Positions 1 to 64,000 of a DNA stretch of 64,000 bases are shown here, one piece after another. The DNA lies in NCBI GenBank assembly GCA_963837955.1, contig CAWIPH010000002.1, positions 10,966 to 74,965 of the forward strand, written 5' to 3'. Made by a program: the position numbers and the translations under genes. Within the stretch, counting starts at the first letter, position 1; every line of letters starts with the position of its first letter. The notes beneath the pieces are model-generated. The model worked only from the letters and a program-made list of their open reading frames with translations, made no database searches and was not told the DNA's origin. The stretch is from an uncultured Verrucomicrobiae bacterium. Lineage in GTDB: Bacteria > Verrucomicrobiota > Verrucomicrobiia > Chthoniobacterales > JAFAMB01.

Positions 1-87
1 GGGTTGGCCGGGCGAAATCAAACTTCGAGCTGAAGGGGACTAACCTCCGGCCCAGCCTCGTATGAAGATGTCGACACTGCGGCATGA

Positions 88-1075
88 TCAAAGGCGGAAA
101 TTACAAGGTTTTGGTCCTCTTGAGACATCATAGCAAAGAACCGGATTCGGATTACCCCCGGAGGGCGGCGGACCGGGCTTCTTTGCTAATGTCGCGATGT
201 TGGTTGGAAACTTAATAGTACTCAGCGATCCCTTACCCCAGTACTCTTCAAAAAATGGCGCTTCCTTACTCTTCGAGATTTTGTACACATAAGTAGCAAT
301 ATCAAGATTTCCCATCTCCACTGGGTTAGTCGGAGGTCCTTGCGCCTGCTCGGCAGCAGGATTCTGTAAGCGAATTCCCCCCGCTCGCATATCCCAGAAG
401 TTGCCGCCGTAGAAATCGAACTGGGTATTGTTGAAGTGAAGGACAGGCGAAAAAGGTGCGTAAGCGTAAGTCTGCGGTCTTCGAGCACTTATTCGCTCGT
501 TCGGCCCTGTAACGCCGCGCCGGCGTTGGTGATCGGAACGGATCCTGGGAGAGCCGAGGTCGTTGCATTGAAGAAACTCGAGCCTCCAGTGAAGCCCGCG
601 TAGGGAATGTGGCAAGTCGCACAAGCTAGGTTGTTGTTAACCGATAGGCTTTGGTCGTAGATGAGCGCCTTACCCAGCGCTTGCGTGAACTGAGAAGAGC
701 CAGGGGCGAGTCGCGGTCTCCAACTTGTTCAGCGCGTCCTGGAAATTCGCGTCTAATGCTTGGAAGGAGGAGGAAAGCCACGTCGACATCCTCATGCATT
801 CCACCCGGGAGGTACTGTGCCATATTAAGTACCGGGACTGGTATTGCTACACCGCCCACCTGGACACCAGCCGCAGGCGAAGGCGACGGCGAAGCACTGG
901 GATTCGGGTTCGGAGTGGGGGTGGGGAATGAGTTTGGAACCGGGGTGGGGCCCGGGGTGGCGGGCGGGGTGGGGCCCGGATTGAGCATTTGGGCGAAAGC
1001 GGTTGAACAGACGATCGACGTCCCTAGGACCGCTCCGCAAATAATGGTTAGCTTGATCGATTTGACTGGAGGCAT
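88..1075 (-). pseudogene. Secreted haem-c protein of the cytochrome-c-peroxidase (CCP/MauG-like) family, broken by at least 2 frameshifts
   Basis: ORF 626..1075 gives a signal peptide (MPPVKSIKLTIICGAVLGTSIVCSTAFA) and a Pro/Thr/Ser-rich linker. Hand translation of the third minus frame gives QFTQALGKALIYDQSLSVNNNLACATCHIPYAGFTGG, with the CxxCH haem motif encoded at 609..623 and a stop at 489..491. The frame of ORF 88..624 then carries FWDMRAGG...AEQAQGPPTNPVEMG, which resembles the FWDGRA...NPvEMg block of CCP-family enzymes. Three frames are needed to read the protein. Confidence 0.5.
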
Positions 1076-2109
1076 GTTGTTTACTCCTTTCCTCCGCGAT
1101 TAACTGAATGAGTTGATCGGATCAGACGGAGAGCTACGCGGCGGAGTAGCTATCCGCCCCCTGGCCGAAGACACACCATCCGCGCACGACGAAATCTACG
1201 AAATCACTCCTCCTGCCTGTAGATCGCGTCCCGGATCTTACATTCCGAATCGTGAGAACGTGCGGTTTCTCTGTAGGTTCGGCTTTTGTTTACGGCGATC
1301 TAAACCCACTAACTGAGGCGTCCCTCTGGCTCTTATCAGATAAGAGTCAGTGGTCTCAATTCTGAGTCCAATCGCCGCAGTAAAGAAATTTGAATCTGTT
1401 TTCCGGTTGAATCTCTCTCCGGATTCTAAATAGACGACAACTTTGAATCTCTTTTCCGGACTATTTTAGACTAGACAACAACGTTTGGAGCTTCGCTACC
1501 CTCCTGCAAAACCGCGAAGTATTCGGGCAAATTACTACTCTCCCGACAAACTATAACCCATATCAGAGGCGCTTCTCTTTGGCAACTAGAATTATGGATA
1601 TTGATACAAATCGCCTCCGCTAGGCGATGCTGCAGTTCTCACGTTTGGTTCAGCGGTATTCATGACCTCGATCGAAATCAAGCCAGACTCGCAAGCGTGG
1701 ATGGTCTGAGAGTGCAACCCAGCAGCTAGCGAAGAGCCTTAAACAGAAGGCAGCAAAGTTAACAAAAGATTCAGGCCCTCCGTTTCCTCCTTCTGTTCAA
1801 ACGATTTGCAAGGGTGGATTGGCCATTGGCCTCAAAACCAATTGAACAGAAGGTAACGGAGGAAACAGAGATGGGAAAACTGGCACAAAAAAGAGGAAGG
1901 GGATTATCGACTGCCAGGTCGATTACCACCGGATGCACTTCACGCCTTGATCGGTATCTATCCCTCGATACCGCCCGTTCCAGTTTGCGGGTCGAAATCT
2001 TCGCCGTAACGCTCGAAGCCCGGTGTGTCGGCAGCGAGTTCATGACCCGAGTTCGGGAGGCGGAATTCGCGTCTCTATGAGCACGATTGCCCCCGAAACA
2101 GCCTGGTGA

Positions 2110-3669
2110 TCAATGCGCCACCGCGCCTTCCTTCGCTCTTGCCTTCTGACAAACCCAGACTAGTGCCGCGCCGATAAGCAGAGATATTCCGACAATCAGG
2201 AAAGCGTCATCAAAGGCCATAATGTAGGCTTCGCGCCTGACAATATTCTTGATTTGGCCGTAGGCTTGATGCGTCGCAGTTACGGCATCATAGCCTTTGT
2301 TGACAAAAGTAGCGGTAAGAGCCCGTACCCGCTCCTGCACGACCGGACGATACGCATTGATGTACGCGCCGATCTCGAAATCGTGGAATTGCTCGCGTCG
2401 AGTGACGATTGTGTCGAGCATAGCCGTGCCGACGCTTCCGCCAAGGTTGCGCGCGATGTTGAAAACGGCAGAGCCGTCCCCAGCATCTTTCGGCTGCAAT
2501 ATAGATGTGGCTAACGCGGAAAGGGGCACAATGGTAAATGGCTGACCCAGCGCCCGTACGATGTTTGAAACCACAAATTGGTCGCCTGCGTAATCGTGCG
2601 ACATCGAGGTGTTCATCCAACAGCTTGCGGCAAAAATGAGGGTACCGAAACAAACCAGCGCTCGCAGGTCCAATTGTTTCATCAAACGAGGTACGAACGG
2701 AAAGATCAGGAGCTGAGGAAGACCGACCCAGATCATCGCTTGGCCCGTTTGGAAGGCATCATAGCCCTGGACGATGGTCAAGTACTGCGGCAGGAGATAA
2801 ACCGTCCCATACAACGCTGAGCCCAAGAAGAAATTTGTGGCGGAGGCGATTCCCAGGTTGCGTTGGGCCAGTAGGCGGAGGTTGACAAAAGGCTTCTTGC
2901 GCGACAGTTCAATGATAATAAAGGCCGGGATAAAGATCGCCGCCAAAAGGGCACAGCGTTGGATGAATACGCTGCCCAGCCAATCGTCGCGCTGACCTTC
3001 CTCCAACATTGCGATCAGCGATCCGAGTCCGATCGCCATGCAGCCGATGCCCAGCCAGTCGCCTTCACGCAATTGGTAAAGCTGCATGGGTGCGGATCTA
3101 ATCGCAAAGACGATGGAGCCAATCATGAGGGCGCCCGGAATCAGGTTGATGTAGAACACCCATTGCCATCCGTAATTGTCAGTTAACCATCCGCCGACTG
3201 TCGGGCCCAGAGCCGGCCCAAGGGTCGCCGTCATTCCGAAAAGAGCCAGTCCAAGCGGCCGCTTACTTTTGGGAAGGGTGGAAAGCGCAACGGTTAGCGC
3301 CATCGGAATCATGACACCGCCGGTAAAGCCCTGACAGGCGCGAAACGCAATCATTTCGCCGAGGCTACGAGCTGTGCCGCAAAGACAAGAGAAAATCAGA
3401 AACAGCGCCACGTTAACAATCAGGTACCAACGCACGCTGAAAACCCGGGATAACCAAGCCGTAAGCGGGATGGTAATGATTTCACCGATCAAGTAGCTGG
3501 TTGAGACCCAGGAACCCTCATCTTGAGTGGCCGCGATCCCGCCGGTAATATCTCTCAGGGAAGAGTTGGTAATCTGGATATCAAGCACCGCCATGAAAGC
3601 GCCGAGCATGGTGCCCAGCACTCCCACCCAGGTCCGAAAATCGACCGGTTTTTCTTCAATGTTAGGCAT
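2110..3669 (-). CDS. MFS transporter, DHA2 (EmrB/QacA-type, 14-TMS) drug efflux permease
   Basis: The 519-aa ORF has N-terminus TWVGVLGTMLGAFMAVLDIQITNSSL...STSYLIGEIITIPLTAWLS...ACQGFTGG, typical of the EmrB family. It is hydrophobic throughout and lies directly downstream of an HlyD-family gene. Confidence 0.9.
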   Translation of the reverse strand: MPNIEEKPVDFRTWVGVLGTMLGAFMAVLDIQITNSSLRDITGGIAATQDEGSWVSTSYLIGEIITIPLTAWLSRVFSVRWYLIVNVALFLIFSCLCGTARSLGEMIAFRACQGFTGGVMIPMALTVALSTLPKSKRPLGLALFGMTATLGPALGPTVGGWLTDNYGWQWVFYINLIPGALMIGSIVFAIRSAPMQLYQLREGDWLGIGCMAIGLGSLIAMLEEGQRDDWLGSVFIQRCALLAAIFIPAFIIIELSRKKPFVNLRLLAQRNLGIASATNFFLGSALYGTVYLLPQYLTIVQGYDAFQTGQAMIWVGLPQLLIFPFVPRLMKQLDLRALVCFGTLIFAASCWMNTSMSHDYAGDQFVVSNIVRALGQPFTIVPLSALATSILQPKDAGDGSAVFNIARNLGGSVGTAMLDTIVTRREQFHDFEIGAYINAYRPVVQERVRALTATFVNKGYDAVTATHQAYGQIKNIVRREAYIMAFDDAFLIVGISLLIGAALVWVCQKARAKEGAVAH

Positions 3670-3727
3670 ATCGTGTCACTCCTTTGCGCAAGTTTTTTTG
3701 CCGTTCATTCCTCTCTACGGATCATGC

Positions 3728-4900
3728 TCACTGCTTTACCCGAATCTTGGGGTCAACCGAGAGACCTGGCACAATCAGTTGCTCGTACCCTCGAATGCTG
3801 GCTCGATCGAAGAGGATTTTGACGGGAACCCGCTGCACGATTTTCGTGAAATTCCCCGTTGCGTTATCCGGAGGCAGCAGGGCAAATACCGCGCCTGTTC
3901 CGGATTGGAAGCTGTCGACCTTACCGATGAATTTATGATTGGGAAGAGCGTCCACGCTGACCTCGACCGGCTGGCCGGGCCGAATCCGACCCAATTGGGT
4001 TTCTTTGAAGTTGGCCACGACCCAATCGTCAGGTTCCGATATAGAGAGCCCGGTTTGTCCCGATTGGACACGTTGGCCAGTCTCGAAGGTCTTTTGTGCT
4101 ACCCGCCCCTCGGTGGATGCGTACACGGTCGTGTAGGAGAGCTGTAGCTCGGCATTCTGTACTTGGGCAGAGGCGACTTCGACTTGGGCCGCCGCGGCTT
4201 TTTCCTGAGCCTTCGCCGTTTGAACATTAGCTTCCGCGACGTTCACGGCTGCCACGGTAGCGTTGTAAGTGGCTTCGTTGCCCTCAGCCTGGTATTGGGA
4301 GTTGTCCAGATCCTGTTTTGAGATCACTCCCTTGCCTTGATAAAACAGTTGATAGTTTCGTTGGAAATTCCGTTGGGAATTGATGTTTTGAGCCTTGGCA
4401 GCGTCCGCCTGTGCTCGGGCTTGTTGTAGCTGAGCATCGGTCTGGATCAGTTGTGCCTGACTTTGCCCGAGTTGAGCTTTGGCCTGTTCGAGGCTCGCTT
4501 TGGCTTGCGCCAGCGCCACTTGGAAGTCTTTAGGATCTAGCTTAGCAATCGGTTGTCCCTGTTTGACCAACTGGTTGTCGTCCACCAGAACGTCGGAGAT
4601 GGTTCCAGCGACCCGAAAACTCACCGGATGTTCGTGACCTGTGACATAGGCGTCGTCGGTTTCTTCGAATTGGCTGGAATAGAGCCAGTACGAAACCCCG
4701 GCAATCACCCCTAGGATGATGACTGGTAGCGCCAGCCAGCGAACCCGCGACTTTTTGCCTTTTGCCGGGGGATTGGTGATCGGCTCTCTGGTGGTAGTTG
4801 GTTCTTCGGCTTTAACCCGGTTTGGGTATTCCAGGGTTGATCCATTGGTTGAAGCACTCATATAATTCTTCCCGCTTTCTGGTGGCTTCAATTGGTTCAT
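3728..4900 (-). CDS. HlyD/EmrA-family membrane fusion (periplasmic adaptor) protein
   Basis: The 390-aa ORF has a single N-terminal TM segment (WLALPVIILGVIAGVSYWLY). It has a long Ala/Gln-rich coiled-coil hairpin (LAQAKASLEQAKAQLGQSQAQLIQ...) and flanking beta-barrel-like segments. It is paired with the MFS permease. Confidence 0.85.
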   Translation of the reverse strand: MNQLKPPESGKNYMSASTNGSTLEYPNRVKAEEPTTTREPITNPPAKGKKSRVRWLALPVIILGVIAGVSYWLYSSQFEETDDAYVTGHEHPVSFRVAGTISDVLVDDNQLVKQGQPIAKLDPKDFQVALAQAKASLEQAKAQLGQSQAQLIQTDAQLQQARAQADAAKAQNINSQRNFQRNYQLFYQGKGVISKQDLDNSQYQAEGNEATYNATVAAVNVAEANVQTAKAQEKAAAAQVEVASAQVQNAELQLSYTTVYASTEGRVAQKTFETGQRVQSGQTGLSISEPDDWVVANFKETQLGRIRPGQPVEVSVDALPNHKFIGKVDSFQSGTGAVFALLPPDNATGNFTKIVQRVPVKILFDRASIRGYEQLIVPGLSVDPKIRVKQ

Positions 4901-5004
4901 CGCAATTGAAGCTCGACCGAAGCAAACCTCATGGTGAGGTACGCGAGGATTACTTAGTTCTTGTCGCAGCGATAAGCAGGGGCTATCACCCAGAGGTACT
5001 AGCT

Positions 5005-5913
5005 ATGGAGTTGCGTCACATCCGCTACTTTGTGGCCGCGGCCGAGGAACTGAGCCTCCGCCGGGCAGCCCACCGGCTCCATGTCTCTCAGCCTGCGTTG
5101 AGCCTGCAGATTAGTGACCTGGAAGATGAACTCGGTCACAAGCTTTTCGAAAGGAATTCACGGGGGGTCGAGCTCACTGAAGCCGGACGCGCTTTTCTTC
5201 TGGGAGGGCGGCGAGTGCTGGCGGCCACCAAACAGGCGATCGCACAAGCGCAAGAGGCTGCGAACGGAGAAAGAGGTAGGCTCGTGATCGGCGGCATCGG
5301 TCCCCTGACAAGTTCATTTTTGCCGGTTGCCCTAGCCCGATTCCGTGAGCAGCGCCCGTTGGTTGAGGTCACCGTTCTACACATGAACAACCGCGCTCAG
5401 GTCGAAGCGGTGTTGAACGGTTCGATCATGTTGGGTATTGGATTCTTCGACTCGGCGGTAGACGAAGATGAGCATGAGCAGTTATGTACTCGACTGCTGC
5501 TTCGTTCGCCGGTCGGAATTGGCTGCTCGAAACATCGCCGGTTTCCAAAACGAGCGGCACCGAAACTCCGAGACTTTCGTCACGACAAATTCATATCGTT
5601 CGATCCCGAGTATGGATATGGGCACGAGCAATGGGTCCGCGGGTTTTGCCAGCGAGTCGGCAAGTTTGAGCCTGAGATCGGAGCCTTAGCCAACTCGCCC
5701 GACAGTCTGGTCAGCATGGTAGCAGCTGGGCGCGGAGTTTTTGTAGGTCCGCAAATTGGTGTTGAAGGCCGAACTGCAGCGATTGACTTTTATCCGTTAA
5801 CTGAAGCAGAGATTCAGTTCGAACTGTTCGCGATTTGGAAAAAACAACCCGAAGTGGTGCCGACTATCTCCAAGTTCATCGAACTTCTGCAAGAGGCGAC
5901 AAAGCCTGTCTGA
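5005..5913 (+). CDS. LysR-family transcriptional regulator, divergent from the efflux pair
   Basis: The family-typical start MELRHIRYFVAAAEELSLRRAAHRLHVSQPALSLQISDLEDELG (wHTH) sits at the ATG at 5005. The track ORF starts at 4822 but that extension overlaps the HlyD gene start. Confidence 0.85.
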   Translation: MELRHIRYFVAAAEELSLRRAAHRLHVSQPALSLQISDLEDELGHKLFERNSRGVELTEAGRAFLLGGRRVLAATKQAIAQAQEAANGERGRLVIGGIGPLTSSFLPVALARFREQRPLVEVTVLHMNNRAQVEAVLNGSIMLGIGFFDSAVDEDEHEQLCTRLLLRSPVGIGCSKHRRFPKRAAPKLRDFRHDKFISFDPEYGYGHEQWVRGFCQRVGKFEPEIGALANSPDSLVSMVAAGRGVFVGPQIGVEGRTAAIDFYPLTEAEIQFELFAIWKKQPEVVPTISKFIELLQEATKPV

Positions 5914-6085
5914 GATTTTAGCGCGTCGACAGACCTCTTCTAGTTCGGAGCCGTTCTTGGCAGAACGATAGTTTGCGTTCGAAAGGGCAACCAGATGAGC
6001 GGGAAAAATGGACTACGATTCAAAATGCAGCAGTCTACGATTTACCCGCAATCGCCAATCATTTTGCGCTAGTTTGGGCGCCACT

Positions 6086-6490
6086 ATGAACTCTCAACCT
6101 GCCAAGATCTCCCCCAATTTCATCGTTCCAGATGTGGTCGCCACGGCAAAGTACTACTGCGACGTCCTCGGGTTTACCTCAGTACGCTACGACGGTGACC
6201 CTCCCGTATTTGCGCTCGTGGAGTGGGGCGATGTTTCTATCATGTTTAAGAGTTATCCCGGTGTGAACGTGGCTCTTTCCAACCAGAAGGTGCACGAAGA
6301 CGTCGGTTGGGATGCATATTTATGGGTTACGGATGCCCGGCGCGCGTGCGAGGAAATTCGAGGGCGTGGTGGACGAATCATGCGCGAAATTGAGGAGACT
6401 TACTATGGCTGTTTGGAGTTTGAAATCGAAGACCTCAACGGCCTCCTGCTTTGCTTCGGCGAGGAACTAGCGCCCGATCCCTCGCACTAA
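6086..6490 (+). CDS. VOC (glyoxalase/bleomycin-resistance) family protein
   Basis: MNSQPAKISPNFIVPDVVATAKYYCDVLGFT...LEFEIEDLNGLLLCFGE matches the paired beta-alpha-beta-beta-beta VOC pattern. The ATG at 6086 is preferred over the upstream track start at 6008. Confidence 0.7.
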   Translation: MNSQPAKISPNFIVPDVVATAKYYCDVLGFTSVRYDGDPPVFALVEWGDVSIMFKSYPGVNVALSNQKVHEDVGWDAYLWVTDARRACEEIRGRGGRIMREIEETYYGCLEFEIEDLNGLLLCFGEELAPDPSH

Positions 6491-6561
6491 TCACATCTCA
6501 CCTATCACCTGTCCGTTACCTGAGCGCTGTGCCGGAACTCCAGGCTGATAACAAAAAACTG

Positions 6562-6603
6562 CAGAGCGGAGGGATGGTTCTTGATGAATGCCCCTCCGCT
6601 CTG
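6562..6603. terminator. Hairpin between convergent genes (candidate bidirectional terminator)
   Basis: CAGAGCGGAGGG (6562-6573) pairs with CCCTCCGCTCTG (6592-6603) around an 18-nt loop. It lies between the VOC gene end (6490) and the SDR gene end (6610). There is no clear U-tract. Confidence 0.35.
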
Positions 6604-6609
6604 AACGGC

Positions 6610-7359
6610 CTACACCTGGGCTAAGCCGCCATCCACAAACAATTCCGTTCCGGTGATGTAGCTGCTGTCGTCGGATGCGAGAAACACCACGGCCTTGGCG
6701 ATCTCATCGGGTGTACCGAGCCTGCCAAGCGGAACAGTGTTGGAAATCATCTTCAAGCGTTCCTGGCCGATTTCCCCGGAAGCGAGCAGATTACTAAGTC
6801 CGGGCGTGTCGGTGGAGCCCGGGCTCACCGCGTTCACGCGAATGCGGCGGGCCTTTAAGTCCGTTGTCCATGTCCGCGCGAATGAACGCACGGCGGCTTT
6901 GGTGGCGCTATAAACACTATTCGACGAGAACCCTTTGCTGGCGACGATGGACGCATTCAGAATGACAGAGGCACCATCCGGCAGCAACGGAAGCGCCTTC
7001 TGCACCGTGAAAAGGAGGCCTTTTACATTGATGTCGAAGATCGAATCATAGAAATCCTCAGTTATCGTGCCAAAGGGGGCAAACGTCGCGACACCGGCAT
7101 TCGCGAACACAATATCGAGCTTGCCCTTCTCCTGCTTGATCTGGGCGAAGAGGCGATCAAGATCGCCAAGGTTCGACACGTCGCCTTGTACGCCGGTCAC
7201 ATTTCTCCCGATCTCCTTGACGGCCGCAGCCAACTCCGGATCGCGGCGCCCCGTTATGAAGACGTACGCGCCTTCGTTCACAAACTGCTTCGCCGTGGCG
7301 AGGCCAATGCCGCTGTTGCCACCCGTGATGAGGGCAATTTTTCCTTCAAGCTTATTCAT
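6610..7359 (-). CDS. SDR-family (short-chain dehydrogenase/reductase) oxidoreductase, copy 1
   Basis: It has the TGGNSGIG cofactor motif, NAG, and a S...YSATKAA catalytic block. It is 249 aa long. Confidence 0.9.
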
Positions 7360-7517
7360 CTATTTCTCTTTAGTTGTCGTTTAGTCGCTAGCCTCGTAGA
7401 CCTTTTCTGGCTTCGCTCATGGAATCATCGCAGGGGGTCGGCGATGAGCAGGGCGGGGCGGTCTGGGGCATAGCTGGTCGTTGTCATGGGTTGTCCCAAA
7501 TCGTTGCCACGCCAAAG

Positions 7518-8255
7518 TCAGATTTGCGCAACACCGCCATCCACAAACAATTCCGTTCCGGCGATGTAGCTGCTATCGCCGGATGCGAGAAACACCACGG
7601 CATTCGCGACCTCATCGGGTGTGCCGAATCTGCCGAGCGGAACACTGTTGGAAATGATCTTCATGCGTTCCTCGGCCCCCTCTATGGCATGCCACGGCGG
7701 CGTGTCGGTGAAGCCGGGGCTCACCGCGTTCACCCGAATGCGACGAGCCTTCAGGTCTGCTGTCCAGGTCCGCGCGAACGAACGAACAGCGGCTTTTGTG
7801 GCGCTATAGCCACTCCACTCGGAAAACCCTTTGCTGGCGACGATGGACGCATTCAGGATGATCGACCCACCATCCGGCATTAGCGGAAGTGCCTTTTGTA
7901 CCGTGAAAAGGAGGCCTTTCACGTTGCTGTTAAAGAGCGAGTCGTAATCCTCCTCAGTTATCTTCCCCAAGGGCGCGAGCTTCGCAAAACCGGCATTGGC
8001 GAACACCACATCGAGCCTGCCCTTCTCCTGTTTGATTTGTGCGAAGAGTCGATCAAGATCGCCAAGGTTCGAGACGTCGCCTTGTACGCCGGTCACATTT
8101 TTTCCGATCTCCTTAACGGCCGCAGCCAATTCCGGATCACGACGCCCCGTGATGAAGACGTATGCGCCTTCGTTCACAAACTGCTTCGCGGTGGCGAGGC
8201 CGATGCCGCTGTTGCCACCAGTAATCAGTGCAATTTTTCCTTCAAGCTTGTTCAT
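7518..8255 (-). CDS. SDR-family oxidoreductase, copy 2 (tandem paralog)
   Basis: It has the same motifs as copy 1 and is nearly identical to it over the first ~95 aa ([51 protein letters not shown]...). The start is set at the MNKLEGK methionine at 8255. Confidence 0.9.
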
Positions 8256-8282
8256 GTATTCTTCTCTTCTCATCAAAGGCTG

Positions 8283-9254
8283 TCAGATTGTGAGGACGAC
8301 CCTGCCGAAGGGGCGGCCCTCAACCAGGTAACGCAGAGCATCGGCCGCTTCGGCCAGTGGCAAGACCTTAGCCACGATCGGTTTGATCGCGCCGGATTGA
8401 AGCAGGGGGACGATAGTATTCCAGGCGTCAGCCCAGGCCGCCTGTGGCTGAGTGAACATTACGAAGCTCTTGATGCTGGCCCGTTGCCAGATCAGATTTG
8501 TGACGTCAATGGTTGCCTTGCGGCCTCCCGCATAACCCAGCGTTGTGAGGCTTCCGCCCAACGCAAGCGCTCCGAGCGCCTCGCTCAACACTTCACCACC
8601 GACGCCGTCGATCACAATGTCTGCGCCGTAACCGCCTGTGATACGACGCACGCCGTCACCGAGCTTCTCGCAAGAGAGATCAATGACCTCATTGAATCCG
8701 AGCGCCTTCGCTTGCTCGGCTTTTGCATGATTGGTCGTGCTTGAGATGGCGTGTTTTGCGCCCAAGGCACGCGCCAATTGTGTCACCGCGTTGCCGACCG
8801 ATCCTCCGATCGCCGGCGCCAGCACGGTTTTGCCGGCTTGAAAACCAGCGAGGTTGAGAGCCATCTGTGCGGTGAGATACGCGACCGGAATACCGGCGGC
8901 GCTCACGTCGTCGATACCCTCAGGTATCAGGCAAAGGCTTTCCTTCCGTACGGCAAGCCACTCACTGTAGGCTCCATCCTCAAAAACGCCATACGGCCCA
9001 GTGAACATCACCCGTGAACCAACAGGAAAGTCCGTTCCGTCTCCCTCCTCCACCACGCCCGCTCCTTCGTTGCCTAGGATCAGCGGCGCCTTGGCGAAGG
9101 GGAATTGGCCGGAGAGAATCGTATGGTCGAGGGGTGTGACGCCGGCTGCAGTCATTCGCAGCAATATTTTTCCGTCCGAGACCGTTGGTTTTGGAAGATC
9201 TACGAGCTTCAATCGTTCATAACCACTGAATTTTTCCGCTCTCATTGCGCGCAT
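8283..9254 (-). CDS. Medium-chain (zinc-type/quinone oxidoreductase-like) alcohol dehydrogenase family protein
   Basis: The 323-aa ORF has a GroES-like N-terminal domain and a Rossmann segment VLAPAIGGSVGNAVTQLARALGA. It ends ...GRPFGRVVLTI, typical of the quinone-oxidoreductase subgroup. Confidence 0.85.
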   Translation of the reverse strand: MRAMRAEKFSGYERLKLVDLPKPTVSDGKILLRMTAAGVTPLDHTILSGQFPFAKAPLILGNEGAGVVEEGDGTDFPVGSRVMFTGPYGVFEDGAYSEWLAVRKESLCLIPEGIDDVSAAGIPVAYLTAQMALNLAGFQAGKTVLAPAIGGSVGNAVTQLARALGAKHAISSTTNHAKAEQAKALGFNEVIDLSCEKLGDGVRRITGGYGADIVIDGVGGEVLSEALGALALGGSLTTLGYAGGRKATIDVTNLIWQRASIKSFVMFTQPQAAWADAWNTIVPLLQSGAIKPIVAKVLPLAEAADALRYLVEGRPFGRVVLTI

Positions 9255-9333
9255 ATTAGTTCTCCTGTTTTTTGTCGGATGTATTAAGGTTTAGCTGCGC
9301 GGGCCGCTGTCGCCGCTCATTGGCACCGGGAAG

Positions 9334-9717
9334 TCACCGCTTCGGCGAGATCTTCCCCGCAAACGTCTGGGTCACGATCTTTCCGTTCTGCACAATGAAG
9401 GTGTCGGTGGCGACTTCGAAGCGGTTGTCCGCCGTCTCGGCCTTCCACACGATGTAGGCCGTGTCGCCGTCGACCTCCTGTTGGAGCATATCGAAGGACA
9501 TCCCTGGCTTCGCGAACTCCTCGAACAACTTCACGAAGAATCTCCGAATTGCCTCGGGGCCGCGCAACAGGCCATCCGGGGTGAAGAACCTCGACTCGGC
9601 GGTGTAGTCGGCCATGGTGCCGGCGATGTCGCCGAAGGAGTTCAGGTGGTGTGCGAGTACATTCTGGGTCGTCGCGGCGACGCCGTCTTTCTGTTCCGGG
9701 TTCACGTCGGTTCTCAT
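9334..9717 (-). CDS. SnoaL-like / NTF2-fold protein
   Basis: The small ORF reads ...FTPDGLLRGPEAIRRFFVKLFEEF...VDGDTAYIVWKAETADNRFEVATDTFIVQNGKIVTQTF, an NTF2-like pattern. The start is set at the internal Met at 9717. It is the first gene of the operon divergent from the TetR gene. Confidence 0.6.
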   Translation of the reverse strand: MRTDVNPEQKDGVAATTQNVLAHHLNSFGDIAGTMADYTAESRFFTPDGLLRGPEAIRRFFVKLFEEFAKPGMSFDMLQQEVDGDTAYIVWKAETADNRFEVATDTFIVQNGKIVTQTFAGKISPKR

Positions 9718-9956
9718 GGATTTCAGCTTAGTTGTGATTTGTTCGCTGTTTCTTTGAGAGCATCCGCGCTTCCGCCAGCAATGCGGATACTGCGTTCTGG
9801 TTCGCCGTAATTTCCATTCCACCGGTAAATCAGGGGACCGTAAGAAGTGAAAATGATCGAAGCTTCGCGACCCAAAGAAACCTCTTGAAAGGCTGAAGTA
9901 TCCATCGCCGTTTGGTTGGTAAGTCTCATCATAGAGTTGCCGTTGGATCCGATTGC

Positions 9957-10000
9957 ATCTAGATTATACTTGTACTCTAGATGGATTACGATAATAATCC
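9957..10000. promoter_or_regulatory. Candidate TetR operator palindromes in the divergent promoter region
   Basis: ATCTAGAttatacttgtacTCTAGAT lies at 9957-9982 with 7-bp perfect arms. GGATTAcgataaTAATCC lies at 9983-10000. Both are in the AT-rich spacer just upstream of the TetR start at 10039. Confidence 0.3.
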
Positions 10001-10038
10001 AGATTGTCAAGCGGCTTTGAAAAAAGAGAGAAAACTCC

Positions 10039-10617
10039 ATGGGTCATTCACAGACAGAAAAAAAGCAAAACCATGAGCGCATTGTCCGGGCCGCCGCAAA
10101 ACGGTTTCGGGAAAAGGGTCTGGAAGGCGTGGGCATTGCCGATCTTATGAAAGAGGTCGGCCTCACCGTTGGTGGCTTTTACAAGCACTTCGACTCCCGT
10201 GACGATCTGGTGGTCGAGGCTCTTCGTTCTGCGCTGGGAACCTGGCGCCGTCAGTCGGACGCTGCTGCAGCCGGTGGTCCGCCACTGACCTACGCTAAGC
10301 TGGTCGACAACTATCTGAGCGAGGCGCATCGCGACCATCCTGGTGCAGGCTGTCCCATCGGCGCGTTGACTGGAGAGATCGCCCGCAGCGGTAAGCGAAC
10401 CCGCGCGCTTTTGACCGAAGAGATCCGAAGCGCATTCCGGTTGATTGCCGATTTGATCCCGGGCAAGGACGAGGCGCCGGCTAGATCGAGAGCAATTTTA
10501 ACCCTGAGCGCACTGGTCGGCGCAATTGGGCTCTCCCGCGCGATATCAGATGAGGCGCTTTCGCGCGAAATCTTGAAGACCGTTAGTGAGCTTCTGAAAA
10601 AAGAGGCCCGCGAATAG
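10039..10617 (+). CDS. TetR/AcrR-family transcriptional regulator
   Basis: The N-terminal HTH is RIVRAAAKRFREKGLEGVGIADLMKEVGLTVGGFYKHFDSRDDLV. The protein is 192 aa. Confidence 0.9.
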   Translation: MGHSQTEKKQNHERIVRAAAKRFREKGLEGVGIADLMKEVGLTVGGFYKHFDSRDDLVVEALRSALGTWRRQSDAAAAGGPPLTYAKLVDNYLSEAHRDHPGAGCPIGALTGEIARSGKRTRALLTEEIRSAFRLIADLIPGKDEAPARSRAILTLSALVGAIGLSRAISDEALSREILKTVSELLKKEARE

Positions 10618-10673
10618 GGTGACCTCCAAGGGCGTAACATATGGACACGGTTCCCGGGGTTAAAACCCCGGCG

Positions 10674-10845
10674 GGGAGGGATCGCAGCCTGTCCGACATA
10701 GCTTTTGATGCATCACGCTCAACGACCGTGCGCTTTTGCGACGTCGGATCCTCGCGATCCGCGGCGCACGAGGATCCGACGTCGCGCTCGAGCATTCTGC
10801 AGCAGGCATCCAAAGGGCTATGTCGGACAGGCTGTGCGCCCTCCC
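10674..10845. repeat. 172-bp nested palindromic intergenic element
   Basis: The outer 29-bp inverted repeat is GGGAGGGATCGCAGCCTGTCCGACATAGC (10674-10702) against GCTATGTCGGACAGGCTGTGCGCCCTCCC (10817-10845). The inner perfect 17-bp inverted repeat is GCGACGTCGGATCCTCG (10738-10754) against CGAGGATCCGACGTCGC (10769-10785). The CCTGTCCGACATAGC core recurs at about 12238. Confidence 0.7.
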
Positions 10846-10961
10846 GGCGAACGGCGTGACGCGATTTTAGTTGCCAAATCGGTGAGCGTAGTCATCGAAT
10901 TAAGCGCGAACCATGGAATCTGTGGTTTTGAATTCTGGCGGGATCCGGAAAAAGAAACAGC

Positions 10962-11369
10962 ATGAAAACTGATCAACCAGCACCCAAGAATATTGACGAA
11001 TATATCGCGGGCTTCCCACCTGATGTTCAAGGAATTCTGAAAAAGATTAGAGTGACGATTAGAAAAGCGGCGCCAGACGCAGAAGAAACGATCAAATACC
11101 AAATGCCGACCTTCGTTCTGAAGGGCAATTTGGTGTATTTCTCTGCCTGGAAAAAGCATATCGGGTTCTATCATCTGTCGACAGCATCCGAGACACTCCA
11201 GGAAGAGCTATCTGTTTACGCAGGACCAAAGGGCTCGTTAAAGTTCCCATTAGATAAGCCAATGCCGCTCGGCCTGATAAGTAAGATTGTAAAGCTCAGG
11301 GTAAAGGAAAACCAAGAAAAGGCAGAAGCCAGAGGAAAGAAGAAATTGAAATGGGGCCGACCGCAATAA
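10962..11369 (+). CDS. DUF1801 (YdhG-like) domain protein
   Basis: NIDEYIAGFPPDVQGILKKIRVTIRKAAPDAEETIKYQMPTFVLKGNLVYFSAWKKHIGFY is the characteristic DUF1801 pattern. It has a Lys-rich tail. Confidence 0.75.
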   Translation: MKTDQPAPKNIDEYIAGFPPDVQGILKKIRVTIRKAAPDAEETIKYQMPTFVLKGNLVYFSAWKKHIGFYHLSTASETLQEELSVYAGPKGSLKFPLDKPMPLGLISKIVKLRVKENQEKAEARGKKKLKWGRPQ

Positions 11370-11387
11370 GAATGGTTTGGCTTGTCC

Positions 11388-11921
11388 CTAGGCTGAGAAT
11401 TTCCATTTGCCTCTTTTCTTCCGATAACTCTTAGGGCGCGAAGGCAGAATCGCAACCTGATCGGCGTCTTTGTAGAAGATCTGCGATTTCATCGGGTTCT
11501 TCTGCCGAATAACCCGAATGACATGACCTTCCCTGATCGCCCGGGCCACGATCGCTCGACCAACTTCTCGCCAACCTTTCTCGGTAAAAAAAAATCGAAC
11601 CCGCCGATTTTCGATTTCCGGAAACTTCACGTTCATGCCGGCCAGCCCAGCCGTCCACGCACCACGAAGTGGGCCAGGAGACCCCGGAATGAACTCCTGA
11701 CGCGAGAAGCTGAATGAGCCTTTCTTGGCGTTTGCGAGGATGCGGTAAATCATGCTATGAGGATTTCTGCCGGCATCATAAGTGACGCGCGTTCGCCCCT
11801 CGACTTGCGAAAGAATCTTATCGGGATTAGAAGACACCTCTCCCAGAGTTTGATCGCCAATGTCAGCGCGCGTGAAAGCGGCAACTGTCTTTTGCGATCG
11901 GAAGAGGCTTCGTCGCGACAC
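11388..11921 (-). CDS. Hypothetical protein (no family recognised)
   Basis: This is a 177-aa ORF convergent with the DUF1801 gene. It contains an in-frame A9/T9 homopolymer (11586-11594, coding RFFFT). Its first ~15 nt overlap tandem-repeat unit 1. Coding status is uncertain. Confidence 0.35.
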   Translation of the reverse strand: MSRRSLFRSQKTVAAFTRADIGDQTLGEVSSNPDKILSQVEGRTRVTYDAGRNPHSMIYRILANAKKGSFSFSRQEFIPGSPGPLRGAWTAGLAGMNVKFPEIENRRVRFFFTEKGWREVGRAIVARAIREGHVIRVIRQKNPMKSQIFYKDADQVAILPSRPKSYRKKRGKWKFSA

Positions 11922-12405
11922 GTGCGCCGCGCGGGCGCAACCTATTGATAAACCGAGGAATCGAGGCCAAGGTGCGCTGGCCTTGCTCTACCTTGGGCAG
12001 TTCCCGGGAGCCGCAAGCGGCTCCCCTCCGATGTCGGGGATTCCGGCTCAACTTAGCAAACATACAATATTTTTGTTCTTCCTTGCGATCTCTGCGTTCT
12101 TTTACGGCCATTCTCCTCTCGGAAAAAGCTCCGTCGGGACACGTGCGTCGCCCGGGCGCAACCCATCGATAGACCGAGGAATCGAGGCCAATAGTGCGCT
12201 GATCATGCTCAGCCTTGGGTAGTTCCCGGGAGCCGCACCTGTCCGACATAGCCTCGCTCTTCTCAATATCGTGGCAACAGCACTGACGCGAAGTCGGAAG
12301 CGGCTCCCCTCCGATGTCGGGGATTATGCCTCGATGTAGCTAACATAAATTCTTTCTGTTCTCTCTTTGTGGTCTCTGTGTTCTTTTGCGGCTATTTCTT
12401 CTCTT
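11907..12405. repeat. Two tandem copies of a ~221-bp composite repeat, the second with a ~60-bp insertion
   Basis: Unit 1 starts GCTTCGTCGCGACACGTGCGCCGCGCGGGCGCAACC at 11907. Unit 2 starts GCTCCGTCGGGACACGTGCGTCGCCCGGGCGCAACC at 12128. Both contain ACCGAGGAATCGAGGCCAA, GTTCCCGGGAGCCGCA, AAGCGGCTCCCCTCCGATGTCGGGGATT and a T-rich CTTTGCG-like tail. Unit 2 carries an insert containing CCTGTCCGACATAGC. Confidence 0.7.
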
Positions 12406-12415
12406 GTCAGGTCAG

Positions 12416-12482
12416 ATCTATTAAAGAATTAATTGACGTATTTGCTGATCGCGCCTAGCTATCTATTAATTCTTTAATAGAT
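12416..12482. promoter_or_regulatory. AT-rich operator-like inverted repeats abutting the blaI-like start codon
   Basis: ATCTATTAAAGAATTAAT (12416-12433) is the exact reverse complement of ATTAATTCTTTAATAGAT (12465-12482). The proximal site is itself a palindrome (ATCTATTAA-TTCT-TTAATAGAT) and ends 1 nt before the ATG at 12483. Confidence 0.5.
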
Positions 12483-12866
12483 ATGGCCCGCAAACCATCA
12501 CCAACTTTGACAGACGCTGAGTTGCGTCCCATGGAAATACTTTGGGAGCGAGGACCCTCGACAGTCGCCGAGGTGGTCAACGCGTTACCTGAGCTACTGG
12601 GACTGAGCTATAGCACAGTACTCACTACGCTCCGGATTTTGGAACAGAAAGGGTATGTCGAACATACCAAAGAGGGACAGGCTTATGTTTATCACCCGAT
12701 CGTCGACCGCAATCAGGCTCGCAAGAAGGTCCTCAAACATATTCTAAATCGTTTCTTTGACGACTCACCGGAACTTCTGGTCATGAAGCTTTTGGAATCG
12801 GAGCATATCGATGCCGAGGACTTGCAACGGATTCAACGGCTGATCAATCAAGGAGAGAAACTGTGA
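12483..12866 (+). CDS. BlaI/MecI/CopY-family transcriptional repressor
   Basis: LTDAELRPMEILWERGPSTVAEVVNAL...SYSTVLTTLRILEQKGYVEHTKEGQAYVYHPIV is the winged-helix Penicillinase_R pattern. The protein is 127 aa. Confidence 0.9.
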   Translation: MARKPSPTLTDAELRPMEILWERGPSTVAEVVNALPELLGLSYSTVLTTLRILEQKGYVEHTKEGQAYVYHPIVDRNQARKKVLKHILNRFFDDSPELLVMKLLESEHIDAEDLQRIQRLINQGEKL

Positions 12867-12896
12867 GCACCAATCTGGATCTCGATCACCTCATGT

Positions 12897-14822
12897 TTGC
12901 GGATGATAGCCGAGCATTTGGTCAATGGTTTGATTCTGTCGGCAGCAATCTTCCTTGGGTCAATATTGTTATTCCGTTTTCTCCTCCGCGAACAGCGTTG
13001 GAGCGCTGCCACCCGCCACCGAGTCTTGCTTCTGACCTTTTTTGTTCTAGCTAGCACTCCGATCCTAACGGCGCTGAAACCAACGCGACCGAGTGACAGT
13101 CTGCCTAGAACTGGGCAGCTCTTGGCGGAACAACCTTGGCCCACAGAAATTCAAATGTTTTCTGGCGTGGCTGTACCATCGGAAGCCAATCGCTCTACGC
13201 CCCAGCATCATTGGCGACAGCCCGGCTTTTGGCTGCGCTGGATCGACTGGCCCGTAGCTCTGGCCGTGCTATGGACAATGCTCGTCTTGGTTTATTTTTA
13301 TCGTTTGGCGGCGGCTATCAATAGGCTTCGACTTCTTCATCGCAGCGCACGACCTCTGACGGTTTCGACGGACCTCACGTTCCGCCGAAAAATAACGATC
13401 GCCGAATCCTCGCGTATTTCTTCTCCGGTAGCGGTGGGTCTATGGTCGCCAAAGGTACTACTGCCATCAAATTTTCAGTCGGGTTTTTCTGTGGAGGATC
13501 GCGCGAACGTGTTGCGCCATGAAATCGCGCATCTTGAGCGGTTTGATGACTGGTCGAATCTGGCGCAGCAACTCTTCATTGCCTTATTTCCGATAAACCC
13601 CTTTCTCTGGATCCTACGCAAGCGATTGCAACTTCAGGAAGAGATCGCTTGTGACGACTGGGCATTAGCGGGCGCTGATCAGCCGAAAAACTATGCGAGT
13701 CTGCTCACTCGCTTGGCTGCCAGTTATCACGGAGGGCCGTCGCTGGTGTCCGGGGTGAGCCGAGGCGGCAAACACCTTTACCGACGGGTGTCGCGCATTT
13801 TGGATAAGAACTGTAACCGGAGTCTCAAACCATCTTGGCGAAGCACTCTGTTGGCTGGGCTTGGTTTGATTTTCTCGTTGGCTGGAGGCCTGTTTTGGTT
13901 GCCGGCGGTGGTATGGACGTCGCCCGCTCAAGCAGCAGAGGTTCAAAACACGCCCGCGAACCAAGATAGCAAACCCCAGAAGCTAAGTACCGAAGTCATT
14001 ACGTTGCTAAAGAATTCAGCGTTGAACGACCCGGATGCAGGAGTTCGCCGAGAGGCGGTGAACGCTTTGGTCAGAGCGGCTGGCGACGAGGCTACCACTG
14101 CGCTTCTGGCTCTTTTGAATGAGAGCAAGGATGATCAGGTCAAGCTGCTCATCTTACGCCGGCTCGATCGTGAACGGGTAGGCGAAGCCAGAGTCAAGGA
14201 GAAGCTGAACGAGCTGGCAGCACATGAACAGTCGTTGCCGATCAGAATAGCAGCGCTAAGCGCGTTGGCCCGCACTATCGACGAGAGTGCGGTCGAGAAG
14301 TTCATTTCGATCTATCGATCCGCCTCCGAACCGCCGATTAAAGAGGCCTGCTTGTACGGGTTAACCGGAACACCTTCCAACGTAGCGAAGGATTTTCTGA
14401 TTTCGGTTGCCAAAGATGATCCGGATCCGGTGATGCGACGGGTGGCGCTGCGCGCAGTTTCTGGTTCAACGGGAAAACGGATTATGATCCGGACCAAGGG
14501 GGCCATGATAGATGGTGGGGAGTTAGAAGATTTAGGCTATTTTTCGCTTGGCCAAGTTCCCGAGGGCTTAGACGAAATGGTTTTACAACCGAGAGCCGAT
14601 CTCCTCGATTCGCCCGAAGGCCTGGCCGATCTCGAGAAAAAGAGAGCGGACGTCTTAGCGCAACGAGCAGAACAGCTGAAACAGCGCATCCAGGCGATTC
14701 CGTTACCGAAGATTCCTGGTGAGGAGTCCGAATTGGAGCCTCCGAGCGCCCCGACTCCGCCCGAATTGCCGTCCAACAAGTCTACTGGCGGGCCTTCTCC
14801 AAAGCCTTCTCCAAATCGGTAG
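12897..14822 (+). CDS. BlaR1-like M56 membrane metalloprotease with C-terminal HEAT-like repeats and a Pro-rich tail
   Basis: The N-terminal TM segments are followed by the HExxH motif in LRHEIAHLERFDDW. The C-terminal half has HEAT/PBS-lyase-like repeats (DPDAGVRREAVNALVRAAGDEATTALLALL..., DDPDPVMRRVALRAV). No penicillin-binding sensor domain was recognised. Confidence 0.85.
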   Translation: MRMIAEHLVNGLILSAAIFLGSILLFRFLLREQRWSAATRHRVLLLTFFVLASTPILTALKPTRPSDSLPRTGQLLAEQPWPTEIQMFSGVAVPSEANRSTPQHHWRQPGFWLRWIDWPVALAVLWTMLVLVYFYRLAAAINRLRLLHRSARPLTVSTDLTFRRKITIAESSRISSPVAVGLWSPKVLLPSNFQSGFSVEDRANVLRHEIAHLERFDDWSNLAQQLFIALFPINPFLWILRKRLQLQEEIACDDWALAGADQPKNYASLLTRLAASYHGGPSLVSGVSRGGKHLYRRVSRILDKNCNRSLKPSWRSTLLAGLGLIFSLAGGLFWLPAVVWTSPAQAAEVQNTPANQDSKPQKLSTEVITLLKNSALNDPDAGVRREAVNALVRAAGDEATTALLALLNESKDDQVKLLILRRLDRERVGEARVKEKLNELAAHEQSLPIRIAALSALARTIDESAVEKFISIYRSASEPPIKEACLYGLTGTPSNVAKDFLISVAKDDPDPVMRRVALRAVSGSTGKRIMIRTKGAMIDGGELEDLGYFSLGQVPEGLDEMVLQPRADLLDSPEGLADLEKKRADVLAQRAEQLKQRIQAIPLPKIPGEESELEPPSAPTPPELPSNKSTGGPSPKPSPNR

Positions 14823-14830
14823 GGATGCCG

Positions 14831-14977
14831 ACGTAGCCTGATCCTCCTGGCTCAGAGAGCGTGTCAGTGATCAGTGATTGGTGAGAAGTGAATAGTGGAA
14901 CTTATCGGCAAAATCTTTTGCTAATCACTAATCACCAATCACTCACCCGCACCCTGAGGCTGGAGCATCAGGCTACT
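14831..14977. repeat. MITE-like palindromic repeat element (copy 1)
   Basis: Imperfect terminal inverted repeats are GACGTAGCCTGATCCTCCTGGCTCAGAG (left) and CCTGAGGCTGGAGCATCAGGCTAC (right). The inside holds GTGATTG-type heptamers facing CACTAAT/CACCAAT heptamers. The element ends 1 nt from the stop codon of the Na/Pi gene. Confidence 0.75.
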
Positions 14978-14978
14978 T

Positions 14979-16682
14979 TCAAACGGGCAGAGCCTCGGTG
15001 GAAGCTAACTTTGCCTCGTGATTCTCCTCAACTTCAGTCGAGCTCAAAAACTTCTGATCGATCTCCGAAAAATCGCCCCGTGGCTGATCTGACTTATTCG
15101 CATTTCGAACCAAAGCATAAGCGATCGACGTCAACTGGCTGTTGATCCGCCGCAGACTATCAAGCAAATCGAGAAAGTTAGAGTTCGTAGACTGGATTGG
15201 TTTCTCCAGGCGCTGCTTACGGAAGACTCGCAATTGATTGTTAATTTCCTCTTTTTCTCGGATTAATTGTACCGCGAAGTGCTGGTCCCGTGACATAACG
15301 AGCATGGCGACTTTCGCGATGCGTTTCAGCGTGCGCGAGTAAAGAGTCTCCAGCTCTCGGCGATCTTCCGGCGAAAGTTCATGCGTCGATCGAGCTTCGC
15401 GTAATGCGGCTTCAGAAAGGTCCCGCCGGATAAGCGTGCCGACGGTGCACAGATCTTGGGCGTAGTCCAAAACAATGAGCTTCCAGTCAATATCCTCTTC
15501 GCTCAGATTCTCGTCGCTCACCTGGCTGAGATAGTCTTTAAGACCTTCCTCTGTCTGCTCGACCCGCCTTTGCTGTTCTTCGATCTTGCTTACCAGATGA
15601 ACATTCTTTGCTGAAAAGATTGCCCGGACCGTGCGTAGCATCAGCTTTAATTGATCCATTAACCGCAGTTCCTCGCGAGCGGCATGGTTGAGGGCCAACG
15701 ACGGCGACTGCAGCAGAAGCGGATCAAGATAGCTGTCGGTCTCGCCGGAGTCGTCGGAATTTGGGGATTCAACCAGGAAAACGATAATTCGGTAGATCAG
15801 CGAGAGCACAGGTAAAGCTGCGAGGCCGAGCACCAGATTGAACAACGTATTCAAATTCGCAGCCTGTCGATCGATCTCGCCCGGAAGAAGGTGGATGATG
15901 AAAGTAAACAAACGGGAACTGGCCACGAGCAAGACGGCTGCTCCGCAGCCCTTAATCAGAAGGCTGCCGATCGCGAGCCGGCGGCCCTCGATGCTGCCCC
16001 AGCCCGCAATCATCATGGTGAGCGTGATTCCGAGATTTGCGCCCAGCACCCATGGCACCATCGTCGCACCTGGAAGCAATCCGGATTGGGCTAGTCCAAT
16101 GCCCAATCCGATGGAAGCCGTCGAACTTTGAAGGATAACGGTCAGCAGTGCTGTCGCCAGAAACACTAGCAGGGGATAGTGTTCAGCGACGCCGAAGACC
16201 AGCTTCAGATCTGGATTGGCAGCGGCGACGCTTCCCGCTTTTCCGATCATTTCCATCGCTAAGAAAATCAGACCGATCCCCAGCAGCATTTGGCCGACTC
16301 CGCGAAAAATCGCGCGGTTCGAAAATAGGAATCCGATTCCTCCGGCGACAAGAAAGACACCGGCGTAGTCCTGTAAGCGAAGCGCCAGTAACTGGACCGA
16401 AACCGTGATACCGACGTTTGCTCCTAAAACGATGGCTAACATGCGCTCAGCCGTTAGCGTCGTTTCATTCAACATCTGCACCGACAACATCGCTATGGCG
16501 CTCGACGATGGCGCGACGCAGCCAGCCACTGCACCGGCGAAGAACGCTTGATAACGATTCTTTGTCATCTGTTGCAGCCAATCGACTAGTCGATTGCCTA
16601 ACAGACGATCCAGGCCTTTGCGTACGTAGCGCATGCCCAGAAGTACAAGGATGACACCAGTCGCGATATTCAGGAACGGCAT
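14979..16682 (-). CDS. Na+/phosphate cotransporter family protein (NptA/YjbB-like) with PhoU-like C-terminal region
   Basis: The N-terminus MPFLNIATGVILVLLGMRYVRKGLDRLLGNRL...SSSAIAMLSV and a repeated membrane half (TVILQSSTASIGLGIGLA) match Na_Pi_cotrans repeats. The soluble helical C-terminal ~220 aa resembles a PhoU-like region. Confidence 0.85.
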   Translation of the reverse strand: MPFLNIATGVILVLLGMRYVRKGLDRLLGNRLVDWLQQMTKNRYQAFFAGAVAGCVAPSSSAIAMLSVQMLNETTLTAERMLAIVLGANVGITVSVQLLALRLQDYAGVFLVAGGIGFLFSNRAIFRGVGQMLLGIGLIFLAMEMIGKAGSVAAANPDLKLVFGVAEHYPLLVFLATALLTVILQSSTASIGLGIGLAQSGLLPGATMVPWVLGANLGITLTMMIAGWGSIEGRRLAIGSLLIKGCGAAVLLVASSRLFTFIIHLLPGEIDRQAANLNTLFNLVLGLAALPVLSLIYRIIVFLVESPNSDDSGETDSYLDPLLLQSPSLALNHAAREELRLMDQLKLMLRTVRAIFSAKNVHLVSKIEEQQRRVEQTEEGLKDYLSQVSDENLSEEDIDWKLIVLDYAQDLCTVGTLIRRDLSEAALREARSTHELSPEDRRELETLYSRTLKRIAKVAMLVMSRDQHFAVQLIREKEEINNQLRVFRKQRLEKPIQSTNSNFLDLLDSLRRINSQLTSIAYALVRNANKSDQPRGDFSEIDQKFLSSTEVEENHEAKLASTEALPV

Positions 16683-16837
16683 ATTGTTTTCAATCTCGCT
16701 AAGGGTTTCTCACACTACATATTGGCCTCTCTATCGGCGTTATGCTGCTCATACCGTGCAGCCACATACCTATTGTAGATTCAGCCGGATTAACAACCAA
16801 CGGCCACCCCGATTAAAAAAATTTAATGAAAGAAGCG

Positions 16838-17009
16838 GACGTAGCCTGATCCTCCTGGCTCAGAGGTACATCGTGTGAGAGGTGAGAAGTGATTGGTGAA
16901 TAGTGGATGCATATCGGCAAGTCCTCGGTAGAAATCCCCATCACCCTTTCACTAATCACTAATCACCAATCACGCGCTGTACCCCTGAGCCAGGAGGATC
17001 AGGCTACGT
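16838..17009. repeat. MITE-like palindromic repeat element (copy 2, near-perfect TIRs)
   Basis: GACGTAGCCTGATCCTCCTGGCTCAGAGG (16838-16866) faces CCCTGAGCCAGGAGGATCAGGCTACGT (16983-17009). The internal GTGAGAAGTGATTGGTGAATAGTGG faces CACTAATCACTAATCACCAATCAC. It has the same orientation as copy 1. Confidence 0.8.
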
Positions 17010-17033
17010 TGCCCAGCACGCCGATACGGCACA

Positions 17034-19730
17034 CTATATCCACGATCGGTATCGTCGAAGAAACCAGGCCTTGACCACCTGAGTGAGTAAACAATAAGCA
17101 ACGAGGATTCCGCTCAACCAACAAAAGTAAATCAGGGGTAACCGGACCAGACCAATCGCGGATCCGATGCTCGTGAAAGGCAACACAGCGCCGGCAAACA
17201 TGACGATGATGGTTGTAGCAAGTAGAGGAGGACAGGCCCAACTCTGCAAGAACGGAATCTTGCGAGTTCGGATCATGTGCACGATCAGGGTCTGAGAGAG
17301 CAAGCCCTCGACGAACCAACCGGATTGGAAAAAAGCTCTTTGCTCACCCGTCCCCACACCGAAAAGCCACCATAGTAGAGCAAACGTCGCGAGATCGAAA
17401 ATCGAACTGATTGGGCCAAAAACCATCATGAACCGCGCGATTCCTTGAGACTCCCAACGACGCGGTCGCGCCAGATCTTCCGGGTCAACGGGATCAAAAG
17501 GGATGGTTGTTTGAGAAAGATCGTATAAAAGATTCTGGACTAACAATTGGAGCGGTAACATTGGCAAAAAAGATAAGAAGGCGCTGGAACCGAGAATCGT
17601 CAGAACGTTTCCGAAATTCGAGCTAGCGGCCATCTTTATATACTTGACGATATTGGCCGAATTTCGCCTTCCCTCGACCACGACGTTCACCAGACCGGTG
17701 AGACTCTTTTCTAGCATGATGATGTCCGCCGATTCTTTCGCGACATCGACTGCTGTGTCCACGGAGATCCCAACATCCGCTTCCCGGAGCGCAGCCGCGT
17801 CGTTAATTCCATCGCCCAAAAAGCCGACGGTGTTTCCTGCTGCTTTCAAAGCCGAGATCACGCGCGACTTCTGCAAAGGCGTCAGCTTGGCGAAAAGCGT
17901 GGTTTGAGTAACAGCTCTTTTCAGCTCCTCCTCAGTCAGTGATTCGACTTCGCTCCCGAGCAGAACATTATTCACTTCGAGATCAACCCATTTGCAAATC
18001 CGGCGAGCGACTAATTCGCTGTCTCCCGTCAAAATTTTCACCTCCACACCTTCTCGCCGCAGTGCGGCTAGCGCTTCGGTAGCTGACTCCTTTGGTGGAT
18101 CCAAGAAAGCGATAAAACCAACTAACACGAGGTCGCGTTCGTCGTTTGCCAGATACTTATAGCTAGTCTGATCGACCGAAATGTCTTTGTAGGCGACCGC
18201 CAGTACGCGAAGACCATCCATGCTCAACTCGTCCCGCGAGAATAAAATCGATTCCCGGAGTTTGGGCGACAACGGCACAATTTTGCCATCAAGTTTTGCT
18301 GAGCTGCAGACTGCAATCACTTCTTCGACAGCGCCCTTACAAATCAGTTCGTGCTGCTGGCGGTCCTTTTCAAGAATGACGGACATCCGCCTGCGCTCGA
18401 AGTCGAAAGGGAGTTCGTCGACCTTGCGATAGCTCTCGCTGATGTGGAGCGCTTCGTGAAGTTCGCCATGCTCCAGCACAGCGGCGTCGAGCAGGTTCTT
18501 CAACCCGGTCTGAAAATAACTGTTCAGGTAAGCGTATTGCAGAACATCGTCATCTCCATTACCCAGAATATCGAGATGATGTTCCAGGATGATTCGGTCA
18601 ATCGTGAGCGTACCCGTCTTGTCGGTGCAAAGAACGTTCATCGCTCCCAGGTTTTCGATCGAGTTAAGCCGCTTAACGATTACTTTGTTTCGTACCATCG
18701 ACACGGCGCCGCGGGTAAGGTTGGCCGCAATGATGACGGGCAGCATTTCCGGGGTTAACCCGACCGCTACCGACAAAGCGAAAAGAAGGGAGGAGGCCCA
18801 GTCTCCCTTGGTCAAGCCGTTTAGCAGGAGTACGACGGGGAGGACCGCGAACATGAACCGGATGAATAACCAGCTAATGCTGTTGATGCCCTGATCAAAG
18901 CTGGTGAAAGAGCGCTGGCTTCTCGTTCGCTCGACGAACGACGCAAAAAGCGTGTCACCGCCGGTGGCTATAACGAGAGCCGTAGCTGTCCCACTGACAA
19001 CATTGGTGCCCATGAAACAGAGATTCGCCAGATCGGAAGGTTGCAGAATCTCTTTGGCGGAAGTCCGTCTTGCTCTCGTTGTCGAAGGCTGCAGTGTATC
19101 AAATTTTTCGGTGGGCAGCGCTTCACCGCTTAAAACCGATTCACTCACAAATAGATCGCGGGTTGTGAGCAGTCGGACGTCACCCGGGATCATGTCGCCG
19201 GCGCGGAGATAAATCACATCGCCCGGGACCACTTCTCGCAGCGGGATCTCTTGTTCTTGGCTTTTTCCGGAGGCAATTGTTCGACTGACCGTTACGGTTG
19301 TACTTACCAGGGCGCGCAAACGCGCCACGGTGCGAGTCGAACGGAATTCTTGTACGAATCGGAGCAACACACTGATGGTGACCATCAGGAGAATCAGCGA
19401 GCCGGCTGCGTTATCTCTCAACAAAAAGGAAACGACGCTCAAGACGCTGAGAAGAATAACAAAGGGGTTTCCGAAGTTACGGAGAAACTGCGAGAAGATC
19501 GACGCGGTTCGATCGTAGGTTACGGAATTATATCCGTATTCCGCTAAGCGGCTCTTTGCTTCCGTTTCGCTTAGACCATGCTCGGAAGTACGGAGGGATC
19601 GAAAAAGCTCTTCCGGTAGCGAATAAGCTGCGTCGAGGGTTTGGGGACGAATTCTTTTGGAAGCCGGAATGATACCCGGTTTGCTCGCAGCAATTTTCGG
19701 GAGTTTGCCCGGTGTCGAAAAGAGGCTCAC
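17034..19730 (-). CDS. mgtA: Magnesium-translocating P-type ATPase
   Basis: The 898-aa ORF has the phosphorylation motif CTDKTGTLT, the hinge GDGINDAAALREADVGISV, and TGES-like LSGEALP. Length and topology fit the MgtA/MgtB class. A 4-bp overlap joins it to the upstream kinase gene. Confidence 0.9.
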   Translation of the reverse strand: MSLFSTPGKLPKIAASKPGIIPASKRIRPQTLDAAYSLPEELFRSLRTSEHGLSETEAKSRLAEYGYNSVTYDRTASIFSQFLRNFGNPFVILLSVLSVVSFLLRDNAAGSLILLMVTISVLLRFVQEFRSTRTVARLRALVSTTVTVSRTIASGKSQEQEIPLREVVPGDVIYLRAGDMIPGDVRLLTTRDLFVSESVLSGEALPTEKFDTLQPSTTRARRTSAKEILQPSDLANLCFMGTNVVSGTATALVIATGGDTLFASFVERTRSQRSFTSFDQGINSISWLFIRFMFAVLPVVLLLNGLTKGDWASSLLFALSVAVGLTPEMLPVIIAANLTRGAVSMVRNKVIVKRLNSIENLGAMNVLCTDKTGTLTIDRIILEHHLDILGNGDDDVLQYAYLNSYFQTGLKNLLDAAVLEHGELHEALHISESYRKVDELPFDFERRRMSVILEKDRQQHELICKGAVEEVIAVCSSAKLDGKIVPLSPKLRESILFSRDELSMDGLRVLAVAYKDISVDQTSYKYLANDERDLVLVGFIAFLDPPKESATEALAALRREGVEVKILTGDSELVARRICKWVDLEVNNVLLGSEVESLTEEELKRAVTQTTLFAKLTPLQKSRVISALKAAGNTVGFLGDGINDAAALREADVGISVDTAVDVAKESADIIMLEKSLTGLVNVVVEGRRNSANIVKYIKMAASSNFGNVLTILGSSAFLSFLPMLPLQLLVQNLLYDLSQTTIPFDPVDPEDLARPRRWESQGIARFMMVFGPISSIFDLATFALLWWLFGVGTGEQRAFFQSGWFVEGLLSQTLIVHMIRTRKIPFLQSWACPPLLATTIIVMFAGAVLPFTSIGSAIGLVRLPLIYFCWLSGILVAYCLLTQVVKAWFLRRYRSWI

Positions 19731-20755
19731 GATTGATCTTTAGTCTCGCGACCAGTCTCTTCTGAAATTTGCAAACTGACCTCATACCACCCGTTCTGGC
19801 GATTGGTGCTGAGCTCGATATTCCCTTGCAGGGCAACCAATGCGGCGACGATGCGGCGTCCCAGACCGATGTTGTGTGCGTCGTCGGCATCTTCGAGCCG
19901 TATCTGATTCCTAATCGAGAGAATTGTGGCATCAGTCTCGGTTTGAACGGTCGCGTGAATCGTTCCCTTTCCATGGCGCAAACTGTTGGTCAGGAGACTA
20001 TAGAGAATCTGTTTAAAATACCTTGGATCGGCGTTTATGGGCGCTTGCTTGGAAACGACCTCGATCAGTCGTTCCTGATCTCGAGCGAGTAAACGGAAAT
20101 CTTCAGCGACGTCATTAAGCAGCTCTGCCAAGTCGAATCTTATTCGATCGGGCTTCAGATGTCCCTGTTCGGCCCGCGCAATGAGGAGGGCCTGTTCGAC
20201 ATGCATGGTTAGCCGGAGCAGCTCCGTTTGGATCTCCTCAGCTAAGTTAGGCTCGATCTTGTCGGCCGCCTCTTCGATCTTGAGCCGGATGATAGTCAAG
20301 GGGGCTCTCAGCTCGTGGGCGACTTGGGCTGAATAGCTCTGCAATTGGTGAAGAGTTAAGCTGACGCGGGATAGCAGGCCGTTGATGTGATTTTGGAGCT
20401 CCTGCAACTCGGGTTCATCCGTTTCTATGCGGACTTGAACCTGTAGGTTATGCGGTTCGATCGCGTCCAATTGATCGTTGAGCAAAACGATCGGCTTAAA
20501 CGCGGTGCGGGTGACCAGCCAACCGGCACCAGCAAAAGCTGCCGCCACCAGGACGCCGTACGAGACCAAGAGAATCGGTGATAGTACGATCGATTTTCCT
20601 GGGCCTCCAGGTTGGACCGATGCTACGTCCGGATTGCTATTGGTGATACGCTGACTGTAAATCTGAAAATAAGCGGCCGTTCCGAAAAAGACCGCGGATA
20701 CTCCGAGAAAGGTAAGCAAAAACCACAAGTAAATCCGCGACCAGAACGTCTTCAT
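19727..20755 (-). CDS. Sensor histidine kinase with a very short extracytoplasmic loop
   Basis: Two N-terminal TM segments flank a ~25-aa loop. These are followed by a HAMP-like linker, the H-box AHELRAPLT and an ATPase domain (...GLGRRIVAALV...). A 4-bp overlap joins it to the regulator gene. Confidence 0.85.
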   Translation of the reverse strand: MKTFWSRIYLWFLLTFLGVSAVFFGTAAYFQIYSQRITNSNPDVASVQPGGPGKSIVLSPILLVSYGVLVAAAFAGAGWLVTRTAFKPIVLLNDQLDAIEPHNLQVQVRIETDEPELQELQNHINGLLSRVSLTLHQLQSYSAQVAHELRAPLTIIRLKIEEAADKIEPNLAEEIQTELLRLTMHVEQALLIARAEQGHLKPDRIRFDLAELLNDVAEDFRLLARDQERLIEVVSKQAPINADPRYFKQILYSLLTNSLRHGKGTIHATVQTETDATILSIRNQIRLEDADDAHNIGLGRRIVAALVALQGNIELSTNRQNGWYEVSLQISEETGRETKDQS

Positions 20756-21429
20756 GTGTCCGCTTTGCGCAGGGCAAATCCGACTCCACGCACGGTTTGC
20801 ACAAGCGGAACCAAGCCGGGCAAATCAATCTTCGAGCGCAGGTGGTTCATATAAACGTTCACGACGTTGGTTTGAGAGTCGAAGAACTGATTCCAAACCC
20901 GCTCAACGATCACGGCTTTGCTTACCGGCTTTGGCGCGGTCATCATTAACACTTCCAGGAGCGCAAACTCCCGGTTAGTCAGCTCGATTACCTTTCCGGC
21001 ACGCTTGGCCTGACGCGAAACGAGATCTAACTCGAGGTCCTCGAATCTCAGCAGATTGGAGGCTTGTGGCCTTTGCCGTCGCAAGAGCGCTCGGAGTCGA
21101 GCAAGTAGTTCGACAACCGAGAAAGGCTTAACCATGTAGTCGTCGCCGCCGACGTCCAGGCCCCGCACTCTGTCCTCGATCTCTCCCCTGGCGGTGAGGA
21201 ATAGGACCGGGGTCTGATTCTCTTTCCGGCGAAGAGATCGCGCAATGGTGAACCCATCGCGAATCGGCATCATGACATCCAGGATGATCGCGTCGTAAGA
21301 GTTGTTTTCCGCCAGCCAGAGTGCTTCGTCGCCGTCCTCGGCATAATCCACCGCGTATCCTTCAGCAGTCAGCGCCTGCTGAATATGCTTGCCGACCCTG
21401 ATATCATCGTCAGCAAGAAGTATTCGCAT
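20752..21429 (-). CDS. OmpR/PhoB-family response regulator
   Basis: The receiver domain reads MRILLADDD...AIILDVMMP...FLTARGE. The winged-helix output reads LTNREFALLEVLM...VRGVGFALR. Confidence 0.9.
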   Translation of the reverse strand: MRILLADDDIRVGKHIQQALTAEGYAVDYAEDGDEALWLAENNSYDAIILDVMMPIRDGFTIARSLRRKENQTPVLFLTARGEIEDRVRGLDVGGDDYMVKPFSVVELLARLRALLRRQRPQASNLLRFEDLELDLVSRQAKRAGKVIELTNREFALLEVLMMTAPKPVSKAVIVERVWNQFFDSQTNVVNVYMNHLRSKIDLPGLVPLVQTVRGVGFALRKADT

Positions 21430-21478
21430 TGCTCCAATCTAAGACTAGGGATGCCGATCACAATGGACCGGATCGATC

Positions 21479-21715
21479 TTATTTCTTCGTAAGTATTTGA
21501 GTGGCGAGATCGAAGACATGGTACATGAACAACCCGACCATCAGAAGCAGATAGACTCGCAGGGAGATGAGTGACCAGCGTACGCTATTGGTCATTTCCA
21601 TTGGCGGGAGATGATCGGACTTGAGCTTCTGCTCCGGAATATCGTCAAGCGGATGCACGACCAGGAAATAATTGTGTTCCTGCGGACTGGGTAGTTGAGT
21701 CGATGATAGAGCCAT
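21479..21715 (-). CDS. Small single-pass membrane protein, unknown function
   Basis: This 78-aa ORF has a C-terminal TM helix (WSLISLRVYLLLMVGLFMYHVF). It is wedged between the NRAMP gene and the two-component genes on the same strand. No family was recognised. Confidence 0.4.
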   Translation of the reverse strand: MALSSTQLPSPQEHNYFLVVHPLDDIPEQKLKSDHLPPMEMTNSVRWSLISLRVYLLLMVGLFMYHVFDLATQILTKK

Positions 21716-21743
21716 AGAGTTCCCTTTCTTAGGTGGTTTGGTT

Positions 21744-23069
21744 TCAGCTGCTGGTCGGGAATAGTTGCGGCGCCATGACTTGGGCGGCCAGGATCAACGA
21801 AAGAGCAAACAGGACGGTGATGATGGTCCAGTTGATGATATTATTCCATCGCTTGTTGACCCATTCATCGCCGAGCAGCTTATGGTCGTTGAGCAGCAGC
21901 TGCAGGAAGATAATCGCCGAGGGGAGAATGATCCCGGCTAACACCTGAACGCCCAGGATAATCAATTGGAGAGGCGCTCCCGGGATCAGAACAATCGATG
22001 CCGCGAGTAAGGTGCAGACCGCGTAGATGCTATAGAAACCCGGAGCATCTTTGAACGACATGTTCAGGCTGTGTTTCCATCCTCGGACCTCGCTGTAGGC
22101 CCAAGCGCTGGACAAGGAGATGGCCGTAGTACCAAGGACGGCGGCGTTGCAAAACATTAGCAAAATGGCATTACGAACGAACTCGTTAGTAAACGGTAGG
22201 ATCGCTTCGGCCATTTTTGCGGGATCCTCATAAGTCAGTCCGTGTTGGTGCGAGACATTGCCAACGATAATCATCGCTCCGGCCACCGTAACAGTGAAAG
22301 TAGCGCCAATTAACGTGTCCAAGCGTGCCCACTTCAGATCCGCAAAGCGCAGTTTTTTATCCGCGATACAGCTCTGCTGAAAGAAGAGCTGCCAGGGCGC
22401 GATCGTCGTACCGACAATAGCGATAACCAAGAAGACAAGGTTCGGGGTGATGCCTCCTGGCGGGATGTTCGGGATGAGCGTGTGACGCACAACCGAGCTT
22501 GCGTGCGGGTGAGAAAAGAACGCGTTGACCAACCAAATAAGATCCAACAAGCAAAGTACGCACGTGATGCGCTCCCAACGTTTGTACCTTTGCGTTATTA
22601 CGTGAATAACCAAGAGGATGGCTGCGATCGGCACCGAAATGTAGGGACTGATTCCCATTTGCTGAGTCGCCAAGGAAATCGCGGCGAATTCGGTTACGAG
22701 GGTTAGGAAATTGACTAGCAACAGGTCGAAGAGCGAGAAGCGGCCCCACCATTTACCAAATCGCTCGTAGATCATCGCGGCGTGACCCTTACCGGTGGCA
22801 ATCCCTAACCGGACCACCATTTCCTGAATGAAGTAGCAGACCGGCAACAGCAGCAGCATCAGCCAGAGCAAATTGAGGCCGTACTGGCCGCCTGCTTGCG
22901 TATAGGTCGAGACGGCGCCGGCATCGTTGTCCGCTTCCATGACGATCAGGCCCGGGCCGAACACCATGAAAAAGGTAAGGATATTCCGCGCCCAGGTACC
23001 CTTCACTCGATACCCCCGGACCGGTGTGCGGAGTTCGTCCGCCGGTCCGCTCTCGGGCACCGGGCTCAT
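21744..23069 (-). CDS. NRAMP/SLC11-family divalent cation transporter with a non-canonical (NRMT-like, Mg2+-type) binding site
   Basis: GPGLIVMEADNDAGAVSTYTQAGGQYGLNLLW aligns with the canonical GPGF..a.iDPGNiatd.qaGa.yGy.LLW, so DPGN becomes DAGA. The TM6 segment GTTIAPWQLFF aligns with the canonical GA.vMPHnlyL, so Ala becomes Thr, Met becomes Ala, and His becomes Trp. A GGAGG motif sits 7 nt upstream of the ATG. Confidence 0.85.
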   Translation of the reverse strand: MSPVPESGPADELRTPVRGYRVKGTWARNILTFFMVFGPGLIVMEADNDAGAVSTYTQAGGQYGLNLLWLMLLLLPVCYFIQEMVVRLGIATGKGHAAMIYERFGKWWGRFSLFDLLLVNFLTLVTEFAAISLATQQMGISPYISVPIAAILLVIHVITQRYKRWERITCVLCLLDLIWLVNAFFSHPHASSVVRHTLIPNIPPGGITPNLVFLVIAIVGTTIAPWQLFFQQSCIADKKLRFADLKWARLDTLIGATFTVTVAGAMIIVGNVSHQHGLTYEDPAKMAEAILPFTNEFVRNAILLMFCNAAVLGTTAISLSSAWAYSEVRGWKHSLNMSFKDAPGFYSIYAVCTLLAASIVLIPGAPLQLIILGVQVLAGIILPSAIIFLQLLLNDHKLLGDEWVNKRWNNIINWTIITVLFALSLILAAQVMAPQLFPTSS

Positions 23070-23296
23070 TGAGCGCCTCCTTCTCTCAGTTCCACGATTG
23101 GATCGAGTCGGTAGTCCGGAACCCCGGCAGCTTGGTTGTCCTCCAGTGGCGTTCTCTCACGGCTCATAATAATTCTCCCTGTTTAATTACGTTACGGAGC
23201 CGCGGGCGAAGCGGCGATAGCGACACAGGGCAATCTGCCAGAGCACGATAAATTTCCGGGAAGCCTGGGATTAAAAATTCTTAATCTTGGGCCAAC

Positions 23297-23481
23297 GACG
23301 TAGCTTGATCCTCCTGGCTCAGGGGGGCGCAGAGTGTGATTGGTGGGGCCTATCGGCAAATCTTCGGCAAAAATCCCCCCACCTCCCTCTCACTAATCAC
23401 TAATTTAGTAAGCGGTCGGCGTACCTGGCGTATCCGATCTCCGGCATCGGCTCCCCGCTTACTAATCTAATCACTGATCAC
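23297..23481. repeat. Truncated/rearranged copy of the MITE-like element
   Basis: The left TIR GACGTAGCTTGATCCTCCTGGCTCAGGGG is present, with GTGATTGG and CACTAATCACTAAT modules. No matching right TIR is found. It contains an extra hairpin, TTAGTAAGCGG...CCGCTTACTAA. Confidence 0.65.
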
Positions 23482-23532
23482 GTTTCGGGGGAACGAAGGC
23501 GGGAGCAAGATGGACGCGCGGAGCGCATCCCG

Positions 23533-24390
23533 CTACAGCCGTTCCAAATAGACTCGGTACGGCGAATCGGGTAGGCTGGAAACCAGCTCCCTGAATTGTG
23601 CTCGATTCAAGAAGCCCATTTCCAGGGCGACCTGTTCGATGCAGCCAATCTTCAATCCCTGCCGCTTTTCGATGGTTGCAATGTAATTGCCGGCCTCCAG
23701 CAGACTCTCGTGCGTTCCGGTATCCAACCAGGCTACACCTTGTTCGAGAATTTTGACGGTCAACTCGCCTCCGAACAGATATGCACGCGCCAGATCGGTG
23801 ATCTCGAGCTCGCCCCGATCAGAAGGTTCCAAATTTTCAGCAATTTCGACGCAATGCTGATCGAACAAGTACAGACCAGCTACCGCATAGTTGCTCTTCG
23901 GATGCTTCGGTTTTTCCTGCAGTCCCGTGGCTTGCCCGAACCTATCAAATTCAACCACGCCATAGCGTTCGGGATCGCTGACCGGATAGGCGAATATTGC
24001 GCCACCCTTGTCGATTCGTAGCGCTTCGCGCAAGAAGTCCAGGTTCCCGTGAAAGATGTTATCACCCAGGATCAGCGCAATCCCTTGATCACCAATAAAA
24101 TCGCTCCCGACGATAAACGCATGTGCAATACCGGCAGGTTTCGCCTGTTCAGCATAGGCAATGTTTAGTCCAAGCTTTGATCCATCTCCGAACAGCTCTC
24201 GAAACCTCGGCAAATCTCGTGGCGTCGAGATGAGAAGGATGTCGCGGATGCCCGCTTGCATCAATGTGGCCAAAGGATAGAAGACCAACGGTTTATCGTA
24301 AACGGGAAGAAGCTGTTTGCAGACGACGTCGGTGAGAGGATGGAGCCGCGTACCGGCGCCCCCCGCTAGGACGATCCCTTTAGTAATCAT
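23533..24390 (-). CDS. rfbA: Glucose-1-phosphate thymidylyltransferase
   Basis: MITKGIVLAGGAGTRLHPLTDVVCKQLLPVYDKPLVFYPLATLMQAGIRDILLISTP is the canonical RmlA/RfbA N-terminus. The protein is 285 aa. Confidence 0.9.
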   Translation of the reverse strand: MITKGIVLAGGAGTRLHPLTDVVCKQLLPVYDKPLVFYPLATLMQAGIRDILLISTPRDLPRFRELFGDGSKLGLNIAYAEQAKPAGIAHAFIVGSDFIGDQGIALILGDNIFHGNLDFLREALRIDKGGAIFAYPVSDPERYGVVEFDRFGQATGLQEKPKHPKSNYAVAGLYLFDQHCVEIAENLEPSDRGELEITDLARAYLFGGELTVKILEQGVAWLDTGTHESLLEAGNYIATIEKRQGLKIGCIEQVALEMGFLNRAQFRELVSSLPDSPYRVYLERL

Positions 24391-24404
24391 AGTTGGACCG
24401 AAGA

Positions 24405-24782
24405 GAAACTCACGCCAAGCGGCGAAAGAATCTCACGCAAAGACCCGGAGAATCTCACGCAAAGACGCAAAGACGCAAAGTTTTGAAAGGGAGTCCGGGC
24501 CGTCGAAAGCCACAGTGATTTGTGAGAAGTGATTGGTGATGGGGTGAAAATCCTCGCAAAGGTAGCGTAGCCTGATGCTCCGCCTCAGGAGATTGGCGCG
24601 CCTTGGATTCCTGAGGCGGAGCATCAGGCTACTCTGGCTTCGTTCCGCCCATAAAACGGCATCGACCGCATTGTCCGCTCAAACTTTGCGTCTTTGCGTC
24701 TTTGCGTGAGATTCGAATAAGGACCGGCGGGAGCCGATCCCTACCGGTCTTGGCGTGAGATTCTTCTTTGCGTGAGATCTCA
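24405..24782. repeat. ~380-bp nested palindrome built from 8-mer, 7-mer and TIR-like modules
   Basis: A perfect 31-bp inverted repeat pairs GAATCTCACGCAAAGACGCAAAGACGCAAAG (24450-24480) with CTTTGCGTCTTTGCGTCTTTGCGTGAGATTC (24684-24714). The central perfect hairpin pairs GTAGCCTGATGCTCCGCCTCAGGA (24567-24590) with TCCTGAGGCGGAGCATCAGGCTAC (24609-24632). GTGATTTGTGAGAAGTGATTGGTGA lies in between, and additional CTCACGC copies lie at both outer edges. Confidence 0.85.
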
Positions 24783-25226
24783 AATCTCGAAGGCCATGAC
24801 GGGACGCTCCCGGCTCTCATCGAGCATATCCTGGATCGATTTATTGCCGAACAGCTCCCGGAGCATTTCCCGGGCTTGCCGGATTACCGGTCGAAGGGGG
24901 CAGCGGAGCGGATCCGGACATCCGCATCGATCGGCCGATCTATCCAAAGCACAAGGCAGAGGAGCGATTTCGCCATCCAACAGTTCGATGATCTGCAACA
25001 TGGTCAATTCTGAGGCGCGTTTGCGCAGGGTATAGCCCCCGCCAACGCCACGTTTGCTTGAGAGAATGCCGTGGTTACGCAGGGCTAACAGAATTTGCTC
25101 GAGAAACTTAACCGGGATGTTACCTCGCTCGGAGAGCTCTTGAATCTGGTGAATTTTGCCGGGGGGATCTTGAGCGATAATGAATAAAGCGCGTAAAGCA
25201 TACTCCGCTTTCCGAGAAATCCGCAT
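24780..25226 (-). CDS. Rrf2-family transcriptional regulator (Cys-rich, possibly Fe-S binding)
   Basis: MRISRKAEYALRALFIIA...IPVKFLEQILLALRNHGILSSKRGVGGGYTL is the Rrf2 wHTH. It has a downstream Cys cluster, PCALDRSADRCGCPDPLRCP. Confidence 0.85.
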   Translation of the reverse strand: MRISRKAEYALRALFIIAQDPPGKIHQIQELSERGNIPVKFLEQILLALRNHGILSSKRGVGGGYTLRKRASELTMLQIIELLDGEIAPLPCALDRSADRCGCPDPLRCPLRPVIRQAREMLRELFGNKSIQDMLDESRERPVMAFEI

Positions 25227-25229
25227 AAT

Positions 25230-25520
25230 CTAATCTCTTCCGTTTTGAGCAGCCAAAGGTTCGCGGCCGTCAAATAGTCGCTCGTAGGTGGCAGCAATGA
25301 CCCGCCAATCGTAATTGGCGCTGACGCTGACGCGAGCCGAATCACTCATCCGCTGCCATCGAGCAGGCGACTTCCAAAGCCGCACGATTTCTGCTGCGAT
25401 CATTTCGCAATTCATCAATCGAGAAGAGTAAACCATTTTCTTGATCTAATACCAGATCAACATTGCCTGGAATACGGCTGGCGACAACCGGTAGACCAGA
25501 CGCAAGCGCCTCAAGTAGAA
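25230..25520 (-). pseudogene. C-terminal remnant of a GT4-type glycosyltransferase (5' part missing, internal frameshift)
   Basis: ORF 25342..25629 reads ...ILLEALASGLPVVASRIPGNVDLVLDQENGLLF, the GT-B C-domain EX7E region. ORF 25230..25436, in another frame, continues with ...IVRLWKSPARWQRMSDSARVSVSANYDWRVIAATYERLF. Upstream of about 25520 the reading frame is replaced by the GGGAACGCC repeat array. Confidence 0.6.
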
Positions 25521-25600
25521 TAACGCCGGGAACGCCGGGAACGCCGGGAACGCCGTTATCGCCGGGAACGCGAAAACCGTGAGAAGTGATTGGTAAGACG
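25519..25600. repeat. 9-bp tandem array (GGGAACGCC) plus heptamer module
   Basis: GGGAACGCC occurs 3 times (25528-25554), followed by GTTATCGCC and GGGAACGCG and then GTGAGAAGTGATTGGTAAG. Confidence 0.85.
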
Positions 25601-25677
25601 TGCGAGCCAAAACACCGCGGCTCTTGCACCTTTAGCCTGAATATCCCGTGTTCGGTGTTCGATCTGCAATTTGCTAT

Positions 25678-26898
25678 TTACGATGCGTGCGCGGCGGGTC
25701 TACCGAAGGCGGCCGCCCGAAGCGCCTCCTCGTAGCCGTCAGTGATTCTTTCGAGATCGAACTTCTCCGCTGCAGACCAGCTGGCTTCGCGAATCTGCCG
25801 AAGCCGGTTGGGGTTGGTAAGCAGATCTCTGAGCTTGATGATCCAAGCCCCAGGGTTCTCAAGCGGGAGCAGCCATCCGCTAACACCGTCGGTAACGGTG
25901 TCATGAAGCGTCGGTAAATCTGAGGCGACCACGGCGAGCCCGAACTTTAACGCCTCTAAAACAGCGACAGATAAACCCTCCACCTTAGAGGGGAGAAGAA
26001 AGATGTCTGCCTCAGAGAGAAGCTGGTCGACAGCCTGCCGTGGGACCCAGCCGTGAAAGCGGACCCGACCCGTCAAGCCAGATTGAGCGAGACCCTGTTC
26101 AAGCTTTGGGCGCTCTTCTCCGTCCCCGACGATGTCAAACTCCCAAGTCAGATCCCGTAAGCCGGAGAGGACAGGTATGATGTAGTCCAGGTTCTTTTGT
26201 GGATTGAGCCTGCCCACGAAGATAAGCCTCGGCGTGCTCCCCTTCCGATCAGCGAGAGGTGGGCGCCCATTGAGGGCGATACCATTTGAGATCACGGTAG
26301 GGCTACGTCCGTAGGCCCGGTACGATAAATCGGCCACGAATTGGCTGACGGCGGTCACACCAGCAGCGCGTGACCAGATCGGCCAAATAGCCGGGCCGAG
26401 CCAGCGAAACAGATTGTTCGTTTGTTCCGGCACCGCGCCGGGGACGTCACCAAGATGCGCCGTGATCACATAAGGCAGTCGCCCCAAACTGGCTGCCGCC
26501 AAAGCCACGGCGCCGGTGGGAACCGCAAAGTGCGCATGGAGGACGTCGGGCCTAAACTGCCTCAGATGGCCCAAAGTGGGACCAAAGCTTGTTACGACAT
26601 ATCCGCCCATTTCCAAGGGCGAGCAACGGTCAGGTCGAGAACGGAAACCCCAGGTTCGAAAAACCTCCACTCCGGCGTCAATTTCCTGGCTAGTCTGTCC
26701 GGCCAGACGCACCGTTTGAGCCCGAATATGATGACCACGCCGGGCAAGGGCCTCTGCCACATCTTTTGCGACCCGGCCTCCGCCACCGCCGACAGGAGGC
26801 CACTCGTAGCACAGCACCAGAATCCGCAGCGGGCGCAGCGGATCCTGCGAGAGTGATGTATTGAGTTTTGAGTTTTGAGTTCGGGGTCTTGGGTCCAA
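25678..26898 (-). CDS. Glycosyltransferase family 4 (GT-B)
   Basis: RILVLCYEWPPVGGGGGRVAKDVAEALARRGHHI is the N-domain Gly-rich loop. PSKVEGLSVAVLEALKFGLAVVASD...VTDGVSGWL is the C-domain. The track start is a TTG that lies inside a GAGTTTT heptamer repeat (26863-26881), so the true start is probably further downstream. Confidence 0.85.
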   Translation of the reverse strand: MDPRPRTQNSKLNTSLSQDPLRPLRILVLCYEWPPVGGGGGRVAKDVAEALARRGHHIRAQTVRLAGQTSQEIDAGVEVFRTWGFRSRPDRCSPLEMGGYVVTSFGPTLGHLRQFRPDVLHAHFAVPTGAVALAAASLGRLPYVITAHLGDVPGAVPEQTNNLFRWLGPAIWPIWSRAAGVTAVSQFVADLSYRAYGRSPTVISNGIALNGRPPLADRKGSTPRLIFVGRLNPQKNLDYIIPVLSGLRDLTWEFDIVGDGEERPKLEQGLAQSGLTGRVRFHGWVPRQAVDQLLSEADIFLLPSKVEGLSVAVLEALKFGLAVVASDLPTLHDTVTDGVSGWLLPLENPGAWIIKLRDLLTNPNRLRQIREASWSAAEKFDLERITDGYEEALRAAAFGRPAAHAS

Positions 26899-27261
26899 GG
26901 TGCCTCTGCCGTCCTATTCGGCCGAAGATTGTTTTTTCGCGAGAAATTTTAGTTCCTGGCTTGATACCATCTAGGATTTGCGCGGCACAGGAAGCACATA
27001 GGCATCAAGCTAACCTGCGGTAATGCTGCCCCTGATCGGTAGGGCGAAAGCTTGAGGCGGTATCGGCCGCCTCGGCTTGAGCCGTCTCTCGGCTCCAACG
27101 CACCGGTTTTAACCACTTTCATCCTGCTCTCAGAAAATGGGACGAGAAAGATTGATTCCCGCGTGCGGCTCAAACCCGGCGCGAACCACGCAAGCAGACA
27201 TTGCAACGCCTTCCACGCGCCGAAGTTTTCGCCCTACCAATTATGCCTGACGCTCGCAGCC

Positions 27262-27808
27262 CTAAATCTTACGCAAACGAGCGGCGAGGACCGCAGTGCT
27301 ACCGCTCACGATGGCAATGAGTGCGATGATCCAGCGGATGCCGAAAATCGCCACTGCGGACTGGCCAAGAAATACAAAAAGCAAAAATACCAAAAGCAAC
27401 CATCCAATCGCTCCGATGGAGCTTACGATCAGAAACTTCGGGGTCGGATACCTTAACAAGCCGGACACAATAAGAAGCGCGGTGCGCGTTCCGAGAACCA
27501 ATCGGCTAAAAATAAGCGTGAATCCGCCGTATCGCTCAAACCAACGCGATGCTCGATGGGTTTTATGCAGCGGTAGTAGTCGCTGAGCCCAGCGCGATTC
27601 CAAAACGCGCCTTCCACCAAGGTACATTACTCAAATAGATCCCGATATCGCTCACCCACATTCCCAAAAAACATGCGGCAAATGTCAGCCAATAAGGAAA
27701 TACACCGTTGTAACCCAGCAACGCGCTGCTCACCACAGCCGAATCTTCCTGGACGAATGCCAGGAAAAACAAACCAATCAAAACAGAGTAATTGGGGTGA
27801 TCCATCAT
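27262..27808 (-). pseudogene. DedA/VTT-domain membrane protein, split by a frameshift near 27600-27635
   Basis: ORF 27563..27808 reads ...LTFAACFLGMWVSDIGIYLSN. ORF 27262..27627 reads YLGGRRVLES...FERYGGFTLIFSRLVLGTRTALLIVSGLLRYPTPKFLIVSSIGAIGW. Together they form one DedA-type protein, but they lie in different frames. Confidence 0.6.
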
Positions 27809-28079
27809 GAGCTGAGCTTTAGCCTCTTTGGGCGAGCGGATCCTTCTTCAATTCGTCCTTATAGTCGTCGATGCGTCGAATTACCCCTGATGGGGAGGGC
27901 ACGCGTCCTCGCGCGCCGTCGTTGTTTCACCCAGGGACGAAACCAGACGATGGAACGCAGATGTCAGCATCGTGGGTTAGGCAGCGGATTGCGGGGACGC
28001 AATCCCTCCCGGTGTTTACTCGTTGGATCGCCCTGGGAATCGAGGACGACGACGAGGACGAGAACGAATATTCTCGCAA

Positions 28080-29933
28080 TCACCCCGCCGGCACCATCTC
28101 TGAATGAGCTAACAGCCACGCGCACCACAGCATTCCACGGTCATCCCTTTTCCCAGCCTGGTGTTCCGATAACCGCCCCTTTATCCATTCCCAATCCAGC
28201 ATGGATGGCGATGAGCTGCTGGCAAAACGCAGATCACCAGACTGGAACCAGCGTCCGATCGGAACCCCGAATCCTTTCTTTGGCCGATCAATGATGGCAT
28301 CCGGAACAAGTCCGCGCACGGCCTTTCTCAAAAGATGCTTGGTGGTTCCGCCGCGGAGTTTAAAAGAACTCGGAATCCGTCGGACAAAATCCACAACATT
28401 GACGTCCAGGAACGGGCAACGCACCTCCAAACCATGGGCCATGCTGGAGCGGTCCACTTTGACCAGAATGTCGTCTTGTAAATAGAGTCGGATATAAAAT
28501 TGCATGGTCCGCTCGACATCGTTCTGCGCGGTAGATTCGTTCCAGGCTTCGGTGGCTTCAGAGTAAAGTTCTTCGGTGTCAATTTTTTGCCGGAACAGCC
28601 GCCCTATTTCGTCTGGGTCGAGCGGTCCCATCCACGCCGGCATCCAATGGGACCTATGGTATGACAGACCTCTCAAGGTACGTTTCACGCGAAAATCTAA
28701 ACTCATATTCACGTGAGAGACCGGCATGTGTTCGACCGCCATCCGCGCCGTCCGATGCACAAGCTGGGGAACGAGTTGCTGGTAGGGGACCGCGAAGCGG
28801 AGAGCACGGAACGGATCATAGCCGGCAAACAGTTCATCGCTGGCGTCGCCGGTCAGGACTACCTTGACGTCTTGCCGCGCGAGTTGGGCCACCAATCCAG
28901 TCGGCAGGATCGAACTGTCACCCATGACCTCATCCAGCTGTTTCGAGGTAGCCGAACACAGCTCCAGACAGCGCTCGATCGAGAATATTTCTTCTCTGTG
29001 CTTAGTACCGGCGGAAGTAGCAGCCAACCGGGCATAATCACGCTCATCGAAGCTCTTTTCAGTAAAACCGATGCTGAACGATCGGATCCCCTGGTGATGA
29101 CGCGAAGCGAGCTTAGCTACTAACGTGGAATCGATACCTCCGCTTAAGAATAGACCTACCGGCACATCCGCATTGAGGCGAACTCGCACAGCCTCATCCA
29201 ACAGGCGGATTAGCTCGGCTCCCCACTGTTCTTCCGCATCCTTTGGAACGGTGGCAAACGGAGCGAACTGAAATTCCCAATACTTGACGATTTTTGGGAT
29301 AAGATCAGAGACCGAAATGCGCAACCAATGCCCGGCCGGAAGTTTTCGTACTCGGGCGAGCATCGTTAGCGGTGCTGGTATAAAACCGTAAGCGAAGAGC
29401 TTTTGCAGAGCTACCGGATCTAACGAAGCTGGAACTCGCGGGTGTTGGCGCAGTGCGGTGAGCTCTGAAGCGAAAGCAAAACAGCGCTCATCCGAGTAAT
29501 AGAATAAGGGTTTTTTACCAAATCGGTCGCGGCTCAAAAAGAGTTCGTTCTTGGCCCGATCGAAAATGGCGAATGCCCACATGCCGTTGAGCCGGTCGAG
29601 CATGGCCGGTCCCCACTCCCGGTATCCATGCAGCAGAACTTCGGTATCCGAATGATCGGTCTGAAATCGATGTCCTGCCTTTTCCAGCTCCTGGCGGAGC
29701 TCGACATGATTGTAAATTTCGCCGTTGAAGGTGATCACCAACGCCTCATCGGCGGTTTTCATCGGCTGACTACCGCCGGCGAGATCGACAATCGAGAGAA
29801 TTCGGTGCCCGAAAAAGACCTGATCTCCAGTCCAGAATCCTTCGCCATCCGGACCGCGATGATTCACTCGAGCCGTCATCCGGACCAAGTCCTCGCGGTT
29901 TCCTTCTCCAACGAATCCGGCGATCCCGCACAT
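28080..29933 (-). CDS. Asparagine synthase (glutamine-hydrolysing) family amidotransferase
   Basis: It has the family start MCGIAGFVG (ATG at 29933), the PP-loop SGGIDST, and a length of ~617 aa. The 44-codon upstream extension in the track ORF is a translation of the repeat array. Confidence 0.9.
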   Translation of the reverse strand: MCGIAGFVGEGNREDLVRMTARVNHRGPDGEGFWTGDQVFFGHRILSIVDLAGGSQPMKTADEALVITFNGEIYNHVELRQELEKAGHRFQTDHSDTEVLLHGYREWGPAMLDRLNGMWAFAIFDRAKNELFLSRDRFGKKPLFYYSDERCFAFASELTALRQHPRVPASLDPVALQKLFAYGFIPAPLTMLARVRKLPAGHWLRISVSDLIPKIVKYWEFQFAPFATVPKDAEEQWGAELIRLLDEAVRVRLNADVPVGLFLSGGIDSTLVAKLASRHHQGIRSFSIGFTEKSFDERDYARLAATSAGTKHREEIFSIERCLELCSATSKQLDEVMGDSSILPTGLVAQLARQDVKVVLTGDASDELFAGYDPFRALRFAVPYQQLVPQLVHRTARMAVEHMPVSHVNMSLDFRVKRTLRGLSYHRSHWMPAWMGPLDPDEIGRLFRQKIDTEELYSEATEAWNESTAQNDVERTMQFYIRLYLQDDILVKVDRSSMAHGLEVRCPFLDVNVVDFVRRIPSSFKLRGGTTKHLLRKAVRGLVPDAIIDRPKKGFGVPIGRWFQSGDLRFASSSSPSMLDWEWIKGRLSEHQAGKRDDRGMLWCAWLLAHSEMVPAG

Positions 29934-29940
29934 AAACTCA

Positions 29941-30136
29941 GCCCATACCTGTGGCGGGGGGAAATAGCAAATAGCAGATAGCAGGGGGGAGAGAACGCCG
30001 GGAGCGCACGGGAACGCCGGGAACGCCGGGAACGCCAAAGCCAAACACCAAACGCCAAACGCCAAACGCCGCGATATCGGCAGCTAATCGGCCGTTTAAC
30101 CTGTATTCCTTTGCGCCTTTGCGTCTTTGCGTGAGG
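29941..30136. repeat. Intergenic spacer composed almost entirely of concatenated short tandem-repeat modules
   Basis: AAATAGC/AGATAGC occurs 3 times (29962-29984) and G(G/A)GAACGCC-type 9-mers occur 5 times (29991-30036). CCAAAC(G/A) occurs 4 times (30041-30068) and CTTTGCG(N) 8-mers occur 3 times (30108-30131). The array ends in GTGAGG directly at the stop codon of the next gene. Confidence 0.9.
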
Positions 30137-31183
30137 TTATTGTCGCTTCCAGGCTTCGAAGATCTGCAGAAACGTCTCTTCCAGTCCCTTGGTGATATCC
30201 CAATTCGGGTAATGCGAACGCATCTTCGATAAATCGGAGATATAACAGATGTGATCACCCCGCCGATTCTGATCGATGTATTCGTACGACATCTGTTTGC
30301 CTGAGATTTGCGCGATCAGATCGAACGCTTCCAGGATCGAAATCGAGTTGCGGCGACCGCCACCGAGATTATAGACCTCACCAATGCGGGGTTGTTGGAT
30401 GAATTCATTCATGAACCGAGCCACATCCAAAGAATGGATGTTGTCGCGGACCTGTTTCCCTTCATAACCGAAGATCTTGTAGGTTTTTCCTTCGACGTTG
30501 CATTTAATCAAGTAGCTGAGGAAACCGTGGAGCTCGACCCCGCAATGGTTCGGCCCCGTGAGGCAACCTCCCCGCAAACAACAGGTCGCCATCTGAAAAT
30601 AGCGGCCATATTCTTGGACCATCACATCGGCTGCTACTTTGGAGGCTCCGAAGACGGAATGCAGACAGTGATCGATCGGAAAACTCTCCCTGATTCCATC
30701 GGCGTATTCTGCGTCGGCATAATCCCAACGGGTTTTCTTTTCGACCAGGTTGAGCCGATTCGGGCCATCGCCGTAAACTTTATTGGTAGACATATGAACG
30801 AACGGCGCCTCGGGACACCATTGCCGGGCCGCCTCGAGCAAATTGAGTGTACCGACTGCGTTCACATCGAAATCGTCGAAAGGACGCGACGCAGCAAGAT
30901 CATGGCTTGGCTGAGCGGCGGTGTGGATGACAGCGTCCGGCCGGATCTTTTGAACCAGTTGGAGCACAGCGTTGCGGTCACGGATATCAACTTGATGATG
31001 ATGAAAACATTCAAAAGTCGTCCGGAGTCGCTGCGTGTTCCAGGAAGTGTCCCCCGGCGGACCAAAGAATTCGGCTCGCAGATTATTCTCGATCCCATGG
31101 ATCTCGTTCCCTTCGCGAGCGAAGAAAGCGACTACCTCGCTGCCGATTAGACCGCTGGATCCGGTTACAAGTAGTTTTTTCAC
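30137..31183 (-). CDS. NAD-dependent nucleotide-sugar epimerase/dehydratase (extended SDR)
   Basis: It has [18 protein letters not shown] (GxxGxxG), the catalytic YGASKVAAD (YxxxK), and a length of 348 aa. Overall it resembles the CDP-paratose-2-epimerase-like subgroup. Confidence 0.85.
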
Positions 31184-31233
31184 GTATGAGAGCCTTTCAA
31201 CTCGTCGACCATATCCAGAGATCTATAGACCTC

Positions 31234-32196
31234 TCAAGGCCCAATGATCGCGTCGCGATGCTGCATTAACCCGCGGGTAAAATTATGGTTATGGATTGGT
31301 TTAAGAATTTCGAGAACGCCCGCCAGTAAGTCATTGTCGATTGGCTCATTCGCAGCAGCTATGTTTTCCCGGATTTCGTTCGCGCGCGTTGTACCGACCA
31401 AAGTAGTAGCAATGTCGGGATTTGCGCAGCAGTATTGAACAGCGAGTCGGACGATATTCACGCCTTTCGTCCTGCAGTGTTCGACTGCCTTCCGGCATCT
31501 TTCCCGAATTGTTTCACTGGCGGGATGCCAGTCGGGTGCACCTCGCTCTGTGAGCAATCCCATGCCGGTCGGAGCGGCATTGATGATACCCACGCCTTTC
31601 GCTTTCAGGTAAGGGATCAGGTCCAGAAGTGAATTGTCGTTTAACTGATAATGGCAAAACGACAGAATGGTCTCTACGGTACCGGATTCGACCCGATTCA
31701 GGATGCTCGGGAAAATTTTCAGGGGTAATCCGGTAATGCCGATATGACGAACAAGCCCTTGCTTCTTCAGGTGCTGTAGCGCAGGCAAGGTTTCCTCCAC
31801 TATCTGGTCATGATCGGCGAACTCGATGTCATGACACTGAATCAGGTCGATATATTCGACCCCGAGACGTTTTAGGCTGTGCTCGACACTGCGTTCCGTG
31901 CTCGCGCGCGAATAATCATAATCCCCCCGCGCCTCGCTATAGCTGCCAATCTTGGTGGCGATATAGTAGCGCTCCCGAGCGATGCCTTGAAGGGCCCGGC
32001 CCAGATTCAATTCCGCCGAAGTTTCACCGTACGCGGGGGAGACATCGATCAAATTGATGCCACCATCGATCGCGACATGCACGGTCTCGATGCACTCGTC
32101 CAGCTTCGCCCCGCGAAACACTGCTCCAAATGCACAGGTGCCAAAGCCCAGGCGGGAAACATTGAGTTCGGTAGCTCCGAGTTTGTTATATTTCAT
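31234..32196 (-). CDS. Aldo/keto reductase family oxidoreductase
   Basis: MKYNKLGATELNVSRLGFGTCAFG...INLIDVSPAYGETSAE...GLVRHIGITG is the typical AKR pattern. The protein is 320 aa. Confidence 0.85.
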   Translation of the reverse strand: MKYNKLGATELNVSRLGFGTCAFGAVFRGAKLDECIETVHVAIDGGINLIDVSPAYGETSAELNLGRALQGIARERYYIATKIGSYSEARGDYDYSRASTERSVEHSLKRLGVEYIDLIQCHDIEFADHDQIVEETLPALQHLKKQGLVRHIGITGLPLKIFPSILNRVESGTVETILSFCHYQLNDNSLLDLIPYLKAKGVGIINAAPTGMGLLTERGAPDWHPASETIRERCRKAVEHCRTKGVNIVRLAVQYCCANPDIATTLVGTTRANEIRENIAAANEPIDNDLLAGVLEILKPIHNHNFTRGLMQHRDAIIGP

Positions 32197-32325
32197 CTCG
32201 GTTGAAAGAGCGCCGGCGAGAGATTTGCGGCTGGGGGTTTAAATTCACGTACTGAGATCCCTCCGCCTTTCCAGGCGTGGTAAACGAAATTGCATCGGGC
32301 GATGGGGATTATGACAAACGCCTAA

Positions 32326-33744
32326 TTGTGCGCTGCCGGAATTAATTTGGGTATCTCGCGTCACAGCAGAGCATCTAATAGCAAGAAAGAGCTACGAAAC
32401 GATGCCGAGATACTTGAACAAATCGCGACAAACATCCTGCGACTCATCTTCTCAACTGAATATCCGAAAAATATGGTAGGAAGCCCTTTGCTAATTGCAG
32501 AAAAAGCCCGGATTCGACTGCAGTCCACCGTCGCGTCGCTCCGCGAAGGCCGGCCGACGAATCTAAACGTGATTCGGCTGCCCGATCCGGCGGATGTCGT
32601 CATTACGCCCTGTGAAGTCAATGAGTTACATGGAACGGGAACTTTGCTGCTGAGAATATTTAAGGATTCTTCCTCGATCGTTTCATTGCGGACGAGCAAT
32701 TTTTACGATCTCCCGCAGAGTTTCGGCGCCGCAAACTTCTGCTTGCCACTGGCCCAAGCTTCGCGTGCCGAAGTGCTTTCCTGGGTCAAATGGTGGCTCA
32801 GCACGACTTCTGTGCGCCGCGCTGTCTGCCTGCCTTATCTCCCGGCAGATCCTATCGTCGGTATTACCGTCAAAGAACTGTTCAATGTCCCGTTATGTAC
32901 CTACATCATGGACGACAAGAATGTCTGTGCGCAGGGAATTCCCGATGCCCTGATGGAGGAGTTGCTCGCGAAATCGGATCTGCGCCTGGTGATCTCACCG
33001 GAAATGCGTGAGGCCTACGAAAAGAAGTACCGAATGAAGTTCTGTCTGATGCCTCCGCTCGTTTCCGATAAATTGGTTAAGAGGGAGGCGGCTCCGTACT
33101 TAAATGGAGTTAAGCCTGGGCGTTCCGTTCTGATAGGTAATATTTGGGGGCAGCGATGGCTAGATTTACTGCGGAGCACGATTCGCAACAGCGGTTATCA
33201 AGTTGATTGGTATTGCAACCAGAAAAACCCGAGGGCCCTGATTTTCGACCGCCATGAACTGGAAAAGGATGGCATTCGGCTGCTTGATCCGCTCTCGGAA
33301 TCAGAACTTCCGGCGGTTCTTGCGCAGTATGCAGTCGCCATTGTGCCGTCCGATACGCTCGACGGAAGAAGTGCACCGAGTGTGCAGGCAATAGCGGAGT
33401 TGAGCCTACCGAGCCGGATTCCCTTCGTCGTCGCAACGTCACATCTGCCAATTCTCGTAATTGGACATCCAGGAACTTCCGCCGCTCGCTTTGTGGAGCG
33501 CTTTAAGCTCGGTGAGGTTGTTCCCTATGATGCCGATGCTGTGCGAAGCGCTCTTGCACGCCTTTCGAAGCCCGAAACTCAAACACTCACCAGGAGCCGC
33601 GCGGCAGCGCTCAGTGCTAGTTTTTCAGCTCGCGGTTCTGCCGATTGGATTTGGCGTTCGTTGGAAGCGGGCGAAGCCTGCGACCTTCGGTACGAAAAGC
33701 TGATGCCCCCTTCCAAGAATGGGAATTCTCCACATCACCACTGA
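32326..33744 (+). CDS. Uncharacterised protein, paralog A of a triplicated family (possible GT-B-like fold)
   Basis: It shares blocks with 46722..48126 and 58815..60005. The blocks are EVNELHGTGTLLL, IMDDKNV, LSLPSRIPFVVATSHLPILVIGHPGTSAARFVERF and ADWIWRSLEAGEACDLRYEKLMP. The track start is a TTG, and the ATG at 32473 is the more likely start. Confidence 0.6.
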   Translation: MCAAGINLGISRHSRASNSKKELRNDAEILEQIATNILRLIFSTEYPKNMVGSPLLIAEKARIRLQSTVASLREGRPTNLNVIRLPDPADVVITPCEVNELHGTGTLLLRIFKDSSSIVSLRTSNFYDLPQSFGAANFCLPLAQASRAEVLSWVKWWLSTTSVRRAVCLPYLPADPIVGITVKELFNVPLCTYIMDDKNVCAQGIPDALMEELLAKSDLRLVISPEMREAYEKKYRMKFCLMPPLVSDKLVKREAAPYLNGVKPGRSVLIGNIWGQRWLDLLRSTIRNSGYQVDWYCNQKNPRALIFDRHELEKDGIRLLDPLSESELPAVLAQYAVAIVPSDTLDGRSAPSVQAIAELSLPSRIPFVVATSHLPILVIGHPGTSAARFVERFKLGEVVPYDADAVRSALARLSKPETQTLTRSRAAALSASFSARGSADWIWRSLEAGEACDLRYEKLMPPSKNGNSPHHH

Positions 33745-33749
33745 ATTTT

Positions 33750-34782
33750 ATGAGCGAATCCGTTGACACCCAGGCTATCTACGAGCTGGAAAGCATTCTT
33801 CAGTCATTGGTGGTGAATGATACAACGCTGCTCGACGCGCTGGCCCAAATGCTCAATGCCATGCAACAGATGCAGGCCAGGAGTGAACAGAGCCAGGACA
33901 AGCTGTGTGCAGAGCTCCAAGAACTCCGCGCGGAACTGCGCACGTTGACGCTGGAAGTAATAGAAAGAAAGGCAGATGCAGTATCCGGGCGACAACCGAT
34001 CGTCGTGACAAATGACGAGTTTGCCGCCCAGAATCCAGAGCTTGGTTTGCTTGAGTATTTGTATTCCTTCTTGACCGATACGAACGCAATCGATGTCGGC
34101 GCCAACATTGGAAAAGTATCAGAGCGGCTCTTGAAATGCGGCTACACTGTCTACGCATTCGAGCCATATAGCTCCTTCGTTTCGAGAATTGGTGGAAAGG
34201 CATAAGGCGAGTCAGAAATTTCATCCATTCAATTTGGCACTCGGGGCGGTCGACAGAACGATGGATCTCCACGTCGCCTCGGACTTGTCAGGACTTAGCA
34301 AATGGGACCCGACTCTTTTTCATAGCTTGATTGAGCGGCCGATGTTGCAAGATCTGCAGTTTACCAAGACTGTTCCCGTCGAAGTCCGCAGCCTGGAAAG
34401 CTTACGCCAAAATGGGGCGATTCCGCCTACGGCCGGCGTGCTAAAGATCGACACAGAAGGGTTCGATCTGGAGGTCATCCGCGGCATGGGAGAGGGTAAT
34501 TTTTCGGCCGTGATGGCTGAGTTTTGGGATCCGGCACATCCTTTTGGCGGCCAGGCCACAGGTGGACTGGAGGGTCTTGTCCGAGAAATGAAAGGCAGAG
34601 GGTATGCCTCGCATATAGTGATCTATCACTTAGACGAAGACTCGACGATCTCCTACTATTGTAACCGCTCCGAAACAGTCCCTAATTCATGGGGCAATGT
34701 AATTTTCTTCCGTGATCATGCCCTTTTCGCGAAAGCGCTTCGCTGGTGTGAAGAGGTGCTTGTAGCCACGTTACATAGGTGA
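33750..34782 (+). pseudogene. Coiled-coil + FkbM-type methyltransferase, split by a 1-nt frameshift at about 34188
   Basis: The N-terminal part is a coiled coil (LAQMLNAMQQMQARSEQSQDKLCAELQELRAELRTL) followed by AIDVGANIGKVSERLLKCGYTVYAFEPYSSFVSR and then a stop. The next frame continues LVERHKASQKFHPFNLALGA...VLKIDTEGFDLEVIRGMG. The intact paralog at 54578..55513 is collinear across this junction. Confidence 0.65.
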
Positions 34783-34888
34783 TCAGACAAAGGCGGATAC
34801 AATCGGTCAATAGCCACAAATAAGATGCTGCGTTCGAAATCGTAAGCCGGAGCGCCTCTGCACATTTTGGAAGCGGGATCAACGGGTC

Positions 34889-35638
34889 GTGAATCTCAAT
34901 AATTTAGTACTTTGTTGCGGAATGATCCGTTCAGCATCAACGCTGCAATATCAAGTCGTTGCTGACCTGATTGAGCGAAACGGTCTTGGCCAACGGATCG
35001 GGTTTGCGGATCGGGAAAGCCTATCCGAAATCGTGCAAAGGTTCGAAAGGGTGGAGGGTTTCGCGATAGTTAAGGCTCATGAGATCTTGCCACTAGTCGA
35101 TGCACTCATCGCGCAAGGTCGCATTCGCCTCTTTTACACCTTTCGCGACCTGCGCGCAGTTGCTCTTTCGGTAATGCGAAAGTGGGAGATTCCATTTGCA
35201 CAGGTGATTGGTCGAAACGCCTGGCTCGACACTGCAGTCCAATCTTCTAACCATTGGCTTTCCGTCCCCGGTGTCTGCGTAAGCCGCTATGAAGACATGG
35301 TGTTGAGACTCCCGACCGAAGTCACGAAATGGGCAGACGCTCTTGGCCTAAATCTTACTTCTACCCAGGCTGACGAATTAGCAGCCAAATATTCTATCGA
35401 GGCGCAGCGGGAGCGAGTTCGCCAGGCGCGTAACCCAAAGTCAACTCAAATGAGCGAATCGAACGATTTCTTTGATCCCAATAGTTTGCTGCATCACAAC
35501 CACATACTGGACGGGTCCTTAGACGGATGGAAATCAGGACTCGAGAAATGGCAGATTCGCCAAATTGAAGGTCGGTTCTCCAGCTGGTTGTTAGATCATG
35601 GTTATCAATTGAGCACTAGTGCTCCGGTACTGAGCTAG
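34889..35638 (+). CDS. Sulfotransferase-like P-loop protein (Stf0/Sulfotransfer_3-like)
   Basis: LCCGMIRSASTLQYQ resembles the 5'-PSB loop (RSGSTL). FYTFRDLRAVALSVMRK resembles the 3'-PB motif (RDPRdvavS). The later SRYEDMV is also consistent. Confidence 0.6.
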   Translation: MNLNNLVLCCGMIRSASTLQYQVVADLIERNGLGQRIGFADRESLSEIVQRFERVEGFAIVKAHEILPLVDALIAQGRIRLFYTFRDLRAVALSVMRKWEIPFAQVIGRNAWLDTAVQSSNHWLSVPGVCVSRYEDMVLRLPTEVTKWADALGLNLTSTQADELAAKYSIEAQRERVRQARNPKSTQMSESNDFFDPNSLLHHNHILDGSLDGWKSGLEKWQIRQIEGRFSSWLLDHGYQLSTSAPVLS

Positions 35639-35640
35639 CG

Positions 35641-36411
35641 ATGAGCCAACCCACACGGCCGATGCTGCTCGACGTCCAAAATTTGACGAAAACATTTGGA
35701 AACTTCAAAGCGGTTGACGATGTGTCGTTTTTCGTTCGCCCCGGGGAAGTAGTTGGTCTGCTTGGTCCCAGTGGCGCCGGCAAGACCACCACCATCCAGA
35801 TGATTCTTGGATTGATTTCGCCCAGTGCAGGCAGCGTCCGAATCTTTGGACAACTCTTTGAGAAGAACCGTCAACAGATCCTCGAAAAAGTCAGCTTCAC
35901 GGCGCCGTACGTCGCCTTCCCGATCCGGCTCACGGTGTTCGAAAACCTAATGGTTTTCGCCCGCATCTATGATGTTCGCGATCCTGAATCAAAAATCATG
36001 GAATTGCTGCGGATGTTCTCGATAGAGGACCTCAGGAACAAACCAGTTTCTCGTCTTTCCTCCGGCGAGAACACGCGAGTCGGACTTTGTAAGGCGTTGA
36101 TGAACGATCCGAAGTTACTGGTGATGGACGAGCCGACTGCTTACCTCGATCCTCAAGTAGCGCTTCAGGTAAAGAATATCCTCCTCGATTTGCAGCACCG
36201 TTACGGAACAACGATTCTCTACAGCTCCCACAACATGGCCGAGGTGGAAGAGATGTGCAGCCGGATCATTTTTCTTAGCCGTGGCCGGGTGCTTGCGAGC
36301 GGCAGCCCCATAACAGTTACCCAGAGCATCCTGAAAGAGAATCGTCGGGAACCGGCGCTTAAAGAAGTGTTTCTACACGTCGCGAGGAGACGGCTGAATG
36401 AAACTAAATAG
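35641..36411 (+). CDS. ABC transporter ATP-binding protein (ABC-2/DrrA-like)
   Basis: It has Walker A GPSGAGKTT, the signature LSSGENTRV, and Walker B LLVMDEPT. Its end overlaps the permease start. Confidence 0.9.
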   Translation: MSQPTRPMLLDVQNLTKTFGNFKAVDDVSFFVRPGEVVGLLGPSGAGKTTTIQMILGLISPSAGSVRIFGQLFEKNRQQILEKVSFTAPYVAFPIRLTVFENLMVFARIYDVRDPESKIMELLRMFSIEDLRNKPVSRLSSGENTRVGLCKALMNDPKLLVMDEPTAYLDPQVALQVKNILLDLQHRYGTTILYSSHNMAEVEEMCSRIIFLSRGRVLASGSPITVTQSILKENRREPALKEVFLHVARRRLNETK

Positions 36412-37612
36412 AATCAAGGCCATAATCTTCCGGCACTCTTGCGAAGGGAGACGCAATTTGAGCCGGGTCACCGAGATGGTGTATTGGCCGGTGCAGAACA
36501 TCGTTGTCTGGGGGTTTTTCACAATTTATCTTACCCGGGACAACCACCTGCAGCCGGGAATAGTTAGTTTTCTCTTAGGTGCGGCCATTCTGTGGGGGAT
36601 GTTCTATGCATTCCAGCGTGATCTGGCGGCGGGCTTCCTCGAAGAACTCTGGTCTCGAAACCTCATCAACTTATTCTCTACGCCGCTGAGCATCTCCGAA
36701 TATTTGACCGGCCTCATCATTGTCAATCTGGTCAGAGCCATGGTGGGAGTTCTGGCAGCGGGCCTAACTGCGTGGCTCTGCTTCGGCTATGAAATCTCCT
36801 CGAAACTGTTAGCAGTTATTCCCTTTATGTTGAGTTTGACTCTCTTCGCGCTCGCTGTCGGTGTGATAATTACCGGTCTGATTGTCAGGTATACCACCAA
36901 GATCCAGACGCTGGCCTGGAGCTTTGCTGGCTTACTGATGCCGTTCTCGTGCGTATTCTATCCTTTTAGCTCTCTTCCCAAATGTTTGCGTCCGGTCGCC
37001 TGGGCTCTTCCCACTACTCATGCTTTCGAAGGGATGAGGCAGGCAATCGCCGGAGGAGGCTTTGCGCTGCCGCATTTCGAGTGGGGGATTATGCTAAATG
37101 CGTTCTATCTGGTGTTGGCTGTCCTGGTGTTTCGCCGGATGTTTGAATCTGCACGTGCCCGAGGTCTGCTTAGTAAAGCTAGAGTAGGGAACGTTGGGAA
37201 CGCCGGGAACGCACGGGAACGCCGACAACGCCGACAACGCCGACAACGCCGACAACGCCGACAACGCCGACAACGCCGAGAACGCCGAGAACGCCGAGAA
37301 CGCACGGGAACGCCGGCTTGTCCGACGACCGTGTCCGACGAAGCTCCTCCGCTACATCGGCGACGTTCCAAGGATCAGCGAAGTCGGAAGCCTGCCGGAG
37401 TTTCAAACGACGGAGCGAAGTTGGAGAGCGCATTTTTCGGTAGTGCCAGAAATGTGTTGCCAATCGCGAGCTCCTCTGTAAAGAATCGCCTCTGCTGCGC
37501 AACCCTCCGCGCGCCGGCAATCGGTTTCTCGGGGAATCGGCTATGGACCAGTCCATCATATTGCACAGCCATGTGCCAAAGACGGCGGGCACCAGCGTTT
37601 CGGCGCATCTAG
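36398..37612 (+). CDS. ABC-2 type transporter permease; the conserved part ends at about 37180 and the ORF then reads through a 9-bp repeat array
   Basis: About 260 aa are polytopic membrane protein (...WALPTTHAFEGMRQAI...LVLAVLVFRRMFESARARGLLSKA). This is followed by GNVGNAGNARE(RRQ)x6(RRE)x3 and ~95 aa of Arg-rich, non-protein-like sequence. That tail overlaps the next gene start at 37543. Confidence 0.7.
   Translation: MKLNRIKAIIFRHSCEGRRNLSRVTEMVYWPVQNIVVWGFFTIYLTRDNHLQPGIVSFLLGAAILWGMFYAFQRDLAAGFLEELWSRNLINLFSTPLSISEYLTGLIIVNLVRAMVGVLAAGLTAWLCFGYEISSKLLAVIPFMLSLTLFALAVGVIITGLIVRYTTKIQTLAWSFAGLLMPFSCVFYPFSSLPKCLRPVAWALPTTHAFEGMRQAIAGGGFALPHFEWGIMLNAFYLVLAVLVFRRMFESARARGLLSKARVGNVGNAGNARERRQRRQRRQRRQRRQRRQRRERRERRERTGTPACPTTVSDEAPPLHRRRSKDQRSRKPAGVSNDGAKLESAFFGSARNVLPIASSSVKNRLCCATLRAPAIGFSGNRLWTSPSYCTAMCQRRRAPAFRRI
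37187..37314. repeat. 9-bp tandem repeat array
   Basis: The order is GGGAACGTT, GGGAACGCC, GGGAACGCAC, GGGAACGCC, GACAACGCC x6 (37224-37277), GAGAACGCC x2, GAGAACGCAC, GGGAACGCC. It belongs to the same unit family as 25528-25572 and 29991-30036. Confidence 0.95.
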
Positions 37613-38387
37613 CTGGGATATTCGGCAAGCTTCATTTGAGTCATTCCCATGAAGATCCCAATTTCATATTAACCCCGCCGATTCTCGAAACTCTTTTTGA
37701 GATCAACCCATTCTTGCGATCATTGTCCTCTCATCACCTTCGCATTTTTCCGAGAAAGATTCTTGGCCGGCCGGCCCATTACATCACTTTCCTGCGCCAT
37801 CCAACGAACACCCTTCTTTCTCGCCTAAGTTACGCGCAACAGAATTTTAAAAATCTGCCCGCGAAGGTAAAAGAATTTTGGCCGGACGAGACGCCTTGCC
37901 TTTCCTTGCGGACCCTCGCCCAATGGTATCTCGACAAATTGGGGGCGACCGAATGCTCTGGCCAGACTTGTTTTTTTTGCCACCCGAACATTTTGGCGAA
38001 AGATCAGTTTCGGATTTTGGTGCTGGTGTTGTTAACCCTGGTCTCGCATCGAACATGCTTAAGCATTTTCTCTTTGTGGGAATTGTTGAAGACATGTCCA
38101 TCAGTCTCGACATTCTGGACGCTCGGCTGCGAGGGCTGGGAATCAGGCTGGGTCGGGAAGGTTTTTTGGGGAGGTTTCGGCACCAGAACCGGAGCCACCG
38201 GAGAAATCTGGCTTGGCTTTGCCAGGAGGACGAGATTGGTCGACGCGTCCTGGCCTGCAACGCCAGTGACCGTCTCCTCTATTCGGAATTCCGCAAAAGA
38301 CTATGGGCTAGCCACTGCGAAATGTTGAGCGGCCAAGACTTCAAGTATCGGTTTTGCCCATACGAAATCGCAAACAACTTGTACTGA
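37543..38387 (+). pseudogene. Sulfotransferase family-2-like protein, frameshifted at a T8 homopolymer (37971-37978)
   Basis: The N-terminal part reads HSHVPKTAGTSVSAHL...YITFLRHPTNTLLSRL (PKTAGTS and (F/L)LR.P motifs) up to GQTCFF. ORF 37878..38387 continues PPEHFGERS...LKHFLFVGIVEDMSISLDILDARLRGLGI. The intact paralog at 55637..56527 is collinear (PQTRFFCSPES...LERFLFVGVTEQIEKSVKLL). A T9 tract would restore a single frame. Confidence 0.65.
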
Positions 38388-38397
38388 TCCGAGGATA

Positions 38398-38715
38398 AAA
38401 TCTCACGCAAAGTCGCAAAGGCGCAAAGAATGGGAGGCGGAATCCAGAATGTTTGGCACAGAAGTAAACGGAGATAACGGTTCGGCTGAGCCGTCGGGCG
38501 GCTCCACTCGAAGCCAATCTATCTCCCCGGTCACCTTCAATTCAAAATTCGTCTTTGCGCGAGGCTTTAACGGATTTCCGTACTGCGCGTTCCCTCGCAC
38601 TTCTCACCAATCACCTCTCACCAATCACATTGGCTTCGACCGGAGCTCAGCCGCGCCTTTGCGTCTTTGCGTGAGATTTTCTAAGTCCGTTCTCCTTTGC
38701 GCCTTTGCGTGAGGC
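38398..38715. repeat. Modular inverted-repeat element filling the intergenic spacer
   Basis: AAATCTCACGCAAAGTCGCAAAGGCGCAAAG (38398-38428) faces CCTTTGCGTCTTTGCGTGAGATTT (38655-38678) and CCTTTGCGCCTTTGCGTGAGGC (38694-38715). The heptamer module CACTTCTCACCAATCACCTCTCACCAATCAC lies at 38598-38628. Confidence 0.85.
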
Positions 38716-38716
38716 T

Positions 38717-39805
38717 CTAACGGTTCACCGGCTCTGCGCTACTCAGATGTTCTTTGAGCACACTCGTTGACACGCTGTCAGCTCGACTTACTTCCCCGAT
38801 GTTCCTGGTTTCGCGAACGTTGTAGGTGCTTTTACCCTGCGACTCATAAAACGTCCGCATGAGCATTTCGGCCAGGAGCCCGAGCAGGATACACATCATC
38901 GCGATCATGAACGTCATCACGACGATCAAAGGTAACGGCGTTGTGATGAAGTAGGTATTGTGAAACAATTTCAAGTAAAGCATCCACAAGAAGGCACAGC
39001 CGCTCACTGCCAGGCTGAATACGCCGCAACCACCAAAGAGATACATCGGTTTACTGGCAGCCCGATCGAGGAACTTTACGACTAGCAGATCTAGCAGGAC
39101 CTTTAAGACCCGCTCGAATCCATACTTGGACTCTCCCGTCCGGCGCGGGTGATGGTTAACCACCAGCTCGGTAATCTTTGCTCCGTGCCAGGAGGCGTAG
39201 ATCGGCAAAAAACGGTGCATCTCACCGTATAGGCGGATTCCATCGACTACCTGTCTTTTGTACGCTTTGAGCGAGCAGCCGAAGTCATGCAGCCGTACTC
39301 CAGACACCGCTGAAATCAGCCGGTTAGCCAGGATGCTCGGGATGTTGCGCTGGATGACATTATCCTGACGGTCTTTTCGCCAACCCGAAACAACGTCGTA
39401 GCCCTGTGCCAAAAGTTCTAACATCCGCGAAATGTCGGCCGGATCATTTTGCCCATCCCCATCCACCGGAATAATGACGTCACCCTTAGCGAAATCGAAA
39501 CCTGCCATCATTGCGGCGGTCTGGCCGAAGTTTCGTTTGAAGTGGATCACCCGGATCCGCTGATCCGAATCGGCCAATCGATCCAGGATTTCCGCGGAAT
39601 TATCCGTGCTACCGTCGTTGATGAAGATAATTTCCCAAGGCTTCCCCAGCCGCGTCAGCTCCTGTCTAACTCCCTGGCTGAGGTCGACCAGGGCCTCCTC
39701 TTCGTTGTAAACGGGGACAACAATCGAAATCAACACCGTGGCCAGCTTCGTAAGAGAACCGTAAATGTCAACCAACTGGACGCACGCCTTCCCGAATTTC
39801 TGCAA
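38717..39805 (-). CDS. GT2 polyprenol-phosphate sugar synthase-type glycosyltransferase (ArnC/GtrB/DPM1-like)
   Basis: ISIVVPVYNEEEAL...IIFINDGSTDNSAEIL...IRVIHFKRNFGQTAAMMAGFDFAKGDVIIPVDGDGQNDP is the characteristic GT2 block. It has two C-terminal TM helices. The track start is a TTG, and the GTG at 39736 (VLISIVVP) is an alternative. Confidence 0.85.
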   Translation of the reverse strand: MQKFGKACVQLVDIYGSLTKLATVLISIVVPVYNEEEALVDLSQGVRQELTRLGKPWEIIFINDGSTDNSAEILDRLADSDQRIRVIHFKRNFGQTAAMMAGFDFAKGDVIIPVDGDGQNDPADISRMLELLAQGYDVVSGWRKDRQDNVIQRNIPSILANRLISAVSGVRLHDFGCSLKAYKRQVVDGIRLYGEMHRFLPIYASWHGAKITELVVNHHPRRTGESKYGFERVLKVLLDLLVVKFLDRAASKPMYLFGGCGVFSLAVSGCAFLWMLYLKLFHNTYFITTPLPLIVVMTFMIAMMCILLGLLAEMLMRTFYESQGKSTYNVRETRNIGEVSRADSVSTSVLKEHLSSAEPVNR

Positions 39806-40128
39806 TTGTCAGCATCCTGAATCGCGGATATCTCTCCGGCACGCCTTGGAGGATTTTGAAAACAGGCCCTAGTATCCCCTGGGTTTAACAGTTCAACCAG
39901 GCACTGGCCGAAAACGACTTTATGATCGAAGAAATCAAGGATCGAGATCAAATCCTAGCCATAATCCTACGCGCAGATATTACGGCAAGGGCGTTGATTT
40001 TTTTGGGCTGAGTTTTTTGATATTAGCCTTTCGACCGGATTCGGCGATAGCGTAGCCGCGAGCGTTCCCGGCGTTTGCCTTTAGATCTTCTCAATTGTAG
40101 ATCCGGGGATACTTCCTTCGAAAAACGT

Positions 40129-40530
40129 ATGAGTATCGAGACCATCGAATACAATGGCGTTAAATTTGCCCAAGTAATCTGGGCCGATACACGCGTTGCG
40201 AAAACGACTTTTTTCTCTCCGCCGGAATCCTCGTTCCAATTCGGGTTGCTCGCCCACGAAGCCGACTTTGTCGAGCCGCCTCATGTCCATCACGCGGTCA
40301 AAAGAGAAATTAATGATCTTCAACAGATGTTCGTGGTACAGCGCGGAGTGGTAGCTGTGCAGCTTTTCTCGGATGAGAAAGAGCTACTCAAAGAGGTCAT
40401 CCTGAGACAAGGGGATGCTATCGTTTTGATTCATGGGATCCACGCGATCCGCGTCTTGGAAGATATGCAATGCATTAGCGTGAAGCAGGGACCCTTTCTC
40501 GGCACCGAGAAAGATAAGGTGTTCGTTTAG
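40129..40530 (+). CDS. Cupin-fold protein (possible sugar ketoisomerase/epimerase, WbuC-like?)
   Basis: The 133-aa ORF has the pattern FVEPPHVHHAVKREINDLQQMFVVQRGVVAVQLF...QGDAIVLIHGIHAIRV, a cupin HxH...H signature. It sits immediately upstream of a sugar aminotransferase gene. Confidence 0.5.
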   Translation: MSIETIEYNGVKFAQVIWADTRVAKTTFFSPPESSFQFGLLAHEADFVEPPHVHHAVKREINDLQQMFVVQRGVVAVQLFSDEKELLKEVILRQGDAIVLIHGIHAIRVLEDMQCISVKQGPFLGTEKDKVFV

Positions 40531-40552
40531 GAAGAATCGAGTTGGTCCTTTT

Positions 40553-41668
40553 ATGATACAAGTTTATGAGCCCTGGGTCGGGAGCGAAGAAGCCGAAGCC
40601 GTAAAGCAGGCCGTTTTGAACGGAGAGCTTTCCGGTCTTTTTGGTAAATCAATTCCCTCGTTTGAGGAGCAGTTCTCGAGCCTAGTGGGTTGCCGCCACG
40701 GAATATCGGTAACTAGCGGAACTACCGCTTTGCATCTGGCTGTGGCTGCCTGTCATTTTTCTCCCGGGGATGAGATTCTGGTTAGCGCGTCTACCAATAT
40801 TGCGACCGCTCTGGCCATCGTTCATAACAATCTGGTTCCTGTTCCGGTTGACTCGGAACCTCACTCTTGGAATCTCAACCCGGATCTAATCGAAGGTCTA
40901 ATTACCTCAAAGACCAGAGCCATCATGCCTGTGCATCTTTTTGGCCATCCCGCGCGGATGGATCAGATCCAGGCGATTGCCGCCAAACATAATTTAGTGG
41001 TCATCGAGGATTGTGCGGAATCTCATGGGGCCACGTGGCAAGGCAAAACGACCGGTTCCTGGGGGGACATGGGTTGCTTCAGCTTTCTGGCCAACAAAAT
41101 CATAACTACGGGAGAAGGCGGTATGATTGTTACCAATGACGACTCGCTGGCTGCCGAAATGCGTCTGTTGCGAAACATGGCGTTTAAACATCCGCGGTTT
41201 GAGCACGATCGAGCAGGTTTTAATTTTCGCATGACCGGATACCAGGCAGCTATGGGGTTGGTACAACTTTCCCGCTTTGACGAGGTTCTCAGGAGAAAGC
41301 GACACGTGGCCGACTGGTATGCCGAAAACCTTCGGGAAATTCCCGGTGTTACCTTACCTGCCGACTGTCAGGAGGGGCGGCACGTCTACTGGGTTTATGG
41401 AATTCTTCTCGACCCGAGCCTGGATCGTGAATCGGTGATGTCGCGACTGGAGCGAGCAGGCGTCGGGACTCGCACCTTTTTCTGTCCGATGAACCTGCAA
41501 CCTTGTTTTCAACATATTCCAGAGTGCCAATCCGTTCCGTGTCCAGTTGCGGAAGATCTCTGGCGCCGCGGGTTTTATCTTCCGTCCGGACCGAATCTGA
41601 CCGAAGCGCAGATAAAAGAAGTTGCCGGCCTTTTAGGGAAAGCAGTCCAGATTGCTGCCAACGCATGA
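40553..41668 (+). CDS. DegT/DnrJ/EryC1/StrS-family PLP-dependent nucleotide-sugar aminotransferase
   Basis: ...FEEQFSSLVGCRHGISVTSGTTALHLAV...VSASTNIATA...DCAESHGA...SFLANKIITTGEGGMIV includes the catalytic Lys region. The protein is 371 aa. Its stop overlaps the next start (ATGA at 41665-41668). Confidence 0.9.
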   Translation: MIQVYEPWVGSEEAEAVKQAVLNGELSGLFGKSIPSFEEQFSSLVGCRHGISVTSGTTALHLAVAACHFSPGDEILVSASTNIATALAIVHNNLVPVPVDSEPHSWNLNPDLIEGLITSKTRAIMPVHLFGHPARMDQIQAIAAKHNLVVIEDCAESHGATWQGKTTGSWGDMGCFSFLANKIITTGEGGMIVTNDDSLAAEMRLLRNMAFKHPRFEHDRAGFNFRMTGYQAAMGLVQLSRFDEVLRRKRHVADWYAENLREIPGVTLPADCQEGRHVYWVYGILLDPSLDRESVMSRLERAGVGTRTFFCPMNLQPCFQHIPECQSVPCPVAEDLWRRGFYLPSGPNLTEAQIKEVAGLLGKAVQIAANA

Positions 41669-42435
41669 GCTATTCCGGCAAGCATGCTGAGTACTACGAC
41701 CTGCTCTATCGGGACAAACCTTACCGGGAAGAGGCGGAATATGCACTTGGGCTGATTACCGCGAGCCGTCCCGGAGTTCGCACGATTCTTGATTTGGGAT
41801 GCGGAACCGGTCTGCGTTGCCTGGAGTTGGCTCGACGTGGGTATAAGTTGTGTGGCGTCGATCAAAGTTCAGCCATGCTGGCCGCGGCGCGCCAGCACTT
41901 GACCGCTGCTCTGGATATTTCCTCGGCGGACGTAGAATTTCTGGTCGGAGACATTACTACATTTCGAGCGGCCTCTAGTTACGATGCCGTGATCTCGCTG
42001 TTTCACGTATTCTGTTATTTGACGACAGAAGAGGAATTGAAACAGGCGATCGACTGTTCCTTTGCCAACCTCAATTCCGGCGGAATCTTCCTTTTCGATT
42101 ATTGGCACGGCCCGGGGGTGTTGCAGGATCCTCCCACCAAGCGAACCAAGGTCGCCGAGAACTCTACTTTGGAGATCATAAGGACTTCGATCCCTCACCA
42201 TTTGCCCGATCAGCATCTCGTTAAGTTGTCTCTCTCCCTAAATGTCGCTGAAAGAGATTCCGGGATATCTTATGATACCGAAGAGTCGTATACGTTGCGG
42301 TATTGGTTCCCTGATGAGTTGGAACAAGTGCTAGAGCGCTCCGGCTTCACGGATGTCCAACACTATGCTTGGATGACACAGTCAGCTCCCGGACCCGAAG
42401 CGTGGCAGGCCTGTACAATTACAAGAAAGCCATAA
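41665..42435 (+). CDS. Class-I SAM methyltransferase with TylM1/DesVI-like (sugar N,N-dimethyltransferase-like) architecture
   Basis: HAEYYDLLYRDKPYREEAEYALGLI....ILDLGCGTGLRCLELARRGYKLCGVDQSSAMLAAAR...YDAVISLFHVFCYL...GGIFLFDYWHGPG is followed by a ~100-aa C-terminal lid. This layout resembles TylM1-type enzymes. The gene is translationally coupled to the aminotransferase. Confidence 0.7.
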   Translation: MSYSGKHAEYYDLLYRDKPYREEAEYALGLITASRPGVRTILDLGCGTGLRCLELARRGYKLCGVDQSSAMLAAARQHLTAALDISSADVEFLVGDITTFRAASSYDAVISLFHVFCYLTTEEELKQAIDCSFANLNSGGIFLFDYWHGPGVLQDPPTKRTKVAENSTLEIIRTSIPHHLPDQHLVKLSLSLNVAERDSGISYDTEESYTLRYWFPDELEQVLERSGFTDVQHYAWMTQSAPGPEAWQACTITRKP

Positions 42436-42518
42436 TGCTGCTGCGTTGACTGATCGGACGTCTTTGGCTACTCAGCTGAAGATGACAATTCCTGCAACCC
42501 AACCGATCAAGGAGCCCC

Positions 42519-43196
42519 ATGCGATTTGCCATCTTCTATAAGGGTCTTTACCGTTGCGCGACCAAGAGCTTTAGGAAGAAGACCGGCGACAGACAAGATA
42601 CGGAGATTTATTTCAATCCCGCGTTTGCTGAAGTCCTTGAGACGTGGGCGGTCAAAAATGCATGGCGCGAAATCCAAGTCTTGCTGAGTGATCGCGCCGG
42701 GAAAGTATTAGATGTTGCCTGCGGCACGGGCAGGACTCACGATTTCCTCAAACGATTCAAGGATCTTGAGTACCACGGTTGCGATATTTCCTCGATGCTG
42801 ATCGAGCGCGCGATTCAAAGAGGTATTGGTAAGCAGCGACTTCGTGTCTTGGACGCTACCCAACTCGACTACGCTGACGGCGAGTTTGATTTTCTTTTTT
42901 CGATAGGATCTCTCGAACACTTCACCGTTGATGGGCTGCGTTCGACATTAGCGGAATGCCGCCGCGTCTGTCGGGGAATCAATTTCCATATGATTCCTGT
43001 TTCTTTGAGTGGCTTAAACGAGGGATGGATTACGCCATACCAGAGCTATTGGAATAACAGTCAGCGTTGGTGGGAGCGCCTGTTTGAGGAAACCTTCGGA
43101 TACAATGTCTGGACAATGTCTTCTAAGTGGCAAGATGACCAATCTAAAGGGATCTGGTTCATCTGTGGGGCTGAAGAGTGCTTCACAAACGATTGA
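42519..43196 (+). CDS. Class-I SAM-dependent methyltransferase (Methyltransf_11-like)
   Basis: VLDVACGTGRTHDFL...GCDISSMLIERA...FDFLFSIGSLEHF matches motifs I-III. Confidence 0.75.
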   Translation: MRFAIFYKGLYRCATKSFRKKTGDRQDTEIYFNPAFAEVLETWAVKNAWREIQVLLSDRAGKVLDVACGTGRTHDFLKRFKDLEYHGCDISSMLIERAIQRGIGKQRLRVLDATQLDYADGEFDFLFSIGSLEHFTVDGLRSTLAECRRVCRGINFHMIPVSLSGLNEGWITPYQSYWNNSQRWWERLFEETFGYNVWTMSSKWQDDQSKGIWFICGAEECFTND

Positions 43197-43249
43197 TCTG
43201 CGCGGTGTCCTCTGACAGCCAGGCGGACGCTGAGAAGGCTCGTGATCAG

Positions 43250-43545
43250 AGGAAAGTTGTACGCACGAAAGTAGCCGAGAATTCCGATCTCAGAGTTGAA
43301 AGGGCCCAGTTCCTCGCCTGCCTGACCAACATGCGTCTCCCGTGCATGTGATTGAGAAAAGGCCCGCGTATCTTACGATGTCGCAGAGTCTTATACTTTG
43401 TGGTACCGGTTTCCGGAAGAGGTTGGAGAAAGTGCTCAAGAGTTCCGGCTTCAACGATATCCGGCACTATGCTTGGATGACGCATTCAGCCCTCGGACCC
43501 GAGGCATGGCAGGTTCGTACGGTTGCGGTAAAGCGTCAGTCACGC
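43250..43545 (+). pseudogene. Degenerate duplicated 3' fragment of the methyltransferase gene 41665..42435
   Basis: Translations give ...RTKVAENSDLRV... and ...ESYTLWYRFPEE.../...VLKSSGFNDIRHYAWMTHSALGPEAWQVRTV. These parallel TKRTKVAENSTLEI...EESYTLRYWFPDELEQVLERSGFTDVQHYAWMTQSAPGPEAWQACTI. The fragment needs at least 2 frames and contains stops. Confidence 0.6.
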
Positions 43546-44319
43546 AGAAACTTTTCTACAGATAAATCCCTCAAATGATACGTCAGCACCGGGAAGGGCA
43601 TAGTCGTCAAGAGCCGGGAACTCACCAAGGACTTTATACCCCGACTCGGAAATCCATTTTAGAAACTTGGTCTTACTCAAGAACCACGCCGGAATACTAG
43701 CTTTATAGATCCAGCCAGGGACATGCTGAATTGTTAGTCTGTCTGAGTCCGCCATAATGAAGGCGGTTCGGTCTACAAAGATGTACAGGCTCCCGAGCCG
43801 TCGAAGAGTCTGTAACGTGTCCCAAGGTTTCGGCAAATATTGGAGAACACCCGAGAGGATAACCACGTTGGGTTGATAATTCTTAACGCAGTCCTCAATC
43901 GTCTCGAAAAAGTGCAGTTCGTTTGACGCGACGTGCCTTCGACCCGCTGCAACAAAGTGCGGCTGCTCTATCGTGGACCAATTGAGATCCGAGACAGCTT
44001 CCAGAAGACCACGGCTGTCGAAGTAGCTGGAACCCAATGATCCACCGAAATCCAAAACATCCAGCCGGTTCCCATCCTGGAGAGCGGCATTGAGTAAGGT
44101 GGTGATCAAAGGGAAGTTGTACGGAATCTGGTCGAGAAGAACTCCCTCCCGCTGCGCCGCCGCCTTCCCGCTTTTCACGGCTAGAGTAGCGGACACCACT
44201 GTCTCGAGAATCTCTTTCTGGTTATAGCCAGTAGCGTGGCGAGCAGCCTCGGCCCAGTTTTCGTAGTCGCCAGAAAAATAGATCTGATCAGTCATGTTTT
44301 TCCTGATCTGCGCGGCCAA
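43540..44319 (-). CDS. SAM-dependent methyltransferase (resembles the TIGR04325 / LIC12133-type family)
   Basis: FSGDYENWAEAARHATGYNQKEILETV...LDVLDFGGSLGSSYF...VVILSGVLQYLPKPWDTL matches my memory of that family pattern. The assignment is unverified. Confidence 0.65.
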   Translation of the reverse strand: MAAQIRKNMTDQIYFSGDYENWAEAARHATGYNQKEILETVVSATLAVKSGKAAAQREGVLLDQIPYNFPLITTLLNAALQDGNRLDVLDFGGSLGSSYFDSRGLLEAVSDLNWSTIEQPHFVAAGRRHVASNELHFFETIEDCVKNYQPNVVILSGVLQYLPKPWDTLQTLRRLGSLYIFVDRTAFIMADSDRLTIQHVPGWIYKASIPAWFLSKTKFLKWISESGYKVLGEFPALDDYALPGADVSFEGFICRKVSA

Positions 44320-44486
44320 CGCGAGTATCTACTGATTTCAGGTTCAGTCAACTCGTTGGGGCAGCTGGAACGCAGACGTGAGGAATCCGCGGCTCGAAAC
44401 GGGTTGGAAGTTTCGAACCCCCTCAGGTTAGATCGTTCGATCAGTAAAATACTTGACGGAGAATTCAAATCCTGTTTGATCCCGCC

Positions 44487-45419
44487 ATGTCCTCTAACAA
44501 CCAGATGGACGTTCTTTACTCTGTTCAATACCAACTCGATGTCCTGACAGACCAAGTCGACCGGGCGAAGATACTGGCTGCGCAACCGATATTGCGTGAG
44601 TTCCGAAATTTGAGATCCCCTATTCCGCTCGCCGAAGCGGAGTTCCGGGTATTCTCCCAATTTGGAGATGATGGTATCCTCCAGTACGTTGTAACCAGAC
44701 TTGACTTGCCCAAAGCTGAGCGTCGGTTCATCGAATTTGGAGTGGAGGATTATCGAGAATCCAACACTCGGTTTCTGTTACTTAACAATAATTGGAGCGG
44801 GCTGGTGATGGATGGTAGCGAGGATCACATTACGTCTATTCGGCGTAATCAGATCTACTGGAGGTATGATCTTACTGCTTTGGCGCACTTCGTCACCCGC
44901 GAGAACATTAACTCGATTTTCGAGGAGGCCGAGTTTTCGGGCCCGATTGGAATCCTGAGCATCGATGTTGACGGTAACGACTACTGGATCTGGGAAGCCA
45001 TCAGTACGGTAGATCCCGCCGTCGTCATTGTTGAATATAACGGGATCTTTGGGAGCCGCGAGGCAGTGACGATTCCATATCAGGCGGATTTTCTTCGGCA
45101 AAATGCTCATTACTCCTTCCTATACTGGGGAACATCGCTTCAGGCGCTCTGTCATCTCGCTGCCCAAAAAGGGTACGTCTGGATCGGTTGCAATAACGCA
45201 GGAAACAACGCCTACTTCGTGCGAAAGGAGCATGCTCGCGCATTTCATCAGCCAACTTTGCCGGAGGATTTCGTTGCTGCAAAATTCAGGGAAGGAAGAG
45301 ACAAAGAGGGCAATCTTAGCTACGTCGGGCAAGAAAAGGGGTTTGCCCTGATTAAGGATCTTCCTGTCTGGGATGTGGTCAGGAATGAGACACGTGTCGT
45401 TGGTGATCTCGTGCGATAG
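44487..45419 (+). CDS. Hypothetical protein, possibly methyltransferase-fold (FkbM-like)
   Basis: The blocks FSQFGDDGILQYV...FIEFGVEDYRESNTRFL...GILSIDVDGNDYWIWEAI...VIVEYN are seen in uncharacterised glycan-locus proteins. The family assignment is uncertain. Confidence 0.45.
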   Translation: MSSNNQMDVLYSVQYQLDVLTDQVDRAKILAAQPILREFRNLRSPIPLAEAEFRVFSQFGDDGILQYVVTRLDLPKAERRFIEFGVEDYRESNTRFLLLNNNWSGLVMDGSEDHITSIRRNQIYWRYDLTALAHFVTRENINSIFEEAEFSGPIGILSIDVDGNDYWIWEAISTVDPAVVIVEYNGIFGSREAVTIPYQADFLRQNAHYSFLYWGTSLQALCHLAAQKGYVWIGCNNAGNNAYFVRKEHARAFHQPTLPEDFVAAKFREGRDKEGNLSYVGQEKGFALIKDLPVWDVVRNETRVVGDLVR

Positions 45420-45447
45420 GATGGATTGGAACTGCGAAATTCCTTCT

Positions 45448-46623
45448 ATGAAAATCGGCATCGTCATTTTGAAGGATGATCCCCAAATTGGTGGGGGACT
45501 TACTTTTGTTCAGGAAATTCTCGATGCATTCAGTCGCCACCTTTCAACATCCCCTCACACTTTTCACTTAGTGGGCGGTGAGCCGGCGAAGCCTGCGCAT
45601 TTGGCTCATATACCTTTGCCCTGGATAACGTTGCGCTGGGTAAACATCCAGACGTTACGCGAAAATGGTGTTACGTATGACTTCGATTCTTACCCGGAGA
45701 TCGCAGAGGAAAATTTCGATCTACTTTACTATCTCCATCCCTGGTCCTGTCCGATCAAGGATATCCCCTACATCCATACTGTATGGGACCTGCAACATCG
45801 CCGTCAGCCATTCTTCCCGGAAGTAACGTTGGGCGGGGAGTTTGACCGGCGGGAGGAGATGTATCGACGGTCACTGCAACGCGCGACGTACATAATCGCT
45901 GCGAACAATGTTGGTAGGGAAGAGATCGTGGCGTTTTACCAGGTAGCGCCTGAGAGGGTGCGCGCCATCCACCATCCAACTCCAGCATTTGCGCTAGAGG
46001 CGGCGGCTCATCCAGATGAAGAGGAGGTATTCGGACGCTTGGGCATCAAAGGCGACTATCTCCTTTACCCGGCACAGATGTGGCCGCACAAGAACCACGT
46101 CTTACTCCTGCTGATGCTAAACGACCTGCGGGCTCGGTATGGATATGAATTGCAACTGGTTTTCACTGGGTCAAACCGTGGTAACCAGGAGTTCCTCAAG
46201 CGCAGGGCTCGAGAGTTGGCGGTGGAAGATCAGGTGATCTTCGCAGGTTTCGTCACGCAAGCGGAATTGGTTCCTATTTATCAACGAGCCGTTGCCATGG
46301 TATTCCCGAGTCTATTCGGTCCAGAGAATTTTCCACCATTGGAGGCTTTCGCGCTGGGTTGTCCCGTTATTGCTGGGAGGGTGCCGGGAGCGGAGGACCA
46401 AATGGGAGATGCGGCTATCCTGGTAGATCCGACTAAGCCCGAACTCTGGAGTGATGCCGTGCAGCGACTGCGCCAGGACCTCAAACTGAGGCGGTCCTTG
46501 GTCAGTAAAGGGAAAGAGCGAGCATTGAGGTTCACGTCAGATGATTTTATCAAAGAGGTTTTCAGTTTGATAGACGAGTTCGCCACCTATCGGCGGACCT
46601 GGCCTTCCTCGGATGACGCTTAG
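45448..46623 (+). CDS. Glycosyltransferase family 4/1 (GT-B)
   Basis: The N-terminus is MKIGIVILKDDPQIGGGLTF. The C-domain is VFPSLFGPENFPPLEAFALGCPVIAGRVPGAEDQMGDAAILVDP (EX7E region). The ATG at 45448 is preferred to the track start. Confidence 0.8.
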   Translation: MKIGIVILKDDPQIGGGLTFVQEILDAFSRHLSTSPHTFHLVGGEPAKPAHLAHIPLPWITLRWVNIQTLRENGVTYDFDSYPEIAEENFDLLYYLHPWSCPIKDIPYIHTVWDLQHRRQPFFPEVTLGGEFDRREEMYRRSLQRATYIIAANNVGREEIVAFYQVAPERVRAIHHPTPAFALEAAAHPDEEEVFGRLGIKGDYLLYPAQMWPHKNHVLLLLMLNDLRARYGYELQLVFTGSNRGNQEFLKRRARELAVEDQVIFAGFVTQAELVPIYQRAVAMVFPSLFGPENFPPLEAFALGCPVIAGRVPGAEDQMGDAAILVDPTKPELWSDAVQRLRQDLKLRRSLVSKGKERALRFTSDDFIKEVFSLIDEFATYRRTWPSSDDA

Positions 46624-46721
46624 CCTGCGGGCAACCGTGAGAGGCGCCGGGGTGTAAATGCTTGTGCGCAAGAAGGGCTCGGATCTAGAATAAAGAGTTT
46701 AAATCCACGCGACTAAGAGCC

Positions 46722-48126
46722 ATGGAGATACTTTCTAGAATCGCTAAGTTACCCGCCGCTCAGAAGCTTGGTGAATTGATCGACCGCTTTGTCGCGCACT
46801 TCCTGCGCCGAATCGACGATCGGTTGCGCCGAATCGATGATCGGCTGAATCGAATCGATGATCGGCTGCGGCCAATTGACGATCGACAGGATGCGGTAGA
46901 AAGGCTGGTCGTTTCGACTTTGTTGCCGCCCAAAGAGGCAGGTTATGACGTCATAGTGACTGCGAGCGAGGTGAGTGAGAAGCACGGTGCGGGTCTCTTG
47001 TTACGTCGAGCCTTCGATACTTGTCCTCAGATTCTCTCGGTTCGTAGCGCTGATGATTTCAAGGGTGAAAAATCATTCGGAGAGGAAAGCTTCCTGGTGT
47101 CTCACGGGTGGTCATCTCGTCCGAATTGGTTCGCCCATACGCTTCAACAATTGAGAGGAAGAGTGGCGCGTCGGGTGATTTGTGTACCCTATCAGCTGGA
47201 TGAGTTAAAAACCGCGATCACCCTGAAAGAAATCTATGGAGCTCCTATTTGTCTCTGGTTGATGGATGATAAGAGCGTCACGAATCATCAGATTCCATAC
47301 GAGCTGATGAGAGAGTTTCTGGGAAAGTGTTCGTTGCGGTTGACGACCCACGCCGAGCTGCGAGACGCGTATGAACGCGCATTTGGGTTCAAATTCTACC
47401 TTTTTCCGGCTGTGGTCTCCGAAAACTTGATCGTGAAAGAAATCAGAACTCCGCGAGGGGAATTTATGGCGGAAAAGAGAGGGGCGATCTTTGGGAGCAT
47501 TTCGAGCCGGAAATTGGCAGATAAGCTCATGCAGACGATCAAGGTGTCGGGACTGCAGTGTGACTGGTTCGAGAACAATCACCTGCCGAGCTTTGAATTG
47601 AGCGATAGTGAGTTGACGGAAGCAGGGGTCACTCGCCAAGGCATTATTCCGGAGGAAGAGCTTCCCGGCCTGCTCGGACGGTATCCTTACCTTATTGTGC
47701 CCACAGGGGACTTGGATCCCGATGATCCGGAAACGCCCTTGGCTCGGTTGAACTTGCCGGGTCGGATCCTTTTTGCGATGGCGACCTCAAACACACCTTT
47801 CATTGTGCTGGGGCACCCGGATACGCCCGCTGCTCGCTTCGTTAGAGCATTTTCAAGTCGGCTTGCGGTCAGACTATGAGCCCGACGGTTTTTCCGCTGC
47901 GGTCCGGAGCATTGTCGAAGAGAAGACTCAATATGAGATGCGATCGAATGCGGTTGGCGTTGCGCCACTCCTTAGCAGCAAGGGCGCCAGCGACTGGGTC
48001 TTCCGTTCCCTGGAAATGGGCAAGGCTTGCGACGATCGCTTCGAGCGACTAATGCCTTCAGTGGTTGGGGATAAATATTTTTCCCCGTCGATTGAAGGCT
48101 ATTTTTCGCCGGCGATCGGTGGATGA
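46722..48126 (+). pseudogene. Paralog B of the triplicated uncharacterised family, with a 1-nt frameshift at about 47844
   Basis: ORF 46722..47879 carries EVSEKHGAGLLLR, LMDDKSV and LNLPGRILFAMATSNTPFIVLGHPDTPAARFV, then goes out of frame. ORF 47773..48126 continues EHFQVGLRSDYEPDG...ASDWVFRSLEMGKACDDRFERLMP. It is collinear with paralogs A and C. Confidence 0.65.
46806..46889 (+). repeat. 21-bp x4 in-frame tandem repeat encoding heptads RRIDDRL/RRIDDRL/NRIDDRL/RPIDDRQ
   Basis: The four units are CGCCGAATCGACGATCGGTTG, CGCCGAATCGATGATCGGCTG, AATCGAATCGATGATCGGCTG and CGGCCAATTGACGATCGACAG. Confidence 0.95.
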
Positions 48127-48199
48127 CTAATTGTAATGGACAATTTTTCATAGCGTGGCCCTTGGATTTCCCAAAGAGGTGGGTTGAATTGTCTTCCCT

Positions 48200-49210
48200 G
48201 TGAAAAGGCACTTCGCCAATTCGTCGAATGTCATTAGAGTCGCCAGAATGAGCTTGATTCCTAAACTGGACGTTCGCCGCTCGCAGAACATTAGGCCTGA
48301 ATTCAGAGCAGCGATGGACTCCTGGCTAACCGAGGAAATCGGGAAGCGAAAATGGTATCATCGCATGGATCTCGGGAATGGAGTTACAACGCCGGGTTTT
48401 CCTTGGGAGTGGCTATGGGAAACGACTCGGGAAGCGAGAAGGACTATTGACTACAAAAACAAGACAGTCCTTGATTTGGCTTCATGGGACGGTATGTGGG
48501 CGTTCGAGGCCGAAATGCTAGGCGCAGCCTTTGTGGTCGCCACTGATTGTATGAACACCTGGCAAATGCCGTGGCACCAAGGAATGAACAATCTATTGCT
48601 CGTTCGTGAGGCCATCTTTAGCGAAGTAGTACCGCTTTTTAACGTGGCTCCGTACGTTCTGCGGGATAGACTGAACAACGTCCTTTATTCACATCCTTTG
48701 TTGAAGGATGGATTCGACGTTGTCCAACATCTTGGGTTGCTCTATCACCAAAGAGATCCATTCTTTTCCCTCGCTCAAGCGCGATCGGTTTTGAAAGAAG
48801 GAGGAACGCTTCTCCTCGAAACGGCGGTCAGTCCGGGCGATTCGATGACTATGCAGCTCAATGCCGGATCGGGCGCATTTTATGAAGATTTTACGACGTG
48901 GTGGGCGCCTACCTTGCCGTGTTTGAGGGAGATGTTGCGTTTGTCGTTTCTTGAGTTGGAAGAAGCCAGTGTGGTTCAGGCCGGTTCCTCAGAGGCGGTC
49001 TTTAGGGCGGCTCTGCGAGCCAAATCGGTGAAGCCTACGAATGCCCTGGGTGAGCGCTATAACCTCGACCCTTCCTATGGGCATGGCTTCGGTGATCATC
49101 TCATTGGAGAACTCCCGTCAAACGATGAAGCGGCTTTATTGGCATTCTACGAAGCAAAGCGTAGAAAGACTGATTTCGAGGAGAGAAACAGAGACGGTAA
49201 CCAGACTTAG
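48200..49210 (+). CDS. Class-I SAM methyltransferase (DUF1698/CmoB-like N-terminal pattern)
   Basis: WYHRMDLGNGVTTPGF...KNKTVLDLASWDGMWAFEAEMLGAAFVVATD...FDVVQHLGLLYHQRDPF...GGTLLLET fits that pattern. The track start is a GTG, and the ATG at 48248 is an alternative. Confidence 0.7.
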   Translation: MKRHFANSSNVIRVARMSLIPKLDVRRSQNIRPEFRAAMDSWLTEEIGKRKWYHRMDLGNGVTTPGFPWEWLWETTREARRTIDYKNKTVLDLASWDGMWAFEAEMLGAAFVVATDCMNTWQMPWHQGMNNLLLVREAIFSEVVPLFNVAPYVLRDRLNNVLYSHPLLKDGFDVVQHLGLLYHQRDPFFSLAQARSVLKEGGTLLLETAVSPGDSMTMQLNAGSGAFYEDFTTWWAPTLPCLREMLRLSFLELEEASVVQAGSSEAVFRAALRAKSVKPTNALGERYNLDPSYGHGFGDHLIGELPSNDEAALLAFYEAKRRKTDFEERNRDGNQT

Positions 49211-49645
49211 GTTGATCTGGTGGCAAATTGACCGATAGACCAATCGAAGTTAGCGATTGAATAGACGGCCCTCCAGACGAGATCGATGACCTCAAATGCC
49301 CACTACCCCCTTAATGGGCAAGGTCAGAAGTGCGCTGGGTTTCGTTTCTTAGCACCTCTCCACTAGTTCCTCTAGAAGAGGGAAGCCATCTCGGTGTCCG
49401 GCAAACACCCCACGAAGCCCCTCGATCGCGCCTTGAGCTTCACGACGAATAGCCAACGGTCTGCCACTCCAAAAACGGGGCTAGAAGACAGGAAGCGGAA
49501 CAACTAAATATCCTGCATTCCCGCCCCGTCCCATATTGAACATCTCATTTTTCAGGCGAAGCAATCATTCGGGCCGCGCTCAACGGATGTTTTGAAAGTA
49601 TTTGCATTTCGAGCTGCCGCGATCTTCTCTCGGTACAGTTTCCTT

Positions 49646-51160
49646 ATGTCCCGAAAAGTAACTCTTTTGCTTGTTTTGGCTTTTGCATTTCTTGCCACGC
49701 TTCAGTGGCTGCCTTTGCTGCAGGCAAAGTGGTCCATTCGGAACGACCACGCGTTTATCCAGTTAATGAGTGCTTCCGGAAGAATATCAATGAGTGATTT
49801 CTGGCAGCAGCTCAACCCTCCTGATCAGGCCCTTGGCGGATTAGTAAACCGCCCGATTTACTTCATCGTGCATGATGTTTGGATGCTGGTGATTGGGAAA
49901 AACCTCATCCCGTGGCAAAGCGCGAAAGTTCTAACGTTTGGAGCTGAAATCGGTCTCTTTTTTTTATTCTTTGTGCTTTCGACGGATCTCACAGCAGCCG
50001 TAATACTCGGCTGCTTTGTCGCTTTCCAACCGGATTGGGGAGATATTGTGGCGCTTGCTAACTCCGAACTGTTTGCACTCTTCGGTCTTGTTTTGTATGC
50101 GATCGGCAATCTTGGTTTTCTGCAAAACCGCGGTGCAAGCTCCCGGCAGCAAAGCCAGCCGAAAAATCTTACCAACTATCTCTTGGTCGCTATTGGGGGA
50201 ATCGTCGCCGTCGCTTCGAAGGAGAATTTCTGTTTCACGATCCTCTTTACTTCCGTTTGCTTCCTCGCCTTCTCAATCGTCGTATCGAGGAAGTTTGAAT
50301 TAGCCTGGGCTCAACTTGTTCCTATAGGTACGGCCATGGTTTTTTGTGGTCTGATCATCCATGGAATCCGAGAGAATGCGGGCCAGGCTCTTTACGGCCA
50401 GACCTTCGACCTTTTCGCAATTTGTACTACTGCCTGCGCGCGATTCGTAACGGGTGGTGCGTCGGGCTGGGTGCCGGCAATTCTTTTTGCTGGTTACTCT
50501 ATTTGGTTTCTAAAGGATCCTAATCGGGAGCGGTTATCAGCAGCTCTTTTTGAGCTTCTCCTCCTGGGAGTCGTGTTACTAAATTTTGGCTTTTACACCG
50601 GTGTTCCACTGACTGGACGTTACCTCTTCCCTGAGAACTTAGTTCCGGCTTTTGCTATTCTCCCGGTGCTGCAGGAAGTACGACGGCGGTGCACCCGCAT
50701 CCAGAAGATCTTATCCTATTGTCTGTTGTGGGTCTTTGTTGTTCCCACTAGCATCGCTGGTTTCAAAGCGAACATGCAATGGGCGACCAATTACCGGGAC
50801 GAGACAAAGCGCTTCGATAGAAAACTGAAAAAGGTCGTTGCTGTCGTGTCCAAAGAGCCCGGAAAACCACTTCTCTTCGACAGCTATTCGATTGGCGACG
50901 TCGAACCGCTCGCTTCCGTGGACATTTATCTGACCTCCTACGGCGTTCAGAATCCGAGGTTCGCTCGACTTAATTATTCAGAGGATCAGTTTCAGGATCC
51001 ACACCAAAAATTCTTGGTCCGCTATACGGAAAGTCAGATTGGTCCAAGCGCCACTTTCAGACCATTTCCAGAAATTGGGACGAAGGATTTTTTTAGAATT
51101 AGCTTTTCGTCTCCTAAAGATGAGGCAGATGTGATCGCCAATTTTTACGGCCAAGAATAG
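49646..51160 (+). CDS. Large polytopic membrane protein with a soluble C-terminal domain (GT-C-like glycosyltransferase or polymerase candidate)
   Basis: About 10 predicted TM helices across ~380 aa are followed by a ~120-aa hydrophilic tail. No motif was confidently recognised. The locus also encodes a polyprenol-P-sugar synthase-type GT2. The start is set at MSRKVTLLLVLAF (49646). Confidence 0.5.
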   Translation: MSRKVTLLLVLAFAFLATLQWLPLLQAKWSIRNDHAFIQLMSASGRISMSDFWQQLNPPDQALGGLVNRPIYFIVHDVWMLVIGKNLIPWQSAKVLTFGAEIGLFFLFFVLSTDLTAAVILGCFVAFQPDWGDIVALANSELFALFGLVLYAIGNLGFLQNRGASSRQQSQPKNLTNYLLVAIGGIVAVASKENFCFTILFTSVCFLAFSIVVSRKFELAWAQLVPIGTAMVFCGLIIHGIRENAGQALYGQTFDLFAICTTACARFVTGGASGWVPAILFAGYSIWFLKDPNRERLSAALFELLLLGVVLLNFGFYTGVPLTGRYLFPENLVPAFAILPVLQEVRRRCTRIQKILSYCLLWVFVVPTSIAGFKANMQWATNYRDETKRFDRKLKKVVAVVSKEPGKPLLFDSYSIGDVEPLASVDIYLTSYGVQNPRFARLNYSEDQFQDPHQKFLVRYTESQIGPSATFRPFPEIGTKDFFRISFSSPKDEADVIANFYGQE

Positions 51161-51285
51161 GACGGCGCCCACGATTCTCCTCGGGCCTTTTCCTTAGATG
51201 ACTGAACCATCTCAGATTTTGGGATTCACCGGAACGGCTTTTGCATTCTGGATTGAGGAATGCTCATATCAAGGTTTGCGATTAT

Positions 51286-52032
51286 ATGCCTAATACGATC
51301 GAGCAATTAAAGCGCATCTTAGATCAGGTAGAGGGATTTATGCCGCCCGAGGCAATGGCCATGTGGGATACCCTTCTCGATTTTCAGAAAAAGAGCGAAG
51401 TAGCGGGCGCTCTTTTGGAGATCGGCGTTTACCATGGAAAGTCGGCGGCGCTGCTTGGACTGCACTGCGCCGATGGCGAACAGCTTTTCCTGGTTGACCC
51501 TCGGGATCTAGGAGCCAAGGCAAATGTACGCAAATTGGCCGGGAAGGATTCGCGTTACATCATCGGCAACTCGTCGGTTCTTCGAGAACATCCGGAGATG
51601 AAAGGGCTGGTCGGTAAATTTCGATGGCTCCACATCGATGGCGATCACACTGGGCAAGGGGTCTTTCTGGATCTCGAAATTTGCAACCGGCTGCTCAGTG
51701 ATGACGGAGTAATCTGCGTCGACGACTTCCTAAGTGCGGGTTTTCCGCAGGTAAGTGCGGTTACTTTCGAGTTTCTTCGGGATCATCCTTACGAGCTCAA
51801 ACTCTTCTTGTGCGGGTACGGAAAAGGGTATCTCTGTCGCCCGAAGAAGCAGCGCGATTACATGGAATTCTTGAAAGCTAATATTGTGAAGGAGTTGCAG
51901 GCCCGGGGGATGAAGAACTTCACGATCTACAAAACCGACTATTCTGACGTTTTCAATTGTATCGGCGTTTCACACCGTTACTTCGACCAGGATTTGTTCG
52001 GACCGTTCGGGAACCCCGACCTGAATCTGTGA
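51286..52032 (+). CDS. Class-I SAM methyltransferase (Methyltransf_24 / CmcI-like)
   Basis: LLEIGVYHGKSAALLGLHC...LHIDGDHTGQGVFLDLEICNRLLSDDGVICVDDF fits that family. The start is set at the MPNTIEQL ATG at 51286. Confidence 0.7.
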   Translation: MPNTIEQLKRILDQVEGFMPPEAMAMWDTLLDFQKKSEVAGALLEIGVYHGKSAALLGLHCADGEQLFLVDPRDLGAKANVRKLAGKDSRYIIGNSSVLREHPEMKGLVGKFRWLHIDGDHTGQGVFLDLEICNRLLSDDGVICVDDFLSAGFPQVSAVTFEFLRDHPYELKLFLCGYGKGYLCRPKKQRDYMEFLKANIVKELQARGMKNFTIYKTDYSDVFNCIGVSHRYFDQDLFGPFGNPDLNL

Positions 52033-52297
52033 TGGTACGCGGCCTTTCGAATCGACTCGTTTTTTTATTGTTCCGGAGCTCTGGCCGGTTCACCGGGGAG
52101 AAAGGAAGAAGCCAGAGACGAAAATTGGGGTTGCGCCGCGCCCTTTCCATATGATCTTCGGCAGCTACTCAAATGAGTTTGAAGTTAAAACCGCCTCAAA
52201 GCAGCAGGTTGATTGCTCCGCTCAACCGTTTCTCGCGTTGCTGGGCTATGATTGCCGCCGGGAATAGGATGTAAATTCCTGTCTTTCTGGCTCCTTA

Positions 52298-53095
52298 ATG
52301 AAAAGTCTTCTCGAGCTACCAAAGCGACAGTATCTGATCCGGCAATACCTAGCTCGTCAAATCGGCCAGCGTTACAAGGGTACAGCTTTAGGGGTTCTGT
52401 GGTCTCTAGCTTCGCCGATCTTCATGCTGCTGGTCTATACGTTTGTGTTCGCTACGGTCATGCATGCTCATTTTGGAATTTCAAAGTCCGAGACAACGCT
52501 GGACTATGGCTTGGCGCTTTTCTGTGGGTTGAACCTTTTCAATTTCTGCGGCGATGTCATCATGCGCTCTCCCTCACTAATTCTTAGTCAGCCCAACCTG
52601 GTTAAGAAAGTTGTGTTCCCGTTGGAGATTCTTCCACTCATCAGCACGCTGGATGCCTTGGTCCATTGTGTCATTGCCTTCATTCCCCTGTTCCTAGCTC
52701 TGGCGATCTTGCACGGTACTGTGCCTTGGTCTTTTGTTTTTTTGGCCGCCTTTCTGATTCCTGCGGCGCTGATTGCGCTCGGATTAAGTCTGTTACTTTC
52801 CGCCATCGGAGTCTTTATCCGCGACGTGCAAAACATGATGACTCCAGCAGTAACTGTCCTCATGTTCGGAAGCGCTGTCTTTTATCCCCTCGCGACCGTG
52901 CCCGACTGGATCCGGCCATGGTTTCAGTTAAATCCCTTAGCCCTGATCATTGAAAACTCCCGAAGAACTCTCATTTGGGGATTGCCCTTGGGGATACCGC
53001 AGCTTGCTTTCGCCAGCTTGTTGGGATTGGTTCTTGTTATAGTGGGATTTTTGTTTTTTGAGAAGTCCAAGCCGGCTTTTGCCGATGTGATGTAA
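52298..53095 (+). CDS. wzm: Polysaccharide ABC-2 exporter permease (Wzm/TagG type)
   Basis: YLIRQYLARQIGQRYKGTALGVLWSLASPIFMLLVYTFVF is the canonical Wzm N-terminal block. The protein has 6 TM segments and is 265 aa. Confidence 0.85.
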   Translation: MKSLLELPKRQYLIRQYLARQIGQRYKGTALGVLWSLASPIFMLLVYTFVFATVMHAHFGISKSETTLDYGLALFCGLNLFNFCGDVIMRSPSLILSQPNLVKKVVFPLEILPLISTLDALVHCVIAFIPLFLALAILHGTVPWSFVFLAAFLIPAALIALGLSLLLSAIGVFIRDVQNMMTPAVTVLMFGSAVFYPLATVPDWIRPWFQLNPLALIIENSRRTLIWGLPLGIPQLAFASLLGLVLVIVGFLFFEKSKPAFADVM

Positions 53096-53101
53096 GCCGC
53101 T

Positions 53102-54538
53102 GTGAGTAGCCTTTCTGACCTTTCTATTTGCGAGACGCCGCCGGTTGCTGCGCAGGAGACGTTGCTCAGTCTCGATCAAATCTCTAAGTCCTATCGGTTG
53201 TGGAACCGTCCTTATGACCGGCTCTTCTATGGGATCTGGAACCAGGTTCCTGGGTATGCTCCGGATCTGATCAGACGTCTGGCAAATCGTCAAAAGGCTG
53301 GACTCGGAAAGGAAGTTTTCGCCCTCGCTGAAGTGACTCTGTCGATTCGGAAAGGTGAAAGCGTTGGGATTATCGGCCGCAACGGCAGCGGAAAGAGTAC
53401 CCTCTTGCAGCTTATTGCCGGGGTCCTTCAGCCTACTTCGGGACGAATTCGGGTGGATGCGAAGCGCGTAACAGCTTTGCTTGAATTGGGCAGTGGGTTT
53501 GATCCGAATTTCACGGGGCGGCAAAACGTTCTGCTGCACGGTTCACTGCTTGGTCTCACCGAGGAAGAGAATCACGCGCGGCTTAGTGAGGTCCTTGATT
53601 TCTCTGAGATCGGCGATTATTTCGATCGCCCGGTCAAGACCTATAGCAGTGGCATGATAGTTCGACTAGCGTTTGCGTCTTCCATCACCGTCCGAGCCGA
53701 TTTATTGATCGTGGACGAGGCGCTAGCGGTCGGCGACATCTTCTTTCAGCAGAAGTGCTTTCACAAGATTCGGGAGTTGGTCAAGGCCGGAGTGACCATC
53801 CTGCTCGTCTCGCATGACTTGCGCTCGATCAGCGAGTTTTGTGATGAGACGCTTTTGCTGGACCACGGTCGGGTCATCTTCTTCGGAGACTCTAACGTGG
53901 CGATTGACCGCTACTACGGCATGACAAAATCGTTCATTTTGGCCGCGCCGGGCGGAGCACGGAAACAGGCTCCGGCCTCGAGCCTATCATCTGTCGAGGA
54001 ACCTCCCCCGGTGCTGATGGAGTCGATTCCCCGGCCAAAGGTGGTTCCATATGAAGACGCCGTTGCGACGTTCCTTCATTTCGCTCTCCTGAATCATGAA
54101 GGAAAGCCTACGAACCTGTTTCGACAAGGCGAATGGCTGACGTTGCTCTTTGACGTCGAAGTGTTGGCTGACGTCGAAAACTTAAGCGCAGGGGTTGTCT
54201 TTCGGGATGACCGGAGAACGTTTTTGCACAGCAAGTACGAATTTCAGACTGATCTAAGGAGTCTGCGCATTGGCAAAAAGGGAGATCATTTTAGAGTCAG
54301 TTATGAGGTTCGTCTCGATGTCGCGCCGGGCCACTATACCCTATCGCTTGACCTGATATCTGTGCCCGCCGAGGCAATAGCTGGCGGAAAATTGGCCTTT
54401 CTCGATTACGAACGCCATTTCCGTCGCGTTTGTCATGCTGGAGATCTTGTTGCGATCACCGTGGGCTTTAATCCTAGCCGTGAAGGCGCGGAATTCTCTC
54501 ACCTCGGGCTCTTCGACCTGCCCACCCGTTTCGACTGA
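53102..54538 (+). CDS. wzt: Polysaccharide ABC exporter ATPase (Wzt/TagH type) with a ~220-aa C-terminal extension
   Basis: It has Walker A GRNGSGKSTL, the signature YSSGMIVRLAFA, and Walker B LLIVDEALAVGD. Residues ~255-478 form an extra beta-rich domain (...FLHFALLNHEGKPTNLFRQGEWLTLLFDVEVLADV...HYTLSLDLISV...), positioned like the Wzt C-terminal glycan-binding domain. Confidence 0.85.
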   Translation: MSSLSDLSICETPPVAAQETLLSLDQISKSYRLWNRPYDRLFYGIWNQVPGYAPDLIRRLANRQKAGLGKEVFALAEVTLSIRKGESVGIIGRNGSGKSTLLQLIAGVLQPTSGRIRVDAKRVTALLELGSGFDPNFTGRQNVLLHGSLLGLTEEENHARLSEVLDFSEIGDYFDRPVKTYSSGMIVRLAFASSITVRADLLIVDEALAVGDIFFQQKCFHKIRELVKAGVTILLVSHDLRSISEFCDETLLLDHGRVIFFGDSNVAIDRYYGMTKSFILAAPGGARKQAPASSLSSVEEPPPVLMESIPRPKVVPYEDAVATFLHFALLNHEGKPTNLFRQGEWLTLLFDVEVLADVENLSAGVVFRDDRRTFLHSKYEFQTDLRSLRIGKKGDHFRVSYEVRLDVAPGHYTLSLDLISVPAEAIAGGKLAFLDYERHFRRVCHAGDLVAITVGFNPSREGAEFSHLGLFDLPTRFD

Positions 54539-54577
54539 TTGGAACTCCCGATACCGGCGAGATAGAAACGTCGATTT

Positions 54578-55513
54578 CTACCTCGATAATGAGGCCGCCC
54601 GGAAGCGCGGCAGTTCTCCCTGGCACCAGTGAAATGCTTTCAAGAACAATTGATAGTCGTGAAAGAAAAGGATTTTTCCCCAACCCACTTTTGACGCACT
54701 CGTCAGATTTGTTGCCATCCGAACGAACTCTTCCCCTTCGACCCGAAAGATGATGATATGCCAGTAATACTCTCGGTCGCGCATTTCGCCAATGACGTCG
54801 GATGAGTTAAAAGGCCGTTGGATCTTGCTATTGCGGTCTTCTCCCTGGAATTCGGCTTGAACGACGGCTGGACGAACTGAACCGAGTCCCCGCACGACCT
54901 CAAGCTCGAGTCCTTTGGCGTCAATCTTCAGAAAATCGATGCTCCCCGGGACCGTTCCGGACGCGGCCAGGGCTGCGAGGGTCGTTGCCGTCGAGGAGTT
55001 CGATTCGGGGGATCCAAGCGCTAAATTGAAGATTCTAACACGTGGTCGACCAGCCATTCGAGCGTTCAATCTTTCGAAGGTTTCGGGTACTGCTTCAAAG
55101 CAAAACACCTCATAGCCGATATCCAGAACTGCCTCTGCAAAGTCACCCGAGTTGGCGCCGACGTCGAAAAGCACACGGTTCGGAAGGAAGTTGTAAAGGA
55201 ATCCAGCCAAATCAGATTCTGGCTCACTTTGCGAGAACATATCGGTCCACAACCATGGTTCGGCCCGACCAGCAGACCAAGCCATAACCGATTTGAGGCG
55301 GTTCACATGTTCAGAAAGTCGCCGAATTTGGTCCTTGGTTCTAATGCCCGTCTGTTCAGTTCTACCAAGGCCCGATTCCAGCCGCCCCAAATGGTTTTCC
55401 AGCCGTCCCAAATGGCTGATTGTAACTTCCAGTTTGTGGCGGACGTCATCTATCCCCAAACCGCTTTGGGCTCTTCGGGAAATTGAGTCTCTAATTTTGT
55501 TTACGATCGACAT
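54578..55513 (-). CDS. Coiled-coil + FkbM-type methyltransferase (intact paralog)
   Basis: A GGAGG motif lies 9 nt upstream of the ATG at 55513. The N-terminal heptad region is HLGRLENHLGRLESGLGRTEQ...IRRLSEHVNRLKS. The FkbM blocks are LFDVGANSGDFAEAVLDIGYEVFCFEAVPETFERL...FLKIDAKGLELEVVRGLG. Confidence 0.7.
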   Translation of the reverse strand: MSIVNKIRDSISRRAQSGLGIDDVRHKLEVTISHLGRLENHLGRLESGLGRTEQTGIRTKDQIRRLSEHVNRLKSVMAWSAGRAEPWLWTDMFSQSEPESDLAGFLYNFLPNRVLFDVGANSGDFAEAVLDIGYEVFCFEAVPETFERLNARMAGRPRVRIFNLALGSPESNSSTATTLAALAASGTVPGSIDFLKIDAKGLELEVVRGLGSVRPAVVQAEFQGEDRNSKIQRPFNSSDVIGEMRDREYYWHIIIFRVEGEEFVRMATNLTSASKVGWGKILFFHDYQLFLKAFHWCQGELPRFRAASLSR

Positions 55514-55636
55514 GAAAGGTTCACCTCCTAAACCCGTAACAGCCTCATTAGAAGCTGATCCGGCCCAGTATGTCAAAATCCTGCCTCCTCGGCGGCTGAA
55601 GCTCTGGCCTGTTTCATGCTAGGGAGGTAGGGAACC

Positions 55637-56527
55637 ATGGATGTGGCACATTTCCCCCTCTTCCTTCACTGTCATATCCCAAAGACGGCCGGTGTAAGTG
55701 TAGGCCAGCTTCTTGATTCCACTTTTCATCCTTATCACTTCAATCATTACCATTCTGATCCCCTCTATGTTTTGACTCCTCCAAGGCTCGAGACACTTCT
55801 CAAGATCACACCAACGCTAAGGTCAATCTCTTCGCATAGCCTGCGCACCTTTCCGCGTCAGGTCTGCGGTCGGAAAACCTGTTATATCACTTTTCTTCGT
55901 GATCCTACGGCTGCGTTTGTCTCGCTGCTGAAATATTGCCGTGCTGAATACCGAGCAGGACACCTTTCGGCGGAAGCGCGATGGATGTGGCCGGATGACA
56001 CTCCAACCCGAAGTCTGCGCGATCTTGCTGAATGGTTTCTCGACCAGATCGGAGCTGAGAATTCCTATTCGCCGCAAACGCGTTTTTTCTGTTCTCCGGA
56101 ATCAATGCGAAAAGCTGGTTTCACGGTGGAACATCAGTATGGCGAAGATTGCTTCGAAGTGGCCTCTATGATCTTAGAAAGATTTTTGTTTGTCGGGGTT
56201 ACCGAGCAGATAGAGAAAAGCGTCAAGCTGCTGATCGGCAAGCTAAAGAAACTCGGCATCCAGGTACAGGAACCCGCGTTACCCCACTCGAATCGATCCA
56301 GTTCGAGCGAGGATCTTTCCTGGCTGACGATGAGGGACAAGGTCGGAAAACGTGTGCTAACCTGCAACGAGGTTGACCAGCAGCTTTACGATCGATTCCG
56401 GCTCGCTCTGGAACGCGAATATGCTCGGTTTCAGGAATCGGCTGAAATTTTGGATATTTCCGAGGCTGAACAAACTGCCGGGCCGATCTGTGAATGGGCT
56501 GCGTCTAGGTTTCTGGAGAAGGTTTAA
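55637..56527 (+). CDS. Sulfotransferase family-2-like protein (intact paralog of 37543..38387)
   Basis: HCHIPKTAGVSVGQLL resembles the 5'-PSB loop. YITFLRDPTAAFVSLL resembles the 3'-PB motif. An RBS GGGAGG precedes the ATG. Confidence 0.65.
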   Translation: MDVAHFPLFLHCHIPKTAGVSVGQLLDSTFHPYHFNHYHSDPLYVLTPPRLETLLKITPTLRSISSHSLRTFPRQVCGRKTCYITFLRDPTAAFVSLLKYCRAEYRAGHLSAEARWMWPDDTPTRSLRDLAEWFLDQIGAENSYSPQTRFFCSPESMRKAGFTVEHQYGEDCFEVASMILERFLFVGVTEQIEKSVKLLIGKLKKLGIQVQEPALPHSNRSSSSEDLSWLTMRDKVGKRVLTCNEVDQQLYDRFRLALEREYARFQESAEILDISEAEQTAGPICEWAASRFLEKV

Positions 56528-56581
56528 AGCACACAGAGAGCGAATTTTTGATCCGGCAGATGCACAATTCGGGACAAACCT

Positions 56582-57982
56582 TTACCAGAGACCGGCGGTG
56601 AGCAGGGCCTCTCGGGCAAACACCGCGTCCTGTTGAATGAGTCGACCGGTTGGAGAGTGTCGCCAACAACCGGCATTGTCGAAATACTCAAACCCGAGGT
56701 CGCGAAGCTTTGCCATCATTTCGAAAAATGTCTTTGCCGTCGGCGCATATCGGCCCATCGAGAGTTCAAGGCAAATAACATCGACTTGCTGCAAGAATCG
56801 AGTGGCGCCATCCAGGACGAGATGCTCCCCGAACTGTACATCGATTTTCAGCAGCCCTTTCCCCGAAATCGATTGTTGAGAACTGATTTCGTCCAGCGTG
56901 CGGACCGGAACCAGAACACGCTCCCACTGACGGTCGGGGGAGTGCTCGGCACCATCCAGAAAGCTACTTGAATAAAGATCTGGAGAGACATTCAATTCTG
57001 TCTCTGAGTTTTTGTCACCCGCGGCACTTGCGATAGCGACATATTCCGGGTGCAGCGTGTATATAGAGTTATCCAGTTGCCGGTATTTCTCGAGCAACGG
57101 CTCGATCAAATAGAACCGGCTATTTGGGAAAACTCGGCTAGCGATGAGAGACCAGTAGCCGGTTGAGGCTCCGACATCGACGATAAATTCTGGCCGATAT
57201 CCCGCCGCTCTTAGCCGATAGAGAAAATGGAAACATGGGTGCATGCTCCAGTGGATGCTTCTTGGTGCCGATGGATCTACGTAGGGGGCCGTACGATCTG
57301 CAGTTTCTCGACTCGCACGCTTCTCGGGCTCATCGCTAGCCGGAAAACCGTCCTCCAAGGAATCCAGGATGAGGCGCAGGATTTCGTTACTTTGCCGCGA
57401 GCCCTTTTCGCCGGGGGTTTTCTCGGCGAGTGAGAATTCCGGCAAGAGCCAGACAGGTTTACCCACGCTGGTTTGCACATAGGAGCGAGTCGACGCCGAC
57501 ACAGCGAAGGTGATTCTGGCCTTCCCGAGAGCCTCTGCCAAAAGGCCGCCGGCCCGGTTATCCTTTTGAAAGCAGTTGTCCTGGGCCAAGACGAGAGCCA
57601 TCGGCGATCCCGTAATATCGGCGGTCGCAGTTGCCGCGAAAAGACCTTCGGCATCCTTGGCTACAGCCACTACCCGATCGATTCGATATCTATTCAGAAT
57701 CTCAGCAATCCGGAAATAGGCCAAGGACCGCCCTTTGGTATTTCCCTCAATTAATGGAATGTCCGGAATGGGTAACTCTGTTTCGGCCTCTTTGGCGTCG
57801 ACGAAGAGGGCGACCAAGTTGTTTCCGGTAAATAATCGCGAGCTATCGAGGTGAGCGAATGACTGACTATGCGGATCGGATGGGACCACCAGAAAACAAG
57901 CCGCGGACGATCGAGGTTCGTCGGCCCTTATTTTGGATTTCCCTGCGGTGCCGAAAAATTTATGAAAATCGAGCGATGCCAT
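56582..57982 (-). CDS. Two-domain protein: unknown ~230-aa N-terminal domain fused to a FkbM-type methyltransferase
   Basis: The C-terminal half reads FIVDVGASTGYWSLIASRVFPNSRFYLIEPLLEKYRQL...LLKIDVQFGEHLVLDGATRFL...VICLEL, which is FkbM-like. The N-terminal half reads ...VALFVDAKEAETELP...RVVAVAKDAEGLFAATATADITGSPMALVLAQD... and has no recognised family. Confidence 0.7.
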   Translation of the reverse strand: MASLDFHKFFGTAGKSKIRADEPRSSAACFLVVPSDPHSQSFAHLDSSRLFTGNNLVALFVDAKEAETELPIPDIPLIEGNTKGRSLAYFRIAEILNRYRIDRVVAVAKDAEGLFAATATADITGSPMALVLAQDNCFQKDNRAGGLLAEALGKARITFAVSASTRSYVQTSVGKPVWLLPEFSLAEKTPGEKGSRQSNEILRLILDSLEDGFPASDEPEKRASRETADRTAPYVDPSAPRSIHWSMHPCFHFLYRLRAAGYRPEFIVDVGASTGYWSLIASRVFPNSRFYLIEPLLEKYRQLDNSIYTLHPEYVAIASAAGDKNSETELNVSPDLYSSSFLDGAEHSPDRQWERVLVPVRTLDEISSQQSISGKGLLKIDVQFGEHLVLDGATRFLQQVDVICLELSMGRYAPTAKTFFEMMAKLRDLGFEYFDNAGCWRHSPTGRLIQQDAVFAREALLTAGLW

Positions 57983-58022
57983 CGAATAAAATTCTATCTA
58001 ATGCCTGTTTGAGAGCCGGACC

Positions 58023-58781
58023 TCAATGACGCCCCACAATAAAATACCGTGGATCTTGGAACAACGGGAGATCGCTCCGCGCGAAAAGAAGGTCGAATTG
58101 CCAGAAGGCGCTGTCTACTTCGCGATAGAGGATGTCAAAAACGTCCAGGGGACGAAAGCCTAAGTCGAGCATATAGCGGCAAAGGTCCCAGAATGGAACG
58201 GCTGGTCCGCCGAAGGTGAAATTGTAAGCCTCAATTACGATTATGTTCGTTTGTTTCAAGGTCTTGCTAGCGCCACTTAGGATGGGAATCTCGACTCCGT
58301 GGGTGTCCAGTTTGATCATGAACGGCCCGGGGAGCGATTGACTTTCTACCAGGCTGTCGATTGTGTTGACCGGACAAGGCTGGTAGTTCTGATTCAACGG
58401 ACTTTCAGCCAGATGGCCGACCAGTGGATCCGAGGCATCGAAATAAAGTTGGCCCGCCTTGGCTCCTACGGCGGTAACGGCAAAATGCCAGTTAGGGTTC
58501 TTCCGGCAGACCTCGGTGAGTTTCGGGAGATGAATTTGGTTTGCGTCTACCAGCAGATGCTCTCTACCGGGAAAATATCTGGCAAAAGCTTTAGACCAGA
58601 TGCCGTCAGAGGCGCCGATGTCGATCAACGATGCGATTTCGATCTGGTGACCCTGCAAACGACGGAGCGCGTCATCCCGAGTAGGTTCAGCACCTCCCAG
58701 CCGGTGAGCGCGCACCTGGATGCCAAATAATCGGCCGCAGATCGAGTTGATGATCGAAAACGCAAAGGCTACCAGGTTCAT
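58023..58781 (-). CDS. FkbM-family methyltransferase
   Basis: LIDIGASDGIWSKAFARYFPGREHLLVDANQIHLPKL...MIKLDTHGVEIPILSGASKTL...IIVIEAY matches the FkbM pattern. Confidence 0.75.
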   Translation of the reverse strand: MNLVAFAFSIINSICGRLFGIQVRAHRLGGAEPTRDDALRRLQGHQIEIASLIDIGASDGIWSKAFARYFPGREHLLVDANQIHLPKLTEVCRKNPNWHFAVTAVGAKAGQLYFDASDPLVGHLAESPLNQNYQPCPVNTIDSLVESQSLPGPFMIKLDTHGVEIPILSGASKTLKQTNIIVIEAYNFTFGGPAVPFWDLCRYMLDLGFRPLDVFDILYREVDSAFWQFDLLFARSDLPLFQDPRYFIVGRH

Positions 58782-58814
58782 CTTCCGGGGCGATCGATGC
58801 CCTAACAGCCTCCG

Positions 58815-60005
58815 TCAACTGAAAATGCGTTCGAATCGCTCATCGATCGGGTGACCGCATTCCAATGAACGCCAGATGAAGTCGGCCAACCCGTGCGAAG
58901 AAAACGCTGCGCTGAGTTGGTTGGCATGAATGCGGATCTCATTGAAACGGGACGGGCTGGTAACCTGGTGAACCGCCCTTTGGAGTGCGCCCGAATCGTA
59001 GGGACATGATGTCCCAAGATCAAGTTTGCGAACGAATTTGGCGGCCGCCGTTTCTTCGTGGCCAAGCACGATAATAGGAATATTGGCGGTGGCCATCAGG
59101 TAAATGATCCGGGACGGCAAGCTGGACTTGGCCAGCCAGTTGTGGCTGCTGCCTTTTTCTAACGTCCCGCTCGGAACGATCGCAAAATCGGCGTTGCGCA
59201 GCTCTTCCACCAGCTCCGGGTCGGGCAGCATCGAGCGAAGGTAGATACCTTCGGACTCCAGTTCCGGAGGATCGAGGACAATAAATGGTTTCCCCGCGTT
59301 GCCGAACCAGTCGACCGATAGACCGGAAGCCCGGACAGTTGCTCGAAAACTGTTTAGCATGTCCAGGCTCCAGACGTTTCCAATCAAAGCTCCTCTAGGT
59401 GATTGGCGCTTATATCGAGCCAACCCGCTCGGGGCGAACAATGCAGGATTGGCCACCGGGGGTATAATCCAAAATTTAGTCTTAAACTTCTCACCGTAAG
59501 CGCGACAGAGAGGCTCCGAAATCGCGAAGCGAATATTGGCTTGGGCGACCAAGGCTGACATCAAGTCATCAGATATTTCCTGTACGTGAATGTTTTGATC
59601 ATCCATTACGTAGAGGGCGATCGGCGCGTCAAAAATCTGGGCTGCCGCTAAAGTGGAGAGGACATCGTCGGGGTAGAAGGGCACCGAAAGAATTCTTCTT
59701 ATCCCGGCCCCGCTCAGCTGGGCTCGGATTTCCTTCCGAGCGCTTTCCAAAGAGCCGCCCGGATGCTCTACGTGAAGAGAGTGATCACCGATCTCATTCC
59801 GCTCGAAAAACTTCCGAGAATGGCAAATCAGGAGTTGTTCTTCTTCTTGAAAGATGTTCTTTAGCAGCGCTCCGGTACCGTGACGAAGAGAGACTTCCGC
59901 GTGAGTTACTAACAGAGATGCCCGATCGAAATCGGCCAGATCGCGTTGAGCGGCGGCTTTTGCTGGGGCGCCTTTCCAGAATTTTCTAATAACCTTCAAC
60001 ATCAA
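58815..60005 (-). CDS. Uncharacterised protein, paralog C of the triplicated family (intact)
   Basis: It carries EVSLRHGTGALLK, VMDDQNI, SSLPSRIIYLMATANIPIIVLGHEETAAAKFVRKL and ADFIWRSLECGHPIDERFERIFS. It is 396 aa and is the first gene of a minus-strand operon with two FkbM genes. Confidence 0.65.
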   Translation of the reverse strand: MMLKVIRKFWKGAPAKAAAQRDLADFDRASLLVTHAEVSLRHGTGALLKNIFQEEEQLLICHSRKFFERNEIGDHSLHVEHPGGSLESARKEIRAQLSGAGIRRILSVPFYPDDVLSTLAAAQIFDAPIALYVMDDQNIHVQEISDDLMSALVAQANIRFAISEPLCRAYGEKFKTKFWIIPPVANPALFAPSGLARYKRQSPRGALIGNVWSLDMLNSFRATVRASGLSVDWFGNAGKPFIVLDPPELESEGIYLRSMLPDPELVEELRNADFAIVPSGTLEKGSSHNWLAKSSLPSRIIYLMATANIPIIVLGHEETAAAKFVRKLDLGTSCPYDSGALQRAVHQVTSPSRFNEIRIHANQLSAAFSSHGLADFIWRSLECGHPIDERFERIFS

Positions 60006-60095
60006 CTCGCCTGGTAGTATTTGCGATTTACTGGCTGTTCAGCCTTACTTAGAGCAGACTTCCGACAAATCCTTCAGCAAAATCCACAGACTTCT

Positions 60096-61322
60096 ATGGG
60101 ATTGGACGTTCCAGTTCTGTTTCTCATTTTTAACCGTCCCGAATTGACGCACCAAGTCTTTCAAACGATTCGCGCCTCTCGGCCTGCCCGACTCTATATC
60201 GCCGCCGACGGGCCCCGAGCGGAGAAAGCCGGAGAGTGGAAGCTTTGCGCTGAAACCCGGGAGGTTGCAAAGAAAATAGATTGGTCCTGTGAGCTCAAAA
60301 CTCTGTTTCGAGACGACAATCTCGGGTGCGGACAAGCCGTCAGCGAAGCGATCGGTTGGTTTTTCGATCATGAGGAAAAAGGGATCATTTTGGAAGATGA
60401 CTGTCTGCCGGACGCGAGCTTTTATCCATTTTGTGGCGAAATGTTGGATCGATTTCAGGATGAGGATCGGGTTGGGTCGATTTCCGGGAACAACTTTTTG
60501 CCTCCTTCCTTGCATGCTTCTCAGCCTTATCTCTTCTCCAAGTACGTTCAAATCTGGGGTTGGGCGACCTGGAGGAGGTTTTGGAAGTTCTATGACTTTG
60601 ATCTGAAGGGCGAAGAAGAAGAATGGGAAAAGATCATTCGCCGGGTAAATCCCGTTGATAAGCACGCCCGTTATTGGCTCGAAATTTTTCGTGCGCTGCG
60701 ATCAGGGCTCATTGATACCTGGGATTACCAGGTGATGTTTTCCGCTTGGAAGGCCGACTTGGTTCACATTTATCCGAGTCGAAATCTCATGTCGAATCTT
60801 GGTTATGGCGACCATGCGACTCACACCAACTTCGAGAGCCCAGTCGCTCAGCTCGCGACCGGATCGATCGAGAATTTTCAGGTCACCCTTCCGGTGGTGA
60901 TTGATCCGATGCTCGATGACGCGACCTTCTATTTTCGGTTTCTTGAATCGCTGACCAACGTCTGGTGGTTGGAGCAGGCCTTGGACCTCACTGAGAAATT
61001 GGCTTGGAGCCGTTGGCAAATTAACCAAGCTCAAAAGGAAGTCACCCAGCTCAAGGAGGTCTGTGACGACCAGGCTCGACAGGTCGCGAAAATTGCGGCG
61101 ACCAGGTCCAGAGCAATCTACCGAACCAACCTGGTATTGTTGTTGTCGCACTGGGTCTATACAATGCGCGAAGCGTTAACGTTGGCTCGTACCCGATTCA
61201 ACCGAATGATTGGAAGACGGCGTCTGAGTGACCGAGGAACTTCTGGAACGGACACAGAGGAAAAGAAACAGCTCGTTTCGCCGGAAATCGAGCGAGCCGG
61301 CCGCGTTCATCCCGACCGATGA
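60096..61322 (+). CDS. GT-A-type nucleotide-diphospho-sugar transferase-like protein with a coiled-coil C-terminus
   Basis: VPVLFLIFNRPELTHQVFQTIRASRPARLYIAADGPR...GCGQAVSEAIGWFFDHEEKGIILEDDCLPDASFYPF includes a DxD-like EDD. The C-terminus is WQINQAQKEVTQLKEVCDDQARQVAKI. The start is set at the ATG at 60096. Confidence 0.6.
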   Translation: MGLDVPVLFLIFNRPELTHQVFQTIRASRPARLYIAADGPRAEKAGEWKLCAETREVAKKIDWSCELKTLFRDDNLGCGQAVSEAIGWFFDHEEKGIILEDDCLPDASFYPFCGEMLDRFQDEDRVGSISGNNFLPPSLHASQPYLFSKYVQIWGWATWRRFWKFYDFDLKGEEEEWEKIIRRVNPVDKHARYWLEIFRALRSGLIDTWDYQVMFSAWKADLVHIYPSRNLMSNLGYGDHATHTNFESPVAQLATGSIENFQVTLPVVIDPMLDDATFYFRFLESLTNVWWLEQALDLTEKLAWSRWQINQAQKEVTQLKEVCDDQARQVAKIAATRSRAIYRTNLVLLLSHWVYTMREALTLARTRFNRMIGRRRLSDRGTSGTDTEEKKQLVSPEIERAGRVHPDR

Positions 61323-61358
61323 CCTCTTTGGGAAGTTGCGAAGCTACGATCTAGTCTG

Positions 61359-62201
61359 ATGAAGACCAAGCATAAGATCGCAACGGCCAAGATCGCTTAC
61401 CGGGTCTTGCGCGGGTGTCGACGGGTGGTTGGTGCTGGTGACGAAGTAACGGTAACCCGCGGAAGGGTACGTTACCGTTTGGATCTCTCCCAGGGCATCG
61501 ATTTCGCCATCTTTCTTGGTCAATACGAACCTCAAACGATTGCTGCATGCCGGCGCCACATCCTACCGGGCCAAAATGTTTTGGATATCGGTGCTAACAT
61601 CGGAGCGCACACGTTGAATTTTGCTCGTCTGGTTGGTCGAGCTGGACACGTATATGCTTTTGAGCCGACAGATTTCGCTTTTTCCAAGCTGATTCGTAAT
61701 CTGAACCTCAATCCAGACTTAGTGTCGCGCGTCAGTGCCTTTCAATGTTTCCTGGGAGCCAAAGATGGAGTACCGACCAGCTCGCCGGTCTATTCAAGTT
61801 GGCCGTTGGTTGGAGGAACGGAACTCCACCAAAAACATTTAGGGCAACCGATGTCGATCAGCAAGAGTCGCCAGCGGACAATGGATAACATTCTGGCGGA
61901 GCATGGCCGGCCTAAGATTCACTTTGTGAAGCTCGATGTGGATGGATTCGAATGTGAGGTTCTCGCGGGCGCGCAAGAGATGATATCCCGCAATCCTCCA
62001 GTGTTTGTCATGGAGCTCGCTCCCTACGTTTTAGAAGAGCGGGGCGCATCGCTCGGAGAGCTGGTGGAATACTTTGTAAAGTTCGGATATAAATTTTTCC
62101 GTGAGCACGACGATGCCCCATTACCGCGAGAGGTTAAGCAACTCGCGGCACTCGTTGGCGATGGAGAGGGAATGAACGTAATTGCTCGGCCGGAATCGTG
62201 A
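61359..62201 (+). CDS. FkbM-family methyltransferase
   Basis: VLDIGANIGAHTLNFARLVGRAGHVYAFEPTDFAFSKLIRNL...HFVKLDVDGFECEVLAGAQEMI...VFVMELAPY matches the FkbM pattern. Confidence 0.8.
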   Translation: MKTKHKIATAKIAYRVLRGCRRVVGAGDEVTVTRGRVRYRLDLSQGIDFAIFLGQYEPQTIAACRRHILPGQNVLDIGANIGAHTLNFARLVGRAGHVYAFEPTDFAFSKLIRNLNLNPDLVSRVSAFQCFLGAKDGVPTSSPVYSSWPLVGGTELHQKHLGQPMSISKSRQRTMDNILAEHGRPKIHFVKLDVDGFECEVLAGAQEMISRNPPVFVMELAPYVLEERGASLGELVEYFVKFGYKFFREHDDAPLPREVKQLAALVGDGEGMNVIARPES

Positions 62202-62303
62202 GCAATAACCGCCGGGTCTATGGGAACGGCTCAAACCGGGAATTAAAAGAGCGTACTGACTGCTGAGGTTGCCGAATTGGGCACCGTATTGTCGCTGAAG
62301 CTG

Positions 62304-62993
62304 CTAAATTCCAAACGGGTTGTAAGGTAGCGGCGGCGGTGCGGGTGTACGAACCCCGTAAAGCGACTGCGCTCCGGTGACATCGTCATTGGTGAGGTCA
62401 TCGGTATTGCTGACCGATGAGTTCATGATCGCGTTGACTGCTTGACCGGCGATATCGGGGTGATCGAGACCAAGCAGGTGACCGGTCTCGTGTAGCATCA
62501 CTCGCCGGATATCCATGGCTCGGAAATAAAGAGCTCCGCGATACGAGTTCCAACGGACCGTTTGGTTAAAGACGATATCTGCCTCGGTAAATACCTGAGC
62601 CGGGGTCGAGCCGGTATTAATATAATAATAAATGGTTATTCCCAGCGTATCGGCGTCCAGTTTGCTGCCGGCTGCGCTCGAGCCGAAGAAGATTTTGTTG
62701 AACCCGTTTCCGAAAGTGCCGCCGGCAGGATTGTTTCCTTGGTAAGGATAAAGCGACACCCAAAGAATGTATTGGTTCCAGTCCTCAATCGCGTGGTAAT
62801 AGACCTGCTGGTAGGTGTAGGAACCGTCAGTCAACGGAAATCCGCGCGGATTCGTTAGCCGATAAGTCGTCGCGTTCAGGTTCATAATGATCCCAAGGTA
62901 ACCGGCCGGCCAAACCGGACCCTCCAGAACATACGCTTCTGCGGAACCCGCGATAACACCGAGGAACGCTGCAAACAGTAAAAATCTTTTCAT
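62304..62993 (-). CDS. Secreted metzincin-type zinc metalloprotease (M10/matrixin-like catalytic domain)
   Basis: It has the signal peptide MKRFLLFAAFLGVIAGSAEA and the extended zinc motif HETGHLLGLDH (HExxHxxGxxH). A candidate Met-turn (NAIMNS) follows. Confidence 0.8.
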   Translation of the reverse strand: MKRFLLFAAFLGVIAGSAEAYVLEGPVWPAGYLGIIMNLNATTYRLTNPRGFPLTDGSYTYQQVYYHAIEDWNQYILWVSLYPYQGNNPAGGTFGNGFNKIFFGSSAAGSKLDADTLGITIYYYINTGSTPAQVFTEADIVFNQTVRWNSYRGALYFRAMDIRRVMLHETGHLLGLDHPDIAGQAVNAIMNSSVSNTDDLTNDDVTGAQSLYGVRTPAPPPLPYNPFGI

Positions 62994-63002
62994 GAACGAG
63001 AT

Positions 63003-63623
63003 TCAATGGTTGAGGCTGTCCTTCACTCTTTGCAGGAAGTGATCCGTCGCTTCCGCAGACCGAAGGGTTTCAGCGGTTATTTGCTGATTAGACGTATTGT
63101 GGGAGCTCATCGGTTCGCTCTCTTTGACCGGTTCTCCCCACCAGCGGAAGACCCGATCGCTGTTGGTTGATTCGTCATGAACCACTCGCATGGCTCCCTG
63201 GTGGACGCCGATAAACGGCGAAACGTAAAAATCGGTGGGAGAATGCGCGAAGATAATCAGCCGCTGACCTATCTGCGGCTGAGGCGCACCCTGCACTTGC
63301 AGGTGTTCCCCTCCGACGGTACCGCCCAGGAAGTCCAGGGTGAATGGGGAGGAAACGTTGCCTTTGATCGCTAGTCCGTTAAGCGTCAGCGTGACGCGTG
63401 TGTGAATGGAACGGCCTTCCGCGCTGTAGGCGATATAGGATTGAGCGTTGGTAACCGTCACGTCGGCAATCACGTCCGCTTTCTGTGCGAGGTCAGGCAG
63501 ATCCAATGAGTTCACCGTTGTTGCCTGGGCAAATCCCATTGAGAGAACGAGTAACGTCGACAACAAACCGGCTGAAGCTAGGGAGCCAGCGAGAGGCCTA
63601 AACCTCCTGATAGAATCGATCAT
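63003..63623 (-). CDS. Secreted hypothetical protein
   Basis: It has the signal peptide ...LLSTLLVLSMGFAQA when started at the ATG at 63623 (the track start at 63689 is also possible). The remainder is beta-rich and no family was recognised. It lies directly upstream of the protease gene on the same strand. Confidence 0.45.
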   Translation of the reverse strand: MIDSIRRFRPLAGSLASAGLLSTLLVLSMGFAQATTVNSLDLPDLAQKADVIADVTVTNAQSYIAYSAEGRSIHTRVTLTLNGLAIKGNVSSPFTLDFLGGTVGGEHLQVQGAPQPQIGQRLIIFAHSPTDFYVSPFIGVHQGAMRVVHDESTNSDRVFRWWGEPVKESEPMSSHNTSNQQITAETLRSAEATDHFLQRVKDSLNH

Positions 63624-63839
63624 AGATGGCAAGCGTTTTCTAATCTGGGTTTGGAGATATTGGATGGGATCTCCTTGGAATTCAATCATTTCGAAAGATC
63701 GGCCGTGGTCTTCGACTAATTACCTTTTGACGATTTTCATTGATTGGGGTTACAACCAGCCATTAAATGAGCAAGTCGAGCGTTTCGGTGTCGGACCTCG
63801 TGCCAGTGGTTTAAATCATCGTGCAAATTGTTGACTGAA

Positions 63840-64000
63840 ATGAACACCCTCCAAAACCTGTCGGTAAAGATCTTCGCTGATGGCGCTGACCTGGATGGCA
63901 TGACCAGCCTCTACAAAAATCCGCTGATCCGGGGATTGACGACAAACCCAACCCTTATGAGAAAAGCTGGCATTCAGGACTACGAACTGTTTGCCAGGAA
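63840..64000 (+). CDS. Transaldolase-family protein, 5' partial (runs off the window)
   Basis: Hand translation from the ATG at 63840 gives MNTLQNLSVKIFADGADLDGMTSLYKNPLIRGLTTNPTLMRKAGIQDYELFAR. The TTNPtL block is typical of the transaldolase/Fsa family. Confidence 0.6.
   Translation, partial: MNTLQNLSVKIFADGADLDGMTSLYKNPLIRGLTTNPTLMRKAGIQDYELFAR

Follow-up and report, generated by a model that had tools for sequence, protein, structure and literature searches.

The two hairpin elements that flank the NaPi (Na/Pi cotransporter) gene in the window, the whole 64-kb stretch of DNA analysed (64,000 nucleotides), are very probably REPINs, that is, REP doublets of a GTAG-headed REP family of soil Chthoniobacterales (Verrucomicrobiota) that is probably spread by a RAYT (REP-associated tyrosine, HUH/Y1 transposase). 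We designated these elements E1 and E2, and their features are listed in Table 1 together with those of the copies E3 and E4. An earlier, sequence-only reading had described two non-coding, non-autonomous members of a dispersed family and had offered three explanations for them: a MITE family, REP/BIME-like elements, or recombination substrates mobilising the bracketed gene. The elements exist where it placed them, as long hairpins with inverted ~26-nt ends, its description of them as non-coding, non-autonomous and dispersed holds, and REP/BIME-like is the correct option among the three. Its limits, 14831-14977 and 16838-17009, gave the location correctly, and the exact ends were trimmed to those of Table 1 because family-wide conservation begins at the G of GTAG; the extra AC/GT of E2 is specific to that copy.

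Table 1. Coordinates of the elements, their REP units and their heptamer arrays in the window
Feature	Position	Strand	Remarks
E1, REP doublet (REPIN)	14833-14976		144 nt; GTAG heads outward
E1, left REP unit	14833-14858	+	C-type (GTAGCCTGATCCTCCTGGCTCAGAGA)
E1, GTGAnnn x4 array	14867-14894	+	mirrored by 14922-14942
E1, mirrored array, nnnTCAC x3	14922-14942	+	
E1, right REP unit	14951-14976	-	G-type (GTAGCCTGATGCTCCAGCCTCAGGGT on minus strand)
E2, REP doublet (REPIN)	16841-17007		167 nt; both ends C-type
E2, left REP unit	16841-16866	+	C-type
E2, GTGAnnn x4 array	16875-16902	+	mirrored by 16946-16973
E2, mirrored array, nnnTCAC x4	16946-16973	+	
E2, right REP unit	16982-17007	-	C-type
E3, degenerate copy	23300-23481		orientation as E1/E2; good left REP 23300-23325, right REP unclear
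E4, minimal REP doublet	24567-24632		66 nt; both units G-type with 1-nt deletion

The end sequence GTAGCCTGATCCTCCTGGCTCAG matched the window at 14833 (+), 16841 (+), 16985-17007 (-), 23300 (+, 1 mismatch) and 14954-14976 (-, 3 mismatches), with 0.00 matches expected from shuffles of the window. The left terminus of E1 is complementary to the right terminus of E2 at 25/25 positions, and the inverted arms measured 52 nt in E1 (81% complementarity) and 71 nt in E2 (83% complementarity). Folding of the two strands gave -70.6 and -74.7 kcal/mol for E1 (z -7.9 and -9.0) and -113.6 and -110.5 kcal/mol for E2 (z -15.7 and -13.7), and these large negative z values bear out the claim that each whole element can fold into one long hairpin. 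The two copies also share the same orientation, as had been stated, since the polarity of the heptamers and of the ATCGGCAA centre is identical in both, and their interiors have diverged to 73-80% identity. An Rfam scan of the whole window at the gathering threshold returned zero matches, and neither a canonical hairpin plus T-tract terminator nor a sigma-70-like promoter was found at E1 or E2.

The REP unit is 26 nt long and consists of GTAG followed by CCTGA-T-[G/C]C-loop-G[C/G]-C-TCAGG. Conservation sets in abruptly at G1 of GTAG, extends for ~26 nt and is absent upstream; G1, T2, A3 and G4 are near-invariant, positions 1-15 being partly constrained by the search itself. The unit folds into a hairpin of its own, ....(((((.((....)).))))).., in which 91.7% of cells were paired; sliding the partner column lowered this to 20-45%, and pair 11-18 changed in a compensatory manner from G-C to C-G in 19/64 distinct units. 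The stem is short by the standard of classical REPs, with 5+2 bp and a T/C mismatch. REP units were also found solo and in head-to-tail arrays with a period of 40-47 nt.

The REP pattern was found in 101 metagenome stretches and at 8 loci in two Chthoniobacterales/Verrucomicrobiota MAGs, one with 3 strict matches and the other with 5, and the named carriers among these >100 REP loci are Chthoniobacterales/Verrucomicrobiota MAGs. We identified 32 distinct inverted doublets, mostly 105-118 nt long, with GTAG outward and a central GCCnAATCGATnGC-like motif in common. Of the copies in the window, which contains 7 REP units, E1, E2 and E4 fit this doublet architecture and E3 is degenerate. With REPIN/RAYT systems (Bertels & Rainey 2011, PMC3116915; Nunvar et al. 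2010; Di Nocera et al. 2013, PMC3733652) the family shares a self-folding GTAG-headed REP at each end, two inverted units that point GTAG outward around a spacer of ~55-65 nt (total ~110 nt), an extragenic location just past the stop codons of convergent or co-directional genes, the lack of a target duplication, and a Y1 transposase gene flanked by REPs of its own family. GTAG REPs are on record from Verrucomicrobia, and dimers of the "HH" type, with GTAG outward, have been described with spacers of 20-100 bp (PMC3733652). What differs here is the Chthoniobacterales host, the new REP sequence with its short stem, the G-type and C-type units that form oriented heterodimers, and, in the subfamily seen in the window, heptamers that turn the usually non-palindromic spacer into a continuous stem of 144-167 nt. 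E. coli REP/BIME elements (Messing et al. 2012, PMC3479197) likewise open with GTAG, next to which comes an imperfect palindrome; they combine with other short motifs into mosaic clusters and occupy 3'-UTRs.

A transposase gene was found next to these REPs in related DNA. The protein encoded at locus L034 is 192 aa long, carries the motifs VVMPNHVHVL and YIRDNPKKAGL, and matched Pfam Y1_Tnp (2e-9) and, as its best NCBIfam model, REP-associated tyrosine transposase (REP_Tyr_transpos), with a score of 70.5 bits that is under the 80-bit equivalog cut-off. Its best match among solved structures was E. coli TnpA_REP (PDB 4ER8), a distant one (E 6e-5, 25.9 bits), from which it differs by an N-terminal extension of ~90 aa. 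The gene is flanked upstream by a solo REP and downstream, from 8 nt past the stop codon, by a full doublet and a half REP; L115 represents this locus too, its RAYT gene being truncated. Both of these were found through the REP pattern. Four orthologues with 78-80% identity (L117-L120) were fetched by protein, independently of REP, and here, too, REPs flank the gene with GTAG outward, 3-5 of them upstream and 1-4, inverted, downstream. The RAYT gene adjoins uvrA in L118-L120 as it does in L034, and the downstream flank of L117 is different. This uvrA-adjacent placement, in contigs of 78-91% RAYT identity overall and of 80-91% for L034, the contig of P0122 and L118-L120, fits vertical inheritance; RAYT is missing from the uvrA-adjacent locus in L023, L016, L074 and L083. 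In a scan for the Y1 motif across ~0.8 Mb of related DNA, Y1/RAYT was the only transposase bracketed by these REP ends (5 contigs plus the truncated L115); the enzyme associated with the elements is thus of the Y1/RAYT type and not a DDE transposase with matching ends. The window contains no RAYT gene, an exact look-up of its NaPi protein gave no record and the scan that yielded the two MAGs gave no locus matching the window, and the cognate enzyme is for this reason known from related contigs only; the window's own genome presumably encodes a RAYT of this kind. These loci indicate that REP/REPIN-RAYT systems, mainly studied in Gammaproteobacteria, reach the abundant uncultured Chthoniobacterales of soil, for which a REP consensus, the layout of the doublets and a uvrA-adjacent locus of the cognate RAYT are now available.

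If it works like E. coli TnpA_REP and IS200/IS605, the RAYT would recognise the REP hairpin and GTAG head on single-stranded DNA, a mode of recognition that would leave no target-site duplication, and from its single locus it probably spreads the REP family, E1 and E2 included, in trans. The copies are retained almost exclusively just past stop codons, in gaps that separate convergent or co-directional genes.

The gene context of the copies follows a strict pattern. E1 lies between the convergent stops of a BlaR1-like gene (ending at 14822) and NaPi (stop codon 14979-14981), and its end at 14976/14977 confirms the nearness to the NaPi stop codon that had been pointed out. E2 is 26 nt past the stop codon of a P-type ATPase gene (17034-17036) and ~158 nt upstream of the NaPi start (16682). 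Most doublets are 0-17 nt from stop codons, and 29/32 are extragenic, with no long open frame spanning them. A gene proxy was available on either side of 20 doublets, of which 14 lie between convergent genes, 6 between unidirectional genes and 0 between divergent genes. The 0-17 nt spacing is the norm of the whole REP family and is not particular to NaPi, and the same stop-codon and convergent-gene pattern is known for GTAG REPs (Di Nocera et al. 2013, PMC3733652). Once transcribed, E1 and E2 probably form hairpins in the 3'-UTRs of the flanking mRNAs, which they would protect or terminate; E1 would act on the BlaR1-like and NaPi messages, and E2 on the ATPase operon, which it would insulate from the NaPi promoter. 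For annotation, such elements account for very stable hairpins directly past stop codons and call for caution before a MITE, an sRNA or a cassette boundary is assigned.

The very high stability of the hairpins, their strict proximity to stop codons with 0/20 in divergent spacers, the conservation of the REP hairpin through a compensatory pair and the established roles of E. coli REPs in mRNA stability and termination (PMC3733652) would also suit structural or regulatory hairpins of the host, be they terminators, mRNA stabilisers or sites of protein binding, spread by recombination and kept by selection, with no involvement of a RAYT. We consider this improbable, since it leaves unexplained why the same 26-nt unit brackets RAYT in every contig examined, why the doublets share a conserved non-palindromic spacer motif and why unrelated repeats or nothing are found at orthologous sites. 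A function acquired after insertion is compatible with REPINs spread by RAYT and is not a rival to them.

We searched for direct repeats around the 32 distinct copies and found no target-site duplication at any of them. This result bears on the reading of E1 and E2 as classical MITEs, deletion derivatives of a DDE insertion sequence (e.g. IS630/Tc1-like) with ~25-bp TIRs and TA insertion within a GTAC target. Classical bacterial MITEs such as Correia, RUP and Nezha, which derive from DDE insertion sequences, are indeed small, non-coding and dispersed, have inverted termini, fold into long hairpins and often lie in transcribed intergenic DNA, and E1 and E2 share the long inverted termini, small size, lack of coding capacity and dispersed copies. 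Furthermore, TA occupies bases 2-3 and the mirror position in every copy, so that a TA duplication inside G-TA-G...C-TA-C is conceivable. However, G1 and its mirror C are conserved about as well as the TA and the bases outside are not, and a MITE would therefore need a strict GTAC target. The flanks of several copies prolong the palindrome by 4-9 nt, which is implausible for pre-existing targets; the supposed TIR is a self-folding REP unit, with its own compensatory pair, that also occurs solo and in tandem; no parent insertion sequence with matching ends was found in the Y1-motif scan, in which the sole enzyme bracketed by these ends was of the HUH/Y1 type; and true MITEs of the same genomes (L011, 1338-1628) look unlike these elements. 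A MITE origin is thus very improbable. The comparison with relatives for empty sites, which had been suggested for the MITE reading, yielded no clean filled/empty pair for the REP family: all-against-all megablast of ~115 loci produced 106 candidate indels, and none of those inspected had a clean REP junction. They were in-frame gaps within genes, which probably reflect deletions in the assembly or the strain, or else members of other element families, or deletions of larger size.

Comparison with relatives showed that the gene order around NaPi is kept where the elements are not. L010-L013 (NaPi identity 85%) keep the order Nramp-RR-HK-ATPase-NaPi and L014 (NaPi identity 72%) keeps the ATPase-NaPi pair, BlaR1-like sequence lies downstream in L009 and L011, and the sites orthologous to E1 and E2 carry other repeats in L009-L013 and are empty in L014. 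The DNA alignment between window and relatives is interrupted only at the elements, and E2 exactly fills an alignment gap. NaPi is not mobilised cargo, contrary to one of the options that had been offered, because relatives keep the ATPase-NaPi synteny without these elements; the bracketing is the outcome of two independent insertions in 3'-proximal intergenic spaces around NaPi and not a composite element. That E1 and E2 are recombination, transposition or integron attC-like ends moving NaPi is extremely improbable, even though a pair of elements alike in family and polarity brackets one gene and an NTP transferase gene (23533-24390) likewise lies between two copies, since besides this synteny the E1 and E2 interiors have diverged, a position just past a stop codon is usual throughout the family, L009 too has the NTP transferase next to Rrf2, and attC core sites (GTTRRRY / RYYYAAC) were absent by inspection from elements whose ends read GTAGCC...GGCTAC. 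On the end sequences and the conserved synteny we reject both the integron attC and the composite transposon versions.

The REPINs E1 and E2 contain GTGAnnn arrays opposite nnnTCAC arrays, as the description of mirrored heptamers inside the elements had it, and their interiors are self-complementary (z -4.9 for E1 and -6.2 for E2). Palindromy of the spacer is ruled out as a trait of the whole family, since across 29 doublets the median z for spacer self-complementarity was -0.18 and only E1, E2 and L093 were significant. E1 and E2 thus form a subfamily in which mirrored, slippage-prone GTGAnnn arrays lengthen the stem through the spacer and make the elements fully palindromic, which is an unusual feature. 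E. coli BIMEs, in contrast, pair REPs with defined inter-REP motifs (e.g. IHF sites). The heptamer copy number varies among strains, with 2 units in L051 against 5 in L061.

Other tandem-repeat modules were observed in the same DNA, among them ACGCAAAG 8-mers with CTCACGC ends, GGGAACGCC 9-mers and GGCTATC 7-mers in addition to the GTGAnnn 7-mers; such modules nest with REP doublets, and their copy number shifts between strains. It is conceivable, if unlikely, that the heptamer-stem variant is more than a decorated REPIN and that mirrored modules of short tandem repeats make up a mosaic in the intergenic DNA of soil Chthoniobacterales, possibly as an undescribed class of self-extending palindromic repeat. 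Such repeats might arise by RAYT acting on hairpin DNA or by replication slippage; alternatively, the modules might offer a nucleoid or regulatory protein a series of binding sites. In either case they could tune hairpin length and hence the 3'-end processing of adjacent genes. The arrays and palindromes suggest a modular repeat grammar in these genomes, which to our knowledge has not been described, and our literature search returned no paper tying Chthoniobacter or Udaeobacter to REPs or heptanucleotide repeats. In cyanobacteria, Mazel et al. in 1990 reportedly described STRR heptanucleotide tandem repeats, intergenic 7-mers at many loci. The heptamers here resemble these in being intergenic tandem 7-mers whose copy number varies among strains, and they differ in sequence and phylum and in that the arrays are often mirrored and lie in or abut REP doublets. 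The mirrored arrays and the nearby tandem-repeat palindromes are the one feature that is perhaps worth more work.

Two related but rearranged copies had been noted further along the window. The first, placed at 23297-23481 and here called E3, has a good left REP and no clear right one. Its interior consists of one heptamer block, a ATCGGCAAA centre and mirrored heptamers split by an extra hairpin (~23405-23460), and a weak REP-like remnant, GGAGCGCATCCCGCTAC, ending at ~23536 may represent its right end. The second, at 24559-24640, turned out to be the 66-nt doublet E4, located inside another repeat; the host repeat is an unrelated octamer-repeat palindrome (24404-24780) within which E4 is nested, and a GTGAnnn array (24515-24542) lies just beyond E4. 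The NTP transferase gene that sits between E3 and E4 was ruled out as their cargo by its Rrf2 adjacency in L009.

Two hairpin elements with inverted ends, E1 (14833-14976) and E2 (16841-17007), bracket the Na/Pi cotransporter (NaPi) gene in the same polarity, as the sequence-only reading had described. The 23-nt terminus GTAGCCTGATCCTCCTGGCTCAG was found by scanning the window at 14833(+), 16841(+) and 16985-17007(-), and also at 23300(+) with one mismatch and 14954-14976(-) with three, 0.00 matches being expected from shuffled sequence. The inverted arms of E1 span 52 nt with 81% complementarity and those of E2 71 nt with 83%, and the GTGAnnn heptamer arrays on the left arms have an nnnTCAC mirror on the right. 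Folding of the two strands gave -70.6 and -74.7 kcal/mol for E1 (z about -8 to -9) and -113.6 and -110.5 kcal/mol for E2 (z about -14 to -16), each strand forming a single long hairpin, so the predicted folding of mirrored heptamers into one whole-element hairpin was confirmed. Neither a T-tract terminator nor a sigma-70 promoter was seen at E1 or E2. The rearranged copies noted earlier are one degenerate element (E3) and one minimal hairpin (E4).

The repeated unit is a 26-nt hairpin headed by GTAG, and two inverted units, GTAG outward, form a doublet around a spacer. Information content, computed over 123 distinct units with flanks, was at most about 0.2 bits upstream, jumped to almost 2 bits at G1 of GTAG and was high until about position 26, with positions 1-15 constrained by the search pattern and 17-26 unconstrained. 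The unit folds on itself as GTAG + CCTGA.T.[G/C]C.loop.G[C/G].C.TCAGG; among 64 distinct units this structure was 91.7% paired, versus 20-45% with the 3' partners slid, and pair 11-18 was G-C in 41 and C-G in 19. When units were named G-type or C-type after this pair, reading of the listed sequences placed the G-type unit 5' of a GCC..CGAT spacer motif and the C-type unit on the opposite side in the mixed doublets inspected, E1 included. A GTAG head and an imperfect hairpin define GTAG-tagged REPs. Both features are shared by our units and the GTAG REPs of Di Nocera et al. 2013 (PMC3733652), who recorded such REPs in the verrucomicrobium Opitutus terrae and whose 'HH dimers', GTAG-outward pairs with 20-100 bp spacers, are paired like the doublets here.

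Scanning of all fetched DNA for the HUH...Y(x)2NP motif revealed one gene type, in two relatives' stretches (L034 and L115), and no such gene in the window. The L034 product (192 aa) matched Pfam Y1_Tnp (2e-9); its best NCBIfam match was 'REP-associated tyrosine transposase' (RAYT; 70.5 bits, under the 80-bit equivalog cut-off) and its best solved-structure match was E. coli TnpA_REP (4ER8, E 6e-5). Many homologues found by a protein-database search with it are labelled 'REP element-mobilizing transposase RayT' by JGI. A solo REP precedes the L034 gene, and 8 nt past its stop codon a full doublet begins, followed by a half REP; in L115 this locus (553-1195) contains a RAYT that is truncated at its N terminus. 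As an independent test, contigs of 78-80% identical RAYT orthologues were obtained by exact protein look-up, and all four (L117, L118-L120) had 3-5 same-family REPs, all in one orientation, upstream of the gene and 1-4 in the opposite orientation downstream, GTAG outward. The downstream flank in L118-L120 was the uvrA start, matching L034, and an 88% orthologue (P0122) has the same two neighbours, uvrA and the response-regulator gene. RAYT therefore has a conserved place in the chromosome with its own REPs on either side, the arrangement of the classic 'REPtron'. The gene was missing there from four contigs (L023, L016, L074, L083), with only the outer REP left; 114-160 bp stood in place of L034 3573-4447, between flanks about 95% identical. 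Since RAYT is intact in L034, truncated in L115 and absent from these four, its presence is polymorphic among close relatives. In L117, a reverse transcriptase of the group II intron type (RVT_1 + GIIM; 1625-2959) is encoded some 600 nt downstream of RAYT and its REP.

The GTAG-headed self-folding unit, the compensatory pair 11-18 and the RAYT flanked by REPs bear out the REP/BIME-like option of the sequence-only reading. The repeat is genuine and well delimited and belongs to a known kind, the REP/REPIN-RAYT systems; E1 and E2 are very probably REPs/REPINs. We consider purely host-driven hairpins very unlikely. By analogy with E. coli TnpA_REP and the IS200/IS605 paradigm, RAYT would recognise the hairpin and GTAG of a REP when the DNA is single-stranded, and would disperse doublets in trans. 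Surviving copies might be transcribed as 3'-UTR hairpins stabilising or terminating flanking messages; a specific RNA role for the E1 and E2 copies is much less certain than their REP/REPIN identity. Literature searches found no published description of this lineage's REP or of this REP sequence.

A degenerate terminus pattern matched 8 loci in species-representative genomes, all within two MAGs labelled Chthoniobacterales and Verrucomicrobiota, and 101 stretches in JGI metagenomes; NaPi homologues of 82-88% identity are likewise labelled Chthoniobacterales. From the pattern-found loci, 32 distinct inverted pairs were extracted, most commonly 105-118 nt long versus 144 and 167 nt for E1 and E2. 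Doublet spacers have a common central motif, roughly GCC(A)AATCGAT(A/G)GC (...TATCGGCAAA... on the plus strand of E1-E3), and whole doublets are therefore homologous beyond their ends. None of the 32 was flanked by a direct duplication, and in several the flanks prolong the palindrome by 4-9 nt rather than duplicating. The MITE reading thus did not hold up, as no copy has flanking direct duplications, the supposed terminal inverted repeat is a self-folding, GTAG-headed REP unit and RAYT is flanked by REPs; a classical MITE whose TA duplication is hidden is very unlikely. Contigs whose flanks are 91-98% identical were polymorphic for a true MITE-like insertion of a different family: some contain a 268-289-nt element bounded by long terminal inverted repeats (CAGTGTACCGTCTCACATATAATG...) and others lack it.

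E1 fills the convergent BlaR1-NaPi gap, starting 10 nt past one stop codon and ending 2 nt short of the other, and in the ATPase-NaPi spacer E2 follows the stop codon of ATPase by 26 nt and precedes the start of NaPi by about 158 nt. Stop-free frames no shorter than 150 aa served as gene proxies; 20 doublets had one on both sides (14 convergent, 6 co-directional, 0 divergent), mostly 0-17 nt from stop codons, in agreement with the published REP placement pattern (PMC3733652). Because doublets generally lie near stop codons, the adjacency of E1 to the NaPi stop codon is a family trait.

The gene order Rrf2-Nramp-RR-HK-ATPase-NaPi is retained in L010-L013 (85% NaPi identity) and ATPase-NaPi in L014 (72%), with BlaR1-like sequence downstream in L011 and L009. 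Alignment of relatives' DNA with the window was unbroken except over E2 (16827 to 17031) and around E1. Both orthologous intergenic sites hold unrelated palindromic repeats in L010-L013, such as a GGCTATC element in the ATPase-NaPi spacer (e.g. L010 9225-10001; 4 units in L010 and L012, 3 in L011 and L013), and are essentially empty in L014; the spacer upstream of NaPi in L009 has a different textbook REP, GTAG-CCCAGCAC-TTCA-GTGCTGGG. Since differing repeats occupy the same sites, these spacers are repeatedly colonised 'safe havens'. A conserved promoter-proximal block of NaPi, ATTAAATTTTTTTAATC...GTTGTTAATCC, begins directly after the variable segment in all relatives compared. Mobilisation of NaPi by the element pair, suggested earlier, found no support, and on the synteny in relatives NaPi is not a cargo; with gene order kept in relatives without the elements, a composite or cassette unit is scarcely credible. 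On these alignments the bracketing is best read as two independent insertions.

In L009 (84% identical; 9617-10001 and 8538-8813), the textbook GTAG REP GTAGCCCAGCACTTCAGTGCTGGG is present in two copies and a 91-aa Y1_Tnp fragment is found at a distance of about 1 kb; more than one REP/RAYT family is thus carried by these genomes.

Typical doublet spacers are not self-complementary (median z -0.18; 3/29 below -2), and E1 (z -4.9) and E2 (z -6.2) are extremes because of their mirrored heptamer arrays, arranged as REP, linker, (GTGAnnn)3-5, centre, (nnnTCAC)3-5, linker, REP. This architecture was found again in other genomes (L003, L050, L084, L056), which makes it a propagating subfamily. Arrays of at least 3 GTGAnnn units numbered 27 in 0.82 Mb versus 0 in shuffled sequence; 13/27 lay within 120 nt of a REP, 8 of these 13 at 25-34 nt from GTAG, and the others were unattached. 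At one locus, in a single arm only, L051 has 2 GTGATTG-type units versus 5 in L061, and such variation between strains points to slippage. Tandem heptamers of the GGCTATC and GTGATTG types behave like microsatellites. Mirrored ACGCAAAG octamer modules with CTCACGC ends, GGGAACGCC nonamers and other heptamer arrays also occur in the window and relatives; if anything beyond a known kind is hidden here, it would be in the heptamer-stem variant and this surrounding mosaic alone.

Features of the window and of relatives' stretches (window positions unless an L-number is given)
Feature	Position	Strand	Remark
BlaR1/M56 + HEAT gene	12897-14822	+	converges on NaPi
Na/Pi cotransporter gene with PhoU domain	14979-16682	-	
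P-type ATPase gene	17034-19730	-	upstream of NaPi
Histidine kinase, response regulator, Nramp genes		-	further upstream of NaPi, beyond ATPase
NTP transferase gene	23533-24390		then Rrf2
E3	from 23300		left end good, only that end
E4	24567-24632		66-nt minimal hairpin nested in other repeat
Repeats at NaPi sites, L010-L013			one with GGCTATC heptamers; one about 350 nt; one octamer-family member
RAYT-less sites	L023 7627-7788, L016 4080-4241, L083 2869-2984, L074 2738-2886		
CAGTGTACCGTCTCACATATAATG element sites	L011 1338-1628; L003 1527-1796		versus L010 4500, L012 2381, L013 378; versus L055 4888
Octamer family	24404-24780; 38397-38713; 30109-30135; L010 11704-12251; L009 15795-15945		
Tandem 9-mer / 7-mer arrays	25522-25571, 29993-30036, 37187-37316; 30031-30070; 29962-29983		

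The octamers belong to a second dispersed palindromic family, with ends (A)GAATCTCACGCAAAGAC followed by tandem ACGCAAAG and mirrored as CTTTGCGT...GTGAGATTC 200-500 nt away. The orthologous Rrf2-side spacer is occupied by this family in all of L009, L010 and the window, the interiors being unrelated, and the window copy hosts E4. Intergenic GGGAACGCC arrays reach 14 copies, other intergenic 7-mer arrays (AACGCCA, AAATAGC) are sometimes chained with 9-mer arrays in succession, and the nonamer abuts a REP in L004. A heptamer-type doublet in L056 (15-225) has its left REP unit interrupted by a 42-nt insertion, itself a small hairpin starting GTAGCC, which looks like a nested REP-into-REP event. 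Another long palindrome (10671-10848; 32-nt arms, 88% complementary, 114 nt apart), whose sequence bears no relation to the REP family, has a second, perfect-centred palindrome of 24+24 nt inside it at 10738-10785. The BlaR1-like gene is preceded by a 127-aa ORF (12483-12866), and immediately upstream of this ORF an inverted repeat of 27 nt, rich in AT (12410-12488; 89% complementary, 25 nt spacing), may be a BlaI/MecI-type operator.

Follow-up and report, generated by a model that had tools for sequence, protein, structure and literature searches.

A five-gene cluster of a soil Verrucomicrobium encoding two predicted Mg2+ importers with their own sensor–regulator pair

A five-gene cluster from a soil Verrucomicrobium combines two predicted Mg importers, an NRAMP-related transporter with a 78-residue partner protein (p78) and the P-type ATPase MgtA, with its own sensor–regulator pair. 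The genes were located on the minus strand of a 64,000-nucleotide stretch of DNA (the window) in the order NRAMP, p78, OmpR-type response regulator, histidine kinase and MgtA. We favour, with moderate confidence, the explanation that they form a self-regulated cluster for Mg2+ acquisition in a bacterium of the Chthoniobacterales (Verrucomicrobiota), in which two modules have been combined. The first would comprise an NRMT-type, probably proton-uncoupled NRAMP that works with p78. The second would comprise the OmpR-type regulator, its compact partner kinase and MgtA, an importer driven by ATP; this second module would be the core that is conserved across a family of gene clusters for Mg2+ transporters.

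An earlier note on this DNA had described five closely packed minus-strand genes with two overlapping junctions, and both the ORFs and their coordinates were confirmed. The regulator and kinase genes overlap by 4 bp, as do those of the kinase and MgtA, and the gaps between NRAMP and p78 (28 bp) and between p78 and the regulator (49 bp) each contain a Shine–Dalgarno-like sequence. The five genes are presumably co-transcribed. An identical five-gene order was found in a Chthoniobacterales MAG (L001), with protein identities to the window of 86, 68, 93, 61 and 71% for NRAMP, p78, regulator, kinase and MgtA, respectively. The flank differs, with a divergent 495-aa ORF upstream in L001 and a co-directional rmlA gene upstream in the window, and the leader DNA of L001 is not alignable with that of the window. 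Since the order recurs between different flanks, the arrangement is not due to chance, and the proposal that the cluster is a conserved unit holds. That the five genes are chance neighbours and not a functional unit is accordingly extremely improbable: although no promoter, operator or terminator was confidently identified, such a reading is already contradicted by these conservation data, as well as by the overlaps and short gaps and by the linkage of the same families in other orders and other phyla.

The first gene (21744..23069, minus strand) encodes an NRMT-type NRAMP transporter of 441 residues (Pfam Nramp, 236 bits), for which the public annotation is "Mn2+/Fe2+ NRAMP family transporter". 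It scored 102 bits against the NCBIfam MntH model NF001923, which has a cut-off of 430. The closest solved relative is EleNRMT from Eggerthella lenta (PDB 7QIA; 1e-61, 212 bits), to which it is ~31% identical in a MAFFT alignment, compared with at most 66 bits for MntH chains. In an NJ tree, it groups with NRMT-side sequences. Placement among the MntH and NRMT clades, which the earlier note had suggested as a check, thus assigns the protein to the NRMT side of the family, as a separate sublineage, and not to MntH. The predicted site residues are D49, A52, E127, T221, A224 and Q375, characteristic of a DxxA/TxxA subclade. The published NRMT signature is DxxG-TxxA/T, with α1 Asn replaced by Gly, α6 Ala by Thr and Met by Ala or Thr (PMC8806188). 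The α6 motif GTTIAPWQ (G220-T221-T-I-A224-P-W) fits the TxxA/T part of this signature. In the α1 motif EADNDAGAV (D49-A-G-A52), the Asp is retained and the Asn ligand is gone, with Ala instead of Gly in its place; because the published motif is DxxG, DAGA is a variant of the NRMT consensus and not the consensus itself. The canonical transition-metal ligands are therefore lost, as had been claimed, while the claim of an NRMT-type site stands for α6 and is to be qualified for α1. Of 120 close homologues, 119 carry the α1 Ala, as do 46 of 50 subclade-A loci, M-box-regulated ones included; the other four loci gave truncated or mis-parsed translations. Sister subclade B carries Gly at this position. 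Residues E127 (α3) and Q375 (α10) align with Glu133 and Gln379 of EleNRMT and are both retained. The two α6b histidines are substituted, by W226 and Gln, in an alignment that matches APWQLFFQQ of the window protein with MPHNLYLHS of ScaDMT and APWMMFFNQ of EleNRMT; the transporter is probably proton-uncoupled.

Membership of the NRMT clade by itself does not settle the substrate, because the A. capsulatum NrmT ACP2977, which has no M-box, was found by Shin et al. (2014) to act mainly as a Mn2+ importer (PMC4072509) and EleNRMT carries both ions (PMC8806188). The earlier proposal that the substrate is Mg2+ is backed independently of the motif by two lines of evidence from relatives. Firstly, M-box riboswitches, proposed by Shin et al. 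(2014) as a mark of Mg2+-specific NrmT (PMC4072509), were found upstream of 13 of 50 subclade-A orthologues, which are 65–72% identical to the window NRAMP, and of six subclade-B relatives. Secondly, related clusters additionally hold MgtC, MgtE and OprB porins, as in the orders MgtC–MntP-like–MgtA–regulator–OprB–NRAMP–p78 of Mucilaginibacter (L028) and regulator–kinase–NRAMP–69aa–MgtE–MgtA–OprB of L088. From the orthologue M-boxes and the MgtC/MgtE/MgtA linkage, we infer that the NRAMP transports Mg2+. We regard as unlikely the alternative that NRAMP and p78 import chiefly Mn2+, or divalent cations generally, within a mixed metal-homeostasis unit. It would be consistent with the Mn2+ transport of EleNRMT and with ACP2977, an NrmT without an M-box that restored a Mn2+-uptake mutant completely but a Mg2+-uptake mutant only in part (PMC4072509), as well as with the public annotation, the closeness of the regulator and kinase to heavy-metal sensor families, and the window itself, in which a purpose-built M-box model detected no M-box. 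However, the soft Met and Asn ligands are gone and the protein has the α6 Thr that EleNRMT critically requires for Mg2+ (PMC8806188); orthologues with the same site are M-box-controlled; and the neighbours are MgtA, MgtC and MgtE and not Mn genes. Furthermore, the context of ACP2977 is associated with an MgtE fragment, the gene for which adjoins most NrmT genes (Shin et al. 2014; PMC4072509), whereas MgtE_N was neither found on the scanned window proteins nor recorded among the called genes of three subclade-A contexts.

The second gene (21479..21715, minus strand) encodes p78, a single-pass membrane protein in which the motif VVHPLDDxPExK is followed by a transmembrane helix with LRxYL. No family match was obtained for it in Pfam or NCBIfam. 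In 48 of 50 subclade-A loci, the gene immediately after that for NRAMP encodes a p78 homologue, and the family comprises 198 representative clusters among 1.84 billion proteins, nearly all of 55–120 residues. The transporters of subclade B have 13 helices, and the last of these, fused to the rest of the transporter, is a homologue of p78. As judged by sequence, p78 is a near-obligate partner of NRAMP and a free-standing form of the C-terminal helix of the sister subclade, and it is likely to be a transporter subunit; the earlier note had listed the protein and missed its role as the conserved partner of the transporter. Since p78 is small, single-pass and encoded directly upstream of the regulator and kinase genes, it might instead be a kinase modulator like MgrB or SafA and not part of a transporter, and small membrane proteins of this kind are described as regulators of PhoQ. 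We consider this very unlikely, given that almost none of the loci with p78 after NRAMP has this two-component system within 8 kb, that in subclade B the helix is part of the transporter polypeptide, and that the kinase family occurs without an NRAMP or p78 match in L087 and, in the disrupted L086 cluster, again without a p78 match.

The last gene (17034..19730, minus strand) starts with GTG and encodes an MgtA-type Mg2+-importing P-type ATPase of 898 residues with DKTGT at residue 370. Its scores against NF011702 (1195 bits; cut-off 975) and TIGR01524 (1172 bits; cut-off 611) lie above the equivalog cut-offs and mark it as a genuine MgtA-type (P3B) ATPase, in agreement with the earlier identification. 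Further downstream is the gene for a Na/Pi-cotransporter–PhoU fusion (14979..16682, minus strand; Pfam Na_Pi_cotrans and a weak PhoU match). L001, the P0289 locus and L086 likewise have such a gene downstream of that for the MgtA-type ATPase, in convergent orientation in L001, and in Ktedonosporobacter (L083) it adjoins NRAMP–p78. It may be an associated sixth gene of the cluster.

The two remaining genes encode the sensor–regulator pair. The OmpR-family response regulator (20752..21429, minus strand) has 225 residues with acceptor D51 (Response_reg, 99 bits; Trans_reg_C, 75 bits). Besides its close L001 counterpart (93% identity), it is 64–66% identical to the regulators of L087 and L088, which are also encoded beside an MgtA-type ATPase. 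The top NCBIfam model was TIGR01387 (CusR-type; 247.7 bits, under the cut-off of 279.2), and the CusR, HprR and PmrA types gave 248, 207 and 195 bits, each below cut-off, compared with 139 bits for the PhoP model NF008078 (cut-off 336). The small sensor kinase (19727..20755, minus strand; 342 residues) has two transmembrane helices, a HAMP-like linker, H147 and N257, with HisKA at 27.5 bits, HATPase_c at 21 bits (below the cut-off of 26.4) and the CusS-type model TIGR01386 at 109.3 bits (below 292.55). Because it has only two hydrophobic segments, residues 6–30 and 53–82, its outer loop measures ~22 residues, close to the ~25 put forward earlier; the loop is not conserved and contains a 6-aa indel relative to L001. 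The ATP-binding domain is shortened, without the DxGxG (G1) or F box and with ~16 lid residues lost, and PDB alignments stop near residue 270–282; in view of the missing boxes, kinase activity is only predicted. The same shortening was observed in the L001, L087 and L088 kinases, and the unrelated L081 kinase has full boxes. HisKA is the sole recorded domain for nearly all of the 120 kinase homologues listed. In each of the five related loci that were inspected (L001, the P0289 locus, L086, L087 and L088), the gene for the kinase homologue adjoins that for an MgtA-type ATPase. On these grounds, we assign the two-component system to a narrow family of kinases in which the outer loop has 22 residues and the ATP-binding domain is shortened.

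Membership of PhoPQ was rejected, given the low PhoP score and a kinase without the PhoQ periplasmic sensor domain. The label "PhoPQ-like" used previously is thus unsupported by sequence and is a functional analogy at most, as the CusR, HprR and PmrA types score higher, whereas the accompanying statement that the kinase cannot sense Mg2+ in the manner of PhoQ is upheld. Membership of CusRS/CopRS/CzcRS was also rejected, although these are the closest families, because both proteins score below the respective cut-offs.

The kinase signal would be Mg2+, perceived elsewhere than in a PhoQ-like periplasmic domain, and the cluster is expected to be induced by low Mg2+. With two helices, a loop of ≤25 residues and a gene placed with those of NRAMP and MgtA, the kinase has the features of intramembrane sensing. 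BceS–BceAB-type systems, in which a transporter encoded alongside the kinase serves as its sensor, are alike in having two helices, an outer loop of <25 residues and a location with transporter genes, a likeness of architecture for which we claim no sequence relationship; the transporters of the window cluster differ in being importers. With an outer loop that is short and shows no conservation, the sequence offers no pointer to a Mg2+ site, and this variability is compatible with a signal other than Mg2+ (heavy metal, pH, phosphate or envelope stress), of which the Mg2+ transporters would be a partial output. Such a signal is further suggested by the top family models (CusR/HprR/PmrA and CusS-type), the recurrence of the Na/Pi–PhoU gene as a neighbour, and L087, in which the gene for the kinase homologue (44% identical) is followed first by an MgtA-like ATPase gene and next by efflux genes of the CDF and RND types. 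It nevertheless seems improbable, since every heavy-metal model scored below cut-off, the narrow kinase family is found beside MgtA-type ATPases throughout the examined loci in several gene orders, and other lineages have a Mg2+ riboswitch at the same position.

The operon leader with the presumed promoter region (23070..23290, minus strand) has neither a riboswitch nor a regulator box that could be recognised. An Rfam search of the leader returned nothing at the gathering threshold or at E≤10, no sigma-70 consensus was found within 23070–23290, and no regulator-binding motif was found in the leader, nor one common to L001; the sole alignable feature between the two leaders is the Shine–Dalgarno-like match GAAGGAGGC. 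A palindromic intergenic repeat with a hairpin (23291..23480; arms at ~23393–23480) separates the rmlA stop codon from the leader. Further copies of this repeat family are found at 14824–14979 and 16828–17013, with four core matches versus none expected. The latter element (~180 nt) begins 21 nt after the stop codon of mgtA and has 71-nt arms that are 83% complementary. Its predicted RNA fold is a highly stable hairpin (−128.9 kcal/mol; z = −12.1), which could possibly serve as the 3' end of the transcript or as a stabiliser.

Among known systems, the NRAMP is most readily compared with the NRMT/NrmT proteins, exemplified by CabNRMT from Clostridium acetobutylicum (Shin et al. 2014; PMC4072509) and by EleNRMT (Ramanadane et al. 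2022). It has in common with these the Nramp fold, the TxxA motif with Met lost and Thr gained, the α1 Asp without the Asn, the α3 Glu and α10 Gln, the loss of the proton-pathway histidines and M-box-controlled orthologues. It differs in the α1 Ala, in its separate sublineage, in the absence of a nearby MgtE-N-fragment gene, in a two-component system where other lineages have a riboswitch, and in the dedicated p78 partner, whose counterpart in the sister subclade is fused as helices 12–13, compared with a total of 11 helices in EleNRMT. With PhoPQ-mgtA of Salmonella and E. coli, the cluster shares a two-component system coupled to MgtA, presumably responding to Mg2+ limitation, and plausibly positive autoregulation. 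In contrast to that system, the regulator and kinase genes lie inside the transporter operon, the PhoQ sensor domain is missing, and neither an mgtL-type leader nor an mgtA leader riboswitch was found in the window. CusRS/CopRS/HprRS provide the best-scoring models and the same HAMP–HisKA architecture, but the window kinase is without their periplasmic metal-binding domain, G1 and F boxes and lid residues, and its genomic partners are Mg2+ importers and not Cu, Ag or Zn efflux genes.

Several observations count against the favoured explanation of a self-regulated Mg2+-acquisition cluster, namely the α1 Ala variant, the window without an M-box and the leader in which neither a promoter consensus nor a regulator-binding motif was found; the Mn2+ transport of EleNRMT and a Mn2+-importing NrmT without an M-box (PMC8806188, PMC4072509); and the heavy-metal sensors as nearest by sequence, the L087 efflux genes and the kinase without G1 and F boxes.

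Under this explanation, low Mg2+ would raise the output of the kinase, and the phosphorylated regulator would activate a promoter upstream of NRAMP. The result would be joint production of both importers, one channel-like and the other driven by ATP, and of the two-component system, which would thereby be positively autoregulated. The cluster is a different combination of known Mg2+-uptake parts and no new type of system, in which the two-component system would replace, in this lineage, the M-box riboswitch that controls many orthologous NRAMP–p78 pairs.

The five open reading frames of the operon were found on the minus strand exactly where the earlier note had placed them. They encode an NRAMP transporter of 441 residues (21744–23069), a 78-aa single-pass membrane protein here called p78 (21479–21715), an OmpR-type regulator (20752–21429), a histidine kinase (19727–20755) and a P-type ATPase, MgtA (17034–19730). 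The regulator/kinase and kinase/ATPase junctions each overlap by 4 bp, as claimed, and the remaining two gaps, of 28 and 49 bp, each contain a Shine-Dalgarno-like sequence. Gene families were confirmed with Pfam and NCBIfam. The ATPase is an ordinary MgtA, which scored above both curated MgtA models (1195 bits versus 975, and 1172 versus 611) and carries DKTGT at residue 370. The core reading proposed before, a Mg2+-acquisition operon with an NRAMP resembling the NRAMP-related Mg2+ transporters (NRMT, also NrmT), was right.

The window NRAMP scored 236 bits with the Pfam Nramp model and only 102 bits with the MntH model, against a cut-off of 430. Its best match among solved structures was EleNRMT, the Eggerthella lenta NRMT (7QIA; 1e-61, 212 bits), well ahead of the top MntH chain at 66 bits and of NRAT, the Al3+ transporter of plants, at 33 bits. 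A quick neighbour-joining tree placed the protein inside a tight group, subclade A, with subclade B (~45% identical) as its sister; EleNRMT branched outside both, and the MntH proteins lay far off. Tree and scores together put the transporter on the NRMT side, with MntH distant, in line with the earlier assignment. The NRMT site has been described as DxxG on α1 and TxxA/T on α6 (Ramanadane et al.; PMC8806188), versus DxxN and A/CxxM for the classical NRAMP site (PMC8806188). The corresponding residues here are D49-A-G-A52 and T221-T-I-A224. The Met and Asn ligands are absent, the Thr critical for Mg2+ in EleNRMT is retained together with Glu on α3 and Gln on α10, and both proton-pathway histidines on α6b are substituted. 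The sole departure from the published NRMT consensus is Ala in place of Gly on α1. This Ala is not private to the window protein, as NDAGA is shared by 119 of 120 close homologues and by practically every subclade-A genome locus; subclade B has NDAGG at the same site. The Mg-type site claimed initially stands as regards TxxA and the ligand losses, but confidence in the motif must be tempered for DxxA versus the published DxxG. Judged from its sequence, the transporter belongs to the NRMT branch and is predicted to work like an NRMT. It represents a distinct sublineage, marked by DxxA and by an additional helix that is either split off or fused.

The binding motif alone is insufficient to assign Mg2+ as the substrate, because EleNRMT also transports Mn2+ besides Mg2+ (PMC8806188) and A. 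capsulatum NrmT, whose gene lacks a riboswitch, acts mainly as a Mn2+ importer (Shin et al.; PMC4072509). Therefore, M-box Mg2+ riboswitches, proposed by Shin et al. as a marker of Mg2+-specific NrmT (PMC4072509), were looked for. Within the window, neither an M-box nor any other Rfam family was found at the gathering threshold, and none was credible at E ≤ 10; a purpose-built M-box model likewise gave no match in the window, in L001 (a Chthoniobacterales MAG with the same five-gene order) or in the Mucilaginibacter locus L028. Among the 50 subclade-A loci, 13 carry an M-box on the coding strand (Rfam plus a model built from its hits), and their NRAMPs are 65–72% identical to the window protein, with the same DxxA/TxxA site. 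Six subclade-B loci also have one upstream of the NRAMP gene, and in both subclades the element lies 330–900 nt upstream. The gene order in L028, whose NRAMP belongs to subclade A, is MgtC, MntP-like, MgtA, regulator, OprB porin, NRAMP and p78, whilst the metagenomic contig L088 has regulator, kinase, NRAMP, a 69-aa gene, MgtE, an MgtA-type ATPase and OprB. The M-boxes, these two contexts and the MgtA of the window provide good comparative, if indirect, evidence that Mg2+ would be the substrate.

Orthologues from Acidobacteria and Bryobacterales have a short ORF in the leader, between the M-box and the NRAMP gene (L005:7676, L013:7668, L019:3314, L021:7768, L029:3577, L031:7642, L046:7669, L048:7685 and L049:7605; also in L007, L009, L023 and L024). 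This ORF comes with an AGAAAGG Shine-Dalgarno sequence of its own, and the encoded peptide is conserved as M-E-P-(K/N/R)-D-D-(K/Q/R)-P-P-S. Its codons vary synonymously (GAT/GAC, CCG/CCT/CCC and AGT/TCC), which shows that it is the peptide that is under selection. The latter recalls MgtL, the proline-rich leader of Salmonella mgtA. M-box and leader ORF would constitute a riboswitch/leader-peptide tandem, and a literature search retrieved no paper describing it.

The 78-aa membrane protein was listed correctly by the earlier note but passed over, and it is the most interesting element of the operon. It is annotated as "hypothetical protein" in the source genome, and neither Pfam nor NCBIfam has a family for it. 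Among 1.84 billion representative proteins, 198 p78 clusters were found, nearly all of them free-standing and of 55–120 aa, which have in common VVHPLDDxPExK followed by a single transmembrane helix with LRxYL. In 48 of the 50 subclade-A loci, from at least six phyla, the gene immediately downstream of that for the NRAMP encodes a p78 homologue, with a gap of about −4 to 60 bp between the two; the majority of these loci have neither MgtA nor a window-type two-component system within 8 kb. No free-standing p78 gene accompanies the subclade-B NRAMPs, which are instead 70–90 aa longer. Past helix 11, their tail continues with one additional helix, a linker rich in Arg that contains W(R/T)MPPLALLxRPxWS, and a last helix with LRxYLVVAVLLLxVKAVQLG. 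When the p78 family was aligned profile-to-profile with the subclade-B tails, LRxYL was in register and the probability was 93.7% (E = 1.9e-7, 40 columns). A p78-family HMM was run on all 13,741 stop-to-stop ORFs from every comparison locus. Its matches were the p78 genes themselves, the L088 gene for the 69-aa protein and the C-terminal 30–40 residues of the subclade-B NRAMP ORFs. Beyond these, it gave only three matches: one to the ORF at L066:10269–12011, internal to its frame, the other two being secondary domains on L045 and L068. The 69-aa protein of L088 (…ALRWSLMALRIYLVVLILLLVIKFASL) is an intermediate between free p78 and the fused helix. Separately, four candidate in-frame NRAMP–p78 fusions derived from long stop-to-stop ORFs (L033, L039, L043 and L044) were all rejected; manual checking of L033 and L044 revealed that the frame of the long ORF differs from that of NRAMP.

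With its 11 helices, EleNRMT ends outside the cell, and fused forms thus need helix 12 to return the linker to the cytoplasm. By inference, the acidic N-terminal motif of p78 would be cytoplasmic and its C-terminus outside. As it is fused to the transporter in one lineage and tightly linked to it in another, p78 is most likely a transporter subunit rather than a kinase modulator. Within the literature covered, no paper on a small NRMT partner or on such an operon was found, which is absence of evidence only.

The label "PhoPQ-like" originally given to the two-component system needs tempering, as it does not hold by sequence: the regulator scored 139 bits on the PhoP model, versus a cut-off of 336. 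Its best models were of the heavy-metal CusR/HprR/PmrA types (248, 207 and 195 bits), all under cut-off, and the best for the kinase was TIGR01386 (109 bits versus 293). The kinase has helices at residues 6–30 and 53–82 and an outer loop of ~22 aa, close to the ~25 aa anticipated. With this tiny loop and no PhoQ sensor domain, it cannot sense Mg2+ in the PhoQ manner, as had been proposed. The loop is unconserved in the L001 orthologue, which has a 6-aa indel there, whereas the DHp region differs by a single substitution within residues 136–199. An unconserved loop and a conserved cytoplasmic core suggest that sensing may occur inside the membrane, in the cytoplasm or by way of a transporter.

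The ATP-binding domain of the kinase is unusual. HATPase_c scored 21 bits, under the Pfam cut-off of 26.4, and alignments to solved kinases end just past the N box. N257 and G297-L-G299 are only 40 residues apart, compared with roughly 55–60 between N box and G2 in typical kinases, and the domain is ~16 residues short in this stretch (residues ~257–299). The DxGxG (G1) and F boxes were not recognisable in the window kinase. The shortening is common to the kinases of L001, L088 and a further related locus, L087, whereas the unrelated CusS-like kinase of L081 has full boxes; HisKA alone is on record for nearly all of the 120 kinase homologues listed. The short domain calls activity into question but does not argue for its loss, since short-lid kinases of the DesK type can be active. 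At E ≤ 1e-20, this narrow family comprises 148 proteins, whose named members come from Chthoniobacterales, Verrucomicrobia and Opitutaceae. Overall, the regulator–kinase pair represents a new family of two-component systems associated with Mg2+ transporters, which comes closest to the heavy-metal sensors.

The kinase family adjoins an MgtA-type ATPase in all five related loci examined. These are L001; the P0289 locus, where regulator, kinase, ATPase and Na/Pi cotransporter diverge from the OprB and NRAMP genes on the other strand; L086, with kinase, MgtA, a second ATPase and Na/Pi-PhoU, and an NRAMP gene split by an ISL3 insertion; L087, with regulator, kinase, a 92-aa gene, ATPase, CDF and RND; and L088. 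Regulator, kinase and MgtA are therefore a conserved core, to which NRAMP–p78 is a cassette joined in varying ways.

Other genes recur near these clusters. A Na/Pi-cotransporter–PhoU fusion gene (window 14979–16682, minus strand) is also present at L086:14881–16569 and, directly after NRAMP–p78, at L083:7872–9521 in Ktedonosporobacter. The gene is possibly a member of the operon's regulon and hints at coordinated uptake of Mg2+ and phosphate. An OprB-family porin gene recurs beside NRAMP–p78 or MgtA clusters in several phyla (L028:6583–7935, L081:9630–11027, L084:4559–5794, L088:14989–16305 and the P0289 locus), which suggests an outer-membrane route for Mg2+. No such porin adjoins the window operon, where the 641-aa ORF at 12897–14822 encodes a BlaR1-type M56 peptidase. 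The ISL3 transposase interrupting NRAMP (L086:5053–7362) and a MobA/VirD2 relaxase gene just downstream of the Mucilaginibacter Mg2+ island (L028:10812–11783) are signs of mobility around related clusters.

The operon leader (23070–23290) had no Rfam match, and a scan for sigma-70 promoters and intrinsic terminators found nothing in it, with an overall count no higher than in shuffles. It could not be aligned with the L001 leader, and a search for hexamer direct repeats spaced 10–12 nt, or for shared 10-mers, revealed no convincing common regulator box. What the two leaders have in common is limited to the Shine-Dalgarno match and a single GAAATTTATC 10-mer, whose distances differ. A 33-codon upstream ORF (23066–23167, minus strand; MSRERTPLEDNQAAGVPDYRLDPIVELREGGAQ) has a good Shine-Dalgarno sequence and a stop codon overlapping the NRAMP start (ATGA), but is probably due to chance because it is not conserved in L001. 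Palindromic intergenic elements, which look like REP or MITE elements, lie on both sides of the operon and the Na/Pi gene (14824–14979, 16828–17013, 23291–23405 plus a hairpin to ~23480, and 24559–24640). They consist of a core, CGTAGCCTGATCCTCCTGGCTCAG (four matches versus zero expected), and GTGATTGGTGA-type repeats. The 16828–17013 copy begins 21 nt past the mgtA stop and folds as RNA into a hairpin of ~175 nt (−128.9 kcal/mol, z = −12.1), which may mark the 3' end of the operon. A second repeat type, between rmlA and a gene for an Rrf2-family regulator (24404–24483 and 24681–24780), comprises tandem units of ~22 nt (AGAATCTCACGCAAAGAC...) as well as an inverted repeat of 34 nt, which is perfect and has 197 nt between its arms.

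From these parts, with their family placement, conserved linkage and the Mg2+-riboswitch control of orthologues, a mechanism may be outlined. Upon Mg2+ limitation, the kinase–regulator pair would activate a promoter upstream of NRAMP, and the products of the operon would then be an uncoupled importer of the NRMT type together with its subunit p78, MgtA as an importer driven by ATP, and more of the kinase and regulator. Tentatively, and with a probability that we consider rather low, the locus represents an undescribed kind of self-contained Mg2+ sensing and uptake unit, with a new kinase family and the p78 subunit. Kinase and regulator would then be a two-component system that responds to Mg2+ and has no relation to PhoQ, in which the kinases would read either cytoplasmic Mg2+ (e.g. 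as Mg-ATP, or at the DHp/HAMP region) or how active the transporters encoded alongside are. In turn, p78 would be a required or gating subunit of this NRMT subclade, its split-off thirteenth helix, and its acidic cytoplasmic motif, HPLDDxPExK, could exert feedback control by Mg2+, by analogy with the proposal for an MgtE-N fragment adjoining other NrmT genes.

The two-component system would regulate Mg2+ transporters in a way that the PhoPQ model does not cover. As riboswitch and two-component system share the same regulatory position, orthologous loci offer a clean natural experiment in which regulatory replacement can be compared. Should p78 prove necessary for the activity or stability of these transporters, it ought to be co-expressed with them in heterologous studies. 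NRMT transporters have reportedly been listed among bacterial Mg2+ importers only since 2014, and we know of only one with a solved structure. The subclade of the window NRAMP has Ala at the selectivity position and more than 7000 homologues at E ≤ 1e-10, and is very large in the soil phyla Acidobacteriota, Verrucomicrobiota, Armatimonadota, Chloroflexota and Bacteroidota. Annotation across the subclade is uniformly "Mn2+/Fe2+ NRAMP", and the window protein and its 90%-identity cluster are publicly annotated as "Mn2+/Fe2+ NRAMP family transporter". Thousands of sequences from soil metagenomes probably carry this label as a systematic mis-annotation, and correcting it matters for the metal-cycling inferences drawn from such metagenomes.

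Follow-up and report, generated by a model that had tools for sequence, protein, structure and literature searches.

Where the Wzt of an ABC-transporter-dependent glycan system carries a carbohydrate-binding domain, that domain requires the chain to end in a cap, for example a methyl group, and at least one methyltransferase of such systems works at the chain terminus only (PMC9445017). Sulfated polymers are also on record. Cobetia marina makes a sulfated ABC-transporter-dependent capsule (PMC11766843), which weakens the view in the original prediction for the present locus that methylated and sulfated chemistry is rarely documented for this route, and the Verrucomicrobiota genus Pontiella makes sulfated exopolymers (PMC7356697). 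We found no paper in the literature connecting Chthoniobacterales with sulfotransferases.

We analyzed a 64,000-nucleotide stretch of DNA (the window) from a soil Verrucomicrobiota bacterium, Chthoniobacterales-like. The glycan gene island occupies 25.7-62.2 kb of the window (~37 kb). The RmlA gene at 23.5 kb forms the left edge, with an Rrf2 regulator (24780-25226) standing between it and the remainder. The island is a real cell-surface sugar-polymer gene cluster, and the claim that it is unusually rich in methyl- and sulfate-adding enzyme genes largely holds: the methyltransferase genes are exceptionally dense, and some sulfotransferase genes are present. Three paralogs belong to an unannotated GT-B-fold family that we call famA. 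The features are as follows (GS, gathering score):

23533-24390, minus: RmlA, glucose-1-phosphate thymidylyltransferase (TIGR01207 equivalog, 403 bits vs cut-off 361; PF00483)
25678-26898, minus: GT4 glycosyltransferase (Glycos_transf_1, 115 bits; Glyco_transf_4, 83 bits)
28080-30065, minus: AsnB-like glutamine amidotransferase (Asn_synthase, 292 bits)
30137-31183, minus: SDR nucleotide-sugar epimerase-like enzyme (PF01370)
31234-32196, minus: aldo/keto reductase (PF00248, 173 bits)
32326-33744, plus: famA paralog 1 (36% identical to 58815-60005 over 374 aa)
33645-34782, plus: FkbM methyltransferase with N-terminal heptad-rich segment, frameshifted (PF05050, 34 bits, partial, in the second ORF)
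34889-35638, plus: Sulfotransfer_1-type sulfotransferase (PF00685, 26.7 bits vs GS 22)
35641-36411, plus: DrrA/NodI/GldA-like ABC ATPase without C-terminal carbohydrate-binding domain (PF00005)
36398-37612, plus: ABC-2 permease, first ~260 aa of the ORF (ABC2_membrane, 59 bits, residues 20-216)
37543-38387, plus: Sulfotransfer_2-type sulfotransferase, frameshifted (two frames 49% and 34% identical to 55637-56527)
38717-39805, minus: ArnC/GtrB/PgfS-like GT2 with two C-terminal transmembrane helices (PF00535, 125 bits)
40075-40530, plus: small cupin protein (TIGR04366, WbuC, weak and sub-threshold, 26.5 bits vs cut-off 42)
40553-41668, plus: DegT-family sugar aminotransferase, perosamine-synthase-like (PF01041, 375 bits)
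41665-42435, plus: class-I SAM methyltransferase, nucleotide-sugar N-methyltransferase-like (Methyltransf_25, 65 bits)
42519-43196, plus: class-I SAM methyltransferase (Methyltransf_25, 62 bits; Methyltransf_11, 58 bits)
43540-44319, minus: TIGR04325-family methyltransferase (202 bits vs cut-off 80)
44487-45419, plus: possible FkbM-like protein, below threshold (PF05050, E 0.015, 15.9 bits vs GS 22.7)
45373-46623, plus: GT4 glycosyltransferase (Glycos_transf_1, 89 bits)
46722-47879, plus: famA paralog 2 (33-37% identical to the other two)
48200-49210, plus: class-I methyltransferase, Methyltransf_9/CmoB-like fold (PF08003, 45 bits vs GS 23.8)
49592-51160, plus: polytopic membrane protein, ~8 or more hydrophobic segments by hydropathy scan, soluble C-terminal part (DUF6056, 24.4 bits vs GS 27)
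51241-52032, plus: Methyltransf_24 methyltransferase (PF13578, 58 bits)
52298-53095, plus: Wzm, ABC-2 permease (PF01061, 81.5 bits)
53102-54538, plus: Wzt, nucleotide-binding domain and C-terminal carbohydrate-binding domain (ABC_tran, 81 bits; Wzt_C, 49.5 bits vs GS 30.4)
54578-55576, minus: FkbM methyltransferase with N-terminal heptad-repeat segment (PF05050, 37 bits)
55637-56527, plus: Sulfotransfer_2-type sulfotransferase, intact (PF03567, 24.2 bits vs GS 22)
56582-57982, minus: two-domain protein, C-terminal FkbM methyltransferase (PF05050, 52.5 bits, residues 269-433)
58023-58781, minus: FkbM methyltransferase (PF05050, 41 bits), directly downstream of famA paralog 3
58815-60005, minus: famA paralog 3, reference member (AF2 model, pLDDT 91.5, pTM 0.89)
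60021-61322, plus: GT13-like GT-A glycosyltransferase, C-terminal helix of ~80 residues (AF2, pLDDT 84; Foldseek)
61359-62201, plus: FkbM methyltransferase, right edge of the locus (PF05050, 69 bits, full-length domain)

Pfam and NCBIfam searches of the ORFs upheld most of the methyltransferase, sulfotransferase, ABC2_membrane and Wzt_C calls of the original prediction. The HMM matches identified Wzm and a Wzt with a cap-binding domain, as expected of an ABC-transporter-dependent glycan locus, and the permease at 36398-37612 is the second of the two ABC-2 exporters claimed. The Wzt is TagH/Wzt-type by NCBIfam. Wzm is 70% identical, and Wzt 64-72% identical, to its counterparts in the Verrucomicrobiota/Chthoniobacterales MAGs L001 and L002. 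Wzx, Wzy, Wzz and polyprenyl-phosphate hexose-1-P transferase were correctly reported absent: window ORFs of at least ~120 aa gave no hit, Bac_transf included. Genes for an initiating transferase, a WaaL ligase, an outer-membrane export component and PAPS synthesis are likewise absent from the window. Gene calls at 51.2-57 kb were reproduced by an independent assembly (Logan, ERR11571140). A synteny check showed that a core of the island recurs in the related Chthoniobacterales/Verrucomicrobiota contigs L001, L017 and L021. This core comprises the GT-B family, FkbM, the GT13-like gene, Wzm/Wzt with the carbohydrate-binding domain, Methyltransf_24, cupin-DegT-methyltransferase, the ArnC-like GT2 and AsnB.

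Ten methyltransferases in the island have HMM support, five FkbM and five class-I SAM enzymes. The FkbM domains at 54578, 56582 (C-terminal half), 58023 and 61359 all exceed the PF05050 gathering score. The FkbM call at 33750-34782 stood as a partial domain match, also above the gathering score, and failed as a single gene. It is split between ORFs 33645-34205 and 34189-34782, which lie in different frames (shift near 34185-34195) and match consecutive stretches of the intact paralog 54578-55576, and we therefore regard it as frameshifted. A sixth, tentatively proposed FkbM at 44487-45419 retains only sub-threshold likeness: hhalign against the window FkbM profile gave a probability of 38% (E 3e-4) and paired its IDVDGND with the FkbM K/D-x-D-x-x-G-x-E motif. 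The FkbM gene at 54578-55576 adjoins Wzt, a position kept in relatives, and is a candidate chain terminator. It has orthologs in L001 (40%), L017 (45%) and L021 (31%), carries a 21-bp repeat at 55376-55415 (TRF), and its counterpart in the Logan contig was called independently (311 aa). The ortholog of 58023-58781 holds the same position in L017 (77% identical) and is 93% identical in L019. In 56582-57982, the conserved N-terminal domain (~250 aa) weakly resembles the famA N-terminal half, and BLAST aligns the protein weakly to famA paralog 2; in L021 an N-domain of this type (48% identical) is joined to a different FkbM.

All five predicted class-I enzymes have an HMM match (45-202 bits). The Methyltransf_24 gene has orthologs in L020 and L021 (37-40% identical). 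The enzyme at 41665-42435 (longer ORF start, 41503) is better explained, judging by its PDB relatives, as a nucleotide-sugar N-methyltransferase: these include the N-methyltransferase 5bsz, the N,N-dimethyltransferase 3bxo, CalS10 (6uk5) and the dTDP-3-amino-3,6-dideoxyglucose N,N-dimethyltransferase 3pfg/6m83. It forms a triad, kept in L017, with the cupin (76% identical ortholog beside DegT in L017) and the DegT aminotransferase, whose best solved relatives are the perosamine synthetases 3bn1/3dr7 (E 5e-85). Thus at least one methyltransferase is N-methyltransferase-like, and a densely O-methylated glycan cannot be deduced from gene counts because methyltransferases of Wzt-CBD systems can act at the chain terminus only (PMC9445017). 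Among the other precursor genes, the AsnB-like ORF passes at its 5' end through a 9-bp repeat array; its orthologs (L017, 64%; L020, 84% identical) align from residue 42-45 on, and the real start is probably near 29933. The SDR enzyme is closest among solved structures to CDP-tyvelose 2-epimerase (1orr, E 1.5e-37) and does not reach the RmlB equivalog cut-off.

The glycosyltransferases number ~7 (two GT4, one GT13-like GT-A, three famA GT-B-fold and one ArnC-like GT2), not "only four", the three GT-B-fold paralogs having been missed. Paralog 1 has no Pfam or NCBIfam match, and none of 57 famA members has a Pfam match; the family comprises 292 representative clusters at E<=1e-30. The top Foldseek matches of paralog 3 are all GT-B/GT4 (ManT 7qsg, 1e-12; MshA, PimA, BshA). 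Because the famA invariant list does not include the Glu residues that are conserved in the EX7E motif of GT4 enzymes, we infer glycosyltransferase activity from the predicted fold only. A 21-bp x4 tandem repeat (TRF, 46803-46885) gives paralog 2 its N-terminal heptad repeat, (RRIDDRL)n. A same-strand methyltransferase gene directly follows each of the three paralogs (32326-33744/33645-34782; 46722-47879/48200-49210; 58815-60005/58023-58781). In five of eight long family members examined FkbM is fused to famA, and famA-Methyltransf_24 fusions also occur.

The GT13-like gene (true start probably 60096) has no Pfam GT match and is assigned by structure prediction only. The model best matches POMGnT1 and GnT-I (2.5e-10), the EDD motif (E100-D101-D102) is invariant, and the gene forms a divergent pair with famA in L001 and L017. 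The GT2 (NF007986 ArnC, E 7e-59; PgfS, E 1e-49; transmembrane segments 255-281 and 284-319; 80-82% identical in L017 and L020) is, by similarity, an ArnC/GtrB-like polyprenyl-phosphate sugar synthase. The membrane protein at 49592-51160 has no PDB sequence relative; it may act as a periplasmic glycosyltransferase of the GT-C-like type or resemble a ligase.

The sulfotransferases at 34889-35638 (motifs RSASTL and FRDLR) and 55637-56527 (PAPS-binding motifs HIPKTAGVS and FLRDP; ~90 homologs, mostly unannotated) have marginal Pfam scores, exceeding the gathering score by just 2-5 bits. The third predicted gene, 37543-38387, is recognized by paralogy and is frameshifted: it has no Pfam match of its own, retains HVPKTAGTS, and is split into ORFs 37543-38328 and 37878-38387 (shift near 38000-38025). 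Its L020 ortholog (P0267, 402 aa) is intact and 69%/62% identical to the two frames. Tandem sulfotransferase paralogs, accompanied by GT2, FkbM or Methyltransf_24, occur in L020 and L022.

The two frameshifted genes lie together at 32.3-38.4 kb, within the DrrA/NodI-like ABC module. Some of the tailoring genes counted here may therefore be non-functional, or the sequence may contain errors. With 10-11 methyltransferases and three sulfotransferases against ~7 glycosyltransferases, the predicted tailoring ratio of about 3:1 falls to ~2:1, or ~1.6-1.7:1 for intact genes alone. Since the 3:1 ratio had missed the three GT-B-fold genes, it no longer supports the proposed short-repeat or homopolymeric glycan.

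It is plausible that the island encodes more than one product, with the DrrA/NodI-like module separate from Wzm/Wzt. The ATPase of this module is DrrA/NodI-like (TIGR01188 drrA, E 2.8e-57; NodI, E 4.5e-47; both below equivalog cut-offs), not Wzt/KpsT-like, and a single-product model is therefore not secure. The ORF tail of the module's permease (37187-37612) runs through a 9-bp tandem repeat array (TRF and sequence) and is probably not real protein. The ~7 glycosyltransferases would permit either several products or one complex repeat unit.

Taken together, these results lead us to favor, with moderate confidence, the view that this is a composite island for cell-envelope glycan, with a lineage-typical ABC-transporter-dependent pathway at its center. 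Its most likely product, judging from the genes, is a capped, methylated, possibly sulfated glycan exported by Wzm/Wzt. Assembly of the polymer would take place at the cytoplasmic face, on a polyprenyl carrier, and a gene elsewhere in the genome would code for the initiating transferase. The famA proteins and methyltransferases would work as pairs, so that added sugars are O-methylated, because they are same-strand neighbors here and fused domains in relatives. The cupin, aminotransferase and N-methyltransferase-like triad would supply an (N-methyl)amino-deoxyhexose, and PAPS-dependent sulfotransferases would sulfate some residues. The ArnC-like GT2, possibly with the membrane protein at 49592-51160, may add a lipid-linked sugar periplasmically, and the DrrA/NodI-like module may be devoted to a second product, now partly decayed. 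Elongation would stop when one of the FkbM enzymes whose place beside Wzt is conserved adds a methylated cap at the non-reducing end, which the Wzt carbohydrate-binding domain would recognize before export. The cap reading proposed here is the mode of E. coli O8/O9a and Aquifex aeolicus; the locus is a variant of the known ABC-transporter pathway, not a new kind of system.

We scanned the ORFs between 23.5 and 62.2 kb with HMMs, which supported most of the FkbM, sulfotransferase, ABC2_membrane and Wzt_C calls of the original prediction. The ORF listing and the HMM scans of the window showed that this region consists nearly entirely of glycan-biosynthesis genes. Unrelated genes lie to its left (an Nramp transporter, a two-component system, MgtA, a Na/Pi transporter, BlaR1/BlaI-like proteins, SDRs and EmrAB), and a secreted M10 peptidase and an unassigned signal-anchored protein lie to its right. 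GC content is slightly lower within the locus (∼0.50–0.53) than upstream (0.52–0.56). The gene calls from 51.2 to 57 kb were reproduced by an independent assembly (Logan contig, run ERR11571140). No Rfam family was matched anywhere in the window.

A few smaller features were recorded. An Rrf2-family transcriptional regulator (24780–25226) lies between rmlA and the first glycosyltransferase gene and may control the locus or be unrelated to it. The ∼1.2-kb stretch between the GT4 gene and asnB (26899–28079) holds no ORF longer than 134 aa and has no Rfam match; its 134-aa ORF (27052–27456) has no Pfam match, and the stretch could be the remains of a gene or have a regulatory role. Left of the locus, two adjacent SDR oxidoreductase paralogs (6610–7359 and 7518–8276, both with NF005075 as best match) adjoin a PIG3-type quinone oxidoreductase and a SnoaL-like protein, apparently a small cluster of redox genes with no relation to the glycan locus. 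A BlaI/Penicillinase_R-type repressor followed by a 641-aa BlaR1-like sensor with HEAT/NblB-like repeats (12483–14822) is likewise a signal-transducing pair unrelated to it.

The export genes define the class of pathway. Wzm (52298–53095; PF01061, 81.5 bits) adjoins Wzt (53102–54538; PF00005, 81 bits, with TagH/Wzt NCBIfam matches), and Wzt carries a C-terminal carbohydrate-binding domain (CBD) at residues 318–418 (PF14524 Wzt_C, 49.5 bits; gathering score 30.4). Another pairing of an ABC ATPase with an ABC-2 permease occupies 35641–37612, so that both predicted ABC-2 exporters were recovered; its ATPase (35641–36411) is DrrA/NodI/GldA-like and has no carbohydrate-binding domain. The permease ORF (36398–37612) has no stop after the membrane domain and reads through a 9-bp array into an (RRQ)n/(RRE)n tail, with ∼100 further low-complexity residues overlapping the start of the next gene; its last ∼140 codons are probably not protein. 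Pfam and NCBIfam matched no Wzx, Wzy, Wzz or phosphoglycosyl transferase among window ORFs of at least ∼120 aa, in agreement with the original prediction, which had reported none of the first three and no hexose-1-P transferase. Wzm beside Wzt, a CBD on Wzt and no Wzx, Wzy or Wzz in the window place the locus with the capped ABC-transporter-dependent pathways. No initiating transferase (WecA/WbaP type) or WaaL-type ligase was recognised in the window. The genes for ligation and initiation often lie outside the O-antigen cluster, so their absence from the window is compatible with membership of the capped Wzm/Wzt class.

Backbone synthesis probably involves a family that has no Pfam model. The three window paralogs of famA, an unannotated GT-B-fold family, are 33–37% identical to each other and have no Pfam, NCBIfam or PDB sequence match. 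Each is followed by a methyltransferase gene on the same strand:

32326–33744, famA paralog 1, followed by FkbM 33645–34782
46722–47879, famA paralog 2, followed by methyltransferase 48200–49210
58815–60005, famA paralog 3, followed by FkbM 58023–58781

An AlphaFold model built from 57 homologs (pLDDT 91.5, pTM 0.89) gave 277 PDB matches at E ≤ 0.001, and the best 50 of the 277 were almost all GT-B glycosyltransferases. The top match was 7qsg (ManT, the methylmannose-polysaccharide mannosyltransferase; 1e-12), followed by MshA, PimA and BshA, with TM values of ∼0.6–0.65 to MshA, PimA and ManT; at 13% identity, ManT is not distinguishably better than the other GT4 matches (5e-12 to 1e-10). The two Rossmann-like domains of the model superpose on solved enzymes, as expected of the GT-B superfamily. 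None of the 57 members reached threshold with the Pfam GT models, including Glycos_transf_1 and Glyco_transf_4 (best E 0.037), and the invariant and near-invariant columns of the C-terminal domain include no conserved Glu of the GT4 EX7E motif; the family instead conserves an HGTG loop and an MDDQN motif. We therefore treated famA as a GT-B-fold family and not as a demonstrable GT4: the fold is shared, the HMM match and EX7E are absent. From its modelled fold, famA is probably a glycosyltransferase family. Its HMM retrieved 292 clusters at E ≤ 1e-30 from 1.84 billion representatives (∼300 clusters at 50% identity). The famA domain is fused to Methyltransf_24 in relatives (proteins P0003 and P0005–P0007) and to FkbM domains in five of the eight long members scanned; in relatives it is also found together with Capsule_synth, pyruvyltransferase, TPR and other GT modules. 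The recurrence of both adjacency and fusion to methyltransferases speaks for a coupling between glycosyl transfer and O-methylation.

A further glycosyltransferase call, 60096–61322, held at the level of fold but not of sequence family. The ORF (60021–61322) has no Pfam match to any GT family. We compared it with GT13, which combines a GT-A fold and an EDD motif that binds metal and nucleotide (sequence family PF03071). Its model (pLDDT 84) had POMGnT1 and GnT-I as top Foldseek matches (2.5e-10, with TM only 0.4–0.5); the E-D-D motif is invariant, and residues 298–377 form one long helix in the model. The GT2 gene 38717–39805 (PF00535, 125 bits) resembles ArnC/PgfS, matches NF007986 over its full length (E 7e-59, below the equivalog cut-off) and has C-terminal transmembrane segments at 255–281 and 284–319. 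This predicted architecture is that of a polyprenyl-phosphate sugar synthase and not of a chain-elongating enzyme. A PDB sequence search gave nothing useful for famA, the GT13-like protein, ORF 44487–45419 or the polytopic membrane protein 49592–51160, for which the only match was a sub-threshold one to DUF6056.

In total, we counted ∼7 glycosyltransferases against 10–11 methyltransferases and 3 sulfotransferases, a ratio of ∼2:1 (∼1.6–1.7:1 if intact genes alone are counted). The original prediction had overlooked the three famA paralogs, and its four glycosyltransferases and ∼3:1 tailoring ratio do not stand. With ∼7 glycosyltransferases in place of four, the argument for a simple backbone is removed; glycosyltransferase counts based on HMMs only can badly understate backbone complexity.

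The methyltransferase load was largely borne out. Five genes match FkbM (PF05050) at 34–69 bits, above the gathering score of 22.7, and Pfam or NCBIfam supported all five predicted class-I methyltransferases:

34189–34782, FkbM
54578–55576, FkbM
56582–57982, FkbM in the C-terminal half
58023–58781, FkbM
61359–62201, FkbM
41665–42435, class-I methyltransferase
42519–43196, class-I methyltransferase
43540–44319, class-I methyltransferase (TIGR04325, a clear match at 202 bits; no Pfam match)
48200–49210, class-I methyltransferase
51241–52032, class-I methyltransferase

Two of the predicted FkbM genes fared less well. The gene at 33750–34782 is frameshifted: all-against-all BLAST showed that 33645–34205 and 34189–34782 are two halves of a paralog of 54578–55576, separated by a single-base frameshift at 34185–34195, where there is no long homopolymer. 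ORF 44487–45419, proposed as a possible member, falls below the PF05050 gathering score (15.9 bits; hhalign probability 38%) and is possibly FkbM-like. The protein encoded by 56582–57982 joins its FkbM domain to a conserved N-terminal domain that weakly resembles the N-terminal half of famA and is fused to another FkbM in L021, a related contig; it also has a faint, sub-threshold match to PF05575 (RfbT; E 0.0099). FkbM 54578–55576 is conserved beside Wzt in L001, another related contig, and in the Logan contig. Wzt proteins with a CBD export only polymers that are capped at the non-reducing end, and methylated sugars are documented caps (PMC9445017); in WbdD, a methyl cap is a documented export signal (PMC3482155). 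FkbM 54578–55576 and the two-domain protein 56582–57982 are candidates for the chain terminator that would make the cap read by the CBD.

The sulfotransferases were tested against the PAPS-dependent families PF00685 and PF03567 and for the 5'-PSB (PKxxGTS-like) and 3'-PB (RDP/RxxxS) motifs. Two of the three predicted genes pass Pfam narrowly (gathering score 22), but the third is frameshifted and was called by paralogy only:

34889–35638, 26.7 bits, motifs RSASTL / FRDLR
55637–56527, 24.2 bits, motifs HIPKTAGVS / FLRDP
37543–38387, by paralogy, motifs HVPKTAGTS / FLRHP

All-against-all BLAST identified 37543–38328 and 37878–38387 as the two parts of one frameshifted gene paralogous to 55637–56527. 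Its ortholog in L020 (P0267, 402 aa) is intact, and the alignment with P0267 puts the frame switch near 38000–38025, where there is no long homopolymer; this rules out a T9 run at ∼37971 as its site. The two single-base frameshifts in the left module (32.3–38.4 kb, around the DrrA/NodI-like pair) could mark true pseudogenes in a duplicated module that is decaying, or stem from assembly errors. Gene 55637–56527 belongs to a small, mostly unannotated Sulfotransfer_2-like clade. Outside the window, the source genome encodes an intact paralog of this type (P0255, 309 aa, 42% identical), so that with the two window copies it has at least three copies of the clade, besides the Sulfotransfer_1-type 34889–35638. 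The related soil contigs L020 (7976–11605) and L022 (10001–12244) carry this clade in two or three tandem copies; since Pfam catches only some of them, and faintly, automated annotation probably under-counts the sulfotransferases of this lineage. A metagenome scan with a sulfotransferase query gave no match, and the window contains no cysDNC or cysQ for PAPS supply.

What sugars might be built? The first gene (23533–24390) is an RmlA equivalog. The DegT aminotransferase (40553–41668) is closest to perosamine synthetases (best solved relative 3bn1, E 5e-85), and methyltransferase 41665–42435 is closest to nucleotide-sugar N-methyl/N,N-dimethyltransferases (DesVI, TylM1, CalS10). The cupin–DegT–methyltransferase triad is kept in L017 at 61–81% identity. 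Together, the relatives of 41665–42435 and the conserved triad suggest that at least one methyltransferase acts on a nucleotide sugar and probably yields an N-methylated amino-deoxyhexose. Gene 30137–31183 was considered as RmlB or GMD and rejected: it scores under the equivalog cut-offs, and among solved structures it is closest to CDP-tyvelose 2-epimerase. An AsnB-like amidotransferase (28080–30065) is conserved in relatives and may serve uronamide or amidino formation. Neither a GDP-mannose 4,6-dehydratase nor an N-acyl/N-formyl transferase was seen in the window.

The locus also contains tandem repeats. A 9-bp unit, (GGGAACGCC)n, decays into GACAACGCC and GAGAACGCC and forms four arrays:

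25522–25571, + strand, 9-bp repeat array
29993–30070, + strand, 9-bp repeat array
37187–37316, + strand, 9-bp repeat array
40061–40078, + strand, 9-bp repeat array

These arrays lie at gene ends or between genes, within the glycan locus, and stay on the + strand regardless of the orientation of the neighboring genes. We found 14 matches at ≤3 mismatches versus 0.09 expected, and none in the rest of the window or in the 20 related loci compared. The array is possibly a regulator-binding array or a contingency repeat. Two 21-bp (7-codon) tandem repeats (46803–46885 and 55376–55415) encode heptad peptides: (RRIDDRL)4 at the N-terminus of famA paralog 46722–47879, and HLGRLEN/HLGRLES at the N-terminus of FkbM 54578–55576. 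Along with the 80-residue helix of the GT13-like protein, these heptads suggest coiled-coil-mediated enzyme assembly. Such extensions recall the coiled-coil organization of WbdD and WbbB, as a resemblance only.

We compared the locus with its relatives. Wzt is 64–72% identical to proteins from Verrucomicrobiota/Chthoniobacterales MAGs, and members of the famA, GT13-like and sulfotransferase families are mostly unannotated proteins from soil metagenomes and Chthoniobacterales/Verrucomicrobia. A cyanobacterial origin, suggested by GC content and by the parallel with sulfated EPS, was rejected on the strength of the Wzt relatives. Related contigs carry the following genes:

L001: Wzm, Wzt, FkbM, famA, GT13-like
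L017 (∼11 kb): FkbM, GT13-like, famA, two more FkbM, ArnC-like GT2, methyltransferase, DegT, cupin, a second GT13-like, AsnB
L021: famA, several FkbM and class-I methyltransferases, Wzm, Wzt with CBD
L020 and L022: sulfotransferase paralogs, two or three in tandem, next to genes for GT2 and for FkbM or Methyltransf_24

L017 and L021 also hold GtrA-like genes. Judging from the gene content of these contigs, heavy methyl tailoring is a theme of the whole lineage. By the same comparison, sulfotransferases are accessory in a subset of relatives, and the window holds an expanded, rearranged core plus a partly duplicated left module (famA, FkbM, sulfotransferases and a second ABC exporter).

Taken together, the gene content predicts a capped, methylated and sulfated polyprenol-linked glycan exported by Wzm/Wzt, a reading that we favor with some reserve. 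The glycan would be built by GT4, GT13-like and GT-B enzymes; partner methyltransferases would O-methylate it, and the sulfotransferases would add sulfate. It would then be capped by a terminator such as FkbM 54578–55576 or 56582–57982, exported by Wzm/Wzt, and optionally decorated in the periplasm through an ArnC-like lipid-linked sugar route. The likelihoods that we attach to this and the following readings overlap, and the readings are not mutually exclusive.

Could the locus be a mosaic in which two, three or more independent systems lie side by side? One would be a Wzm/Wzt O-polysaccharide-like system at ∼44.5–62.2 kb; another, the DrrA/NodI-like module at 32.3–38.4 kb, would use its own GT-B, FkbM and sulfotransferases and export a sulfated or methylated glycolipid or oligosaccharide; a third, ArnB/ArnC-like system at 38.7–43.2 kb would transfer a lipid-linked amino sugar onto lipid A or another acceptor. 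The two ATPases do belong to different subfamilies, and the left module duplicates the right-hand set (a GT-B paralog, a 54578-type FkbM paralog and a Sulfotransfer_2 paralog). Likewise, the ArnC-like GT2 adjoins the DegT aminotransferase as in arn operons, the strand switches five times between 32.2 and 44.5 kb (at 32.2/32.3, 38.4/38.7, 39.8/40.1, 43.2/43.5 and 44.3/44.5 kb), and the same genes occur in a different order in the ∼11 kb of L017. However, the ArnC-like GT2, cupin–DegT–methyltransferase, GT-B, FkbM and GT13-like genes are tightly contiguous in L017, and Wzm/Wzt lie <5 kb from those genes in L001 and L021. This tight linkage argues for one functional unit at the core, and the window holds no second set of initiation and ligation genes. 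We regard a mosaic as possible though unlikely.

A bolder reading, which we consider doubtful, is a Chthoniobacterales lineage-specific assembly line in which famA, paired with or fused to FkbM, would alternate sugar addition and methylation as in mycobacterial polymethylated polysaccharides. The polymer would also be sulfated and leave through the cap-reading Wzm/Wzt, giving an amphiphilic surface glycan patterned with methyl and sulfate groups, a chemistry so far unreported for this route.

The original prediction, that the whole 39 kb makes a single glycan, short-repeat or homopolymeric, with dense O-methylation and sulfation over its full length, now looks improbable. The 10–11 methyltransferase and three sulfotransferase genes are indeed contiguous with Wzm/Wzt, and the GT-B/methyltransferase pairing, with ManT as top fold match, fits alternating glycosylation and methylation of the methylmannose-polysaccharide kind. 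Yet that match does not stand out among the GT4 folds, the glycosyltransferases number ∼7, the two exporters are of different subfamilies, at least one methyltransferase resembles a nucleotide-sugar N-methyltransferase, two tailoring genes are frameshifted, and Wzt systems with a CBD methylate the terminus only. We judge equally improbable a glycan exported through a Wzm/Wzt-type exporter but attached to protein (S-layer or another envelope glycoprotein) in place of lipid A, or released as capsule/EPS: the window shows no recognisable WaaL-type ligase, polytopic 49592–51160, assigned to no family, could be oligosaccharyltransferase-like, and the neighbors of the locus include a secreted M10 peptidase and a signal-anchored protein, but no OTase HMM (PglB, PglL, Wzy_C) and no KpsC/S/D/E or Wza/Wzc component was matched in the window, and O-antigen ligation and initiation genes generally lie elsewhere.

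Chthoniobacterales are among the most abundant soil bacteria. If a capped, methylated and sulfated glycan is indeed made, abundant and poorly cultured soil bacteria would be coated with a heavily O-methylated, partly sulfated polysaccharide, with effects on surface hydrophobicity, on recognition by phages and predators, and on the persistence of microbial carbohydrate in soil. Literature searches yielded no work on the surface-glycan chemistry or the sulfotransferases of Chthoniobacterales, and none combining FkbM, sulfotransferase and ABC transporter. The enzymological yield is more concrete: famA, with its recurrent FkbM fusions, and the small Sulfotransfer_2-like clade were missed by pipelines and are candidates for new glycan-tailoring activities.

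How does the locus compare with known systems? E. coli O8/O9a (WbdA/WbdD), Aquifex aeolicus WzmWzt and the P. aeruginosa common polysaccharide antigen share Wzm and Wzt with a CBD. The capped ABC O-polysaccharide systems also share with the locus the absence of Wzx/Wzy, methyltransferases beside the transporter, and helical or coiled-coil enzyme extensions, to which we liken the C-terminal ∼80-residue helix of the GT13-like protein and the heptad repeats of two other proteins. However, those systems have 1–3 methyltransferases versus 10–11 here, and WbdA-type GT4 tandems in place of a GT-B family without a Pfam model and a GT13-like GT-A enzyme; the locus adds sulfotransferases and a second, DrrA/NodI-like exporter and, unlike them, has no WbdD-like kinase domain. 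Vibrio cholerae O1 (rfb, RfbT/WbeT) and the Brucella/Caulobacter perosamine O-polysaccharides share the ABC route and a perosamine-synthase-like aminotransferase, and their terminal O-methylation by an FkbM-related enzyme has a possible counterpart in 56582–57982, with its sub-threshold RfbT match. The locus differs from them by lacking a GDP-mannose 4,6-dehydratase and an N-acyl/N-formyl transferase in the window, by an N-methyltransferase-like enzyme beside the aminotransferase and by many more tailoring genes.

The mycobacterial 3-O-methylmannose polysaccharide follows a similar logic: a GT-B enzyme (ManT) and dedicated O-methyltransferases make a heavily methylated glycan. That polysaccharide is cytoplasmic and not exported, whereas the presence of Wzm/Wzt here points to export. 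The locus uses FkbM-type or other methyltransferases and adds sulfation, its likeness to ManT is at fold level only, and it does not match the pathway's set of ManT, MeT1/MeT3 orthologs, a hydrolase and a cytoplasmic product. The resemblance is one of logic, not of membership. Sulfated bacterial polymers are known from Cobetia marina, whose capsule is exported by an ABC transporter (PMC11766843), and from Pontiella (Verrucomicrobiota), which makes sulfated exopolymers (PMC7356697). Like these systems, the locus embeds sulfotransferase genes in a polysaccharide cluster, and with Cobetia it shares ABC export. Cobetia, however, uses the kpsMT route, with a KpsMTED/KpsSC capsule system and PAPS-synthesis genes in the cluster, whereas the locus relies on a CBD-bearing Wzm/Wzt exporter, and the window lacks kpsC/S/D/E and cysDNC/cysQ. 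Its small, mostly unannotated Sulfotransfer_2-like clade sets it apart from both systems. The Arn and Gtr systems (ArnB-ArnC-ArnT; GtrA-GtrB-GtrC) share a DegT aminotransferase and an ArnC-like GT2 with C-terminal transmembrane helices. Polytopic 49592–51160, with its sub-threshold DUF6056 match, could fill the ArnT/GtrC role; the locus differs in having no ArnA, ArnD or ArnT homolog and no GtrA-like gene in the window. Methyl-capped and multiply methylated O-polysaccharides are known products of the ABC route. Each element of the locus thus has a precedent; its combination and tailoring load are unusual, with two enzyme families missed by annotation.
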